A DNA stretch of 64,000 nucleotides. Source: Macrostomum lignano. Lineage: Eukaryota. The translations under genes were made by a program, and so were the position numbers. Below, one piece after another: positions 1-64,000 of the stretch. The stretch's first letter is position 1; each line of letters opens with the position of its first letter. The stretch covers positions 124,001-188,000 of the forward strand of contig NIVC01001344.1 in assembly GCA_002269645.1 (NCBI GenBank). Reading direction: 5' to 3'. A model generated the notes under the pieces. It was not told the origin of the DNA. It worked only from the letters and a program-made list of their open reading frames with translations, and did not search any database.

Positions 1-35
1 TCCGGAGGTTGAGGGTTCGAGTCCCTCCTGGGGTA
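1..35 (+). tRNA. trnR-UCU: 3' half of tRNA-Arg(TCT), truncated by the window edge
   Basis: Identical to positions 39-73 of the full copies (TCCGG AGGTT GAGGG TTCGAGT CCCTC CTGGGGT A); T7 run about 10 nt downstream. Confidence 0.9.
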
Positions 36-409
36 TTAAGTGCTACTTTTTTACTTATAAATGAAACCATAACTTGTTGCGTGAATAATAGTATATTGTC
101 GTATCATCGCCACCCCAAAGCCGGGTCTCACAGCTTGCATCCAACACAAAACTCCTCGAGAAATTCTACTTTTATTTCAATATGATTTCTGCAGTGCTGC
201 TATGAGTAGCCAATTGCGCACATATTTAGATAATACCAAAGAAAAGTACAGAAAATCTGAAACTCTGATTTACGAATAGTTTTATCGGTCTGTACAATAG
301 CAGAAAATATTTTTGTAAGTTTTGTATTTCGTACATTGAAAAACGGGCTTTGACACGGAAGCGCCAGCAAAAGCAACAGTTGCAAAAGAAACAAGCAAAA
401 TACCCGTAA

Positions 410-925
410 GAAAGAGACAAAAAACAAGCAAAAGACAAAAACAAGCAAAAGACAAAAACAAGCAAAAGACAAAAACAGGCAAAAGACAAAAACAAGCAAA
501 AGACAAAAACAAGCAAAAGACAAAAACAGGCAAAAGACAAAAACAGGCAAAAGACCAAAACAGGCAAAAGACAAAAACAAGCAAAAGACAAAAACAAGCA
601 AAAGACAAAAACAGGCAAAAGACAAAAACAGGCAAAAGACAAAAACAGGCAAAAGACAAAAACAGGCAAAAGACAAAAAACAGGCAGAAGACAAAAACAG
701 GCAAAAGACAAAAACAGGCAAAAGACAAAAACAAGCAAAAGACAAAAACAAGCAAAAGACAAAAACAGGCAAAAGACAAAAACAGGCAAAAGACAAAAAC
801 AAGCAAAAGACAAAAACAGGCAAAAGACAAAAACAGGCAAAAGACAAAAACAAGCAGAAGACAAAAACAGGCAAAAGACAAAAACAGGCAAAAGACAAAA
901 ACAAGCAAAAGACAAAAACAAGCAA
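410..925. repeat. 17-bp minisatellite (CAAAAGACAAAAACARG)n immediately 3' of gene X copy 0
   Basis: Direct reading; reverse complement of the array at 10167-10445. Confidence 0.95.
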
Positions 926-926
926 C

Positions 927-1739
927 TCATGCTCGAGCCCGCCTGCACACCAGGTTGTGCTTCCTGGCGCTGCCGGCCCGAATGAAGACCCTGCCGCAGC
1001 TGCCGCAGCCGAAGGAGCGCCTGACACCGGCTAAGAGCAGCTGCTGGTTCACGTGACTGATCACGTGACGCTGCCGTTCTGACAGCTTCGGCGTCGGCCG
1101 AATCGGCCGCAGCGGCGGCAGCAGCACGGAGCAGTCGGCGCAGAGCTCGCAGTTCCCGTCGACGTCAACGTGGCGAGCGATGTGGCGCTGCAGCCGCGCC
1201 ACGCTGGCCGCCACCGTCCCGGAGCAGCGAGGCAGGCAGCAGGTCAGGGAGCCGCGCTTTGAACCGCAGCTTCGCGGCGTCGGCGATGGCACCGGGAACG
1301 GCATCGGCGTTGACGCTGGCGGAGGCAGCTGGGATGTCGGAGGCATCGGCATTGTCGGAGGCATCGGCATTGTCGGAGACATCGGCATTGTCGGAGGCAT
1401 CGGCATTGTCGGAGACATCGGCATTGTCGGAGACATCGGCATTGTCGGAGACATCGGCGTTGTCGGAGGCATCGAAATTGTCGGAGGCATCGGCGTGGGG
1501 AAGAATCGGGACGTCAACCAGGCCATTTGCGGTGATGAGCTCGATGGCTTCAAGAGGCATTGGGACGTCAGCGAGCAGTTCATTGAGCCCGTCGGCGAGT
1601 ACGTCAGCGAAGACATCTGTGAGGACGACAGCGAGGCCATCTGCGGGGACCTCAGCGAGGCCATCGGCGAGTACGTCAGCGAGGACATTTGCGGGGACCT
1701 CAGCGAGGCCAGCAGCCGTGATGAGCTTGGCGGCTGCAT
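927..1739 (-). CDS. Gene X copy 0: Ser/Pro/Met-rich N-terminus, PPTMPM repeats, three C-terminal zinc-finger-like motifs (270 aa)
   Basis: First ATG after TATA; C-x4-C-x13-H-x3-H, C-x2-C-x21-H-x3-H and FxC-x2-C-x12-H-x3-C (FGCGSCGRVFIRAGSARKHNLVC); inverted paralogue of 9056-10168. Confidence 0.7.
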   Translation of the reverse strand: MQPPSSSRLLASLRSPQMSSLTYSPMASLRSPQMASLSSSQMSSLTYSPTGSMNCSLTSQCLLKPSSSSPQMAWLTSRFFPTPMPPTISMPPTTPMSPTMPMSPTMPMSPTMPMPPTMPMSPTMPMPPTMPMPPTSQLPPPASTPMPFPVPSPTPRSCGSKRGSLTCCLPRCSGTVAASVARLQRHIARHVDVDGNCELCADCSVLLPPLRPIRPTPKLSERQRHVISHVNQQLLLAGVRRSFGCGSCGRVFIRAGSARKHNLVCRRARA

Positions 1740-1824
1740 GACTGATTGTGCAGAGTTATTGACGAGCAGCAGTTGGATGGCAAGCGAATGCTTTGAGAGA
1801 TTTGAGGCCAGCAGCGCAGGCTGG

Positions 1825-1922
1825 TTATATAGTCTTTGTCTCACTGAGCCCCGCCTCATCTCCCGCCAATGGGAAGCTGAGCTCGGATAAGCTGGGCTAT
1901 GATGGTCTCCTGTCATTGGCTG
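1825..1922 (-). promoter_or_regulatory. Pol II core promoter of gene X copy 0 (CCAAT, inverted CCAAT, GC box, TATATAA)
   Basis: Same motifs and 88-bp CCAAT-to-TATA spacing as at 8873-8970. Confidence 0.65.
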
Positions 1923-2235
1923 AGGCGGTCAATCACTCAGATATGTTGAGTTCATGCCATGCTGTCATCTCGACTGCATCAGCTGTTTGTTGTTGGGATG
2001 AAAGCATATGGCTGATTGAGCTGATTCGAGTATTTCATTTATTAATTATCATTGTTGAAAATTGTCGAAATTTTGAATTAAAGGGAGTTTGCTTCTTGCG
2101 TTTGAATTCATCCCATCCCATCCAAATTCCTTCCGGATTTCCTTCAATACTTTTTAGCTTTTATCTCCATGTCTCTCCTCTCCCAAGTTTCCTCTCTCTT
2201 GTCTCAGGTGGAAGAGAGTGCCAGGTTTGGAGAGA

Positions 2236-2995
2236 ATGACAGGGTGGGAGAGTGACAGGGTGGGAGAGTGACAGGGTGGGAGAGTGACAGGGTGGGAGAG
2301 TGACAGGGTGGGAGAGTGACAGGGTGGGAGAGTGACAGGGTGGGAGAGTGACAGGGTGGGAGAGTGACAGGCTGGGAGAGAGACAGGCTGGGAGAGTAAC
2401 AGGCTGGGAGAGTGACAGGCTGGGAGAGTGACAGGCTGGGAGAGTGACAGGCTGGGAGAGTGACAGGCTGGGAGAGTGACAGGCTGGGAGAGTGACAGGC
2501 TGGGAGAGTGACAGGCTGGGAGAGTGACAGGCTGGGAGAGTGACAGGCTGGGAGAGTGACAGGCTGGGAGAGTGACAGGCTGGGAGAGTGACAGGCTGGG
2601 AGAGTGACAGGCTGGGAGAGTGACAGGCTGGGAGAGTGACAGGCTGGGAGAGTGACAGGGGGGAGAGTGACAGGCTGGGAGAGTGACAGGCTGGGAGAGT
2701 GACAGGCTGGGAGAGTGACAGGCTGGGAGAGTGACAGGCTGGGAGAGTGACAGGCTGGGAGAGTGACAGGCTGGGAGAGTGACAGGCTGGGAGAGTGACA
2801 GGCTGGGAGAGTGACAGGCTGGGAGAGTGACAGGCTGGGAGAGTGACAGGCTGGGAGAGTGACAGGCTGGGAGAGTGACAGGCTGGGAGAGTGACAGGCT
2901 GGGAGAGTGACAGGCTTGGAGAGTGACAGGGTGGGAGAGTGACAGGCTGGGAGAATAACAGGGTGGGAGAGTGACAGGCTGGGAGAGTGACAGGG
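2236..2995. repeat. 16-bp minisatellite (TGGGAGAGTGACAGGS)n
   Basis: Direct reading; reverse complement occurs at 48618-49095 and 35350-35440. Confidence 0.95.
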
Positions 2996-3206
2996 CTAGA
3001 GAGAGAGATTGCGTCACAGTCAGTCAGACTGCGCTTCACAGTAGGGCTCCTCAGTGTTGTTTAACAGCTTCTTTATGCTTCCAATCTGACTTTAAGCTGA
3101 GCAGGGTGTTGGTTTGATAGTGATCTGTCTGTGCTCAGCTGAGCTTTGAGCTGGGGCCCATCGGGTACTCATTGAGTATGAGACCAACTCGGCTGCTGGC
3201 CGATTT

Positions 3207-3636
3207 TTCAGCTCAGCTCTCAGCTCAGCTCTCAGCTCAGCTCTCAGCTCAGCTCTCAGCTCAGCTCTCAGCTCAGCTCTCAGCTCAGCTCTCAGCTCAG
3301 CTCTCAGCTCAGCTCTCAGCTCAGCTCTCAGCTCAGCTCTCAGCTCAGCTCTCAGCTCAGCTCTCAGCTCAGCTCTCAGCTCAGCTCTCAGCTCAGCTCT
3401 CAGCTCAGCTCTCAGCTCAGCTCTCAGCTCAGCTCTCAGCTCAGCTCTCAGCTCAGCTCTCAGCTCAGCTCTCAGCTCAGCTCTCAGCTCAGCTCTCAGC
3501 TCAGCTCTCAGCTCAGCTCTCAGCTCAGCTCTCAGCTCAGCTCTCAGCTCAGCTCTCAGCTCAGCTCTCAGCTCAGCTCTCAGCTCAGCTCTCAGCTCAG
3601 CTCTCAGCTCAGCTCTCAGCTCAGCTCTCAGCTCAG
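3207..3636. repeat. Near-perfect 12-bp array (CAGCTCAGCTCT)n
   Basis: Direct reading. Confidence 0.95.
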
Positions 3637-3656
3637 TAAGTGAGTAAGTGAGGAAG

Positions 3657-3889
3657 TGAGTGAGTGAGTGAGTGAGTGTGAGTGAGTGAGTGAGTGAGTG
3701 AGTGAGTGAGTGAGTGAGTGAGTGAGTGAGTGAGTGAGTGAGTGAGTGAGTGAGTGAGTGAGTGAGTGAGTGAGTGAGTGAGTGAGTGAGTGAGTGAGTG
3801 AGTGAGTGAGTGAGTGAGTGAGTGAGTGATTGAGTGAGTGAGTGAGTGAGTGAGTGAGTGAGTGAGTGAGTGAGTGAGTGAGTGAGTGA
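3657..3889. repeat. (GTGA)n microsatellite
   Basis: Direct reading; complement of the (CACT)n that follows E elements elsewhere. Confidence 0.95.
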
Positions 3890-4710
3890 CCCTCTACACT
3901 CTCCACTGAGTTCCCTCCTCTCTCCACTTCCCCTCTACCCTCTAGCATTTCCGCTCTCTACTTTACCTTCTAACCTCTACTTCCACAACTACTTCCACCT
4001 CCGAAATCCGCCCTCCGCCCATCCGCTCATCCGCCAAGAATCCGTCGAACCCTCCTCTCCCCCACGGCCTCAGCTCAGTCTTCTCACCCAATTCGAATCC
4101 CAAACCTCCTCGGGCCTGGCATGGCAACCCGGATCGCTCGAGTCGCTCCAGCAGCCGCAGCCACCTGGGCTGGCCGAAAGGCGACCGCGAATTCCCGCTC
4201 GGAAACCGCTCGGAAACCGCTTGGCAACGGACAGCTGTCTCCGGCTGCAGCCATCGGCCTCTCCAGCCCGCCGCTCTTAGCCTTTGAGTCCGCCTGCAAG
4301 TCGAGCTTTCGAATCGGTTAGAAAATCCCAGAGCCGCCTTAGCAACCGCCGCAGGCGCACCAGATTATCTTGAACTGTTGGATGGACTGATTCTAAAAAT
4401 AGCACAGACTTTGGCCGACCAGCTGGGCAGCGCAGGCCGCCCTCAGCCCCATGCAGACCCGAATGACTCTTGCTGTGCCCCATGAGTTCACTGACCCTGT
4501 GCCAATCAAACTGACGCTTTTATTTGACAGATAAGCACCAAGAACTGCCCATCGGGGGTGTGAATTCTCCCGCTTAGTAGCTCTACTATTAATACATTTG
4601 AGCTCAAGAAGGTATGTGAAGGCGTAAAGCTAGGGCCCTAAGGGGTTGAGGCTTGTTGGCTGAACTCGCTGCTTTCGACGATGTGAAATTTGGTGTCATG
4701 AACCCTAACA
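3890..4710 (-). repeat. E element (E2 type), inverted copy
   Basis: Reverse complement of about 22270-22990, e.g. ATGTGAAATTTGGTGTCATGAACCCTAA at 4681 and the GCATGGCAACCCGGATCGCTCGAGTCGCTCCAGC core. Confidence 0.85.
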
Positions 4711-4782
4711 TTTGGGGAAGGGATGGAAGTTCTTGAAACACTACCAAAATATCTTTAAGCTATTCATCTAAGATTTTCTAGA

Positions 4783-4980
4783 ATGAGGAGCGGAGAGGAG
4801 CGGAGAGGAGCGGAGAGGAGCGGAGAGGAGCGGAGAGGAGCGGAGAGGAGCGGAGAGGAGCGGAGAGGAGCGGAGAGGAGCGGAGAGGAGCGGAGAGGAG
4901 CGGAGAGGAGCGGAGAGGAGCGGAGAGGAGCGGAGAGGAGCGGAGAGGAGCGGAGAGGAGCGGAGAGGAGCGGAGAGGAG
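4783..4980. repeat. 10-bp array (GGAGCGGAGA)n
   Basis: Direct reading. Confidence 0.95.
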
Positions 4981-5500
4981 ATTCCCTTCCCCAGTTCCCT
5001 CAGTTAAATCTCATGCATGCTGGGCTGTTCTGATGGTGAGGCAAATTTTTTCTACATATATTTGCTCGCCCCGCATCTCAGCATGTAGGCTTTAGTTCAG
5101 GGCCATTGTTATACATGCGGGATCTCATCGTCTACCCTCCCCAGTTCCCCTCCCCTGTTCCCCTCCCAGAGTTCCCTCCCCGAGTTCCCTCCCCGAGTTC
5201 CCTCCCCTAGTTCCCCTCCCCCAGTTCCCCAAGTTCCCCTTCATCCGTTTTCCCCTGTTGCATTCCCCTCTTAGTCTATCAACTTTGCCGCAGCAGAAAA
5301 GAGTTGGTTTCCAAGAGAAGAAGTCAAGTGACTGGAGACTTGTCAGGGGCGGCTGGTGACTTCAAGGGCGAACTTTGTTCAGGGACAGATTTTGGGCGTC
5401 AAAAGGGATTAGGGGCAGAGTGTGAGGTTGTCAGAGAGGATTAGGGGCAAATTTTGTGGATGCCAGAAGTAACGAGGGGGCGGTCTTACAAAAATGACTC
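4981..5500 (-). pseudogene. Inverted remnant of the CCCH-gene locus (intron and downstream flank; last coding exon deleted)
   Basis: 4981-5325 matches the reverse complement of about 21150-21600, then jumps to the reverse complement of intron sequence about 20345-20490 (CTGGAGACTTGTCAGGGG). Confidence 0.65.
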
Positions 5501-6260
5501 TGAATGACCTGAACCTCAATCGGAATGACCCGAACCTCAATCTGAATGACCTGAACCTCAATCTGAATGACCTGAACCTCAATCTGAATGACCTGAACCT
5601 CAATCTGAATGACCTAAGCCTGAACCTGAGCCTGCTTCTGAACCTGAACCTGAGCCTGAGTCTGAATGACCCGAACCTCAATCTGAATGACCCGAACCTC
5701 AATCTGAATGACCTGAACCTCAATCTGAATGACCTGAACCTCAATCTGAATGACCTGAACCTCAATCTGAATGACCTGAACCTCAATCTGAATGACCTAA
5801 GCCTGAACCTGAGCCTGCTTCTGAACCTGAACCTGAGCCTGAGTCTGAATGACCCGAACCTCAATCTGAATGACCCGAACCTCAATCTGAATGACCTGAA
5901 CCTCAATCTGAATGACCTGAACCTCAATCTGAATGACCTGAACCTCAATCTGAATGACCTGAACCTCAATCTGAATGACCTGAACCTCAATCTGAATGAC
6001 CTGAACCTCAATCTGAATGACCTGAGCCTGAACCTGAGCCTGCTTCTGAACCTGAACCTGAGCCTGAGTCTGAATGACCCGAACCTCAATCTGAATGACC
6101 TGAACCTCAATCTGAATGACCTGAACCTCAATCTGAATGACCTGAACCTCAATCTGAATGACCTGAACCTCAATCTGAATGACCTGAACCTCAATCTGAA
6201 TGACCTGAACCTCAATCTGAATGACCTGAGCCTGAACCTGAGCCTGCTTCTGAACCTGAA
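5496..6260. repeat. 21-bp minisatellite (GACCTGAACCTCAATCTGAAT)n with a recurring 57-bp variant block
   Basis: Variant block starts at 5611, 5794, 6019 and 6223. Confidence 0.95.
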
Positions 6261-6559
6261 GCTGTAAGTCTTATAACAAGCGCAAAGCGCAGCCAGAGCA
6301 GCTGAAGCAAATTGATATCTGATGGATTTCAAGCAGTCAATTTGAAAATCCGTGCTCCACCCTGCAGCCCAGCTACACTAATTACTCAGCCCTGTAGTTG
6401 TCTATCCGCAATTTCAATTCATTTTTCACAGTTGGATAAACACAACATACGCTGCATGACTTTTAAAAGAATAACAAACAAAAACCAACCCGCAAGCTTA
6501 TTCCATTCAAAAAAATAAAACAAAGTTCTGCTTTCTCTCTCAGAAAGCCTTGGGGCTCA

Positions 6560-6990
6560 GGGCGGCCTGCGCTGCCCAGCTTGTCGGCCGAATCTTAGGC
6601 TTAGTCTGAATTTTACAGCCTGTCGAGTTGGGACTCCACAGGTGCGCCTGCGGCGGTTGCTAAGGCAGCTCTGGGATTTTCGAACTGATTCGAAAGCTCG
6701 ACGGCCTGGAGAGGCCGATGGCTGCAGCCGGAGACAGCTGTCCGTTGCCAAGCGGTTTCCGAGCGGTTTTCGAGCCCGGCCAGCCCAGGTGGCTGCGACT
6801 GCTGGAGCGACTCGAGCGATCCGAGTTGCCATGCCGGGCCCGAGGACGTTTGGGATTCGAGTTGAGTGAGGGGGCTGAGCTGAGGCTCTGGGGGCGAGGA
6901 GGAGTTCAGCTGTTCAGCGGAATCTTCAAGGAATGAGCGGATGGGCAAAGGGGCGGATTTCGGAGGTCAGATGGTGGATGGTGGAGTTAT
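6560..6990 (+). repeat. E element, diverged copy
   Basis: GTGCGCCTGCGGCGGTTGCTAAGGCAGCTCTGGGATTTTCGAAC...CTGGAGCGACTCGAGCGATCC core. Confidence 0.85.
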
Positions 6991-7139
6991 GATCGAGGTA
7001 GAGGGTAGAGGGTAAAGTGGATAGCAGAGAGTAGAGTCTAAGGTGGAGAGGGTAGAGGGTAGAGGGTAAAGTGGATAGCAGAGAGTAGAGTCTAAGGTGG
7101 AGAGGGTAGAGGGAAGAGCGGAAATCGCTTACTCGCTTA

Positions 7140-8092
7140 GTGACTCACGAACTCACTCATGAACTCACTCATGAACTCACTCATGAACTCACTCATGAAC
7201 TCACTCAAGAACTCACCCATGAACTCACTCAAGAACTCACTCATGAACTCACTCATGAACTCACTCATGAACTCACCCATGAACTCACTCATGAACTCAC
7301 TCATGAACTCACTCAAGAACTCACCCATGAACTCACTCAAGAACTCACTCATGAACTCACTCATGAACTCACTCATGAACTCACCCATGAACTCACTCAT
7401 GAACTCACTCATGAACTCACTCATGAACTCACTCATGAACTCACTCATGAACTCACTCATGAACTCACTCATGAACTCACTCATGAACTCACTCATGAAC
7501 TCACTCATGAACTCACTCATGAACTCACTCATGAACTCACTCATGAACTCACTCATGAACTCACTCATGAACTCACTCATGAACTCACTCATGAACTCAC
7601 TCAATGAACTCACTCATGAACTCACTAATGAACTCACTCACGAACTCACTCACGAACTCACTCATGAACTCACTCATGAACTCACTCATGAACTCACTCA
7701 ATGAACTCACTCATGAACTCACTAATGAACTCACTCACGAACTCACTCACGAACTCACTCATGAACTCACTCATGAACTCACTCATGAACTCACTCATGA
7801 ACTCACTCATGAACTCACTCAATGAACTCACTCATGAACTCACTCATGAACTCACTCAATGAACTCACTCATGAACTCACTCATGAACTCACTCATGAAC
7901 TCACTCATGAACTCACTCATGAACTCACTCATGAACTCACTCATGAACTCACTCATGAACTCACTCATGAACTCACTCAATGAACTCACTCATGAACTCA
8001 CTCATGAACTCACTCAATGAACTCACTCATGAACTCACTCATGAACTCACTCATGAACTCACTCATGAACTCACTCATGAACTCACTCATGA
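7140..8092. repeat. 12-bp minisatellite (GAACTCACTCAT)n
   Basis: Direct reading; recurs at 22991, 34260 and 47698. Confidence 0.95.
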
Positions 8093-8187
8093 ATGCACCG
8101 ACTTACTCACTTAACAAAATTTACTGAAAATATTAAGAAGAAATAATTGCTAGTAATAATATATCTGGTGCAAAAATTAACATAAAA

Positions 8188-8260
8188 TACCCCAGGAGGG
8201 ACTCGAACCCTCAACCTCCGGATTAGAAGTCCGACGCGCTATCCATTGCGCCACTGGGGC
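8188..8260 (-). tRNA. trnR-UCU: tRNA-Arg(TCT), intact, intronless
   Basis: 73-nt cloverleaf GCCCCAG TG GCGC AATGGATA GCGC G TCGGA CTTCTAA TCCGG AGGTT GAGGG TTCGAGT CCCTC CTGGGGT A; A and B boxes; T4 immediately downstream. Confidence 0.95.
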
Positions 8261-8519
8261 TGCCTGGTGGCTGAAATTTTAAATCCGAGTTTTATTCTCG
8301 CGCAGAAAATTGGTTTGTAAACAAGCTGGTCTGCTACAAGCCTGCCTGCCTTACCATGGCCTTCCCTCTGCTTATCTCATGGCACTTCTGCACACTGGCA
8401 CTTTCGCCTTCAAGACCTCTGCCCGTGCGTGCTGACTTCTCACTGACTGCTGCGTTCAGTCTCTTTATCTCCAAGACCTCTACTGTTTAGTTTATTTACC
8501 GGTACAACCGGTTGGAGCA

Positions 8520-8722
8520 GGGAAAAGGCTCAGGAGAGCAGGGAGAGGGCTCAGGAGAGCAGGGAGAGGGCTCAGGAGAGCAGGGAGAGGGCTCAGGAGA
8601 GTAGGGAGAGGGCTCAGGAGAGCAGGGAGAGGGCTCAGGAGAGCAGGGAGAGGGCTCAGGAGAGCAGGGAGAGGGCTCAGGAGAGCAGGGAGAGGGCTCA
8701 TGAGAGCAGGGAGAGGGCTCAG
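8520..8722. repeat. 21-bp minisatellite (GGCTCAGGAGAGCAGGGAGAG)n
   Basis: Direct reading. Confidence 0.9.
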
Positions 8723-8872
8723 CAGATGTTGAGATTGTTCAGAGGAGGGTAGAGAGGGTTCAGACTGACTGACTGATTGTGATGCAATCGAAGCAGGGCT
8801 TTAAATTCGAGTGTCAGCTCTGCATCTTGACAGCATGGCATGAACTCAACATATCTGAGTGATTGACCGCCT

Positions 8873-8970
8873 CAGCCAATGACAGGAGGGCATCATAGCC
8901 CAGCTTATCCGAGCTCAGCTTCCCATTGGCGGGAGATGAGGCGGGGCTCAGTGAGACAAAGACTATATAA
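8873..8970 (+). promoter_or_regulatory. Pol II core promoter of gene X copy A
   Basis: CAGCCAATG (8873), CCCATTGG (8921), GAGGCGGGGC GC box (8938), TATATAA (8964-8970); first downstream ATG at 9056. Confidence 0.7.
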
Positions 8971-9055
8971 CCAGCCTGCGCTGCTGGCCTCGAATCTCTC
9001 AAAGCATTCGCTTGCCATCCAACTGCTGCTCGTCAGTAACTCTGCACAATCGGTC

Positions 9056-10168
9056 ATGCAGCCGCCAAGCTCATCACCGCTGCTGGCCTCGCTGAGGTCC
9101 CCGCAGATGTCCTCGCTGTCGTCCTCGCCGATGGCCTCGCTGAGGTCCCCGCAGATGTCCTCGCTGTCGTCCTCGCCGACGGGCTCAATGAACTGCTCGC
9201 TGACGTCCCGATGCCTCTTGAAGCCATCGAGCTCATCACCACTGATGGCCTCGTTGATGTCCGGATTCTTCCCCACGCCGATGTCTCCGACAATGTCAAT
9301 GCCTCCGAAAATGCTGATGCCTCCGACAATGCCAATGCCTCCGAAAATGCCGATGCCTCCGACAATGCCGATGCCTCCGACAATGCTGATGCCTCCGAAA
9401 ATGCTGATGCCTCCGAAAATGCTGATGCCTCCGACAATGCCAATGCCTCCGAAAATGCCGATGCCTCCGACAATGCCGATGCCTCCGACAATGCTGATGC
9501 CTCCGACAATGCCGATGTCTCCGACAATGCCAATGCCTCCGACAATGTCAATGCCTCCGACAATGCTGATGCCTCCGACAATGCCAATGCCTCCGACAAT
9601 GTCAATCCCTCCGACAATGTCAATGCCTCCGACAATGCCGATGTCTCCGACAATGCCGATGCCTCCGACAATGTCGATGCCTCCGACAATGCTGATGCCT
9701 CCGACAATGCCGATGTCTCCGACAATGCCGATGTCTCCGACAATGCAGATGCCTCCGACATCCCAGCTGCCTCCGCCAGCGTCAACGCCGATGCCGTTCC
9801 CGGTGCCATCGCCGACGCCGCGAAGCTGCGGTTCAAAGCGCGGCTCCCTGACCTGCTGGCTGCCTCGTTGCTCCGGGACGGTGGCGGCCAGCGTGGCGTG
9901 GCTGCAGCGCCACATCGCTCGCCACGTTGACGTCGACGGGAACTGCGAGCTCTGCGCCGACTGCTCCGTGCTGCTGCCGCCGCTGCGGCCGATTCGGCCG
10001 ACGCCGAAGCTGTCAGAACGGCAGCGTCACGTGATCAGTCACGTGAACCAGCAGCTGCTCTTAGCCGGTGTCAGGCGCTCCTTCGGCTGCGGCAGCTGCG
10101 GCAGGGTCTTCATTCGGGCCGGCAGCGCCAGGAAGCACAACCTGGTGTGCAGGCGGGCTCGCGCATGA
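9056..10168 (+). CDS. Gene X copy A: C2H2/C2HC-finger protein with an expanded 18-bp (PPTMPM) repeat (370 aa)
   Basis: Continuous ORF from the first post-TATA ATG to FGCGSCGRVFIRAGSARKHNLVC; family not recognised. Confidence 0.7.
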   Translation: MQPPSSSPLLASLRSPQMSSLSSSPMASLRSPQMSSLSSSPTGSMNCSLTSRCLLKPSSSSPLMASLMSGFFPTPMSPTMSMPPKMLMPPTMPMPPKMPMPPTMPMPPTMLMPPKMLMPPKMLMPPTMPMPPKMPMPPTMPMPPTMLMPPTMPMSPTMPMPPTMSMPPTMLMPPTMPMPPTMSIPPTMSMPPTMPMSPTMPMPPTMSMPPTMLMPPTMPMSPTMPMSPTMQMPPTSQLPPPASTPMPFPVPSPTPRSCGSKRGSLTCWLPRCSGTVAASVAWLQRHIARHVDVDGNCELCADCSVLLPPLRPIRPTPKLSERQRHVISHVNQQLLLAGVRRSFGCGSCGRVFIRAGSARKHNLVCRRARA

Positions 10169-10445
10169 GTTGCTTGTTTTTGTCTTTTGCTTGTTTTTGT
10201 CTTTTGCTTGTTGTTCTTTTTTGCCGTTTGCTTGTTTTTGTCTTCTGCCTGTTTTGTCTTTTGCTTGTTTTTGTCTTTTGCTTATTTTTGTCCTTTGTTT
10301 GTTTTTGTCTTTTGCTTGTTTTTGTCTTTTGCTTGTTTTTGTCTTTTGCTTGTTTTTGTCCTTTGTTTGTTTTTGTCTTTTGCTTGTTTTTGTCTTCTGC
10401 TTGTTTTTGTCTTTTGCTTGTTTTTGTCTTTCGCTTGTTTATTTT
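10167..10445. repeat. 17-bp minisatellite (CTTGTTTTTGTCTTTTG)n
   Basis: Starts at the gene X stop codon. Confidence 0.9.
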
Positions 10446-10850
10446 GCAACTGTTGCTTTTGCTGGCGCTTTCGTGTCACAACCCGCTTTTCAATGTACAA
10501 AATACAAAACTGCCAGAAATATTTTCTGCCATTGTACAGACTGATAAACTATTCGTAAATCAGAGTTCCACATTTTCTTTACTTTGCATTCAAATTAGTT
10601 AAAGATGTGCGCAATGAGCTACTTATAGCAGCACTACAGAAATCATATTGAAATGAAATTAGAATTGAATTTATGGAAATTTATTGATAATTGCCCCAGC
10701 AACTCATGCTAATACCTACCTGTTGATTTCTCAGGAAGTTTTGTGTCAGATGCGAGCTGTGAGACTCGGCGTTGGGATGGCGATGGCGCGACAATCTACT
10801 ATTCACAAAACAGTTATGCTTTAATTCACAAGCAAAAAAGTAGCACTCAG

Positions 10851-10923
10851 TACCCCAGGAAGGACTCGAACCCTCAACCTCCGGATTAGAAGTCCGACGC
10901 GCTATCCATTGCGCCACTGGGGC
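10851..10923 (-). tRNA. trnR-UCU: tRNA-Arg(TCT) with C63T variant (G51:U63 wobble)
   Basis: Full cloverleaf; T-stem 3' strand reads CCTTC. Confidence 0.92.
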
Positions 10924-12409
10924 TTCGTTAGTCGAAGAAGCGAGTTTTGAACTTTAATTCTGAATTGCTTTGCCTGCTGAAAGCGGAGACTTCAATAGTG
11001 AGTAGCAGAAAATCCTGAGCAGCTGTTTCACTATTAGACTCAAGAAATTAAGCTAGAGTCAACTCAAACATGCTCAATAATTTGGTCACGAATCGAAAGT
11101 GTGAAATCGGTAACACCTCTGACTCTGAGCAACTATAGGCACGAGATTGGCAGAAGTTTTAGGGACCAACACAGCCGGTTAATGTGCTCCGCTGCACTGC
11201 AGAAGTGTGAGCAGCATTTCTGGCTATCTTAATCCCCTTGTACGCTTAGGCACTATTGTTGGACTCTGAAGGTGGCGTAGACTCCTCAAGCCATGGGCAT
11301 CTCAGCAGCTATAGACTACACTGCATCAAACATCACACATTTTCACACACTTTCGGACCCGACTTGAACCAAAACTTGAAATGGGGATCAGCGCAGAATC
11401 CCCTGCTGTGAGGCCGAATTCAGCTTAAATGCGAGTGGGAAGCTGGTTATGCATCATCGAGTCATTTCAAGGTGCGAAATTCCAAGGAGGCTGATCACAG
11501 TTGGGTGATGAAAGACCAACAGAATTACTACAAAAACAACAGCAGCTGGAGTGGTGGGGGCTCCGGAGTTCTGCCCCAAATTCGGTATACTGACTGAGCT
11601 GCAGCGATTCTGCAAATGCCTGTCCCTCTTTATTCACGCATTTCAACTGAGGCTGTGCCGCTCACTGCCTCGCTTCCCCGCGGACTGCCGCGGAAAATTA
11701 AAAGGGACGGAAAATGTGAGCAGAGTAGAGAGTTGCTGGTAGATGTGGGTAGAGGGTAGAGCGGAGACTGTAGACGGGAGAGTGAGGAGCTTAGAGCGGA
11801 GAGTAGTGAGAGGAGAGCGAAGAGGGTAGAGTGGAGAGATTATAGGGTAGAGTAGAGAGGGTAGAGAGAGCGAAGAGGGTAGAGGGTAGAGCGGAGAGGG
11901 TAGAGTGGAGAGTGGGAGAGGTAGAGGATAGACAGTAGATTAAGGGCTCTAATGGATTTAAGATTCTGATATCAAAATGCCGTACCCAGATGCGAGAATT
12001 TATTCAGCTACAAAACCAATGCAGATTCCCTAAAATCGAAGTCGCAACAACTGCAAACTCGCGCATCTTAAATCTGCAGTCAGTCCATGCTGGTGTCTGA
12101 ATTGCGGCTTTGGAGAAGGGCTGGCACCCCAGGCTCTGACTGCAGGCCTCCCTGCCCCATCCCAGCAACCGGCGCACCCAGTTCGGCTCGGCATCTCCGC
12201 TGGTTGCCAGGCGAATCGGCACAACTCGAACTGGGCTGTGCGAACACCTGGAGAGCTGAGTCGGCCTGAGCATCTCGCTGCATCATGGGCTGCTCCCAGG
12301 TGTCTCCAGCTGCTGCACAGCGGACCGCACCGCTTTGGCTGTCGGTTGCCGGGCGGCGGCCCCACAGAGGTGCGAAACTCGAGGGCGAGAGGCGGGTGGG
12401 TCCGGTGGG

Positions 12410-12488
12410 GCTGGAGCGACCGGAGCGATTTGGGTTGCCTTGCCGGGACCGAGGAGCTTTAGGATTGGAATTGGGTGAGGGGGCTGAG
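12410..12488 (+). repeat. E-element core (E3 type) within a GC-rich block (~12080-12490)
   Basis: About 90% identical by eye over ~80 bp to the E core; also at 26659-26737 and 37634-37712. Confidence 0.75.
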
Positions 12489-12529
12489 GGAGGTGAGTGA
12501 AGGATCTTTGGGTTTTGTGTTGCAGGCAG

Positions 12530-13120
12530 AGAGAGGAGAGGGTAGACATGAGACAGCACAGGACAGAGAGGAGTGGGTAGACATGAGACAGCAGCACAGA
12601 GCAGAGAGGAGAGGGTAGACATGAGACAGCACAGGGCAGAGAGGAGGGGGTAGACATGAGACACCACCGGGCAGAGAGGAGAGGGTAGACATGAGACAGC
12701 ACAGAGCAGAGAGGAGAGGGTAGACATGAGACAGCACAGAGCAGAGAGGAGAGGGTAGACATGAGACAGCACACAGCAGAGAGGAGAGGGTAGACATGAG
12801 ACAGCACACAGCAGAGAGGAGAGGGTAGACATGAGACAGCACAGAGCAGAGAGGAGAGGGTAGACATGAGACAGCACAGGGCAGAGAGGAGAGGGTAGAC
12901 ATGAGACAGCACACAGCAGAGAGGAGAGGGTAGACATGAGACAGCACAGAGCAGAGAGGAGAGGGTAGACATGAGACAGCACAGGGCAGAGAGGAGAGGG
13001 TAGACATGAGACAGCACAGGGCAGAGAGGAGAGGGTAGACATGAGACAGCACAGGGCAGAGAGGAGAGGGTAGACATGAGACAGCACAGGACAGAGATTA
13101 GGGGGTAGACATGAGACACA
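12530..13120. repeat. 35-bp minisatellite (GGGTAGACATGAGACAGCACAGAGCAGAGAGGAGA)n
   Basis: Direct reading. Confidence 0.95.
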
Positions 13121-13374
13121 GGAAGGGGAGAAAAGGCAAAGGGGAACTGAAAAGAGAGAGGGGGAAAGAGAATAAAGGTAGATAAAAGAGGGGATGAATA
13201 TATTTTTTATTGATAATTCACAGTTCATTTGGCAGTCACCTGTAAGCACAGATCTGTGACCCTCTCCCTCTCTCCAATCCCAAGGCTCTCATTCCACTTT
13301 AAACACCTGCTGTGTGAGCTCACTGAAATTCACAGTTAAATCTCAAATACTGCAATGGGAACGGATTAACACCA

Positions 13375-13447
13375 GCCCCAGTGGCGCAATGGATAGCGCG
13401 TCGGACTTCTAATCCGGAGGTTGAGGGTTCGAGTCCCTCCTGGGGTG
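13375..13447 (+). tRNA. trnR-UCU: tRNA-Arg(TCT), intact
   Basis: Full cloverleaf, discriminator G, T5 about 12 nt downstream. Confidence 0.95.
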
Positions 13448-13609
13448 TGATATGTAATTTTTGCAACGGAGAAATAAATATGATTTTAGCTTTGTTTTGT
13501 TTTTATTGTGGTAAATCGTACATATTGGTAGGAAACGGACTTCAGCTTTGAATTCCTGAAATATTACTAGATATGTGAGAAGCTCATGACTTCACGAGTG
13601 AGTTCATGA

Positions 13610-13840
13610 GGGGAGTCTGTGGGGTCAAGGGGAGTCTGTGGGGTCAAAAGGAGTCTGTGGGGTCAAGGGGAGTCAGTGGGGTCAAGGGGAGTCAGTGTGA
13701 TCAAGGGGAGTCAGTGGGGTCAATGGGAGTCACAGGGGTCAGGAGGAGTCAGTTTGATCAAGGGGAGTCAGTGGGGTCAAGAGGACTCAGTGGGGTCAAG
13801 GGGAGTCAGTTTGATCAAGGGGAGTCAGTGGGGTCAAGGG
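13610..13840. repeat. 20-bp G-rich minisatellite (GGGGTCAAGGGGAGTCAGTG)n
   Basis: Direct reading. Confidence 0.9.
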
Positions 13841-14114
13841 GTTTCATGTTGCACCCTTTGAGCTCCGTGACGTCATCGGGTTGTTTGACTTGAATACAAT
13901 TTTTAACGCAACTTGAGTCTTTGGGCGATGCAGCGCAGGATCTGGTTGTTTATGATTTGTACCCTAAGTGAGCTCATCCAACGTCATGATTTCGATTCGC
14001 AAGTTTGCCATACAATTAACATTGATACTACGCTCGTACTAATGCTTTTTATTATTGCAATATATACCTTACATTGTATCAGTACTTTATTTATGCAATC
14101 GTAAAATATATAAT

Positions 14115-14835
14115 CCGCCGCTCCTCTGACACTCCTCAATCCGCTCCTCTGACACTCCTCAATCCGCTCCTCTGACACTCCTCAATCCGCTCCTCTGACA
14201 CTCCTCAATCCGCTCCTCTGACACTCCTCAATCCGCTCCTCTGACACTCCTCAATCCGCTCCTCTGACACTCCTCAATCCGCTCCTCTGACACTCCTCAA
14301 TCCGCTCCTCTGACACTCCTCAATCCGCTCCTCTGACACTCCTCAATCCGCTCCTCTGACACTCCTCAATCCGCTCCTCTGACACTCCTCAATCCGCTCC
14401 TCTGACACTCCTCAATCCGCCCCCCCTCTGACACTCCTCAATCCGCCCCCCCTCTGACACTCCTCAATCCGCTCCTCTGACACTCCTCAATCCGCTCCTC
14501 TGACACTCCTCAATCCGCTCCTCTGACACTTCTCAATCCGCTCCTCTGACACTCCTCAATCCGCTCCTCTGACACTCCTCAATCCGCTCCTCTGACACTC
14601 CTCAATCCGCTCCTCTGACACTCCTCAATCCGCTCCTCTGACACTCCTCAATCCGCTCCTCTGACACTCCTCAATCCGCTCCTCTGACACTCCTCAATCC
14701 GCTCCTCTGACACTCCTCAATCTGCTCCTCTGACACTCCTCAATCCGCTCCTCTGACACTCCTCAATCCGCTCCTCTGACACTCCTCAATCCGCTCCTCT
14801 GACACTCCTCAATCCGCTCCTCTGACACTCCTCTC
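14115..14835. repeat. 23-bp minisatellite (CCGCTCCTCTGACACTCCTCAAT)n upstream of nanos
   Basis: Direct reading. Confidence 0.95.
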
Positions 14836-15103
14836 TCAATCTCCCTTGACGCTGCTCGAGCCCTGCATGGAAATCCGGATCGGTCGAAACGAGACCAAGA
14901 TTGGGAAAATTGGTCCCGCTAATGAGAAAAATGAATGACAATTTCGTGCAGACAGTGCGGTTTTCTCCGCTAATCTCTCCAAGATGTTTCTTGGAAACAA
15001 GCTGGCCTGGGCTGGTCCGTCACTTCCCATGTCTCCAGTGCTCGGTCCATTCCAGTGCTGGCTGTGGGGCCTCCCCCTCAACCCACCGAAACTGAAAGCT
15101 CGT

Positions 15104-15156
15104 CAGCCAATGGCAGGCGGCCCCACAGCCACAGGTGAAGTAACTGCCCCCATTGG
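15104..15156 (+). promoter_or_regulatory. Putative nanos promoter: CAGCCAATG and inverted CCCATTGG
   Basis: CCAAT at 15107-15111 and ATTGG at 15152-15156; also at 29402/29447 and 40951/40996. Confidence 0.5.
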
Positions 15157-15256
15157 TCAGCCGTGAGGACTGCAGCGAGCTGCAAAGGATATTAGAGGGA
15201 ATAATTTCTCAGATCTCAGGCTGTCTACAGCTTCATCCAGCTTCTCTGCCTCATCA

Positions 15257-16158
15257 ATGCAACCGTCAGGGAATCGCAGCTTCATCGGCATGAGGTGAGT
15301 TTTGAGAACAGCTTTGAGCACAGGGCATATTTTTGAGACCCACTTAGCTCAGCAGTATGGACCCACTGCCGCCGTGACGGATCCCAAATCCTAAACTTCC
15401 CCGCTCTGCCCAGCCCGCAGGAAGCTGGCGAGGAACCGCTCCCCATTGTGAAGCACATCCTGCAGCTGCAGAATCGGTACATGCAGTACCTGCGGCAGCA
15501 GGCTGACACCCAGCAGCAGCACCAGCCCGCCGCCATCTCGCTGACCGCTGGCGCCCCGCTGCCCGCTGCCGCCCCGCTGCCCGCTATCGCCCCGCTGCCC
15601 GCTGTCGCCCCGCTGCCCGCTGCCGCCCCGCTGCCCAACGCCGCCCCGCTGCCCGCTGTCGCCCCGCTGCCCGCTGTCGCCCCGCTGCCCGCTGTCGCCC
15701 CGCTGCCCGCTGCCGCCCCGCTGTCCGCTGTCGCCCCGCTGCCCGCTGTCGCCCCGCTGCCCGCTGTCGCCCCGCTGCCCGCTATCGCCCCGCTGCCCGC
15801 TGTCGCCCCGCTGCCCGCTGTCGCCCCGCTGCCCGCTGTCGCCCCGCTGCCCGCTGTCGCCCCGCTGCCCGCTGCCGCCCCGCTGTCCAACGCCGCCCTG
15901 CAGCGCGCGGTGCTCGCCAAGAACGCCAGCCGGCCGCGGCGCCCCGTCTTCTGCGTCTTCTGCCGCAAGAACGGCGAGCCGGAGGCCTTCAGCAACGGCC
16001 ACACCCTGAAGGACGGCAACGGCAGCGTCGTCTGCCCGGTGCTCAGCCGCTTTACCTGCCCGTTGTGCGGCGCCACTGGCGGCAGCGCCCACACCGTGAA
16101 ATACTGCCCGCTGGGCACCGGCCACGGCTGCGGCCACCGACTGCAGACGGGACAGTGA
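15257..16158 (+). CDS. nanos: nanos copy A; exons 15257-15294 and 15414-16158 (260 aa)
   Basis: Exact Nanos signature C-x2-C-x12-H-x10-C-x7-C-x2-C-x7-H-x4-C (CVFCRKNGEPEAFSNGHTLKDGNGSVVCPVLSRFTCPLCGATGGSAHTVKYC). The 119-nt intron GTGAGT...CCTAAAC...CCCAG joins MQPSGNRSFIGMS in frame. Domain is certain; exon 1 is inferred. Confidence 0.9.
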
Positions 16159-17702
16159 GAGCTGTGCACTCTCAATACCCCAGCTGTGCACTCTCAATAC
16201 CCCTGCTGTGTACTCTCAATACCCCTGCTGTGCACTCTCAATACCTCAGCTGTGCACTCTCAATACCCCCTCAGCTGTGCACTCTCAATACCTCAGCTGT
16301 GCACTCTCAATACCTCAGCTGTGCACTCTCAATACCCCTGGTGTGCACTCTCAATACCCCTCAGCTGTGCACTCTCAATACCTCAGCTGTGCACTCTCAA
16401 TACCTCAGCTGTGCACTCTCAATACCCCCTCAGCTGTGCACTCTCAATACCTCAGCTGTGCACTCTCAATACCTCAGCTGTGCACTCTCGATACCCCTCA
16501 GCTGTGCACTCTCAATACCCCCTCAGCTGTGCACTCTCAATACCCCCTCAGCTGTGCACTCTCAATACCCCCTCAGCTGTGCTCTCTCAATACCCCTCAG
16601 CTGTGCACTCTCAATACCCCCTGAGCTGTGCACTCTCAATACCCCTGCTGTGCACTCTCAATACCCCTGCTGTGCACTCTCAATACCCCCCTCAGCTGTG
16701 CACTCTCAATACCTCAGCTGTGCACTCTCAATACCCCAGCTGTGCACTCTCAATACCCCAGCTGTGCACTCTCAATACCTCAGCTGTGCACTCTCAATAC
16801 CCCAGCTGTGCACTCTCAATACCCCCTCAGCTGTGTACTCTCAATACCCCCTCAGCTGTGCACTCTCAATACCCCCTCAGCTGTGCACTCTCAATACCCC
16901 TCAGCTGTGCACTCTCAATACCTCAGCTGTGCACTCTCAATACCCCCTCAGCTGTGCACTCTCAATACCCCTGCTGTGCACTCTCAATACCTCAGCTGTG
17001 CACTCTCAATGCCCCCTCAGCTGTGTACTCTCAATACCCCCTCAGCTGTGCACTCTCAATACCCCCTTAGCTGTGCACTCTCAATACCCCAGCTGTGCAC
17101 TCTCAATACCTCAGCTGTGCACTCTCAATACCCCCTCAGCTGTGCACTCTCAATACCTCAGCTGTGCACTCTCAATACCCCCTCAGCTGTGCACTCTCAA
17201 TACCCCCTCAGCTGTGCACTCTCAATACCTCAGCTGTGCACTCTCAATACCTCAGCTGTGCACTCTCAATACCTCAGCTGTGCACTCTCAATACCTCAGC
17301 TGTGCACTCTCAATACCTCAGCTGTGCACTCTCAATACCCCCTCAGCTGTGCACTCTCAATACCCCAGCTGTGCACTCTCAATACCCCCTCAGCTGTGCA
17401 CTCTCAATACCTCAGCTGTGCACTCTCAATACCCCCTCAGCTGTGCACTCTCAATACCTCAGCTGTGCACTCTCAATACCCCCTCAGCTGTGCACTCTCA
17501 ATACCCCCTCAGCTGTGCACTCTCAATACCCCAGCTGTGCACTCTCAATACCTCAGCTGTGCACTCTCAATACCTCAGCTGTGCACTCTCAATACCTCAG
17601 CTGTGCACTCTCAATACCTCAGCTGTGCACTCTCAATACCTCAGCTGTGCACTCTCAATACCTCAGCTGTGCACTCTCAATACCTCAGCTGTGCACTCTC
17701 AA
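16159..17702. repeat. ~22-25-bp minisatellite (CAGCTGTGCACTCTCAATACC[C]nT)n directly after the nanos stop
   Basis: Direct reading. Confidence 0.95.
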
Positions 17703-17793
17703 TTGTAATGCATTTACAAATAATGAACGCCTAAATCTACACCAGACAATGTAAATAACAAATTAATCTTTGCTTTAAAATTCGATAAATAAA
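17702..17793 (+). promoter_or_regulatory. Putative nanos 3' end: ATTGTA (17702), TGTAAATA PRE (17750-17757), AATAAA (17788-17793)
   Basis: Motif matches to UGUANAUA and the canonical poly(A) signal; conserved in unit C (42762, 42800) and deleted in unit B. Confidence 0.5.
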
Positions 17794-18379
17794 TATTTCT
17801 TTTGCAATTATCTGCAATCCATCACTTAATCAGAGACGCTTGCATTCCGCTTTTACTTTGGTCCAAGCCTGTCAGAAATTAGTTTCAGGGCTTTGGTGTA
17901 TAAGTATGTTCATCGTCCTGAGTTCGAATCCGTTCGATCTATTGATGACAGACTCATTCGTTAAACACGGAAGTACCGCTACTTTGGCACTGATTGCATG
18001 CACTGAGATATTCGGAAATTTTGTGAGCATCGGCGCTTGTGAAAGAAGAAACTCTTATCAATAATCATTTTCAATATTGTTTCAGTTGAATTGAAAGAAA
18101 TGCAGCAGAAACGCCTGACAATTTATGGGGATCCAGGATGCATCAGTTTAGTCACGGATGTGTGTGACTGGGCGGGTTCTGGCTTAAGCTCGGGGCTCAG
18201 TGTACTCATCAGTGCGCCAACACACCCTACCGATCTCACTTATTGATATGCCTTGCTTTATGCCCAATGCCTTCACACCTTTATGCAGCTCAAATGTATT
18301 AACTAAAGCGTCAGATTGATTGGCACAGGGTCAGTGAACTCATGGGGCACAGCAAGAGTCATTCGGGTCTGCATGGGGC

Positions 18380-18900
18380 TGAGGTGCGGCCTGCGCTGCC
18401 CAGCTGGTCGGCCGAAGTCTGTGCTATTTTTAGAACCAGTCCGTCCATCAGTTCAAGATAATCTGGTGCGCCTGCGGCGGTTGCTAAGGCAGCTCTGGGA
18501 TTTTCGAACCGATTCGAAAGCTCGAAAGCTCAAAATCTCGGCGGGCTGGAGAGGCCGATGGCTGCAGCCGGAGAGACAGCTGTCCGTTGCCAAGCGGTTT
18601 CCGAGCGGGAATTCGCGGTCGCCTCTCGCCCAGCCCAGGTGGCTGCGGCTGCTGGAGCGACTCGAGCGATCCGGGTTGCCATGCCGGGCCCGAGGAGATT
18701 TGGGATTCGAATTGGGTGAGAAGGCTGAGCTGAGGCCGCGGGGGAGAGGAGGGTTCGACGGATCTTCAGGGAATGAGCGGATTGGTGGAGTGGCGGATTT
18801 CGGAGGTTTGCAGGGGCGGATTGCAGTAGTTTCGAGGGGCGGATCGCGGAGGTCAGAAAGGTGGATGGCGGAGGTCAGAGGGGCGGATGGTTGAGGTCCG
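18380..18900 (+). repeat. E element (E1 type)
   Basis: E core; recurs at 31145-31620 and 43390-43900. Confidence 0.85.
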
Positions 18901-19000
18901 AGGGGCGGATGGTTGAGGTCCGAGGGGCGGATGGTTGAGGTCCGAGGGGCGGATAAGGCATTTAAAAGTCTTCACCAACCCTACAGCAAAGCTCAGTCTG
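18835..19000 (+). promoter_or_regulatory. Putative promoter of the CCCH gene: tandem GGGGCGG GC boxes, ATTTAAAA, TCAGT
   Basis: GC boxes carried in a 21-bp repeat, TATA-like element at about 18960, Inr-like TCAGT at 18993; assignment is inference. Confidence 0.35.
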
Positions 19001-19407
19001 ATGTGAAATGTGAGCTTACTGTTTGTCAATGCGGCTGCCTACCTGTGATTTATGGCTTTGAGATTTGGCCCAGCGCTGCTGCCATTGGCGGAGGCCTTGT
19101 TGTGTTCGCAGCTCGGAGCCGAGTGTGGGAATCTGCGGTGGGGAATATCTGGGAGGATCTGTGAACCGCTGCCCTCCCACGCTTCTCTTGGTTATTAGGC
19201 TCTCGTGCTCTCTTTTGTGTTGTGCCTGGATTCCCATGGGAAACTGCTGCCCAATGCAAGGAGAGCTAGAAATCTATGGAAGTGGCAACCACAAAATATT
19301 GAGCCTTGAATGTTTGCTCAAACAAGGAATATTTTCTCACCATCCTTCTGATTGCACTTGTTCATACAATTGCAAGTTCACCAAACACCGTTTACTCAGG
19401 ATAATAG

Positions 19408-19515
19408 CACAAGAGCGCACTGACACAAGAGCACACTGACACAAGAGCGCACTGACACAAGAGCGCACTGACACAAGAGCACACTGACACAAGAGCGCAC
19501 TGACACAAGAGCGCC
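19408..19515. repeat. 16-bp minisatellite (GCACTGACACAAGAGC)n
   Basis: Direct reading; also 32135-32356 and 44447-44621. Confidence 0.9.
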
Positions 19516-19544
19516 CTTTACTGAAACTGCACTCCCCCGTAGAT

Positions 19545-20130
19545 CCTGACACTGACGCCCCTCTATAGATCCTGACACCCTATAAGAGACCTAGACTTTT
19601 CTATAGGGTTCCTGACACTTCTGAATATCCTGACATCCCTTTTACACACACTGACACTAGGGCATACTCCATGAATCCTGACACCGCCCTACAGATTCTG
19701 ACACCTAGATAGATCCTGACACAGCTTTGACAGATCCTGACATTCCTCTGAAGATCCTGACATCCCTCAGTAGATACTGACACCCCTCTGTAGATCCTGA
19801 CAACCCTCTGTAGATCCTGACACCCCTCTGTAGATCCTGACCCCTCTGTAGATCCTGACACCACTGTGTAGATCCTGACACTCCTGTGTAGATCCTGACA
19901 CCCCTCTGTAGATCCTGACCCCCTCTGTAGATCCTGACATCCCTCAGTAGATCCTGACACCCCTCTGTAGATCCTGACAACCCTCTGTAGATCCTGACAC
20001 CCCTCTGTAGATCCTGACCCCCTCTGTAGATCCTGACACCACTGTGTAGATCCTGACACTCCTGTGTAGATCCTGACACACCTCTGTAGATCCTGACCCC
20101 TCTGTAGATCCTGACACCACTCTACAGATA
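19545..20130. repeat. ~20-bp minisatellite (GTAGATCCTGACACCCCTCT)n
   Basis: Direct reading; also 44645-45243. Confidence 0.9.
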
Positions 20131-20176
20131 CTGACACAAACAATGAAAAATTCGAAAGCATCCCTCAAAATTTCAG

Positions 20177-21057
20177 TTCACGACTCCAAGCACTCAAACC
20201 GGAGCGGGCAGCCTCGCAGGCTCAGCTTCCGATGTTGCGCCCGCTGCAGTGTCAGCTGGACTCAAACATAAAACAGAATTCTGCCGCAGCTTTGAAGTGA
20301 GTCCACAGCTCTGCTGCTCTGCAATTGAGTCCTGTTTGCCGCTTTGGCTGACTCATTTTTGTAAAACCGCCCCTCGTTACCTCTGGCATCCACACAATCT
20401 GCCCCTAATCCTCTCTGACAACTCCACAATCTATACCCCTGACAAGTCTCCAGCCGCCCCTGACAAGTCTCCAGCCGCCCCTGACAAGTCTCCAGCTGAA
20501 TCCACCCCGGGGCCGTAGCCCAGCGGTCTAGCGCAGGCTCTGGTGTGCCAGCGACCCAGGCTCGATTCCAAGTGCAGTCGCATTAATTTGGGGCTGAATT
20601 GGAATCTCGGCTTGGCTCTGCTCGTGCAATTAACGGCCTTGAGAGCCAACCCCCCAAGGCGCAGTGAAGTGTACATGCCTAACGATAAAATAAAGTTAGG
20701 GCCGGTGTACACTCCTGTGTGAGTGTGTGCCTGCGTACGTATCCGCGCGCTTGTGTGCCTGCTCAGGGGAGTCGGCGGAATGGGCAGTAATGCCTCTCGC
20801 CGGTTGTGTGCCAATGTCGCTTAAAGTGCGCCAGGGTGCACACAACCCCCCTGCCTCTAATAACAAAAATCCACCCCGCACACCCGCAGCTCAGTGGCAC
20901 CTGCCCATTTGCCAGCCACTGCCAGTTCTCCCACGGCCCCGAGGAGCTGCGAGGCCGGCCCGACTGTCACCGGCTGTACAAGACGGAGGCGTGCCGCGCC
21001 TTCCATGGCGCCGAAGGAGTTCGCCGGTACGGCAACTGCTGCCACTTCATTCACTGA
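20177..21057 (+). CDS. TIS11/ZFP36-family CCCH gene copy A; exons 20177-20296 and 20890-21057; 5' exon unresolved
   Basis: TTTCAG acceptor, 120-nt exon ending KHKTEFCRSFE, GTGAGT donor; CTAAT...CCCGCAG acceptor, then LSGTCPFASHCQFSHGPEELR...YKTEAC. The splice restores an exact C-x8-C-x5-C-x3-H finger. Finger 2 has C>R at its second ligand. Confidence 0.8.
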
Positions 21058-21075
21058 TTGACTCAATGTGCATAA

Positions 21076-21083
21076 TGTATATA
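21076..21083 (+). promoter_or_regulatory. Pumilio response element TGTATATA in the CCCH-gene 3' UTR
   Basis: Exact UGUANAUA, 18 nt after the stop, with A/T-rich 5' flank; also at 32578-32585. Confidence 0.45.
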
Positions 21084-21206
21084 TGCTGAAATACAGACAG
21101 TGCATTTAATCATTTGACAAGTGCTTGTTTCCTGCTAACTCTGCTCTTTTGCTTCTTTTCTTGGACGGCAACTTTTTCCTGCTGCGGCGAAGTTGCTAAA
21201 CTAAGA

Positions 21207-21410
21207 GGGGAACAGGGAGAAACTGAGGGAGGGGAACAGGGAAAAACTGAGGGAGGGGAACAGGGAAAAACTGAGGGAGGGGAACAGGGAAAAACTGAGG
21301 GAGGGGAACAGGGAAAAACTGAGGGAGGGGAACAGGGAAAAACTGAGGGAGGGGAACAGGTAAAAACTGAGGGAGGGGAACAGGGAAAAACTGAGGGAGG
21401 GAAACAGGGA
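21207..21410. repeat. 24-bp minisatellite (GGGAACAGGGAAAAACTGAGGGAG)n
   Basis: Direct reading; also 32707-32965. Confidence 0.9.
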
Positions 21411-21649
21411 AGGGGGTGCAGACGATGAGATACCGCATGTCCTTGAATATATCTTGTACATGTATTGTACATCCATGGCCCTGATCCAAAGCCTACGAAA
21501 GGATGGGAGAGCAAAAGCACAGAAGCAATTTGCCTTGCCATCAGAGCAGCCCAACATGCAAAAGATCAACAGAGGGAACTGGGGGAAGGAATTCATGTAT
21601 AAAAAAGTCTGCGACTCGTATCTTTCGAGTCCGCTTATCCCCATCTCAG

Positions 21650-22060
21650 TGGTACTGATTGTGGCTCACTGGCACTGATTGTGGCTCACTAGCACTGATT
21701 GTGGCTCACTGGCACTGATTGTGGCTCACTGGCACTGATTGTGGCTCACTGGCACTGATTGCGGCTCACTGGCACTGATTGTGACTCACTGGCACTGATT
21801 GTGGCTCACTGGCACTGATTGCGGCTCACTAGCACTGATTGTGGCTCACTGGCACTGATTGTGACTCACTGGCACTGATTGCGGCTCACTAGCACTGATT
21901 GTGGCTCAATGGTAATGATTGCGGCTCACTAGCACTGATTGTGGCTCACTGGCACTGATTGCGGCTCACTAGCACTGATTGTGGCTCACTGGCACTGATT
22001 GTGACTCACTGGCACTGATTGTGGCTCACTGGCACTGATTGTGGCTCAATGGTAATGATT
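21650..22060. repeat. 20-bp minisatellite (CACTGGCACTGATTGTGGCT)n
   Basis: Direct reading; also 33195-33312 and 46080-46762. Confidence 0.9.
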
Positions 22061-22269
22061 GTCGCATTAAGCCAGGACTGAAACGGAAGGAAAAGAAAAA
22101 CAACTTCTGAAGATCTAGGACGCCTAAATCTTAGTATCTTGAGCTTCTAAACTTGCTTTCGATTTGGGAAGCAGATTTCGGAAATTATTTTACAGTTTTA
22201 GCGAGGCAAATTCTTAGGTAAATTGCTTAAAGGTAATTTTTTGTTTCAAAATCTTTCCTTCCTTCCCTA

Positions 22270-22900
22270 ACGGTTAGGGTTCATGACACCAAATTTCACA
22301 TCGTCGAAGGCAGCGAGTTAAGCCTACAAGCCCCAACCTTATGCTTTACGCCTTCACACCTTCATGCAGCTCAAATATATCAGTGGTAGAGCTACCAAGG
22401 CGGAGAATTCCCACCCCCCGCTGGGCAGTTCGGCCAGTTCGGCTTGGCACTCCTTGTTGGCCGGTCTGTGCTATTTTTAGAATCAGTCGAGATAAGACTC
22501 CACAGGTGCGCCTGCGGCGGTTGCTAAGGCAGCTCTGGGATTTTCGAACCGATTCGAAAGCTCGACTTCAAAGCTCGAAAGTTCGAAATCTCGGCGGGCT
22601 GGAGAGGCCGATGGCTGCAGCCGGAGACAGCTGTCCGTTGCCAAGCGGTTTCCGAGCGGTTTCCGAGCGGGAATTCGCGGTCGCCTCTCGGCCAGCCCAG
22701 GTGGCTGCGGCTGCTGGAGCGACTCGAGCGATCCGGGTTGCCATGCCGGGCCCGAGGAGGTTTGGGATTCGAGTTGGGTGAGGGGGCTGAGCTGAGGCCG
22801 CGGGAGAGAGTAGGAATTCAGCGGATTCTTGGCGGAGGGGCGGATTTGGGAGGTTTGCAGGTCTGATTACAGAGATTTCGAGGGGCGGATCGCGGAGGTC
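22270..22900 (+). repeat. E element (E2 type)
   Basis: E core plus a shared upstream block; recurs at 33540-34170 and 46990-47610. Confidence 0.85.
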
Positions 22901-22990
22901 AGAGGGTAGAAGGTAAAGTAGAGACCGGAAATGCTAGAGGCTTGAGAGGAAGTGGAGAGTGGAGAGAGTAGCGGAGAGAGTAGAGAGGGT

Positions 22991-23243
22991 CACTCACTCA
23001 CTCACTCATTCACTCATTAACTCATGAACTCACTCATGAACTCACCCATGAACTCACTCATGAACTCACTCATGAACTCACTCATGAACTCACTCATGAA
23101 CTCACTCATGAACTCACCCATGAACTCACTCATGAACTCACTCATGAACTCACTCATGAACTCACTCATGAACTCACCCATGAACTCACTCATGAACTCA
23201 CCCATGAACTCACTCATGAACTCACTCATGAACTCACTCATGA
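22991..23243. repeat. (CACT)n plus (GAACTCACYCAT)n array
   Basis: Direct reading. Confidence 0.9.
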
Positions 23244-23345
23244 ATTCACGAACTAACCAGCAGAGTTATGAATTCAGTAAGTCACTCTCTTACCACAATT
23301 TACTGAGAACCTTCACCTCAGGAGTTAACCAGAAGTTAACTAACT

Positions 23346-23418
23346 CACCCCAGGAGCGACTCGAACCCTCAACCTCCAGATTAAAAGACCAAAGCGCTAT
23401 CCATTGCGCCACTGGGGC
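23346..23418 (-). pseudogene. tRNA-Arg-derived pseudogene with TTT anticodon
   Basis: Anticodon arm TTGGT CTTTTAA TCTGG (one mismatch, three G:U); T-stem G52:G62 mismatch; same flanks as the intact copy at 8188. Confidence 0.85.
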
Positions 23419-23930
23419 TGCCGGGTGACTGCCATTTTAGCGTTAGATTTTCACAAATTGATTAAATTAAATTTGAATTGATTAAATTGATTGGTAAACA
23501 AACTGGTCTGCTACATGCATTGCCCATCTAACCATGCCTTCTCTCTGCCTTTAATAATCTCAGCTCACTTCTGTAAGTTCTGCACACTGACTAAGTGACT
23601 GACTGACTCAGTGGGGACCAGCCAGCAGTGGGGATTCAGCTCATGGGGATGGGGATCTCATGGGGACTGAGTATTATCAGTTACTGGAAAGCTGGCAGTA
23701 CGAGAACTTCACAGCATTTGACAAAGCAACTCATGAACCGCCTCGCAAACTCCCATTCATTCAAGTACTTTATTCCCTTCTCAACTTCAGCAATTTTTAA
23801 CAATAAAAATCAATACAATAAATTCCAAATCATCCCAAAATCATCCCGATTTCACCCCAACAACAAACAGCTGATGCAGTCGAGATGACAGCATGGCATG
23901 AACTCAACATATCTGAGTGATTGACCGCCT

Positions 23931-24028
23931 CAGCCAATGACAGGAGGGCATCATAGCCCAGCTTATCCGAGCTCAGCTTCCCATTGGCGGGAGATGAGGC
24001 GGGGCTCAGTGAGACAAAGACTATATAA
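23931..24028 (+). promoter_or_regulatory. Gene X copy B promoter (CCAAT/GC/TATA)
   Basis: CCAAT at 23934 and TATATAA at 24022. Confidence 0.6.
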
Positions 24029-24112
24029 CCAGCCTGCGCTGCTGGCCTCGAATCTCTCAAAGCATTCGCTTGCCATCCAACTGCTGCTCGTCAATAACTC
24101 TGCAAATCGGTC

Positions 24113-24685
24113 ATGCAGCCGCCAAGCTCATCACCGCTGCTGGCCTCGCTGAGGTCCCCGCAGATGTCCTCGCTGTCGTCCTCGCCAATGGCCTCGCTGA
24201 GGTCCCCGCAGATGTCCCCGCTGTCGTCCTCGCCGATGGCCTCGCTGAGGTCCCCGCAGATGGCCTCGCTGACGTCCTCGCCAATGGTTTCGATGAGGTT
24301 CTCGCCGATGGCCTCGCTGGGATCTCCCCCGACGGCCTCGCTGACGTCCCCGCAGATGTCTTCGCTGATGTACTCGCCGACGGGCTCAATGAACTGCTCG
24401 CTGACGTCCCGATTCCTCATGAAGCCACCGAGCTCATCACCACTGGCCTCGTTGATGTCCGGATTCTTCCCCACGCCGATGCCTCCGAAAATGCCGATGT
24501 CTCCGACAACGCCGATGCCTCCGACAATGTCGATGCCTCCGACATCCCAGCTGCCTCCGCCAGCGTCAACGCCGATGCCGTTCCCGGTGTCATCGTCGAC
24601 GCCGCGAAGCTGCGGTTCAAAGCAGCTTCGCGCTTTATGCGATTTATGGAAATTTATTGATAATTGCCCCAGCAACTCATGCTAA
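24113..24685 (+). pseudogene. Gene X copy B, truncated: all zinc fingers deleted
   Basis: ORF matches copy A to SCGSK, then reads into downstream flank; about 829 bp of copy A (9840-10668) is missing. Confidence 0.8.
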
Positions 24686-24823
24686 TACCTACCTGTTGAT
24701 TTCTCAGGGAGTTTTGTGCCAGATGCAAGCTGTGAGACTCGGCTGTGGGATGGCGATGGCGCGACAATCTACTATTCACAAAACAGTTATGCTTTAATTC
24801 ACAAGCAAAAAAGTAGCACTCAG

Positions 24824-24896
24824 TACCCCAGGAGGGACTCGAACCCTCAACCTCCGGATTAGAAGTCCGACGCGCTATCCATTGCGCCACTGGGGC
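24824..24896 (-). tRNA. trnR-UCU: tRNA-Arg(TCT), intact
   Basis: Full cloverleaf. Confidence 0.95.
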
Positions 24897-25211
24897 TTCG
24901 TTAGTCGAAGAAGCGAGTTTTGAACTTTAATTCTGAATTGCTTTGCCTGCTGAAAGCGGAGACTTCAATAGTGAGTAGCAGAAAATCTTGAGCAGCTGTT
25001 TCACTATTAGACTCAAGAAATTAAGCTAGAGTCAACTTAAACATGCTCAATAATTTGGTCACGAGTCGAAAGTGTGAAATCGGTAACACCTCTGACTCTG
25101 AGCAACTATAGGCACGAGATTGGCAGAAGTTTTAGGGACCAACACAGCCGGTTAATGTGCTCCGCTGCACTGCAGAAGTGTGAGCAGCATTTCTGGCTAT
25201 CTTAATCCCCT

Positions 25212-25391
25212 CAGGGACTACTCAAACACCGGGACGGGAAACTAAAATTTTTTTACGAGGCTGGCTGGCAATTATTTTCATTAGAGAGATGCTGTGTTAC
25301 TTTGTTGTCTATGGTTATTTTCTACTGCTGATGATAGACCAGCCTCGTAAAAAAATTCTAGTTTCCCGTCCCGGTGTTTGAGTAGTCCCTG
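25212..25391. mobile_element. 180-bp hAT-type MITE
   Basis: 53-bp TIRs (CAGGGACTACTC..., one mismatch), 8-bp TSD AATCCCCT; empty site at 11231-11238. Confidence 0.9.
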
Positions 25392-26777
25392 AATCCCCTT
25401 GTACGCTTAGGCACTATTGTTGGACTCTGAAGGTGGCGTAGACTCCTCAAGCCATGGGCATCTCAGCAGCTATAGACTACACTGCATCAAACATCACACA
25501 TTTTCACACACTTTCGGACCCGACTTGAACCAAAACTTGAAATGGGGATCAGCGCAGAATCCCCTGCTGTGAGGCCGAATTCAGCTTAAATGCGAGTGGG
25601 AAGCTGGTTATGCATCATCGAGTCATTTCAAGGTGCGAAATTCCAAGGAGGCTGATCACAGTTGGGTGATGAAAGACCAACAGAATTACTACAAAAACAA
25701 CAGCAGCTGGAGTGGTGGGGGCTCCGGAGTTCTGCCCCAAATTCGGTATACTGACTGAGCTGCAGCGATTCTGCAAATGCCTGTCCCTCTTTATTCACGC
25801 ATTTCAACTGAGGCTGTGCCGCTCACTGCCTCGCTTCCCCGCGGACTGCCGCGGAAAATTAAAAGGGACGGAAAATGTGAGCAGAGTAGAGAGTTGCTGG
25901 TAGATGTGGGTAGAGGGTAGAGCGGAGACTGTAGACGGGAGAGTGAGGAGCTTAGAGCGGAGAGTAGTGAGAGGAGAGCGAAGAGGGTAGAGTGGAGAGA
26001 TTATAGGGTAGAGTAGAGAGGGTAGAGAGAGCGAAGAGGGTAGAGTGGAGAGTGGAGGGCAGAGGGTAGAGCGGTGAGGTTAGAGTGGAGAGTGGAGAAA
26101 TAGATGGTAGAGCGGTGAGGGTAGAGGGTAGAGCGGAGAGGGTAGAGTGGAGAGTGGGAGAGGTGCATGTAGAGGATAGACAGTAGATTTAAGGGCTATA
26201 AGGGATTTAAGATTCTGATAACAAAATGCCGTACCCAGATGCGAGAATTTATTCAGCTATAAAACCAATGCAGATTCCCTAAAATCGAAGTCGCAACAAC
26301 TGCAAACTCGCGCATCTTAAATCTGCAGTCAGTCCATGCTGGTGTCTGAATTGCGGCTTTGGAGAAGGGCTGGCACCCCAGGCTCTGGCTGCAGGCCTCC
26401 CTGCCCCATCCCAGCAACCGGCGCACCCAGTTCGGCTCGGCATCTCCGCTGGTTGCCAGGCGAATCGGCACAACTCGAACTGGGCTGTGCGAACACCTGG
26501 AGAGCTGAGTCGGCCTGAGCATCTCGCTGCATCATGGGCTGCTGCCAGGTGTCTCCAGCTGCTGCACAGCGGACCGCACCGCTTTGGCTGTCGGTTGCCG
26601 GGCGGCGGCCCCACAGAAGTGCGAAACTCGAGGGCGAGAGGCGGGTGGGTCCGGTGGGGCTGGAGCGACCGGAGCGATTCGGGTTGCCTTGCCGGGACCG
26701 AGGAGCTTTAGGATTGGAATTGGGTGAGGGGGCTGAGGGAGGTGAGTGAAGGATCTTTGGGTTTTGTGTTGCAGGCA

Positions 26778-27800
26778 GAGAGAGGAGAGGGTAGACATGA
26801 GACAGCACCGGGCAGAGAGGAGAGGGTAGACATGAGACAGCCCAGAGCAGAGAGGAGAGGGTAGACATGAGACAGCACAGGGCAGAGAGGAGGGGGTAGA
26901 CATGAGACAGCACAGAGCAGAGAGGAGGGGGTAGACATGAGACAGCACAGAGCAGAGAGGAGAGGGTAGACAGGAGACAGCACACAGCAGAGAGGAGAGG
27001 GTAGACATGAGACAGCACACAGCAGAGAGGAGAGGGTAGACATGAGACAGCACAGGGCAGAGAGGAGGGGGTAGACATGAGACAGCACAGGGCAGAGAGG
27101 AGGGGGTAGACATGAGACAGCACAGGGCAGAGAGGAGAGGGTAGACATGAGACAGCACAGAGCACAGAGGAGAGGGTAGACATGAGACAGCACACAGCAG
27201 AGAGGAGGGGGTAGACATGAGACAGCACAGGGCAGAGAGGAGAGGGTAGACATGAGACAGCCCAGAGCAGAGAGGAGAGGGTAGACATGAGACAGCACAG
27301 GGCAGAGAGGAGGGGGTAGACATGAGACAGCACAGAGCAGAGAGGAGGGGGTAGACATGAGACAGCACAGAGCAGAGAGGAGAGGGTAGACAGGAGACAG
27401 CACACAGCAGAGAGGAGAGGGTAGACATGAGACAGCACACAGCAGAGAGGAGAGGGTAGACATGAGACAGCACAGGGCAGAGAGGAGGGGGTAGACATGA
27501 GACAGCACAGGGCAGAGAGGAGGGGGTAGACATGAGACAGCACAGGGCAGAGAGGAGAGGGTAGACATGAGACAGCACAGAGCACAGAGGAGAGGGTAGA
27601 CATGAGACAGCACACAGCAGAGAGGAGGGGGTAGACATGAGACAGCACAGGGCAGAGAGGAGAGGGTAGACATGAGACAGCACAGAGCACAGAGGAGAGG
27701 GTAGACATGAGACAGCACAGAGCAGAGAGGAGAGGGTAGACATGAGACAGCACAGGGCAGAGAGGAGAGGGTAGACATGAGACAGTACAGGACAGAGATT
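26778..27800. repeat. 35-bp minisatellite, unit B, with a 420-bp higher-order duplication
   Basis: 26821-27260 equals 27241-27680. Confidence 0.95.
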
Positions 27801-28075
27801 AGGGGGTAGACATGAGACACAGGAAGGGGAGAAAAGGCAAAGGGGAACTGAAAAGAGAGAGGGGGAAAGAGAATAAAGGGAGATAAAAGAGGGGATGAAT
27901 ATATTTTTTATTGATAATTCACAGTTCATTTGGCAGTCACCTGTAAGCACAGATCTGTGACGCTCTCCCTCTCTCCAATCCCAAGGCTCTCATTCCACTT
28001 TAAACACCTGCTGTGTGAGCTCACTGAAATTCACAGTTAAATCTCAAATACTGCAATGGGAACGGATTAACACCA

Positions 28076-28148
28076 GCCCCAGTGGCGCAATGGATAGCGC
28101 GTCGGACTTCTAATCCGGAGGTTGAGGGTTCGAGTCCCTCCTGGGGTG
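28076..28148 (+). tRNA. trnR-UCU: tRNA-Arg(TCT), intact
   Basis: Full cloverleaf, downstream T5. Confidence 0.95.
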
Positions 28149-28309
28149 TGATATGTAATTTTTGCAACGGAGAAATAAATATGATTTTAGCTTTGTTTTG
28201 TTTTTATTGTGGTAAATCGTACATATTTGTAGGAAACGGACTTCAGCTTTGAATTCCTGAAATATTACTAGATATGTGAGAAGCTCATGACTTCACGAGT
28301 GAGTTCATG

Positions 28310-28465
28310 AGGGGAGTCTGTGGGGTCAAGGGGAGTCTGTGGGGTCAAAAGGAGTCTGTGGGGTCAAGGGGAGTCAGTGGGGTCAAGGGGAGTCAGTGGG
28401 GTCAAGAGGACTCAGTGGGGTCAAGGGGAGTCAGTTTGATCAAGGGGAGTCAGTGGGGTCAAGGG
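28310..28465. repeat. 20-bp G-rich minisatellite, unit B
   Basis: Same unit as 13610. Confidence 0.85.
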
Positions 28466-28737
28466 GATTCATGTTGCACCCTTTGAGCTCCGTGACGTCA
28501 TCGGGTTGTTTGACTTGAATAAAATTTTTAACGCAACTTGAGTCTAGGCGATGCAGCGCAGGATCTGGTTGTTTATGATTTGTACCCTAAGTGAGCTCAT
28601 CCAACGTCATGATTTCGATTCGCAAGTTTGCCATACAATTAACATTGATACTACGCTCGTACTAATGCTTTTTATTATTGCAATATATACCTTACATTGT
28701 ATCAGTACTTTATTTATGCAATCGTAAAATATATAAT

Positions 28738-29130
28738 CCGCCCCCCCCCTCTGACACTCCTCAATCCGCTCCTCTGACACTCCTCAATCCGCTCCTCTGA
28801 CACTCCTCAATCCGCTCCTCTGACACTCCTCAATCCGCTCCTCTGACACTCATCAATCCGCTCCTCTGACACTCCTCAATCCGCTCCTCTGACACTCATC
28901 AATCCGCTCCTCTGACACTCCTCAATCCGCTCCTCTGACACTCCTCAATCCGCTCCTCTGACACTCCTCAATCCGCTCCTCTGACACTCCTCAATCCGCT
29001 CCTCTGACACTCCTCAATCCGCTCCTCTGACACTCCTCAATCCGCTCCTCTGACACTCCTCAATCCGCTCCTCTGACACTCCTCAATCCGCTCCTCTGAC
29101 ACTCCTCAATCCGCTCCTCTGACACTCCTC
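28738..29130. repeat. 23-bp minisatellite, unit B
   Basis: Same unit as 14115. Confidence 0.95.
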
Positions 29131-29551
29131 TCTCAATCTCCCTTGACGCTGCTCGAGCCCCGCATGGAATTCGGATCGGTCGAAACGAGACCAAGATTGG
29201 GAAAATTGGTCCTGCTAATGAGGAAAATGAATGACAATTTCGTGCAGACAGTGCGGTTTTCTCCGCTAATCTCTCCAAGCTGTTTCTTGGAAACAAGCTG
29301 GCCTGGGCTGGTCCGTCACTTCCCATGTCTCCAGTGCTCGCTCCATTCCAGTGCTGGCTGTCGGGCCTCCCCTCAACCCACCGAAACTGAAAGCTCGTCA
29401 GCCAATGGCAGGCGGCCCCACAGCCACAGGTGAAGTAACTGCCCCCATTGGTCAGCCGTGAGGACTGCAGCGAGCTGCACAGGATATTAGAGGGAATAAT
29501 TTCTCAGATCTCAGGCTGTCTACAGCTTCATCCAGCTTCTTTGCCTCATCA

Positions 29552-30291
29552 ATGCAACCGTCAGGGAATCGCAGCTTCATCGGCATGAGGTGAGTTTTGA
29601 GAACAGCTTTGAGCACAGGGAATATTTTTGAGACCCACTTAGCTCAGCAGTATGGACCCACTGCCGCCGTGACGGATCCCAAATCCTAAACTTCCCCGCT
29701 CTCCCCAGCCCGCAGGAAGCTGGCGAGGAACCGCTCCCCATTGTGAAGCACATCCTGCAGCTGCAGAATCGGTACATGCAGTACCTGCGGCAGCAGGCTG
29801 ACACCCAGCAGCAGCACCAGCCCGCCGCCATCTCGCTGACCGCTGGCGCCCCGCTGCCCGCTGCCGCCCCGCTGCCCGCTGTCGCCCAACTGCCCGCTGC
29901 CGCCCCGCTGCCCGCTATCGCCCCGCTGCCCGCTGCCGCCCCGCTGCTCGCTGCCGCCCCGCTGCCCGCTGCCGCCCCGCTGCACGCTGCCGCCCCGCTG
30001 CCCGCTGCCGCCCCGCTGCCCAACGCCGCCCTGCAGCGCGCGGTGCTCGCCAAGAACGCCAGCCGGCCGCGGCGCCCCGTCTTCTGCGTCTTCTGCCGCA
30101 AGAACGGCGAGCCGGAGGCCTTTAGCAGCGGCCACACCCTGAAGGACGGCAACGGCAGCGTCGTCTGCCCGGTGCTCAGCCGCTTCACCTGCCCGCTGTG
30201 CGGCGCCACTGGCAGCAGCGCCCACACCGTGAAATACTGCCCGCTGGGCACCGGCCACGGCTGCGGCCACCGACTGCAGACGGGACAGTGA
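29552..30291 (+). CDS. nanos: nanos copy B; exons 29552-29589 and 29709-30291 (206 aa)
   Basis: Intact tandem CCHC domain; same 119-nt intron. Confidence 0.9.
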
Positions 30292-31097
30292 GAGCTGTGC
30301 ACTCTCAATACCCCCTCAGCTGTGCACTCTCAATACCCCCTCAGCTGTGCACTCTCAATAGGCCCCCTACCCCTCAGCTGTGCACTCTCAATACCTCAGC
30401 TGTGCACTCTCAATACCTCAGCTGTGCACTCTCAATACCCCCTCAGCTGTGCACTCTCAATACCTCAGCTGTGCACTCTCAATACCTCAGCTGTGCTCTC
30501 TCAATACCCCCTCAGCTGTGCACTCTCAATACCCCAGCTGTGCACTCTCAATACCTCAGCTGTGCACTCTCAATACCCCATCAGCTGTGCACTCTCAATA
30601 CCCCAGCTGTGCACTCTCAATACCCCAGCTGTGCACTCTCAATACCTCAGCTGTGCACTCTCAATACCCCCTCAGCTGTGCACTCTCAATAGGCCCCCTA
30701 CCCCTCAGCTGTGCACTCTCAATACCTCAGCTGTGCACTCTCAATACCCCCTCAGCTGTGCACTCTCAATACCCCTCAGCTGTGCACTCTCAATACCCCC
30801 TCAGCTGTGCACTCTCAATACCTCAGCTGTGCTCTCTCAATACCCCCTCAGCTGTGCACTCTCAATACCCCAGCTGTGCACTCTCAATACCTCAGCTGTG
30901 CACTCTCTATACCCCTCAGCTGTGCACTCTCAATACCCCCTCAGCTGTGCACTCTCAATACCTCAGCTGTGCACTCTCAATACCCCATCAGCTGTGCACT
31001 CTCAATACCCCAGCTGTGCACTCTCAATACCCCAGCTGTGCACTCTCAATACCTCAGCTGTGCACTCTCAATACCCCCTCAGCTGTGCTCTCTCAAT
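30292..31097. repeat. nanos-downstream minisatellite, unit B
   Basis: Same unit as 16159. Confidence 0.95.
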
Positions 31098-31144
31098 TGT
31101 AATGCATTTACAAATAATGAACGCCTAAATCTACACCAGACAAT

Positions 31145-31620
31145 GTCTGTGCTATTTTTAGAATCAGTCGAGTTGAAATGCCTCAGGTGAGCCTGCGGCG
31201 GTTGCTAAGGCAGCTCTGGGATTTTCGAACCGATTCGAAAGCTCGAAAGCTCAAAATCTCGGTGGGCTGGAGAGGCCGATGGCTGCAGCCGGAGAGACAG
31301 CTGTCCGTTGCCAAGCGGTTTCCAAGCGGGAATTCGCGGTCGCCTCTCGGCCAGCCCAGGTGGCTGCGGCTGCTGGAGCGACTCGAGCGATCCGGGTTGC
31401 CATGCCGGGCCCGAGGAGGTTTGGGATTCGAATTGGGTGAGAGGGCTGAGCTGAGGCCGTGGGGGACAGGGGGAGAGGAGGGTTCGACGGGATCTTCAGG
31501 GAATGAGCGGATTGGCGGAGTGGCGGATTTCGGAGGTTTGCAGGGGCGGATTGCAGTAGTTTCGAGGGGCGGATCGCGGAGGTCAGAAAGGTGGATGGCG
31601 GAGGTCAGAGGGGCGGATGG
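31145..31620 (+). repeat. E element, unit B (fused to the nanos 3' region by a deletion)
   Basis: Junction CAATGT|CTGTGCTATTTTTAG at 31146. Confidence 0.85.
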
Positions 31621-32391
31621 TTGAGGTCCGAGGGGCGGATGGTTGAGGTCCGAGGGGCGGATGGTTGAGGTCCGAGGGGCGGATAAGGCATTTAAAAGTC
31701 TTCACCAACCCTACAGCAAAGCTCAGTCTGATGTGAAATGTGAGCTTACTGTTTGTCAATGCGGCTGCCTACCTGTGATTTATGGCTTTGAGATTTGGCC
31801 CAGCGCTGCTGCCATTGGCGGAGGCCTTGTTGTGTTCGCAGCTCGGAGCCGAGTGTGGGAATCTGCGGTGGGGAATATCTGGGAGGATCTGTGAACCGCT
31901 GCCCTCCCACGCTTCTCTTGGTTATTAGGCTCTCGTGCTCTCTTTTGTGTTGTGCCTGGATTCCCATGGGAAACTGCTGCCCAATGCAAGGAGAGCTAGA
32001 AATCTATGGAAGTGGCAACCACAAAATATTGAGCCTTGAATGTTTGCTCAAACAAGGAATATTTTCTCACCATTCTTCTAATTGCACTTGTTCATGCAAT
32101 TGCAAGTTCACCAAACACCGTTTACTCAGGATAATAGCACAAGAGCGCACTGACACAAGAGCGCACTGACACAAGAGCGCACTGACACAAAAGCGCACTG
32201 ACACAAGAGCACACTGACACAAGAGCACACTGACACAAGAGCACACTGACACAAGAGCGCACTGACACAAGAGCGCACTGACACAAAAGCGCACTGACAC
32301 AAGAGCGCACTGACACAAAAGCGCACTGACACAAGAGCGCACTGACACAAGAGCGCCTCTAATAACAAAAATCCACCCCGCACACCCGCAG

Positions 32392-32559
32392 CTCAGTGGC
32401 ACCTGCCAATTTGCCAGCCACTGCCAGTTCTCCCACGGCCCCGAGGAGCTGCGAGGCCGGCCCGACTGTCACCGGCTGTACAAGACGGAGGCGTGCCGCG
32501 CCTTCCATGGCGCCGAAGGAGTTCGCCGGTACGGTAACTGCTGCCACTTCATTCACTGA
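32392..32559 (+). pseudogene. CCCH gene copy B: last exon only, upstream exon deleted
   Basis: 1340-bp deletion relative to unit A with GCC microhomology at 32355. Confidence 0.75.
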
Positions 32560-33539
32560 TTGACTCAATGTGCATAATGTATATATGCTGAAATACAGAC
32601 AGTGCATTTAATCATTTGACAAGTGCTTGTTTCCTGCTAACTCTGCTCTTTGGCTTCTTTTCTTGGACGGCAACTTTTTCCTGCTGCGGCGAAGTTGCTA
32701 AACTAAGAGGGGAACAGGGAAAAACTGAGGGAGGGGAACAGGGAAAAACTGAGGGAGGGGAACAGGGAAAAACTGAGGGAGGGGAACAGGGAAAAACTGA
32801 GGGAGGGGAACAGGGAAAAACTGAGGAGGGGAACAGGGAAAAACTGAGGGAGGGGAACAGGGAAAAACTGAGGGAGGGAAACAGGGAAAAACTGAGGGAG
32901 GGGAACAGGGAAAAACTGAGGGAGGGGAACAGGGAAAAACTGAGGGAGGGGAACAGGGAAGGGGGTGCAGACGATGAGATACCGCATGTCCTTGAATATA
33001 TCTTGTACATGTATTGTACATCCATGGCCCTGATCCAAAGCCTACGAAAGGATGGGAGAGCAAAAGCACAGAAGCAATTTGCCTTGCCATCAGAGCAGCC
33101 CAACATGCAAAAGATCAACAGAGGGAACTGGGGGAAGGAATTCATGTATAAAAGAGTCTGCGACTCGTATCTTTCGAGTCCCCTTATCCCCATCTCAGTG
33201 GCACTGATTGTGGCTCACTGGCACTGATTGCGGCTCACTGGCACTGATTGTGACTCACTGGCACTGATTGTGGCTCACTGGCACTGATTGTGGCTCACCG
33301 GCACTGATTGTCGCATTAAGCCAGGACTGAAACGGAAGGAAAAGAAAATCAACTTCTGAAGATCTAGGACGCCTAAATCTTAGTATCTTGAGCTTCTAAA
33401 CTTGCTGTCGATTTGAGAAGCAGATTTCGGAAATTATTTTTACAGTTTTAGCGAGGCAAAGATTGGCAGACTGCATGAAATTCTTAGGTGAATTGCTTAA
33501 AGGTAATTTTTTGTTTCAAAATCTTTCCTTCCTTCCCTA

Positions 33540-34170
33540 ACGGTTAGGGTTCATGACACCAAATTTCACATCGACGAAGGCAGCGAGTTAAGCCTACAAG
33601 CCCCAACCTTATGCTTTACGCCTTCACACCTTCATGCAGCTCAAATATATCAGTGGTAGAGCTACCAAGGCGGAGAATTCCCACCCCCCGCTGGGCAGTT
33701 CGGCCAGTTCGGCTTGGCACTCCTTGTTGGCCGGTCTGTGCTATTTTTAGAATCAGTCGAGATGAGCCTCCACAGGTGCGCCTGCGGCGGTTGCTAAGGC
33801 AGCTCTGGGATTTTCGAACCGATTCGAAAGCTCGACTTCAAAGCTCGAAAGTTCGAAATCTCGGCGGGCTGGAGAGACCGATGGCTGCAGCCGGAGATAG
33901 CTGTCCGTTGCCAAGCGGTTTCCGAGCGGTTTCCGAGCAGGAATTCGCGGTCGCCTCTCGGCCAGCCCAGGTGGCTGCGGCTGCTGGAGCGACTCGAGCG
34001 ATCCGGGTTGCCATGCCGGGCCCGAGGAGGTTTGGGATTCGAGTTGGGTGAGGGGGCTGAGCTGAGGCCGCGGGAGAGAGGAGGAATTCGGCGGATTCTT
34101 GGCGGAGGGGCGGATTTGGGAGGTTTGCAGGTCGGATTACAGAGGTTTCGAGGGGCGGATCGCGGAGGTC
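33540..34170 (+). repeat. E element (E2 type)
   Basis: Near-identical to 22270-22900. Confidence 0.85.
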
Positions 34171-34259
34171 AGAGGGTATAAGGTAAAGTAGAGACCGGAA
34201 ATGCTAGAGGTTTGAGAGGAAGTGGAGAGTGGAGAGAGTAGCGGAGAGAGTAGAGAGGG

Positions 34260-34795
34260 TCACTCACTCACTCACTCATTCACTCATTAACTCATGAACT
34301 CACTCATGAACTCACCCATGAACTCACTCATGAACTCACTCATGAACTCACCCATGAACTCACCCATGAACTCACCCATGAACTCACCCATGAACTCACT
34401 CATGAACTCACTCATGAACTCACCCATGAACTCACTCATGAACTCACTCATTAACTCATGAACTCACTCATGAACTCACCCATGAACTCACTCATGAACT
34501 CACTCATTAACTCATGAACTCACTCATGAACTCACCCATGAACTCACTCATGAACTCACTCATTAACTCATGAACTCACTCATGAACTCACCCATGAACT
34601 CACCCATGAACTCACTCATGAACTCACCCATGAACTCACCCATGAACTCACTCACTCACTCACTCATTCACTCATTAACTCATGAACTCACTCATGAACT
34701 CACCCATGAACTCACCCATGAACTCACTCATGAACTCACTCATGAACTCACCCATGAACTCACTCATGAACTCACTCATGAACTCACTCATGAAT
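34260..34795. repeat. (CACT)n/(GAACTCACYCAT)n array
   Basis: Direct reading. Confidence 0.9.
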
Positions 34796-34895
34796 TCACG
34801 AACTAACCAGCAGAGTTATGAATTCAGTAAGTCACTCTCTTACCACAATTTACTGAGAACCTTCACCTCAGGAGTTAACCAGAAGTTAACTAACT

Positions 34896-34968
34896 AACCC
34901 CAGGAGCGACTCGAACCCTCAACCCCCGGATTAAAAGACCAAAGCGCTATCCATTGCGCCACTGGGGC
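34896..34968 (-). pseudogene. tRNA-Arg-derived pseudogene with TTT anticodon
   Basis: Anticodon arm TTGGT CTTTTAA TCCGG; T-stem G:G mismatch. Confidence 0.85.
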
Positions 34969-35798
34969 TGCCGGGTGACTGCCATTTTAGCGTTAGATTT
35001 TCACAAATTGATTAAATTAAATTTGAATTGATTAAATTGATTGGTAAACAAACTGGTCTGCTACATGCATTGCCCATCTAACCATGGCCTTCTCTCTGCC
35101 TTTAATAATCTCAGCTCACTTCTGTAAGTTCTGCACACTGACTGAGTGACTGACTGACTCAGTGGGGACCAGCCAGCAGTGGGGATTCAGCTCATGGGGA
35201 TGGGGATCTCATGGGGACTGAGTATTATCAGTTACTGGAAAGCTGGCAGTACGAGAACTTCACAGTATTTGACAAAGCAACTCATGAACCGCCTCGCAAA
35301 ATCCACTTTTGCTAACCTTCTCTGCCCTGCCTCCTGGATTTTCCTCTCTCCCCTGTCACTCTATCGCCCTGTCACTCTCTCCCGCCCTGTCACTATCCCA
35401 CCCTGTCACTCTCCCACCCTGTCACTCTCCCACCCTGTCATGTACAAAAATACAAAACTGCCAGAAATATTTTCTGCCATTGTACAGACTGATAAACTAT
35501 TCGTAAATCAGAGTTCCACATTTTCTTTACTTTGCATTCAAATTAGTTAAAGATGTGCGCAATGAGCTACTTATAGCAGCACTACAGAAATCATATTGAA
35601 ATGAAATTAGAATTGAATTTATGGAAATTTATTGATAATTGCCCCAGCAACTCATGCTAATACCTACCTGTTGATTTCTCAGGAAGTTTTGTGTCAGATG
35701 CGAGCTGTGAGACTCGGCGTTGGGATGGCGATGGCGCGACAATCTACTATTCACAAAACAGTTATGCTTTAATTCACAAGCAAAAAAGTAGCACTCAG

Positions 35799-35871
35799 TA
35801 CCCCAGGAAGGACTCGAACCCTCAACCTCCGGATTAGAAGTCCGACGCGCTATCCATTGCGCCACTGGGGC
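35799..35871 (-). tRNA. trnR-UCU: tRNA-Arg(TCT) with C63T variant
   Basis: Identical to 10851-10923. Confidence 0.92.
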
Positions 35872-36186
35872 TTCGTTAGTCGAAGAAGCGAGTTTTGAAC
35901 TTTAATTCTGAATTGCTTTGCCTGCTGAAAGCGGAGACTTCAATGGTGAGTAGCAGAAAATCTTGAGCAGCTGTTTCACTATTAGACTCAAGAAATTAAG
36001 CTAGAGTCAACTTAAACATGCTCAATAATTTGGTCACGAGTCGAAAGTGTGAAATCGGTAACACCTCTGACTCTGAGCAACTATAGGCACGAGATTGGCA
36101 GAAGTTTTAGGGACCAACACAGCCGGTTAATGTGCTCCGCTGCACTGCAGAAGTGTGAGCAGCATTTCTGGCTATCTTAATCCCCT

Positions 36187-36366
36187 CAGGGACTACTCAA
36201 ACACCGGGACGGGAAACTAAAATTTTTTTACGAGGCTGGCTGGCAATTATTTTCATTAGAGAGATGCTGTGTTACTTTGTTGTCTATGGTTATTTTCTAC
36301 TGCTGATGATAGACCAGCCTCGTAAAAAAATTCTAGTTTCCCGTCCCGGTGTTTGAGTAGTCCCTG
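36187..36366. mobile_element. 180-bp hAT-type MITE, second copy
   Basis: Same TIRs and AATCCCCT TSD at the orthologous site of unit C. Confidence 0.9.
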
Positions 36367-37751
36367 AATCCCCTTGTACGCTTAGGCACTATTGTTGGAC
36401 TCTGAAGGTGGCGTAGACTCCTCAAGCCATGGGCATCTCAGCAGCTATAGACTACACTGCATCAAACATCACACATTTTCACACACTTTCGGACCCGACT
36501 TGAACCAAAACTTGAAATGGGGATCAGCGCAGAATCCCCTGCTGTGAGGCCGAATTCAGCTTAAATGCGAGTGGGAAGCTGGTTATGCATCATCGAGTCA
36601 TTTCAAGGTGCGAAATTCCAAGGAGGCTGATCACAGTTGGGTGATGAAAGACCAACAGAATTACTACAAAAACAACAGCAGCTGGAGTGGTGGGGGCTCC
36701 GGAGTTCTGCCCCAAATTCGGTATACTGACTGAGCTGCAGCGATTCTGCAAATGCCTGTCCCTCTTTATTCACGCATTTCAACTGAGGCTGTGCCGCTCA
36801 CTGCCTCGCTTCCCCGCGGACTGCCGCGGAAAATTAAAAGGGACGGAAAATGTGAGCAGAGTAGAGAGTTGCTGGTAGATGTGGGTAGAGGGTAGAGCGG
36901 AGACTGTAGACGGGAGAGTGAGGAGCTTAGAGCGGAGAGTAGTGAGAGGAGAGCGAAGAGGGTAGAGTGGAGAGATTATAGGGTAGAGTAGAGAGGGTAG
37001 AGAGAGCGAAGAGGGTAGAGTGGAGAGTGGAGGGCAGAGGGTAGAGCGGTGAGGTTAGAGTGGAGAGTGGAGAAATAGATGGTAGAGCGGTGAGGGTAGA
37101 GGGTAGAGCGGAGAGGGTAGAGTGGAGAGTGGGAGAGGTGCATGTAGAGGATAGACAGTAGATTTAAGGGCTATAAGGGATTTAAGATTCTGATAACAAA
37201 ATGCCGTACCCAGATGCGAGAATTTATTCAGCTATAAAACCAATGCAGATTCCCTAAAATCGAAGTCGCAACAACTGCAAACTCGCGCATCTTAAATCTG
37301 CAGTCAGTCCATGCTGGTGTCTGAATTGCGGCTTTGGAGAAGGGCTGGCACCCCAGGCTCTGGCTGCAGGCCTCCCTGCCCCATCCCAGCAACCGGCGCA
37401 CCCAGTTCGGCTCGGCATCTCCGCTGGTTGCCAGGCGAATCGGCACAACTCGAACTGGGCTGTGCGAACACCTGGAGAGCTGAGTCGGCCTGAGCATCTC
37501 GCTGCATCATGGGCTGCTGCCAGGTGTCTCCAGCTGCTGCACAGCGGACCGCACCGCTTTGGCTGTCGGTTGCCGGGCGGCGGCCCCACAGAAGTGCGAA
37601 ACTCGAGGGCGAGAGGCGGGTGGGTCCGGTGGGGCTGGAGCGACCGGAGCGATTCGGGTTGCCTTGCCGGGACCGAGGAGCTTTGGGATTCGAATTGGGT
37701 GAGGGGGCTGAGGGAGGTGAGTGAAGGATCTTTGGGTTTTGTGTTGCAGGC

Positions 37752-39178
37752 AGAGAGAGGAGAGGGTAGACATGAGACAGCACCGGGCAGAGAGGAGAGG
37801 GTAGACATGAGACAGCCCAGAGCAGAGAGGAGGGGGTAGACATGAGACAGTACAGGGCAGAGAGGAGGGGGTAGACATGAGACAGCACAGAGCAGAGAGG
37901 AGAGGGTAGACAGGAGACAGCACAGGGCAGAGAGGAGGGGGTAGACATGAGACAGTACAGGGCAGAGAGGAGGGGGTAGACATGAGACAGCACAGAGCAG
38001 AGAGGAGAGGGTAGACATGAGACAGCACAGGGCAGAGAGGAGGGGGTAGACATGAGACAGTACAGGGCAGAGAGGAGGGGGTAGACATGAGACAGCACAG
38101 AGCAGAGAGGAGAGGGTAGACATGAGACAGCCCAGAGCAGAGAGGAGGGGGTAGACATGAGACAGTACAGGGCAGAGAGGAGGGGGTAGACATGAGACAG
38201 CACAGAGCAGAGAGGAGAGGGTAGACAGGAGACAGCACAGGGCAGAGAGGAGGGGTAGACATGAGACAGTACAGGGCAGAGAGGAGGGGGTAGACATGAG
38301 ACAGCACAGAGCAGAGAGGAGAGGGTAGACATGAGACAGCACAGGGCAGAGAGGAGAGGGTAGACAGGAGACAGCACACAGCAGAGAGGAGAGGGTAGAC
38401 ATGAGACAGCCCAGAGCAGAGAGGAGGGGGTAGACATGAGACAGCACAGGGCAGAGAGGAGAGGGTAGACAGGAGACAGCACACAGCAGAGATGAGAGGG
38501 TAGACATGAGACAGCCCAGAGCAGAGAGGAGGGGGTAGACATGAGACAGCACAGGACAGAGAGGAGAGGGTAGACATGAGACAGCACAGGGCAGAGATGA
38601 GGGGGTAGACATGAGACAGCACAGGGCAGAGAGGAGGGGGTAGACATGAGACAGCACCGGGCAGAGAGGAGAGGGTAGACATGAGACAGCACAGAGCAGA
38701 GAGGAGGGGGTAGACATGAGACAGCACACAGCAGAGATGAGAGGGTAGACATGAGACAGCCCAGAGCAGAGAGGAGGTGGTAGACATGAGACAGCACAGG
38801 GCAGAGAGGAGGGGATAGACATGAGACAGCACAGGACAGAGAGGAGAGGGTAGACATGAGACAGCACAGGGCAGAGAGGAGAGGGTAGACATGAGACAGC
38901 ACAGAGCAGAGAGGAGAGGGTAGACATGAGACAGCACAGAGCAGAGAGGAGGGGGTAGACATGAGACAGCACAGGGCAGAGAGGAGGGGGTAGACATGAG
39001 ACAGCACAGGGCAGAGAGGAGAGGGTAGACATGAGACAGCACAGAACAGAGAGGAGAGGGTAGACATGAGACAGCACAGAGCAGAGAGGAGAGGGTAGAC
39101 ATGAGACAGCACAGGGCAGAGAGGAGAGGGTAAACATGAGACAGCACAGGACAGAGATTAGGGGGTAGACATGAGACA
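37752..39178. repeat. 35-bp minisatellite, unit C
   Basis: Direct reading. Confidence 0.95.
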
Positions 39179-39432
39179 GGAAGGGGAGAAAAGGCAAAGG
39201 GGAACTGAAAAGAGAGAGGGGGAAAGAGAATAAAGGTAGATAAAAGAGGGGATGAATATATATTTTTTTGATAATTCACAGTTCATTTGGCAGTCACCTG
39301 TAAGCACAGATCTGTGACCCTCTCCCTTCCTCCAATCCCAAGGCTCTCATTCCACTTTAAACACCTGCTGTGTGAGCTCACTGAAATTCACAGTTAAATC
39401 TCAAATACTGCAATGGGAACGGATTAACACCA

Positions 39433-39505
39433 TCCCCAGTGGCGCAATGGATAGCGCGTCGGACTTCTAATCCGGAGGTTGAGGGTTCGAGTCCCTCCTG
39501 GGGTG
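39433..39505 (+). tRNA. trnR-UCU: tRNA-Arg(TCT) with G1T change (U1:U72 mismatch)
   Basis: TCCCCAG...CTGGGGT; remainder identical to the intact copies. Confidence 0.8.
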
Positions 39506-39667
39506 TGATATGTAATTTTTGCAACGGAGAAATAAATATGATTTTAGCTATGAGTTTTGATTTAATTGTGGTAAATCGTACATATTTGTAGGAAACGGAC
39601 TTCAGCTTTGAATTCCTGAAATATTACTAGATATGTGAGAAGCTCATGAGTTCATGAGTGGGTTCAT

Positions 39668-40242
39668 GAGGGGAGTCTGTGGGGTCAAGGGGAGTCTGTG
39701 GGGTCAAGGGGAGTCTGTGGGGTCAAGGGGAGTCAGTGTGATCAAGGGGAGTCACATGGGTCAATAGGAGTCAGTGGGGTCAAGTGGAGTCAGTGGGGTC
39801 AATAGGAATCAGTGGAGTCAAGTTGAGTCAGTGGGTCAAGGGGACTCAGTGGGGTCAAAGGGAGTCAGTGGGGTCAAGGGGACTCAGTGGGGTCGAGGTA
39901 AGTCAGTGTGATCAAGGCGACTCAGTGTGATCAAGGGGAGTGAGTGGGGTCAATGGGAGTCACAGGGGTCAGGGGGAGTCAGATTGATCAAGAGGACTCA
40001 GTGGGGTCAAGGTGAGTCAGTGGGGTCAAGCGGAGTCTGTGGGGTCAAGGGGAGTCAGTGGGATCAAGAGGACTAAGTGTGATCAAGGGGAGTCAGTGGG
40101 ATCAAGGGGAGTCAGTGGGATGAAGAGGAGTCATTGTGATCAAGGGGACTCAGTGGGGTCGAGGGGAGTCACAGGGGTCAGGGGGAGTCAGTGGGGTCAA
40201 GGTGAGTCAGTGGGGTCAAGGTGAGTCAGTGGGGTCAAGGGG
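39668..40242. repeat. 20-bp G-rich minisatellite, unit C
   Basis: Same family as 13610. Confidence 0.9.
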
Positions 40243-40517
40243 ATTCATGTTGCACCCTTTGAGTTCAGCTCCGTGACGTCATCGGGTTGTTTGACTTGAA
40301 TACAATTTTTAACGCAACTTGAGTCATGGCGATGCAGCGCAGGATCTGGTTGTTTATGATTTGTACCCTAAGTGAGCTCATCCAACGTCATGATTTCGAT
40401 TCGCAAGTTTGCCATACAATTAACATTGATACTACGCTCGTACTAATGCTTTTTATTATTGCAATATATACCTTACATTGTATCAGTACTTTATTTATGC
40501 AATCGTAAAATATATAA

Positions 40518-40680
40518 TCCGCCCCCCCTCTGACACTCCTCAATCCGCTCCTCTGACACTCCTCAATCCGCTCCTCTGACACTCCTCAATCCGCTCCTCT
40601 GACACTCCTCAATCCGCTCCTCTGACACTCCTCAATCCGCTCCTCTGACACTCCTCAATCCGCTCCTCTGACACTCCTCT
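40518..40680. repeat. 23-bp minisatellite, unit C
   Basis: Same unit as 14115. Confidence 0.9.
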
Positions 40681-41100
40681 CTCAATCTCCCTTGACGCTG
40701 CTCGAGCCCCGCATGGAATTCGGATCGGTCGAAACGAGACCAAGATTGGGAAAATTGGTCCTGCTAATGAGGAAAATGAATGACAATTTCGTGCAGACAG
40801 TGCGGTTTTCTCCGCTAATCTCTCCAAGCTGTTTCTTGGAAACAAGCTGGCCTGGGCTGGTCCGTCACTTCCCATGTCTCCAGTGCTCGCTCCATTCCAG
40901 TGCTGGCTGTCGGGCCTCCCCTCAACCCACCGAAACTGAAAGCTCGTCAGCCAATGGCAGGCGGCCCCACAGCCACAGGTGAAGTAACTGCCCCCATTGG
41001 TCAGCCGTGAGGACTGCAGCGAGCTGCACAGGATATTAGAGGGAATAATTTCTCAGATCTCAGGCTGTCTACAGCTTCATCCAGCTTCTCTGCCTCATCA

Positions 41101-41822
41101 ATGCAACCGTCAGGGAATCGCAGCTTCATCGGCATGAGGTGAGTTTTGAGAACAGCTTTGAGCACAGGGAATATTTTTGAGACCCACTTAGCTCAGCAGT
41201 ATGGACCCACTGCCGCCGTGACGGATCCCAAATCCTAAACTTCCCCGCTCTCCCCAGCCCGCAGGAAGCTGGCGAGGAACCGCTCCCCATTGTGAAGCAC
41301 ATCCTGCAGCTGCAGAATCGGTACATGCAGTACCTGCGGCAGCAGGCTGACACCCAGCAGCAGCACCAGCCCGCCGCCATCTCGCTGACCGCTGGCGCCC
41401 CGCTGCCCGCTGCCGCCCCGCTGCCCGCTGTCGCCCAACTGCCCGCTGCCGCCCCGCTGCCCGCTATCGCCCCGCTGCCCGCTGCCGCCCCGCTGCTCGC
41501 TGCCGCCCCGCTGCACGCTGCCGCCCCGCTGCCCGCTGCCGCCCCGCTGCCCAACGCCGCCCTGCAGCGCGCGGTGCTCGCCAAGAACGCCAGCCGGCCG
41601 CGGCGCCCCGTCTTCTGCGTCTTCTGCCGCAAGAACGGCGAGCCGGAGGCCTTCAGCAGCGGCCACACCCTGAAGGACGGCAACGGCAGCGTCGTCTGCC
41701 CGGTGCTCAGCCGCTTCACCTGCCCGTTGTGCGGCGCCACTGGCGGCAGCGCCCACACCGTGAAATACTGCCCGCTGGGCACCGGCCACGGCTGCGGCCA
41801 CCGACTGCAGACGGGACAGTGA
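41101..41822 (+). CDS. nanos: nanos copy C; exons 41101-41138 and 41258-41822 (200 aa)
   Basis: Intact tandem CCHC domain; same 119-nt intron. Confidence 0.9.
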
Positions 41823-42715
41823 GAGCTGTGCACTCTCAATACCCCCCCAGCTGTGCACTCTCAATACCCCCTCAGCTGTGCACTCTCAATACCCCTCAGC
41901 TGTGCACTCTCAATACCCCCTCAGCTGTGCACTCTCAATACCCCAGCTGTGCACTCTTAATACCCCAGCTGTGCACTCTCAATACCCCAGCTGTGCACTC
42001 TCAATACCCCAGCTGTGCACTCTCAATACCCCAGCTGTGCACTCTCAATATCCCAGCTGTGCACTCTCAATACCTCAGCTGTGCACTCTCAATACCTCAG
42101 CTGTGCACTCTCAATACCTCAGCTGTGCACTCTCAATACCCCAGCTGTGCACTCTTAATACCCCAGCTGTGCACTCTCAATACCCCAGCTGTGCACTCTC
42201 AATACCTCAGCTGTGCACTCTCAATACCTCAGCTGTGCACTCTCAATACCTCAGCTGTGCACTCTCAATACCTCAGCTGTGCACTCTCAATACCTCAGCT
42301 GTGCACTCTCAATACCCCAGCTGTGCACTCTCAATACCCCAGCTGTGCACTCTCAATATCCCAGCTGTGCACTCTCAATACCTCAGCTGTGCACTCTCAA
42401 TACCTCAGCTGTGCACTCTCAATACCCCAGCTGTGCACTCTCAATACCCCAGCTGTGCACTCTCAATACCCCAGCTGTGCACTCTCAATACCCCAGCTGT
42501 GCACTCTCAATACCTCAGCTGTGCACTCTCAATACCTCAGCTGTGCACTCTCAATACCTCAGCTGTGCACTCTCAATACCTCAGCTGTGCACTCTCAATA
42601 CCTCAGCTGTGCACTCTCAATACCCCCTCAGCTGTGCACTCTCAATACCCCTGCTGTGCACTCTCAATACCTCAGCTGTGCACTCTCAATACCCCCTCAG
42701 CTGTGCTCTCTCAAT
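41823..42715. repeat. nanos-downstream minisatellite, unit C
   Basis: Same unit as 16159. Confidence 0.95.
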
Positions 42716-43389
42716 TGTAATGCATTTACAAATAATGAACGCCTAAATCTACACCAGACAATGTAAATAACAAATTAATCTTTGCTTTAAAATTCGATAA
42801 ATAAATATTTCTTTTGCAATTATCTGCAATCCATCACTTAATCAGAGACGCTTGCATTCCGCTTTTAATTTGGTCCAAGCCTGTCAGAAATTAGTTTCAG
42901 GGCTTTGGTGTATAAGTATGTTCATCGTCCTGAGTTCGAATCCGTTCGATCTATTGATGACAGACTCATTCGTTAAACACGGAAGTACCGCTACTTTGGC
43001 ACTGATTGCATGCACTGAGATATTCGGAAATTTTGTGAGCATCGGCGCTTGTGAAAGCAGAAACTCTTATCAATAATCATTTTCAATATTGTTTCAGTTG
43101 AATTGAAAGAAATGCAGCAGAAACGCCTGACAATTTATGGGGATCCAGGATGCATCAGTTTAGTCACGGATGTGTGTGACTGGGCGGGTTCTGGCTTAAG
43201 CTCGGGGCTCAGTGTACTCATCAGTGCGCCAACACACCCTACCGATCTCACCCATTGTTATGCCTTGCTTTATGCCCAATGCCTTCACACCTTTATGCAG
43301 CTCAAATGTATTAACTAAAGCGTCAGATTGATTGGCACAGGGTCAGTGAGCTCATGGGGCACAGCAAGAGCCATTCGGGTCTGCATGGG

Positions 43390-43900
43390 GCTGAGGTGCG
43401 GCCTGCGCTGCCCAGCTGGTCGGCCGAAGTCTGTGCTATTTTTAGAACCAGTCCGTCCATCAGTTCAAGATAATCTGGTGCGCCTGCGGCGGTTGCTAAG
43501 GCAGCTCTGGGATTTTCTAACCGATTCGAAAGCTCGAAAGCTCAAAATCTCGGCGGGCTGGAGAGGCCGATGGCTGCAGCCGGAGAGACAGCTGTCCGTT
43601 GCCAAGCGGTTTCCGAGCGGGAATTCGCGGTCGCCTCTCGCCCAGCCCAGGTGGCTGCGGCTGCTGGAGCGACTCGAGCGATCCGGGTTGCCATGCCGGG
43701 CCCGAGGAGGTTTGGGATTCGAATTGGGTGAGAGGGCTGAGCTGAGGCCGTGGGGGACAGGGGGAGAGGAGGGTTCGACGGGATCTTCAGGGAATGAGCG
43801 GATTGGCGGAGTGGCGGATTTCGGAGGTTTGCAGGGGCGGATTGCAGTGGTTTCGAGGGGCGGATCGCGGAGGTCAGAAAGGTGGATGGCGGAGGTCAGA
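43390..43900 (+). repeat. E element (E1 type)
   Basis: Near-identical to 18380-18900. Confidence 0.85.
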
Positions 43901-45283
43901 GGGGCGGATGGTTGAGGTCCGAGGGGCGGATGGTTGAGGTCCGAGGGGCGGATGGTTGAGGTCCGAGGGGCGGATGGTTGAGGTCCGAGGGGCGGATAAG
44001 GCATTTAAAAGTCTTCACCAACCCTACAGCAAAGCTCAGTCTGATGTGAAATGTGAGCTTACTGTTTGTCAATGCGGCTGCCTACCTGTGATTTATGGCT
44101 TTGAGATTTGGCCCAGCGCTGCTGCCATTGGCGGAGGCCTTGTTGTGTTCGCAGCTCGGAGCCGAGTGTGGGAATCTGCGGTGGGGAATATCTGGGAGGA
44201 TCTGTGAACCGCTGCCCTCCCACGCTTCTCTTGGTTATTAGGCTCTCGTGCTCTCTTTTGTGTTGTGCCTGGATTCCCATGGGAAACTGCTGCCCAATGC
44301 AAGGAGAGCTAGAAATCTATGGAAGTGGCAACCACAAAATATTGAGCCTTGAATGTTTGCTCAAACAAGGAATATTTTCTCACCATCCTTCTGATTGCAC
44401 TTGTTCATGCAATTGCAAGTTCACCAAACACCGTTTACTCAGGATAATAGCACAAGAGCGCACTGACACAAGCGCACACTGACACAAGAGCGCACTGACA
44501 CAAGAGCGCACTGACACAGGAGCGCACTGACACAATAGCGCACTGACACAAGAGCGCACTGACACAAGAGCGCACTGACACAAGAGCACACTGACACAAG
44601 AGCGCACTGACACAAGAGCGCCCTTTACTGAAACTGCACTCCCCCGTAGATCCTGACACTGACGCCCCTCTATAGATCCTGACACCCTATAAGAGACCTA
44701 GACTTTTCTATAGGGTTCCTGACACTTCTGAATATCCTGACATCCCTTTTACACACACTGACACTAGGGCATACTCCATGAATCCTGACACCGCCCTACA
44801 GATTCTGACACCTAGATAGATCCTGACACAGCTTTGACAGATCCTGACATTCCTCTGAAGATCCTGACATCCCTCAGTAGATACTGACACCCCTCTGTAG
44901 ATCCTGACAACCCTCTGTAGATCCTAACACCCCTCTGTAGATCCTGACCCCTCTGTAGATCCTGACACCACTGTGTAGATAGTGACACTCCTGTGTAGAT
45001 CCTGACACCCCTCTGTAGATCCTGACCCCCTCTGTAGATCCTGACATCCCTCAGTAGATCCTGACACCCCTCTGTAGATCCTGACAACCCTCTGTAGATC
45101 CTGACACCCCTCTGTAGATCCTGACCCCCTCTGTAGATCCTGACACTCCTGTGTAGATCCTGACACTCCTGTGTAGATCCTGACACACCTCTGTAGATCC
45201 TGACCCCTCTGTAGATCCTGACACCACTCTACAGATACTGACACAAACAATGAAAAATTCGAAAGCATCCCTCAAAATTTCAG

Positions 45284-46092
45284 TTCACGACTCCAAGCAC
45301 TCAAACCGGAGCGGGCAGCCTCGCAGGCTCAGCTTCCGATGTTGCGCCCGCTGCAGTGTCAGCTGGACTCAAACATAAAACAGAATTCTGCCGCAACTTT
45401 GAAGTGAGTCCACAGCTCTGCTGCTCTGCAATTGAGTCCTGTTTGCCGCTTTGGCTGACTCATTTTTGTAAAACCGCCCCTCGTTACCTCTGGCATCCAC
45501 ACAATCTGCCCCTAATCCTCTCTGACAACTCCACAATCTATACCCCTGACAAGTCTCCAGCCGCCCCTGACAAGTCTCCAGCCGCCCCTGACAAGTCTCC
45601 AGCTGAATCCACCCCGGGGCCGTAGCCCAGCGGTCTAGCGCAGGCTCTGGTGTGCCAGCGACCCAGGCTCGATTCCAAGTGCAGTCACATTAATTTGGGG
45701 CTGAATTGGAATCTCGGCTTGGCTCTGCTCGTGCAATTAACGGTCTTGAGAGCCGACCCCCCAAGGCGCAGTGAAGTGTACATGCCTAACGATAAAATAA
45801 AGTTAGGGCCGGTGTACACTCCTGTGTGAGTGTGTGCCTGCGTACGTATCCGCGCGCTTGTGTGCCTGCTCAGGGGAGTCGGCGGAATGGGCAGTAATGC
45901 CTCTTGCCGGTTGTGTGCCAATGTCGCTTAAAGTGCGCCAGGGTGCACACAACCCCCCTGCCTCTAATAACAAAAATCCACCCCGCACACCCGCAGCTCA
46001 GTGGCACCTGCCCATTTTCCAGCCGCTGCCAGTTCTCCCACGGCCCCGAGGAACGGCCCCGATGGAGGATATCCCCATCTCACTGGCACTGA
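45284..46092 (+). CDS. CCCH gene copy C; exons 45284-45403 and 45997-46092; single intact finger, finger 2 deleted
   Basis: KHKTEFCRNFE|LSGTCPFSSRCQFSHGPEE followed by a new tail RPRWRISPSHWH*; may be a pseudogene. Confidence 0.65.
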
Positions 46093-46989
46093 TTGTGGCT
46101 CACTGGCACTTATTGTGGCTCACTGGCACTTATTGTGACTCACTGGCACTGATTGTGGCTCACTGGCACTTATTGTGACTCACTGGCACTGATTGTGGCT
46201 CACTGGCACTTATTTTGACTCACTGTCACCGATTGTGACTCATTGGCACTGATTGTGACTCTCTGGTACTGATTGTGACTCACTGGCACTTACTGTGACT
46301 CACTGGCACTTACTGTGACTCAGTGTCATTGATTGAGACTCACTGGCACTGATTGTGGCTCACTGGCACTGATTGTGGCTCACTGGCACTTATTTTGACT
46401 CATTGGCACTGATTGTGACTCACTGGCACTGATTGTGGCTCACTGGCACTGATTGTGGCTCACTGGCACTTATTGTGACTCACTGGCACTGATTGTGGCT
46501 CAATGGTAATGATTGTGGCTCAATGGCACTGATTGTGACTTACTGGCACTGATTGTGTGACTCACTTGCACTGATTGTGTGACTCACTGGCACTGATTGT
46601 GACTCACTGGCACTGATTGTGGCTCACTGGCACTGATTGTGACTCACTGGCACTGATTGTGACTCACTGGCACTGATTGTGGCTCACTGGCACTGATTGT
46701 GGCTCACTGGCACTGATTGTGGCTCACTGGCACTGATTGCGGCTCACTGGTAATGATTGTCGCATTAAGCCAGGACTGAAACGGAAGGAAAAGAAAAACA
46801 ACTTCTGAAGATCTAGGACGCCTAAATCTTAGTATCTTGAGCTTCTAAACTTGCTGTCGATTTGAGAAGCAGATTTCGGAAATTATTTTTACAGTTTTAG
46901 CGAGGCAAAGATTGGCAGACTGCATGAAATTCTTAGGTGAATTGCTTAAAGGTAATTTTTTGTTTCAAAATCTTTCCTTCCTTCCCTAA

Positions 46990-47610
46990 CGGTTAGGGTT
47001 CATGACACCAAATTTTACATCGACGAAGGCAGCGAGTTAAGCCTACAAGCCCCAACCTTATGCTTTACGCCTTCACACCTTCATGCAGCTCAAATATATC
47101 AGTGGTAGAGCTACCAAGGCGGAGAATTCCCACCCCCCGCTGGGCAGTTCGGCCAGTTCGGCTTGGCACTCCTTGTTGGCCGGTCTGTGCTATTTTTAGA
47201 ATCAGTCGAGATGAGACTCCACAGGTGCGCCTGCGGCGGTTGCTAAGGCAGCTCTGGGATTTTCGAACCGATTCGAAAGCTCGACTTCAAAGCTCGAAAG
47301 TTCGAAATCTCGGCGGGCTGGAGAGACCGATGGCTGCAGCCGGAGACAGCTGTCCGTTGCCAAGCGGTTTCCGAGCGGGAATTCGCGGTCGCCTCTCGGC
47401 CAGCCCAGGTGGCTGCGGCTGCTGGAGCGACTCGAGCGATCCGGGTTGCCATGCCGGGCCCGAGGAGGTTTGGGATTCGAGTTGGGTGAGGGGGCTGAGC
47501 TGAGGCCGTGGGAGAGAGGAGGAATTCGGCGGATTCTTGGCGGAGGGGCGGATTTGGGAGGTTTGCAGGTCTGATTACAGAGATTTCGAGGGGCGGATCG
47601 CGGAGGTCAG
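46990..47610 (+). repeat. E element (E2 type)
   Basis: Near-identical to 22270-22900. Confidence 0.85.
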
Positions 47611-47697
47611 AGGGTAGAAGGTAAAGTAGAGACCGGAAATGCTAGAGGCTTGAGAGGAAGTGGAGAGTGGAGAGAGTAGCGGAGAGAGTAGAGAGGG

Positions 47698-48062
47698 TCA
47701 CTCACTCACTCACTCATTCACTCATTAACTCATGAACTCACCCATGAACTCACTCATGAACTCACTCATGAACTCACCCATGAACTCACTCATGAACTCA
47801 CCCATGAACTCACTCATGAACTCACTCATGAACTCACCCATGAACTCACTCATGAACTCACCCATGAACTCACTCATGAACTCACCCATGAACTCACTCA
47901 TGAACTCACCCATGAACTCACTCATGAACTCACCCATGAACTCACCCATGAACTCACCCATGAACTCACTCATGAACTCACTCATGAACTCACCCATGAA
48001 CTCACCCATGAACTCACTCATGAACTCACCCATGAACTCACTCATGAACTCACTCATGAATT
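47698..48062. repeat. (CACT)n/(GAACTCACYCAT)n array
   Basis: Direct reading. Confidence 0.9.
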
Positions 48063-48161
48063 CACGAACTAACCAGCAGAGTTATGAATTCAGTAAGTCA
48101 CTCTCTTACCACAATTTACTGAGAACCTTCACCTCAGGAGTTAACCAGAAGTTAACTAACT

Positions 48162-48234
48162 CACCCCAGGAGCGACTCGAACCCTCAACCTCCAGATTAA
48201 AAGACCAAAGCGCTATCCATTGCGCCACTGGGGC
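48162..48234 (-). pseudogene. tRNA-Arg-derived pseudogene with TTT anticodon
   Basis: Same sequence as 23346-23418. Confidence 0.85.
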
Positions 48235-48617
48235 TGCCGGGTGACTGCCATTTTAGCGTTAGATTTTCACAAATTGATTAAATTAAATTTGAATTGATTA
48301 AATTGATTGGTAAACAAACTGGTCTGCTACATGCATTGCCCATCTAACCATGGCCTTCTCTCTGCCTTTAATAATCTCAGCTCACTTCTGTAAGTTCTGC
48401 ACACTGACTGAGTGACTGACTGACTCAGTGGGGACCAGCCTGCAGTGGGGATTCAGCTCATGGGGATGGGGATCTCATGGGGACTGAGTATTATCAGTTA
48501 CTGGAAAGCTGGCAGTACGAGAACTTCACAGCATTTGACAAAGCAACTCATGAACCGCCTCGCAAAATCCACTTTTGCCTACCCTTCTCTGCCCTGCCTC
48601 CTAGATTTTCCTCTCTC

Positions 48618-49095
48618 CCCCTGTCACTCTCCCACCCTGTCACTCTCCCACCCTGTCACTCTCCCACCCTGTCACTCTCTCCGGCCCTGTCACTCTCCCA
48701 CCCTGTCACTCTTCCACCCTGTCACTCTCCCACCCTGTCACTCTCCCACCCAGTCACTCTCCCCCCTGTCACTCTCCCACCCTGTCACTCTCCCACCCTG
48801 TCACTCTCCCACCCTGTCACTCTCCCACCCTGTCACTCTCCCACCCTGTCACTCTCCCACCCGGTCACTCTCCCACCCAGTCACTCTCCCACCCTGTCAC
48901 TCTCCCACCCTGTCACTCTCCCACCCTGTCACTCTCCCACCCTGTCACTCTCCCACCCGGTCACTCTCCCACCCTGTCACTCTCCCACCCTGTCACTCTC
49001 CCACCCTGTCACTCTCCCACCCTGTCACTCTCCCACCCTGTCACTCTCCCACCCTGTCACTCTCCCACCCTGTCACTCTCCCACCCTGTCACTCC
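48618..49095. repeat. 16-bp minisatellite (CCCTGTCACTCTCCCA)n
   Basis: Reverse complement of the 2236 array. Confidence 0.95.
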
Positions 49096-49570
49096 GGTTG
49101 ATGATTTCGTCTGCTATGTTCCCGATCTTGTTCTGGAGAAAAGAGAGAGGTAAGAAAGGAAGAGGTAGAGAGAAAGGAAGAGAGGTAAGGAGGAAGGGGG
49201 AAATTAGAATATAGAAGAGAAGAGCGGAGAAAGGAGAGGAGAGGAGAGGAGAGAGGAGAGGATAGAGAGAAGAGAGGAGAGAGGAGAGGAGAAAGAGAGG
49301 AGAGACATGGAGAAGACACTAAGAAGGGATCGAAGAAAATCCGGAAGGAATTTGGATGGGATGGGATGACTTCAAACGCGAGAAGCAAACTCCCATTCAT
49401 TCAAGTACTTTATTCCCTTCTCAACTTCAGCAATTTTTAACAATAAAAATCAATACAATAAATTCCAAATCATCCCAAAATCATCCCGATTTCACCCCAA
49501 CAACAAACAGCGGATGCAGTCGAGATGACAGCATGGCATGAACTCAACATATCTGAGTGATTGACCGCCT

Positions 49571-49668
49571 CAGCCAATGACAGGAGGGCATCATAGCCCA
49601 GCTTATCCGAGCTCAGCTTCCCATTGGCGGGAGATGAGGCGGGGCTCAGTGAGACAAAGACTATATAA
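49571..49668 (+). promoter_or_regulatory. Gene X copy D promoter
   Basis: CCAAT at 49574 and TATATAA at 49662. Confidence 0.65.
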
Positions 49669-49753
49669 CCAGCCTGCGCTGCTGGCCTCGAATCTCTCAA
49701 AGCATTCGCTTGCCATCCAACTGCTGCTCGTCAATAACTCTGCACAATCGGTC

Positions 49754-50596
49754 ATGCAGCCGCCAAGCTCATCACCGCTGCTGGCCTCGCTGAGGTCCCC
49801 GCAGATGTCCTCGCTGACGTCCTCGCCTATGGCCTCGCTGACGGGCTCAATGAACTGCTCGCTGACGTCCCGATGCCTCTTGAAGCCATCGAGCTCATCA
49901 CCACTGATGGCCTCGTTGATGTCCGGATTCTTCCCCACGCCGATGTCTCCGACAATGCTGATGCCTCCGACGATGCCGATGTCTCCGACAATGCCGATAC
50001 CTCCGACAATGCCGATGCCTCCGACAATGCCGATACCTCCGACAATGCTGAAGCCTCCGACAATGCCGATGCCTCCGACAATGCCGATGTCTCCGACAAT
50101 GCCGATGTCTCCGACAATGCCGATGCCTCCGACAATGCCGAAGCCTCCGACAATGCCGATGCCTCCGACAATGCCGATGCCTCCGACATCCCAGCTGCCT
50201 CCGCCAGCGTCAACGCCGATGCCGTTCCCGGTGCCATCGCCGACGCCGCGAAGCTGCGGTTCAAAGCGCGGCTCCCTGACCTGCTGCCTGCCTCGCTGCT
50301 CCGGGACGGTGGCGGCCAGCGTGGCGCGGCTGCAGCGCCACATCGCTCGCCACGTTGACGTCGACGGGAACTGCGAGCTCTGCGCCGACTGCTCCGTGCT
50401 GCTGCCGCCGCTGCGGCCGATTCGGCCGACGCCGAAGCTGTCAGAACGGCAGCGTCACGTGATCAGTCACGTGAACCAGCAGCTGCTCTTAGCCGGTGTC
50501 AGGCGCTCCTTCGGCTGCGGCAGCTGCGGCAGGGTCTTCATTCGGGCCGGCAGCGCCAGGAAGCACAACCTGGTGTGCAGGCGGGCTCGAGCATGA
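49754..50596 (+). CDS. Gene X copy D (280 aa), fingers intact
   Basis: C-terminal finger region identical in protein to copy 0. Confidence 0.7.
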   Translation: MQPPSSSPLLASLRSPQMSSLTSSPMASLTGSMNCSLTSRCLLKPSSSSPLMASLMSGFFPTPMSPTMLMPPTMPMSPTMPIPPTMPMPPTMPIPPTMLKPPTMPMPPTMPMSPTMPMSPTMPMPPTMPKPPTMPMPPTMPMPPTSQLPPPASTPMPFPVPSPTPRSCGSKRGSLTCCLPRCSGTVAASVARLQRHIARHVDVDGNCELCADCSVLLPPLRPIRPTPKLSERQRHVISHVNQQLLLAGVRRSFGCGSCGRVFIRAGSARKHNLVCRRARA

Positions 50597-51397
50597 GTTG
50601 GCTGTTTTTGTCTATTGCTTGTTTTTGTCTTTTGCTTGTTGTTCTTTTTTGCCGTTTGCTTGTTTTTGTCTTTAGCTTGTTTTTGTCTCTTGCTTGTTTC
50701 TTTTGTAACTGTTGATTTTGCTGGCCCGCTTTTTCAATGTACAAAATACAAAACTTACAAAAATATTTTCCGCCGTTGTACAGACTGAGAAAAATATTTG
50801 TAAATCATAGTTTAAGATTTTCTTTACTTTGCATTCATATTAGTAAAAGATGTGCGCAATTGACTACTTATAGAATCACTGCAGAAATCATGCTGAATAT
50901 GAAATTAGTGAATTTATGGAAATGTATCCCCCACTTGCCCCGGGCGAACGTCTGTGGTCTCAGTGTAAATTTCATTTATTTGCATCGGTGCAAATAAACG
51001 GTTTATTTCACTCGCCCAAAGACAATATTAAAACGCTGTTTCTAACTGCTCACTTGGCTACATAGAGAGAATTGTCTGAAACATTCACCGCATGTCTGAA
51101 TCTGCAGAATATGGTATAGAAATTCTGCTATAGACCATAGACATCGAATCATTTTTAATAAATTGTCTTAACATTCTCAAATGTGGAGCCCCCACACCCC
51201 CGCAAGGAGGCTAAGCGCCCCCTTGGCCCCGCTTTCCCTGTTACCATTTATTGATAGTTGCCCTACGTGTTGATTTCTCGAGTTTTGTGCCAGATGCAAG
51301 CTGTAGACACGGCTGTGGGATGGCGATGGCAAGACAGTCTACGGTGCGATAAACATAAAGTTGTGGTTTCATTTATGAACAAAAAAGTAGCACTCAA

Positions 51398-51470
51398 TAC
51401 CCCAGGAGGGACTCGAACCCTCAACCTCCGGATTAGAAGTCCGACGCGCTATCCATTGCGCCACTGGGGC
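51398..51470 (-). tRNA. trnR-UCU: tRNA-Arg(TCT), intact
   Basis: Full cloverleaf, T6 downstream. Confidence 0.95.
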
Positions 51471-52322
51471 TTCGGTAGTTGACAAGCGAGTTTTCAACTT
51501 TAATTCTGAATTGCTTTGCCTGCTGAAAGCGGAGACTTCAATGGTGAGTAGCAGAAAGTCTTGAGCAGCTGTTTCGCTATTAGACTCAGAAAAAAAAATT
51601 GAGTAAGTTGGAGTCAACTTTAGCGTGCTCAATAATTTGTTCACGAGTTGAAAGAGTCGGTTGGGCAACACCTCTGGTTCTGCAGAGCAGCTGTCGAGTT
51701 CGGAAAAAAAAATGTTTCTTCAAAAATTTTTGTTCAAGAATAGCTTACTATTATCTAGACTCGCTTATCTTAGATCTGCTAATGTCTGAATTGCGGCTTT
51801 GGAGAAGGGCTGGCACCCCAGGCTCTGGCTGCAGGCCTCCCTGCCCCATCCCAGCAACCGGCGCACCCAGTTCGGCTCGGCATCTCCGCTGGTTGCCAGG
51901 CGAATCGGCACAACTCGAACTGGGCTGTGCGAACACCTGGAGAGCTGAGTCGGCCTGAGCATCTCGCTGCATCATGGGCTGCTCCCAGGTGTCTCCAGCT
52001 GCTGCACAGCGGACCGCACCGCTTCGGCTGTCGGTTGCCGGGCGGCGGCCCCACAGAGGTGCGAAACTCGAGGGCGAGACAGCTGGGGACTTCGGTGTGA
52101 AAGCGGGTTCAGAGCCACAACAATCCCGCTTGGAAACCGCTCACTCACTCATGAACGCATAACTTAAAAACTTCTGAACTGATTCACTCATGAACTCATT
52201 CATGAACTCGCATGTCTAGTAATATTTCAGGAATTTAAAGTATGTAATCTGTTTTTTACCACAACTGACTGAAAACTTTAAAAACAAAAGTTCATTTATT
52301 TGTTGCAAAAATGAACTTAATA

Positions 52323-52395
52323 CACCCCAGGAGGGACTCGAACCCTCAACCTCCGGATTAGAAGTCCGACGCGCTATCCATTGCGCCACTGGGGC
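52323..52395 (-). tRNA. trnR-UCU: tRNA-Arg(TCT), intact (inverted paralogue of the 13375-type locus)
   Basis: Full cloverleaf, discriminator G; 5' flank matches the reverse complement of about 13260-13374. Confidence 0.95.
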
Positions 52396-52639
52396 TGGTG
52401 TTAATCCGTTCCCATTGCAGTATTTAAGATTTAACTGTGAATTTCAGTGAGCTCACACAGCAGGTGTTTAAAGTGGAAAGAAGTTTTCATGGCAGATTGA
52501 GAGCCTTGGGATTGGAGGGAGGGAGAGGGTCACAGATCTGCACTGAGAGATGACTGCCAAATGAACTTGAAATTGGTGAATTATCAATCAAAAATAGTTT
52601 CATCCCCTTTTTTCCAGTTCCCCCTTGCCTTTTCTCCCC

Positions 52640-52950
52640 TTTCCTGTGTCTACCGTCTCCTCGTCTCCTCTCTCCTCTCCCGTGTGTGCTGTCTCATGTC
52701 TACCATCTCCTCTCTGCTCTCCCGTGTGTGCTGTCTCATGTCTACCATTTCCTCTCCCGTGTGTGCTGTCTCATGTCTACCATCTCCTCTCTGCTCTCCC
52801 GTGTGTGCTGTCTCATGTCTACTATCTCCTCTCTGCTCTCCCGTGTGTGCTGTCTCATGTCTACTATCTCCTCTCTGCTCTCCCGTGTGTGCTGTCTCAT
52901 GTCTACTATCTCCTCTCTGCTCTCCCGTGTGTGCTGTCTCATGTCTGCCA
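52640..52950. repeat. 42-bp minisatellite, inverted relative of the 35-bp family
   Basis: CTCCCGTGTGTGCTGTCTCATGTCTACYATCTCCTCTCTGCT. Confidence 0.85.
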
Positions 52951-53169
52951 CTCCTCTCTCTTTCCGTCTGCCAAAAAGTTAACGATTCAGCATTGCTGAG
53001 CTCTCATTGGCTGCGGGGTGCCCGCCCGACCGTTCTACTTCCACTGAATACTCTTAAATCAAATAGGAAGAATTGAATAACGCTTAACGTGCTGATAAGT
53101 TGGGGTGCTGAGGCATCAGCAAATATTATTTTTTCAAATAGATGTTTCTTTCAAATTTTATCACATCTA

Positions 53170-53990
53170 GATTTATATTCCCACAGTTCACACAATCCCC
53201 ACAGCTCACACAATTCTCGCAGTTCACACCATCCCCACAGTTCACACCATCCCCACAGTTCACACCATCCCCACAGTTCACACCATCCCCACAGTTCACA
53301 CCATCCCCACAGTTCACACCATCCCCACAGTTCACACCATCCCCACAGTTCACACCATCCCCACAGTTCACACAATCCCCACAGTTCACACAATTCTCAC
53401 AGTTCACACGATTCCCACAGTTCACACAATTCTCACAGTTCACACGATTCCCACAGTTCACACAATTCTCACAGCTCACACAAATCTCTCAGTTCACACA
53501 AATCCCTCAGTTCACACGATTCCCACAGTTTACACAATTCTCACAGTTCACACAATTCTCACAGTTTACACAATACTCACAGTTCACACAATTCTCACAG
53601 TTCACACGATTCCCACAGTTTACACAATTCTCACAGTTCACACAATCCCCACAGTTCACACAATTCTCACAGTTCACACAATCCCCACAGTTCACACAAT
53701 TCTCACAGTTCACACAATTCCCATAGTTCACACAATTCTCACAGTTCACACAATCCCCACAGTTCACACAATTCTCACAGTTCACACAATTCCCATAGTT
53801 CACACAATCCCCACAGTTCACACAATTCTCACAGTTCACACAATTCCCATAGTTCACACCATCCCCACAGTTCACACAATCCCCACAGTTCACACAATTC
53901 TCACAGTTCACACAATCCTCACAGTTCACACAATTCCCACAGTTCACACAATTCCCATAGTTCACACAATCCCCACAGTTCACACAACGT
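53170..53990. repeat. 18-bp minisatellite (CCCCACAGTTCACACMAT)n
   Basis: Direct reading. Confidence 0.95.
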
Positions 53991-53999
53991 ATCAAGTCT

Positions 54000-55000
54000 C
54001 GTAATCTCACTCTATCAACACTCATATAATCTCACCGGATCAACTCTCACAATTTCACTCTATTAACTCTCACAATCTCACCCGATCAACTCTCAATCTC
54101 ACCCGATCAACTCCCATAATCTCACTCTATCAACTCTAAATCTCACTTTATCAACTCTCACAATCTTACTCTATCGAGTCTCACAATCTTACTCTATCGA
54201 GTCTCACAATCTCACTCTATCGAGTCTCACAATCTTACTCTATCGAGTCTCACAATCTCACTCTATCGAGTCTCACAATCTTACTCTATCGAGTCTCACA
54301 ATCTTACTCTATCGAGTCTCACAATCTCACTCTATCGAGTCTCACAATCTTACTCTATCGAGTCTCACAATCTTACTCTATCGAGTCTCACAATCTCACT
54401 CTATCGAGTCTCACAATCTTACTCTATCGAGTCTCACAATCTCACTCTATCGAGTCTCACAATCTTACTCTATCGAGTCTCACAATCTTACTCTATCGAG
54501 TCTCACAATCTTACTCTATCGAGTCTCACAATCTTACTCTATCGAGTCTCACAATCTTACTCTATCGAGTCTCACAATCTTACTCTATCGAGTCTCACAA
54601 TCTTACTCTATCGAGTCTCACAATCTCACTCTATCGAGTCTCACAATCTTACTCTATCGAGTCTCACAATCTTACTCTATCGAGTCTCACAATCTTACTC
54701 TATCGAGTCTCACAATCTTACTCTATCGAGTCTCACAATCTCACTCTATCGAGTCTCACAATCTCACTCTATCGAGTCTCACAATCTTACTCTATCGAGT
54801 CTCACAATCTCACTCTATCGAGTCTCACAATCTCACTCTATCGAGTCTCACAATCTCACTCTATCGAGTCTCACAATCTCACTCTATCGAGTCTCACAAT
54901 CTTACTCTATCGAGTCTCACAATCTCACTCTATCGAGTCTCACAATCTCACTCTATCGAGTCTCACAATCTCACTCTATCGAGTCTCACAATCTCACTCA
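54000..55000. repeat. 23-bp minisatellite (TCTCACAATCTYACTCTATCGAG)n
   Basis: Direct reading; degenerate at the left end. Confidence 0.95.
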
Positions 55001-55570
55001 ATCAGTCTCACTCTCACACACCGAACTTAAAATAAGCATCACTTTCTGTTGCAATAGTAGATCATATAAGCGGTAGAGAAATCAGCATTTCAAATCTCAA
55101 GCGATCGTGTTGTGGCTCTAAGCATCAATACGAGCCTAAGATTGTAAAACCCGCGATTTGTCAAAGCTTTGGTAGATGATTATTTGCCAATATAAGCTCT
55201 ACAGGTTCTCAAGCGCTCGAAATGTCGGAAGCAGTTTGAAGAGTAAAAAACTCGAAACTCGCATTGGCAATGTTTGACCGTTTTGTGCTAGCGAGCTAGC
55301 AAGCAAGTCTTACATTTTCTAGGGGTCTATTTCTATAGTTTGAAAGCCGCGCACAAAATGTTGCATTGAGAAAGTCGAGCCCAAATGGCAGCAGAAAACA
55401 CACTGATGTGTGCGTTCAGTCTCTCTGTCGGTCCAAGTGCACACGTTTTAGACAAGACAGAGAAATAATATAGAAGAGCAGAGGGAATGCGGGAGAGGTA
55501 CACAGACACACACACAGATTGCTGCATCACAAACTAATTCAGCTATTAAGTTTAGATAGGAAAAGGAGGC

Positions 55571-55576
55571 TATAAA
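55571..55576 (+). promoter_or_regulatory. TATAAA box upstream of gene Y
   Basis: GGCTATAAAG, about 275 bp before the ATG; a 5' UTR intron is possible. Confidence 0.4.
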
Positions 55577-55846
55577 GCGACGCCCTCCATTCTCTCTCTC
55601 TCCCCTGACTCAAGCCCAGCAACCCTGCATTCCAAGAGAGCTCTTCCTGCCGCCAGTGAGCAGTTCAACTTCACCCTTCACCTTCGCTTGCTCATATTCT
55701 AGTTTAACCGCTTTGTTCACTTCTTGAAATTAATTCTAGACTAATTGCCTCCGCACTTCTGCTGGCAGGTACATTTGAGGCCTACAGATTTTTAACAAGG
55801 CCAAGTTTTCCAGGCTTAGCCGCTCTGCCTGTTTGGGCTTCGGGCC

Positions 55847-60225
<4,379 letters not shown>

Positions 60226-61273
60226 TGCTTCTGCTGATTTGATTTTTTGCCATTAAGATATTGCTAATATATATAGCTGCTGTGCAGGCACGCTATGGCC
60301 ATTACATGCACTGTTAAAAAGACATTCAACACCGTTCACTTCATGAGAATATATAAATAAAATTTATATAGCGCCTAAAATAATACTGCGCTGCAAAAGT
60401 ACACCACTGCGAAAATAAGAGCACCATTTTCGTCGTAATAAAGAGATATAACCCAACGCCTTTGTGGAGCTCATTAGCGTTTTTCATTTTCATTGCACAT
60501 CTCAAAAAAGTCGACCGAACTACTTAATTTACTACAGGCTGCACATGTACATGTAAGCTGACTGACATTTACAGGGGTGTACTCGCAATATAGTGGACCC
60601 AATTGTGAGCGACTTATTAATTTATATAGTTGTCCTTCTAAAAGCAGCTGTAGCCTATGAAGTATTGTACATGTTGAAATTTATGTATATATGTACAAGC
60701 TACATGATGTAGTACTTCAGCTAGGGTTTAAAAGTCTACAGGTTCGCGACAAGAATTACGCATGCAGTCGCCGTATAGGCCCTAGTGGGAAATCGGATTC
60801 AGGTTTTAGAATCATAATATTGAAGGCGTAGCAGCTACCATTGACAAGTTTTTGCAGTGAAACAGAAGCTCTGCGGCCTTAAACTGCATGCAACACGATT
60901 GAAAAATGAAAAATGAACATGTCGAAGAAAAAAGCAAGGACGACTAAAACTGGGTAAAAATGGCCAATCACTGCCGTTGAAGACATCGGTTAAGCTGTGA
61001 ATAATAGTTTGACTGAAACAATGTTGCTATTATGACAACAATATAAGTACTATATCCACTATTGTCACTTAACTTATCGGACTGAAAAAGTCCTGACCAA
61101 CTCGTGCAATAATTATAAAGGCACCCTGAATATAAATAAAATTGAAAGATAATATATAATATAATTTATCTGCTTTGCTGAGAGTTTTTATAGGCTTCTC
61201 TGGATAAAAAATGAAGTTATTTACAAACTATTGGTTATATTAAGAGCTTCTCAAGTTAAAATATATTTTCATA

Positions 61274-61632
61274 GGGTCTCCCTAAAACACGCACCGCACC
61301 GCCCCGAACCACTACACATTATAACATTTTTTGTCAATGCAGTATTTGATTGCAAAGAAAACTATTTGTTGTACGAGTAATGGAATAAATATCTTTAATT
61401 ATTATTATAAATATTGTTATTATTTTTTATATTCTCGTTTTCATTATTAAATTATATTATTAATAATATCACTTATTATTCACCGAATTTTATATTTCAT
61501 AGTAAAAAACTTAATTTAATAAAAACTTTGAAGCTTAACAGAAAACGCATTTTAAAGTGTCTTCAGTTATAGTCCAATTTGTTTTAATGTGTAGCGCTGC
61601 AGGGCGGTGCGGGGCGTGTTTTAGGGAGACCC
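61274..61632. mobile_element. 359-bp MITE with 9-bp TSD (Mutator-like or Merlin-like)
   Basis: 31-bp TIR GGGTCTCCCTAAAACACGCMCCGCACCGCCC (one mismatch), TSD ATTTTCATA on both sides, AT-rich interior. Confidence 0.85.
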
Positions 61633-62273
61633 ATTTTCATAGAAACTTGATCTGCTTAGCTCAGCTCAAGCTCTAGCTCAGTAACCTCAGCATTCAGCAA
61701 CCTGTCCTGTAGTTGGAAAGATTCGGAACGGGTTTAATTGGGAACAGGTTTTTATTTAAAGCAATTACATAGCCTACTGTAATCCATGTTAGGTCTTTAG
61801 GCAACTTTATTCGCTCATAATTACTGACTGTCTGCTGTCATTGACACTGACAGTGACAGTGGAATGTGTAGGCCCCCTAAAACTTTATAGATGGGTATTG
61901 GTTGTTCTCAAATTTCTTATGTAAAATTAAGCTAAGCACATATTTAATCTAAGTTCTTTGCTGCAAAAATATAAAAAATACATTGATTTGCAATTTTCCA
62001 TTGGCACTTTGGGAAATGGTCTTTAAGAAATCTTTGCCTAACATAAATAAAATAGCAAATCTAGACATTGGATATTCATAAAAATATTATATAAAAACTG
62101 AAAAAATAAATCAAAATAACTTTGTTAGCCTTTTTAATGTGGAGCTTAGGCCTATGAGTTTTATTATATTTCAGATTAAAGTCAGGGATAGGTTTTGAAG
62201 AGAATCTAGAAAATTAAGTTTATTTTTACATCAATAATATACTATATAGATTGATAAAATGTCTTAAAAATAT

Positions 62274-63398
62274 GGCAATCCTTCAGATTCCCGCTCTAAA
62301 TTATTTTGACCCCATTTTCAAACTTTTTAGACTCCCGAGGCAACGAAAATGAGTTATAGAGGTTAAAGAAGTTCAAGTTCAAGTTCGGACTACATGGGGT
62401 AGTAGTGCGTAATCCAGTAGAGGATATTGCCAAATTGCTGTTTGGGAAAAGCTTGGCGCCACATGAATTCTTGCAGGTATATGTTGAACAAATTTTCACT
62501 GGTCCCGTGCATAGCTCAAAATTTGGCTTTGCAATGGGTCTACATTCCCTTGATGGTTTTCATGTATGCTTCAGGGTTGTTAGGGTCCCTGAAGTGCAGC
62601 AAATGGTTGACCATTAGGTGGTTGGCCAACATGTTATACATGGCCCATTGGTCCATTATAATGTGTTCCTGGGAGCACAGTTTGGTTGATGATCGACAGT
62701 AGGCTGTTAGTGGATCTGTTGGGAACAGCAGCCATTGAGCATGCCCTGTCTTTTGACAAGACCAAGCACCCAATGACCTTCACAATACTGGCCCTGATGG
62801 TACTTGCGGTGCATAAACTTGCTCTTGTCTATTTCAACATTGACACCTAGGCCACCAAGCTGCATTAGGTGATCCACGAGGTACATTGCGCGGAAATATC
62901 GCAGATGAAGTTGAGCCAGTCAATGACTGCTTCCCATCCTATCTGCGCGTCATTCATGATATCTGTTGCCCACAGGTTCTTTGACCAGAAATACACAATG
63001 TCAATGAGTTGGAGCAGCAACAGATAGTTCCCTTCAAAGAAGGAGCCCTTCCAAATTGAGTAGTGGCACTTGTACTTTTTACAGGACCAGCGCCAGCCAT
63101 CAATGGAGTCCATGCTAGCATGGCACTGGAGTGCCATGGCAACATTGCATGTGTCACGTTCTGCTATTAGCAAGCAGGTAGTGTCTTGCCATCCATTGCA
63201 TGGCTTCGTCAATGTCTGGCACTAGTGCAACCAATTCTTGGTAGGTGACTTCAATGTCGCATAGCAGTATACTGTTGATGACTTCGGCAGCAGGCACGAT
63301 AGATAGCGGCACTCTAGGTTGGCTAGCCATTCAGTCAGTAGCTGAAAAGTTCAAAAATAGGGTCAAAATAATTTAGAGAGGGAATCCAAAGGATTGCC
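62274..63398 (-). mobile_element. Merlin (IS1595/IS1016-related) DNA transposon, degenerate
   Basis: ~55-bp imperfect TIRs starting GGCAATCC; 8-bp TSD AAAAATAT/AAAAATAC; internal transposase remnant. Confidence 0.85.
62390..63330 (-). pseudogene. Merlin DDE transposase pseudogene (frameshifts and stops)
   Basis: Motifs across frames: DGWRWSC..SIWKGSFF, VIDWLNF, GGLGVNVEIDKSKF..RKY..G..HWV, VPNRS..LL.II...VLPGT, DQW..Y, VNH...F.DP, YLQEFMWR. Confidence 0.85.
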
Positions 63399-63490
63399 AA
63401 AAATACCTACATGAGATATAGAAATTGATCATACTCTATACATTGGGTAGCAAGTCAATTTGCCAAAAGTTATTTTGCCAAACAATTAAA

Positions 63491-63885
63491 CATGCCAGAC
63501 TAGAAGGAGCCAAACAAGATAAAGCAGTGTTTGCAAAAAAGCAGGCAGTGGCTGAGAGAGTGGATCCCAATGGAATCAAGTGAAGCATTTATTTATTTGT
63601 TTAAATGAGTTTCTATTTATTGGTTCATAAGAAGAATTTAAAAAATTAAGAAATAATGGCAAAGACAAGATGGGCTAGGTACATAGGCTTTAAGCTAGCC
63701 AGCATGGTCAATACCCCTACACCTCAACCCCTGCCAAAGTACAGAGACATATACAGCAACACCCCCTAGCACCTTTAACATACCTTACTTAGAGAGTAAA
63801 AATTGCATCAAGCATGCCAGAAGGAGCCAAACAAGACAAAGCAGTTGCAAAAAAGTAGGCAATGGCCTGAGAAAGTGGATCCCAA
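63491..63885. repeat. Pair of ~80-bp diverged direct repeats (63491-63570, 63813-63885)
   Basis: CATGCCAGA..GAAGGAGCCAAACAAGA.AAAGCAG...GCAAAAAAG...GTGGATCCCAA occurs twice. Confidence 0.7.
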
Positions 63886-64000
63886 CCTTAATGAATGGGA
63901 AAAGAAGGAGTAAAAGTAGGATAGCAGATTTAGGTAGAAGCAGCCTATAACTGCAAAGCCATGAAGATAGCTTTTGCTGCCAAGTCATCATTGAAGTCAG

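What the first reader, a model, noticed from the sequence alone, without database searches (positions are those of the whole stretch)
6560..52100. Tandemly amplified 'nanos + CCCH + C2H2/C2HC finger + tRNA-Arg' cassette
Seen: an 11-15 kb unit repeats in constant order about 3.5 times. The order is E, 12-bp array, (pseudo)tRNA, gene X, tRNA(-), E3, 35-bp array, tRNA(+), nanos, E, CCCH gene. All three nanos copies keep an intact RNA-binding domain. Known: Nanos and tandem-CCCH proteins are post-transcriptional regulators central to germline and stem-cell programmes, and nanos is usually present as a few dispersed genes. Inference: this is a co-amplified module of RNA- and DNA-binding regulators. 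It could be a germline dosage array, a birth-and-death gene nursery, or cargo of a selfish, supernumerary or germline-restricted segment. I know of no described locus with this composition, but could not search.
Basis: partly seen in the sequence, partly recalled or inferred. Interest (0 to 1): 0.9.

Follow-up and report, generated by a model that had tools for sequence, protein, structure and literature searches.

The report
Tandem nanos–zinc-finger–tRNA-Arg gene array in flatworm
A stretch of Macrostomum lignano-like flatworm DNA holds a real, young tandem duplication of an 11-15 kb unit; each unit keeps an intact nanos gene and tRNA-Arg genes, while two neighbouring zinc-finger genes are being lost copy by copy, which is interesting but an ordinary kind of gene-family turnover.

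Summary
Window 6551-52959 is a head-to-tail array of three full units (14.1, 11.0 and 15.1 kb) plus partial, more diverged edge copies. Unique segments are about 99% identical. An inverted partial unit lies at 1-5497.

Each full unit carries:
- an intact nanos zinc-finger gene (Pfam E about 1e-24);
- two canonical tRNA-Arg(UCU) genes and one shared pseudo-tRNA;
- three E-type repeats;
- about ten hypervariable minisatellites (42% of the window).

It is a TTP/TIS11-like tandem zinc-finger gene with a GT..AG intron inside finger 1. It is complete in only one of three units, and its second finger lacks a cysteine in every copy. 'Gene X' is an orphan Cys/His-rich ORF. It is intact at two of four direct positions, plus once in the inverted arm.

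The closest proteins are Macrostomum lignano nanos models. Some of these contain the same combination of pieces in arrangements not collinear with the window.

Best reading: a recent, recombination-homogenised segmental duplication undergoing birth-and-death. I found no evidence for selected dosage, for a functional three-gene module, or for a selfish or germline-restricted origin.

It is a new member of a known kind. Interest is moderate (0.35).

The parts
6551..52959 (+). Whole direct array: P0 (6551-10493), U1 (10494-24641), U2 (24642-35616), U3 (35617-50700), P4 (50701-52959)
   Evidence: Collinear self-BLAST matches at 97-99.9% identity. The edge copies P0 and P4 are only 80-92% identical in places.
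1..5497 (-). Inverted partial unit (left arm). In reverse order: tRNA(-) flank, 17-bp array, gene X copy A, 16-bp array, E, and the region downstream of the CCCH gene with part of its intron. CCCH exon 2 is deleted.
   Evidence: Inverted BLAST matches to 8828-10885 and to 20353-22431.
15481..16158 (+). nanos copy 1, first in-frame ATG to stop (225 aa). It includes the 18-bp (APLPAx)n minisatellite at 15539-15885, 19.3 copies.
   Evidence: Pfam zf-nanos E 1.5e-23; TRF; GC3 0.94.
29776..30291 (+). nanos copy 2 (171 aa), with 10.4 copies of the 18-bp repeat
   Evidence: Pfam zf-nanos E 1.9e-24.
41325..41822 (+). nanos copy 3 (165 aa), with 9.4 copies of the 18-bp repeat
   Evidence: Pfam zf-nanos E 3.8e-24; PDB 3ALR E 1e-19.
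16160..17703 (+). 22-bp minisatellite that starts directly after the nanos stop codon, so it is the presumed 3'UTR. Its counterparts are 30372-31097 and 41824-42715. Copy numbers are 66.8, 32 and 39.8.
   Evidence: TRF. An AATAAA signal lies just beyond the array in U3, near 42800.
20177..20296 (+). CCCH (TTP-like) gene, exon 1 in U1. It ends ...KHKTEFCRSFE and is followed by a GTGAGT donor.
   Evidence: Sequence read directly; tblastn.
20890..21057 (+). CCCH gene, exon 2 in U1, preceded by a polypyrimidine tract and CAG acceptor. It encodes LSGTCPFASHCQFSHGPEELR...YKTEACRAFHGAEGVRRYGNCCHFIH and a stop.
   Evidence: The spliced product hits TIS11d/TTP structures at E 1e-14 to 1e-16. Pfam zf-CCCH scores 22.9 bits against a cut-off of 20.5.
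32392..32559 (+). CCCH exon 2 in U2. Exon 1 is deleted from this unit.
   Evidence: U2 lacks the counterpart of 19408-20854.
45284..45403 (+). CCCH exon 1 in U3 (KHKTEFCRNFE)
45997..46053 (+). Truncated CCCH exon 2 in U3. Homology ends at 46052, so finger 2 is lost.
8879..10168 (+). Gene X copy B (429 aa): N block, 24/48-bp and 18-bp coding minisatellites, and a Cys/His-rich C block
   Evidence: ORF; copy comparison; GC3 0.84 in the C block. No Pfam hit and no homologue.
927..1916 (-). Gene X copy A (329 aa), in the inverted arm
   Evidence: Its C block is 100% identical to that of copy D.
49577..50596 (+). Gene X copy D (339 aa)
23937..24640 (+). Gene X copy C: frameshifted after about codon 56, and the C-terminal finger block is deleted (pseudogene)
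8188..8260 (-). tRNA-Arg(TCT), intact, in P0. It sits at the position held by the pseudo-tRNA in U1-U3.
   Evidence: ARAGORN; Rfam 71.7 bits; T-run terminator.
10850..10923 (-). tRNA-Arg(TCT)
13375..13447 (+). tRNA-Arg(TCT)
23346..23418 (-). Pseudo-tRNA: an Arg-TCT derivative read as Lys-TTT, with no terminator
   Evidence: Rfam gives only 46.2 bits.
24823..24896 (-). tRNA-Arg(TCT)
28076..28148 (+). tRNA-Arg(TCT)
34895..34969 (-). Pseudo-tRNA
35798..35871 (-). tRNA-Arg(TCT)
39433..39505 (+). tRNA-Arg(TCT) with a G1-to-T change in the acceptor stem
   Evidence: Rfam 66.3 bits.
48162..48234 (-). Pseudo-tRNA
51398..51470 (-). tRNA-Arg(TCT) in the edge copy P4
52323..52395 (-). tRNA-Arg(TCT), an inverted copy of the tRNA(+) position at the right edge
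18305..18800 (+). E element (E1 class) between nanos and the CCCH gene. Counterparts: 31145-31521 and 43317-43812.
   Evidence: Alignment A1, with a core of about 330 bp that is nearly invariant.
22464..22990 (+). E element (E2 class) before the 12-bp array. Counterparts: 6551-6946, 33734-34104, 47183-47697, and inverted at 3892-4520.
12088..12440 (+). E3, a diverged relative of E that lies between the two divergent tRNA genes. Counterparts: 26337-26690, 37312-37665 and 51777-52091.
12530..13118 (+). 35-bp minisatellite. Counterparts: 26779-27819 and 37754-39179. Copy numbers are 16.7, 29.7 and 40.8.
   Evidence: TRF.
7143..8093 (+). 12-bp ACTCATGAACTC minisatellite. Counterparts: 23020-23249, 34290-34799 and 47728-48065. 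Copy numbers are 78.8, 19.2, 43.2 and 28.2.
   Evidence: TRF.

Best explanation
The locus is a real, evolutionarily young tandem segmental duplication, macrosatellite-like with 11-15 kb units. It sits in an exceptionally minisatellite-rich region of a Macrostomum lignano(-like) flatworm genome.

The array most likely arose, and is kept about 99% homogeneous, by unequal crossing-over and gene conversion between units. The dispersed E repeats, tRNA genes and minisatellites offer many substrates for this exchange.

The cargo is evolving by birth-and-death:
- The lineage-specific nanos paralogue is intact in every unit. It has two CCHC zinc knuckles and an N-terminus encoded by a length-variable 18-bp minisatellite.
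- The tRNA-Arg(UCU) genes are likewise intact: two canonical genes per unit, with Pol III terminators.
- These two are the copies most likely to be functional. Nanos would act as a translational repressor of germline or stem-cell mRNAs; the tRNAs would supply AGA decoding.
- The TTP-like tandem CCCH gene and the orphan Cys/His ORF 'gene X' are being lost copy by copy through deletions.

Shown: the structure, the domain integrity, the splice structure of the CCCH gene, the pattern of losses, and the mosaic similarity between units.

Inferred: the mechanism of homogenisation, the functionality of nanos and the tRNAs, and the absence of selection for the three-gene combination.
For: - Three units plus edge copies are collinear and about 1% diverged over 5.7-7.0 kb of unique sequence per pair.
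- Edge copies and the inverted arm are more diverged, 80-92% in several blocks. Arrays homogenised by exchange in their interior are expected to look like this.
- The closest pair of units changes along the unit. U2 and U3 are nearest at 11940-12529, 14834-15538 and 22063-22643. U1 and U2 are nearest at 13119-14117. U1 and U3 are nearest at 15889-16159 and 23250-23753. This indicates recombination or conversion between units.
- Every minisatellite differs in copy number between units.
- Nanos: Pfam E 1e-23 to 1e-24 in all three copies; PDB nanos E 1e-19; all Zn ligands kept; 4 synonymous against 3 non-synonymous changes; GC3 0.94.
- tRNAs: 9 copies score 66-72 bits and carry T-run terminators. 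The 3 pseudo-copies share the same mutations, so the decay predates the U1-U3 amplification.
- CCCH gene: canonical GTGAGT donor and CAG acceptor at phase 0 rebuild a perfect C-x8-C-x5-C-x3-H finger. The spliced product matches TIS11d/TTP across both fingers. Exon 1 is deleted in U2, exon 2 is truncated in U3, and exon 2 is deleted in the inverted arm.
- Gene X: intact at two of four direct positions plus once in the inverted arm; one copy broken and one deleted.
- The ORFs of U1 that I scanned show no transposase or RT domain.
- M. lignano gene models P0002, P0005 and P0007 contain pieces of nanos, E, E3 and the CCCH region in other arrangements. Related loci therefore exist elsewhere or in another assembly.
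- Published background: in M. lignano, simple and tandem repeats make up 15% of the genome, and 180 Mb lies in duplicated non-repetitive blocks at least 95% identical (PMC5730564).
Against: - No reads were available, so the true copy number and the correctness of the assembly are unverified.
- No expression data could be reached for any of the genes. Six exact-protein look-ups found nothing.
- The nanos 5' end is unresolved. There is no upstream in-frame ATG beyond MQYLRQQ; an SL-donated AUG is possible, but that rests on my memory of flatworm trans-splicing.
- With only 7 substitutions, purifying selection on nanos is not demonstrated (binomial p about 0.07).
- The units are so young that intact ORFs would be expected even without selection.
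Confidence: 0.6

Rival explanations
1. Selected germline or stem-cell dosage module. Nanos, the TTP-like CCCH protein and gene X act together as post-transcriptional or DNA-binding regulators, and they were co-amplified because higher joint dosage is advantageous.
For: All three protein genes lie on the same strand in constant order. This is compatible with the polycistronic, trans-spliced transcription units common in M. lignano (PMC5730564). Nanos and TTP-family proteins both recruit deadenylation machinery (established knowledge). Nanos-CCCH linkage recurs in other M. lignano gene models, P0002, P0005 and P0007. Nanos dN/dS is about 0.25.
Against: Only 1 of 3 units has a complete CCCH gene, and finger 2 lacks its second Cys in every copy. 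Gene X is lost at 2 of 4 direct positions and has no homologue. Linkage in other loci is what any segmental duplication would produce. There is no expression evidence.
Confidence: 0.13
2. Entirely inert, decaying segmental duplication. All protein-coding copies, nanos included, are unexpressed relics. The intact ORFs merely reflect the youth of the duplication.
For: Nanos coding blocks are as diverged as the flanks: 0.7-1.9% against about 1%. The nanos stop codon abuts a 0.7-1.5 kb minisatellite, and U2 has lost the downstream segment that carries AATAAA. No clear start codon or promoter was found. Neighbouring genes are visibly decaying.
Against: All eight Zn ligands and the domain score are retained in all three copies and in more distant paralogues, P0002, P0007 and P0008, which are 85-95% identical in the domain. 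The excess of synonymous changes and a GC3 of 0.94 are coding signatures. The tRNA genes keep terminators, whereas the pseudo-tRNA lost its own.
Confidence: 0.14
3. Assembly artefact. Homeologous or allelic copies from the hidden-polyploid, karyotypically polymorphic genome were concatenated, or a repeat was over-expanded, so the true locus has fewer units.
For: The M. lignano assemblies are known to be redundant and repeat-rich (PMC5730564). 42% of the window is minisatellite, which is hard to assemble.
Against: The units are not identical. They differ by unit-specific deletions, by copy number in every minisatellite and by about 1% substitutions, in a mosaic pattern. The edges are more diverged than the interior. 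There are no Ns or gaps. Related M. lignano gene models (P0005, P0007) also contain two nanos domains, in arrangements not collinear with the window.
Confidence: 0.1
4. Cargo of a selfish element or of a supernumerary or germline-restricted chromosome segment.
For: The gene content is germline-type. The architecture is ampliconic and partly palindromic. [quoted passage not shown]
Against: No transposase, RT or terminal-repeat signature was found among the ORFs of U1 that I scanned. The tRNA genes have unit-specific flanks and terminators and are not SINE heads. I know of no report of programmed DNA elimination in Macrostomum. Ordinary-looking unique genic sequence follows at 55.8-60.3 kb.
Confidence: 0.03

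Closest known systems
Gene-bearing macrosatellites and ampliconic germline gene arrays (for example the human TSPY 20-kb array, the D4Z4/DUX4, CT47 and GAGE arrays, and the Y-chromosome palindromes)
   Same: Multi-kb units lie head to tail at 98-99% identity or more. The cargo is of germline type. There are signs of exchange between copies, and a partly palindromic arrangement. This comparison rests on my own knowledge of those loci.
   Different: Only about 3.5 units are visible here. The chromosomal location is unknown. Units also carry Pol III tRNA genes and are 40% minisatellite. Copy-number polymorphism and germline expression are untested.
Tandem tRNA gene clusters (the Xenopus 3.18-kb tRNA repeat, the zebrafish chromosome 4 tRNA arrays, and the Entamoeba tRNA arrays with interspersed short tandem repeats)
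   Same: Repeated units carry several tRNA genes of both orientations, interspersed with short tandem repeats. Pseudo-tRNA copies sit among functional ones. This comparison rests on my own knowledge.
   Different: Here there is a single isoacceptor, Arg-UCU. The units are far larger and contain protein-coding genes.
Nanos paralogue expansions (Lepidoptera nos-N/M/O/P; two nanos genes in Schistosoma; NANOS1-3 in vertebrates)
   Same: Lineage-specific multiplication of nanos with the zinc-finger domain conserved. Multi-domain nanos gene models in Tuta absoluta, Tetranychus, Galendromus and Coryphaenoides point to adjacent nanos genes in other animals. The Lepidopteran paralogues are described in PMC3654919. 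Schistosoma has two nanos genes (PMC11398382).
   Different: The copies here are about 99% identical and sit in a uniform large repeat unit. The N-terminus is encoded by a length-variable minisatellite. They are co-duplicated with a TZF gene and tRNA genes.
TTP/TIS11 (ZFP36) tandem CCCH zinc-finger proteins
   Same: The lead-in motifs are present (KHKTEFC and LYKTEAC). Finger 1 is C-x8-C-x5-C-x3-H, the linker resembles the family's, and finger 2 ends in CHFIH. The product aligns over both fingers to 1RGO, 1M9O and 9Y10 at E 1e-14 to 1e-16.
   Different: The predicted product is minimal, about 96 aa, with no visible N- or C-terminal effector regions. Finger 2 has Arg in place of the second Cys, plus a one-residue insertion. 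An intron splits finger 1.

Membership tests
Nanos (PF05741) | Two consecutive CCHC zinc knuckles: C-x2-C-x12-H-x10-C and C-x2-C-x7-H-x4-C | tested here: met
   A regex over the six-frame translation finds the full pattern three times. Pfam scores 83-86 bits against a cut-off of 27. PDB 3ALR and 5KL1 match at E 1e-19 and 1e-18.
Nanos (PF05741) | N-terminal NOT1-interacting motif, as in vertebrate Nanos1-3 (not universal in the family) | tested here: not met
   No FxxWxDYLGL-like motif appears in the open frame upstream of the finger. The motif definition is from memory. Its absence does not exclude membership.
Nanos (PF05741) | Germline or stem-cell expression and Pumilio-dependent translational repression | not testable with these tools
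   No transcript or functional data could be reached.
TTP/TIS11 tandem CCCH zinc finger | First finger C-x8-C-x5-C-x3-H, preceded by an (R/K)YKTEL-type lead-in | tested here: met
   Joining 20296 to 20890 (GTGAGT...CAG, phase 0) gives KHKTEFCRSFELSGTCPFASHCQFSH. Pfam zf-CCCH scores 22.9 bits against a cut-off of 20.5. This is present in U1 and U3 only.
TTP/TIS11 tandem CCCH zinc finger | Second C-x8-C-x5-C-x3-H finger, 18 residues after the first | tested here: not met
   The HMMER alignment to 1RGO and 9Y10 puts Arg at the second Cys and adds one residue, giving CRAFHGAEGVRRYGNCCHFIH. The same sequence is found in U1, U2 and model P0005. Finger 2 is absent from U3.
Eukaryotic tRNA-Arg(UCU) gene | Cloverleaf with a TCT anticodon, and a Pol III T-run terminator shortly downstream | tested here: met
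   Nine copies are called by ARAGORN, score 66-72 bits in Rfam against a cut-off of 29, and have a run of four to six T residues within about 20 nt downstream. The three 'Lys-TTT' calls are mutated Arg copies without terminators and score 46-48 bits.
Tandem segmental duplication or macrosatellite array | Head-to-tail multi-kb units of high identity in constant internal order | tested here: met
Tandem segmental duplication or macrosatellite array | Copy-number polymorphism between individuals, and verification by spanning reads | not testable with these tools
   No reads and no other assemblies are available.
C2H2/C2HC zinc-finger protein (gene X) | A recognisable zinc-finger domain by profile or by fold | tested here: inconclusive
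   The motifs C-x4-C-x13-H-x3-H and F-x-C-x2-C-x12-H-x4-C are visible. However, Pfam zf-C2H2 gives only 10.8 bits against a cut-off of 25.2. The AF2 model has pLDDT 45, with a beta-beta-alpha element at the last motif. No homologue was found.
Transposon or selfish element | Transposase, RT or integrase domain, or terminal repeats bounding the unit | tested here: not met
   No Pfam domain was found in a selection of the non-repeat ORFs of at least 55 aa from U1 and the flanks; not all 118 such ORFs were scanned. The array edges decay gradually rather than ending in terminal repeats.
Germline-restricted or supernumerary chromatin | Presence in germline DNA but absence from soma, or variable presence between individuals | not testable with these tools
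   This requires tissue-specific read depth, qPCR or FISH.

The most novel reading that the evidence does not exclude
The direct array and its inverted partner form a palindromic ampliconic locus maintained by gene conversion. It supplies neoblast or germline dosage of a Macrostomum-specific nanos whose disordered N-terminus and 3'UTR are length-polymorphic minisatellites, and it may still pair that nanos with a minimal TTP-like partner. Copy number would vary between worms, perhaps with the known large-chromosome polymorphism. That would give a natural dosage series for a core germline determinant in a transgenic flatworm model.
Probability: 0.12. Interest if true: 0.6.

Novelty: new member of a known kind. 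Interest (0 to 1): 0.35.

Why it matters
Macrostomum lignano is a transgenesis-capable model for stem cells, regeneration and germline biology. If its main nanos family sits in near-identical tandem copies, three practical points follow:
- Knock-outs and RNAi will hit several copies at once.
- Expression estimates from short reads will be collapsed across copies.
- The public gene models for this region, such as A0A1I8JQP0 and A0A1I8F3U0, are chimeric read-throughs of repeats and should not be used as protein sequences.

In evolutionary terms, the locus is a clean snapshot of birth-and-death inside a young array. One gene is kept in every unit and two are being lost. A shared pseudo-tRNA dates the amplification relative to the tRNA decay.

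It does not reveal a new kind of genetic system.

Tried and rejected
1. Two of the three large protein searches gave nothing useful for nanos. The full nanos ORF was swamped by its low-complexity repeat. The domain-only query found no candidate sharing enough short words. The exhaustive representative search gave the identification instead.
2. A gene X composite query found no homologue. Pfam found nothing significant. The single-sequence AF2 model was poor, pLDDT 45, so no fold search was run.
3. Six exact-protein look-ups for nanos and gene X products found no encoding contigs or transcripts.
4. The M. lignano model P0005 led to the intron-split finger.
5. I considered a cis-spliced upstream exon for nanos (ATG...AG|GTGAGT at 41101-41146). 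Joining it to the acceptor at 41264 is out of frame, so I rejected it.
6. The E element as a structured RNA: z-scores are -0.15 and +0.76, so there is no signal.
7. Rfam found nothing except tRNAs.
8. The open frame of the gene X blocks is not significant on its own in 70% GC sequence (P about 0.07 per frame). GC3 periodicity was the more useful test.
9. Literature searches found no description of a Macrostomum nanos gene or array. Wasik et al. 2015 is not held.
10. An apparent IS1595/ISXO2-like transposase remnant at 62.3-63.4 kb got no Pfam support.

Full report
**Source and context**

The window is eukaryotic. It has about 50% G+C, no Ns, and 26,701 of 64,000 bases (42%) are masked by Tandem Repeats Finder.

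The exhaustive protein search with the nanos domain gave 1871 hits. The best (85-91% identity in the hit table) are UniRef 'Nanos-type domain-containing protein' entries of Macrostomum lignano: A0A1I8F3U0, A0A1I8F7U6 and A0A1I8JQP0. Stretches of model P0005 are 97.5-100% identical to translations of the window. The DNA is therefore M. lignano or a very close relative (Platyhelminthes, Macrostomorpha).

Published work describes this genome as follows (PMC5730564):
- More than half of it is repetitive, and 15% is simple or tandem repeats.
- 180 Mb lies in duplicated non-repetitive blocks at least 95% identical.
- 39% of genes are trans-spliced, and polycistronic precursors occur.

Yes. Self-BLAST of the masked window gives collinear direct matches that define these pieces:
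- P0, 6551-10493, partial.
- U1, 10494-24641, 14.1 kb.
- U2, 24642-35616, 11.0 kb.
- U3, 35617-50700, 15.1 kb.
- P4, 50701-52959, partial, with an inverted end.

Unique blocks are about 1% diverged in every pairwise comparison.

Unit length differs for two reasons. Every minisatellite differs in copy number between units; for example the 35-bp array has 16.7, 29.7 and 40.8 copies, and the 22-bp array has 66.8, 32 and 39.8. There are also unit-specific deletions.

Three features point to a genuine array homogenised by unequal exchange or gene conversion, rather than a pasted assembly duplicate:
- The edge copies P0 and P4 are only 80-92% identical in several blocks.
- The pseudo-tRNA of U1-U3 is still an intact tRNA-Arg in P0.
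- The closest pair of units changes along the unit.

Without reads, however, the copy number is unverified.

Window 1-5497 is an inverted partial unit, collinear in reverse with 8828-10885 and 20353-22431. The locus is therefore partly palindromic around a centre at roughly 5500-6550, and the window starts inside the inverted arm.

**nanos**

Three ORFs (15481-16158, 29776-30291 and 41325-41822, from the first in-frame ATG) end in a complete nanos domain.
- Pfam PF05741 scores 83-86 bits against a cut-off of 27.
- Zebrafish and Drosophila nanos structures match at E 1e-19 and 1e-18.
- Both CCHC knuckles have canonical spacing.

Upstream of the domain the protein is encoded by an 18-bp minisatellite, (APLPAx)n, with 19.3, 10.4 and 9.4 copies. 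The stop codon abuts the 22-bp minisatellite, which would form most of the 3'UTR. An AATAAA follows the array in U3. U2 has lost the segment that follows the array in U1 and U3.

Outside the repeat, the three copies differ by 4 synonymous and 3 non-synonymous changes over about 129 synonymous and 384 non-synonymous sites. This gives dN/dS of about 0.25 and a one-sided binomial p of about 0.07. GC3 is 0.94. These are coding signatures but not proof of current selection. The coding blocks are no better conserved than the flanks.

The 5' end is unresolved. A good acceptor (…cccgcag|GAA) lies in frame at 41264/41265. From memory, flatworm spliced leaders can donate an AUG; I could not test this.

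A second, more distant M. lignano nanos exists: A0A1I8JQX0, about 55-60% identical in the finger and with unrelated flanks. The arrayed genes are therefore one of at least two nanos lineages.

**CCCH gene**

My first motif scan found no CCCH finger. Model P0005 contained 'CQFSHGPEELRGRPDCHRLYKTEACRAFHG', which maps to 20914-21033 and 32416-32535.

Reading the DNA shows:
- Exon 1 (20177-20296) ends …KHKTEFCRSFE, followed by a GTGAGT donor.
- Exon 2 (20890-21057) follows a pyrimidine tract and CAG, and begins LSGTCPFASHCQFSHGPEELR.

Splicing at phase 0 rebuilds a perfect C-x8-C-x5-C-x3-H finger. The 96-residue product, with a hypothetical initiator Met added, matches TIS11d (1RGO), TTP (1M9O) and 9Y10 over both fingers at E 1e-14 to 1e-16. 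It also passes the Pfam zf-CCCH cut-off.

There are two important qualifications:
- In the second finger the second cysteine is Arg and one residue is inserted (alignment). This is the same in U1, U2 and P0005.
- The gene is complete only in U1. U2 lacks exon 1, because the counterpart of 19408-20854 is deleted. U3 loses exon 2 after 46052. The inverted arm lacks exon 2.

Exon 1 shows no GC3 enrichment (0.45), whereas exon 2 does (0.82).

**Gene X**

ATG-to-stop ORFs of 329, 429 and 339 aa (927-1916 on the minus strand, 8879-10168 and 49577-50596) share three parts:
- an N block;
- 24/48-bp and 18-bp coding minisatellites;
- a 136-residue C block with C-x4-C-x13-H-x3-H, CxxCxxC…HxxxH and F-x-C-x2-C-x12-H-x4-C motifs.

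The copy at 23937-24640 is frameshifted and lacks the C block. The position at the U2/U3 junction is deleted altogether.

The evidence on whether it codes is mixed:
- There is no homologue and no significant Pfam hit.
- The AF2 model is poor, pLDDT 45, with only a beta-beta-alpha element at the last motif.
- The open frame is not significant on its own in 70% GC DNA.
- GC3 is 0.84 against 0.64 and 0.61 at positions 1 and 2 in the C block, which resembles nanos and argues that this block is, or recently was, coding.

I treat gene X as a plausible orphan Cys/His-finger gene that remains unproven.

**tRNAs and repeats**

Nine tRNA-Arg(UCU) genes score 66-72 bits and have T-run terminators. One of them (39433) has a G1-to-T acceptor change. 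Three 'tRNA-Lys' calls are Arg derivatives with shared mutations, no terminator and only 46-48 bits. Their flanks are specific to their position in the unit, so they are genes rather than SINE heads.

E elements occur twice per unit, plus the related E3. They share a core of about 330 bp that is almost invariant even between the E1 and E2 classes. They show no unusual RNA fold and appear as spurious 'exons' in M. lignano gene models. Their class is unknown.

A selection of the non-repeat ORFs of at least 55 aa from U1 and the flanks showed no other Pfam domain; not all 118 such ORFs were scanned. Rfam finds only the tRNAs.

**Interpretation**

The simplest account is a young tandem segmental duplication, kept homogeneous by exchange between units, with cargo evolving by birth-and-death. 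Nanos and the tRNA-Arg genes are retained in every unit. The TTP-like gene and gene X are eroding.

The recurrence of nanos, E, E3 and CCCH pieces in models P0002, P0005 and P0007, in arrangements not collinear with this window, shows that related loci exist elsewhere in the genome or in another assembly. This is expected after the recent whole-genome duplication described for this species (PMC7053086).

Nothing here demonstrates selection for dosage, a functional three-gene module, or a selfish or germline-restricted origin. These remain low-probability alternatives that need reads, expression data and copy-number assays.

**Comparison with what is known**

The locus resembles several known systems:
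- Gene-bearing macrosatellites and ampliconic germline gene arrays.
- Tandem tRNA clusters.
- Lineage-specific nanos expansions. Four paralogues are described in Lepidoptera (PMC3654919), and two in Schistosoma (PMC11398382). Multi-domain nanos models occur in several arthropods and a fish.

I found no description of a Macrostomum nanos gene or array.

The composition is new, but the kind of locus is not. I rate it a new member of a known kind, with interest 0.35.

Noticed in passing
window 56374-58796: A 2.4-kb (ATCT)n microsatellite of about 597 copies at 96% identity. It sits between two open frames (55847-56374 and 58843-60225) that both encode Q-rich sequence, so it may lie in an intron, or even within a gene.
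   Followed up: partly
window 55847-56374 and 58843-60225 (+): Two long ORFs of 175 and 460 aa. The second carries a (GCA)n polyQ/H tract at 59694-59874. Neither has a Pfam hit. They are probably exons of an ordinary single-copy gene flanking the array.
   Followed up: partly
window 62300-63400 (-): ORF fragments such as ...GVNVEIDKSKFMHRKYHQGQ... looked to me like an IS1595/ISXO2-type DDE transposase remnant. Pfam gave no hit even at E of 1 or below. The resemblance is from memory only.
   Followed up: yes
window 60000-64000: G+C drops to 37-40% and minisatellites stop, so the array lies at a compositional boundary.
   Followed up: no
window 53177-55011: Two adjoining arrays of 18 bp (45 copies) and 23 bp (42 copies), about 1.8 kb in total, lie just outside the amplified region.
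   Followed up: no
window 1-164: The window starts inside the inverted copy of the tRNA(-) flank. The matching tRNA-Arg gene is cut by the window edge, so a further inverted unit or array may lie upstream.
   Followed up: partly
window 926-1334 vs 50189-50597: The gene X C block of the inverted arm is 100% identical over 409 bp to the copy 49 kb away in U3, yet only 99.0% identical to the nearer copy at 9761-10169. This suggests recent conversion between inverted copies.
   Followed up: partly
P0002, P0005, P0007, P0008 (UniRef M. lignano models): These public 'Nanos-type domain-containing proteins' of 379-633 aa are chimeric read-throughs. They combine nanos, E/E3 repeats, antisense frames and CCCH fragments, and are annotation artefacts rather than real proteins.
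   Followed up: yes
P0030 (A0A1I8JQX0): A second, more distant M. lignano nanos lineage, about 55-60% identical in the finger. It has none of the array's flanking repeats and may be the dispersed or ancestral copy.
   Followed up: partly
window 8515-8726 vs 48611-49094, 2214-2994 and 35351-35440: Upstream of gene X, P0 carries a 21-bp array. U3, the inverted arm and the U2/U3 junction carry a 16-bp array (CTCTCCCACCCTGTCA) at the same place. Arrays are therefore replaced, and not only resized, between copies.
   Followed up: no
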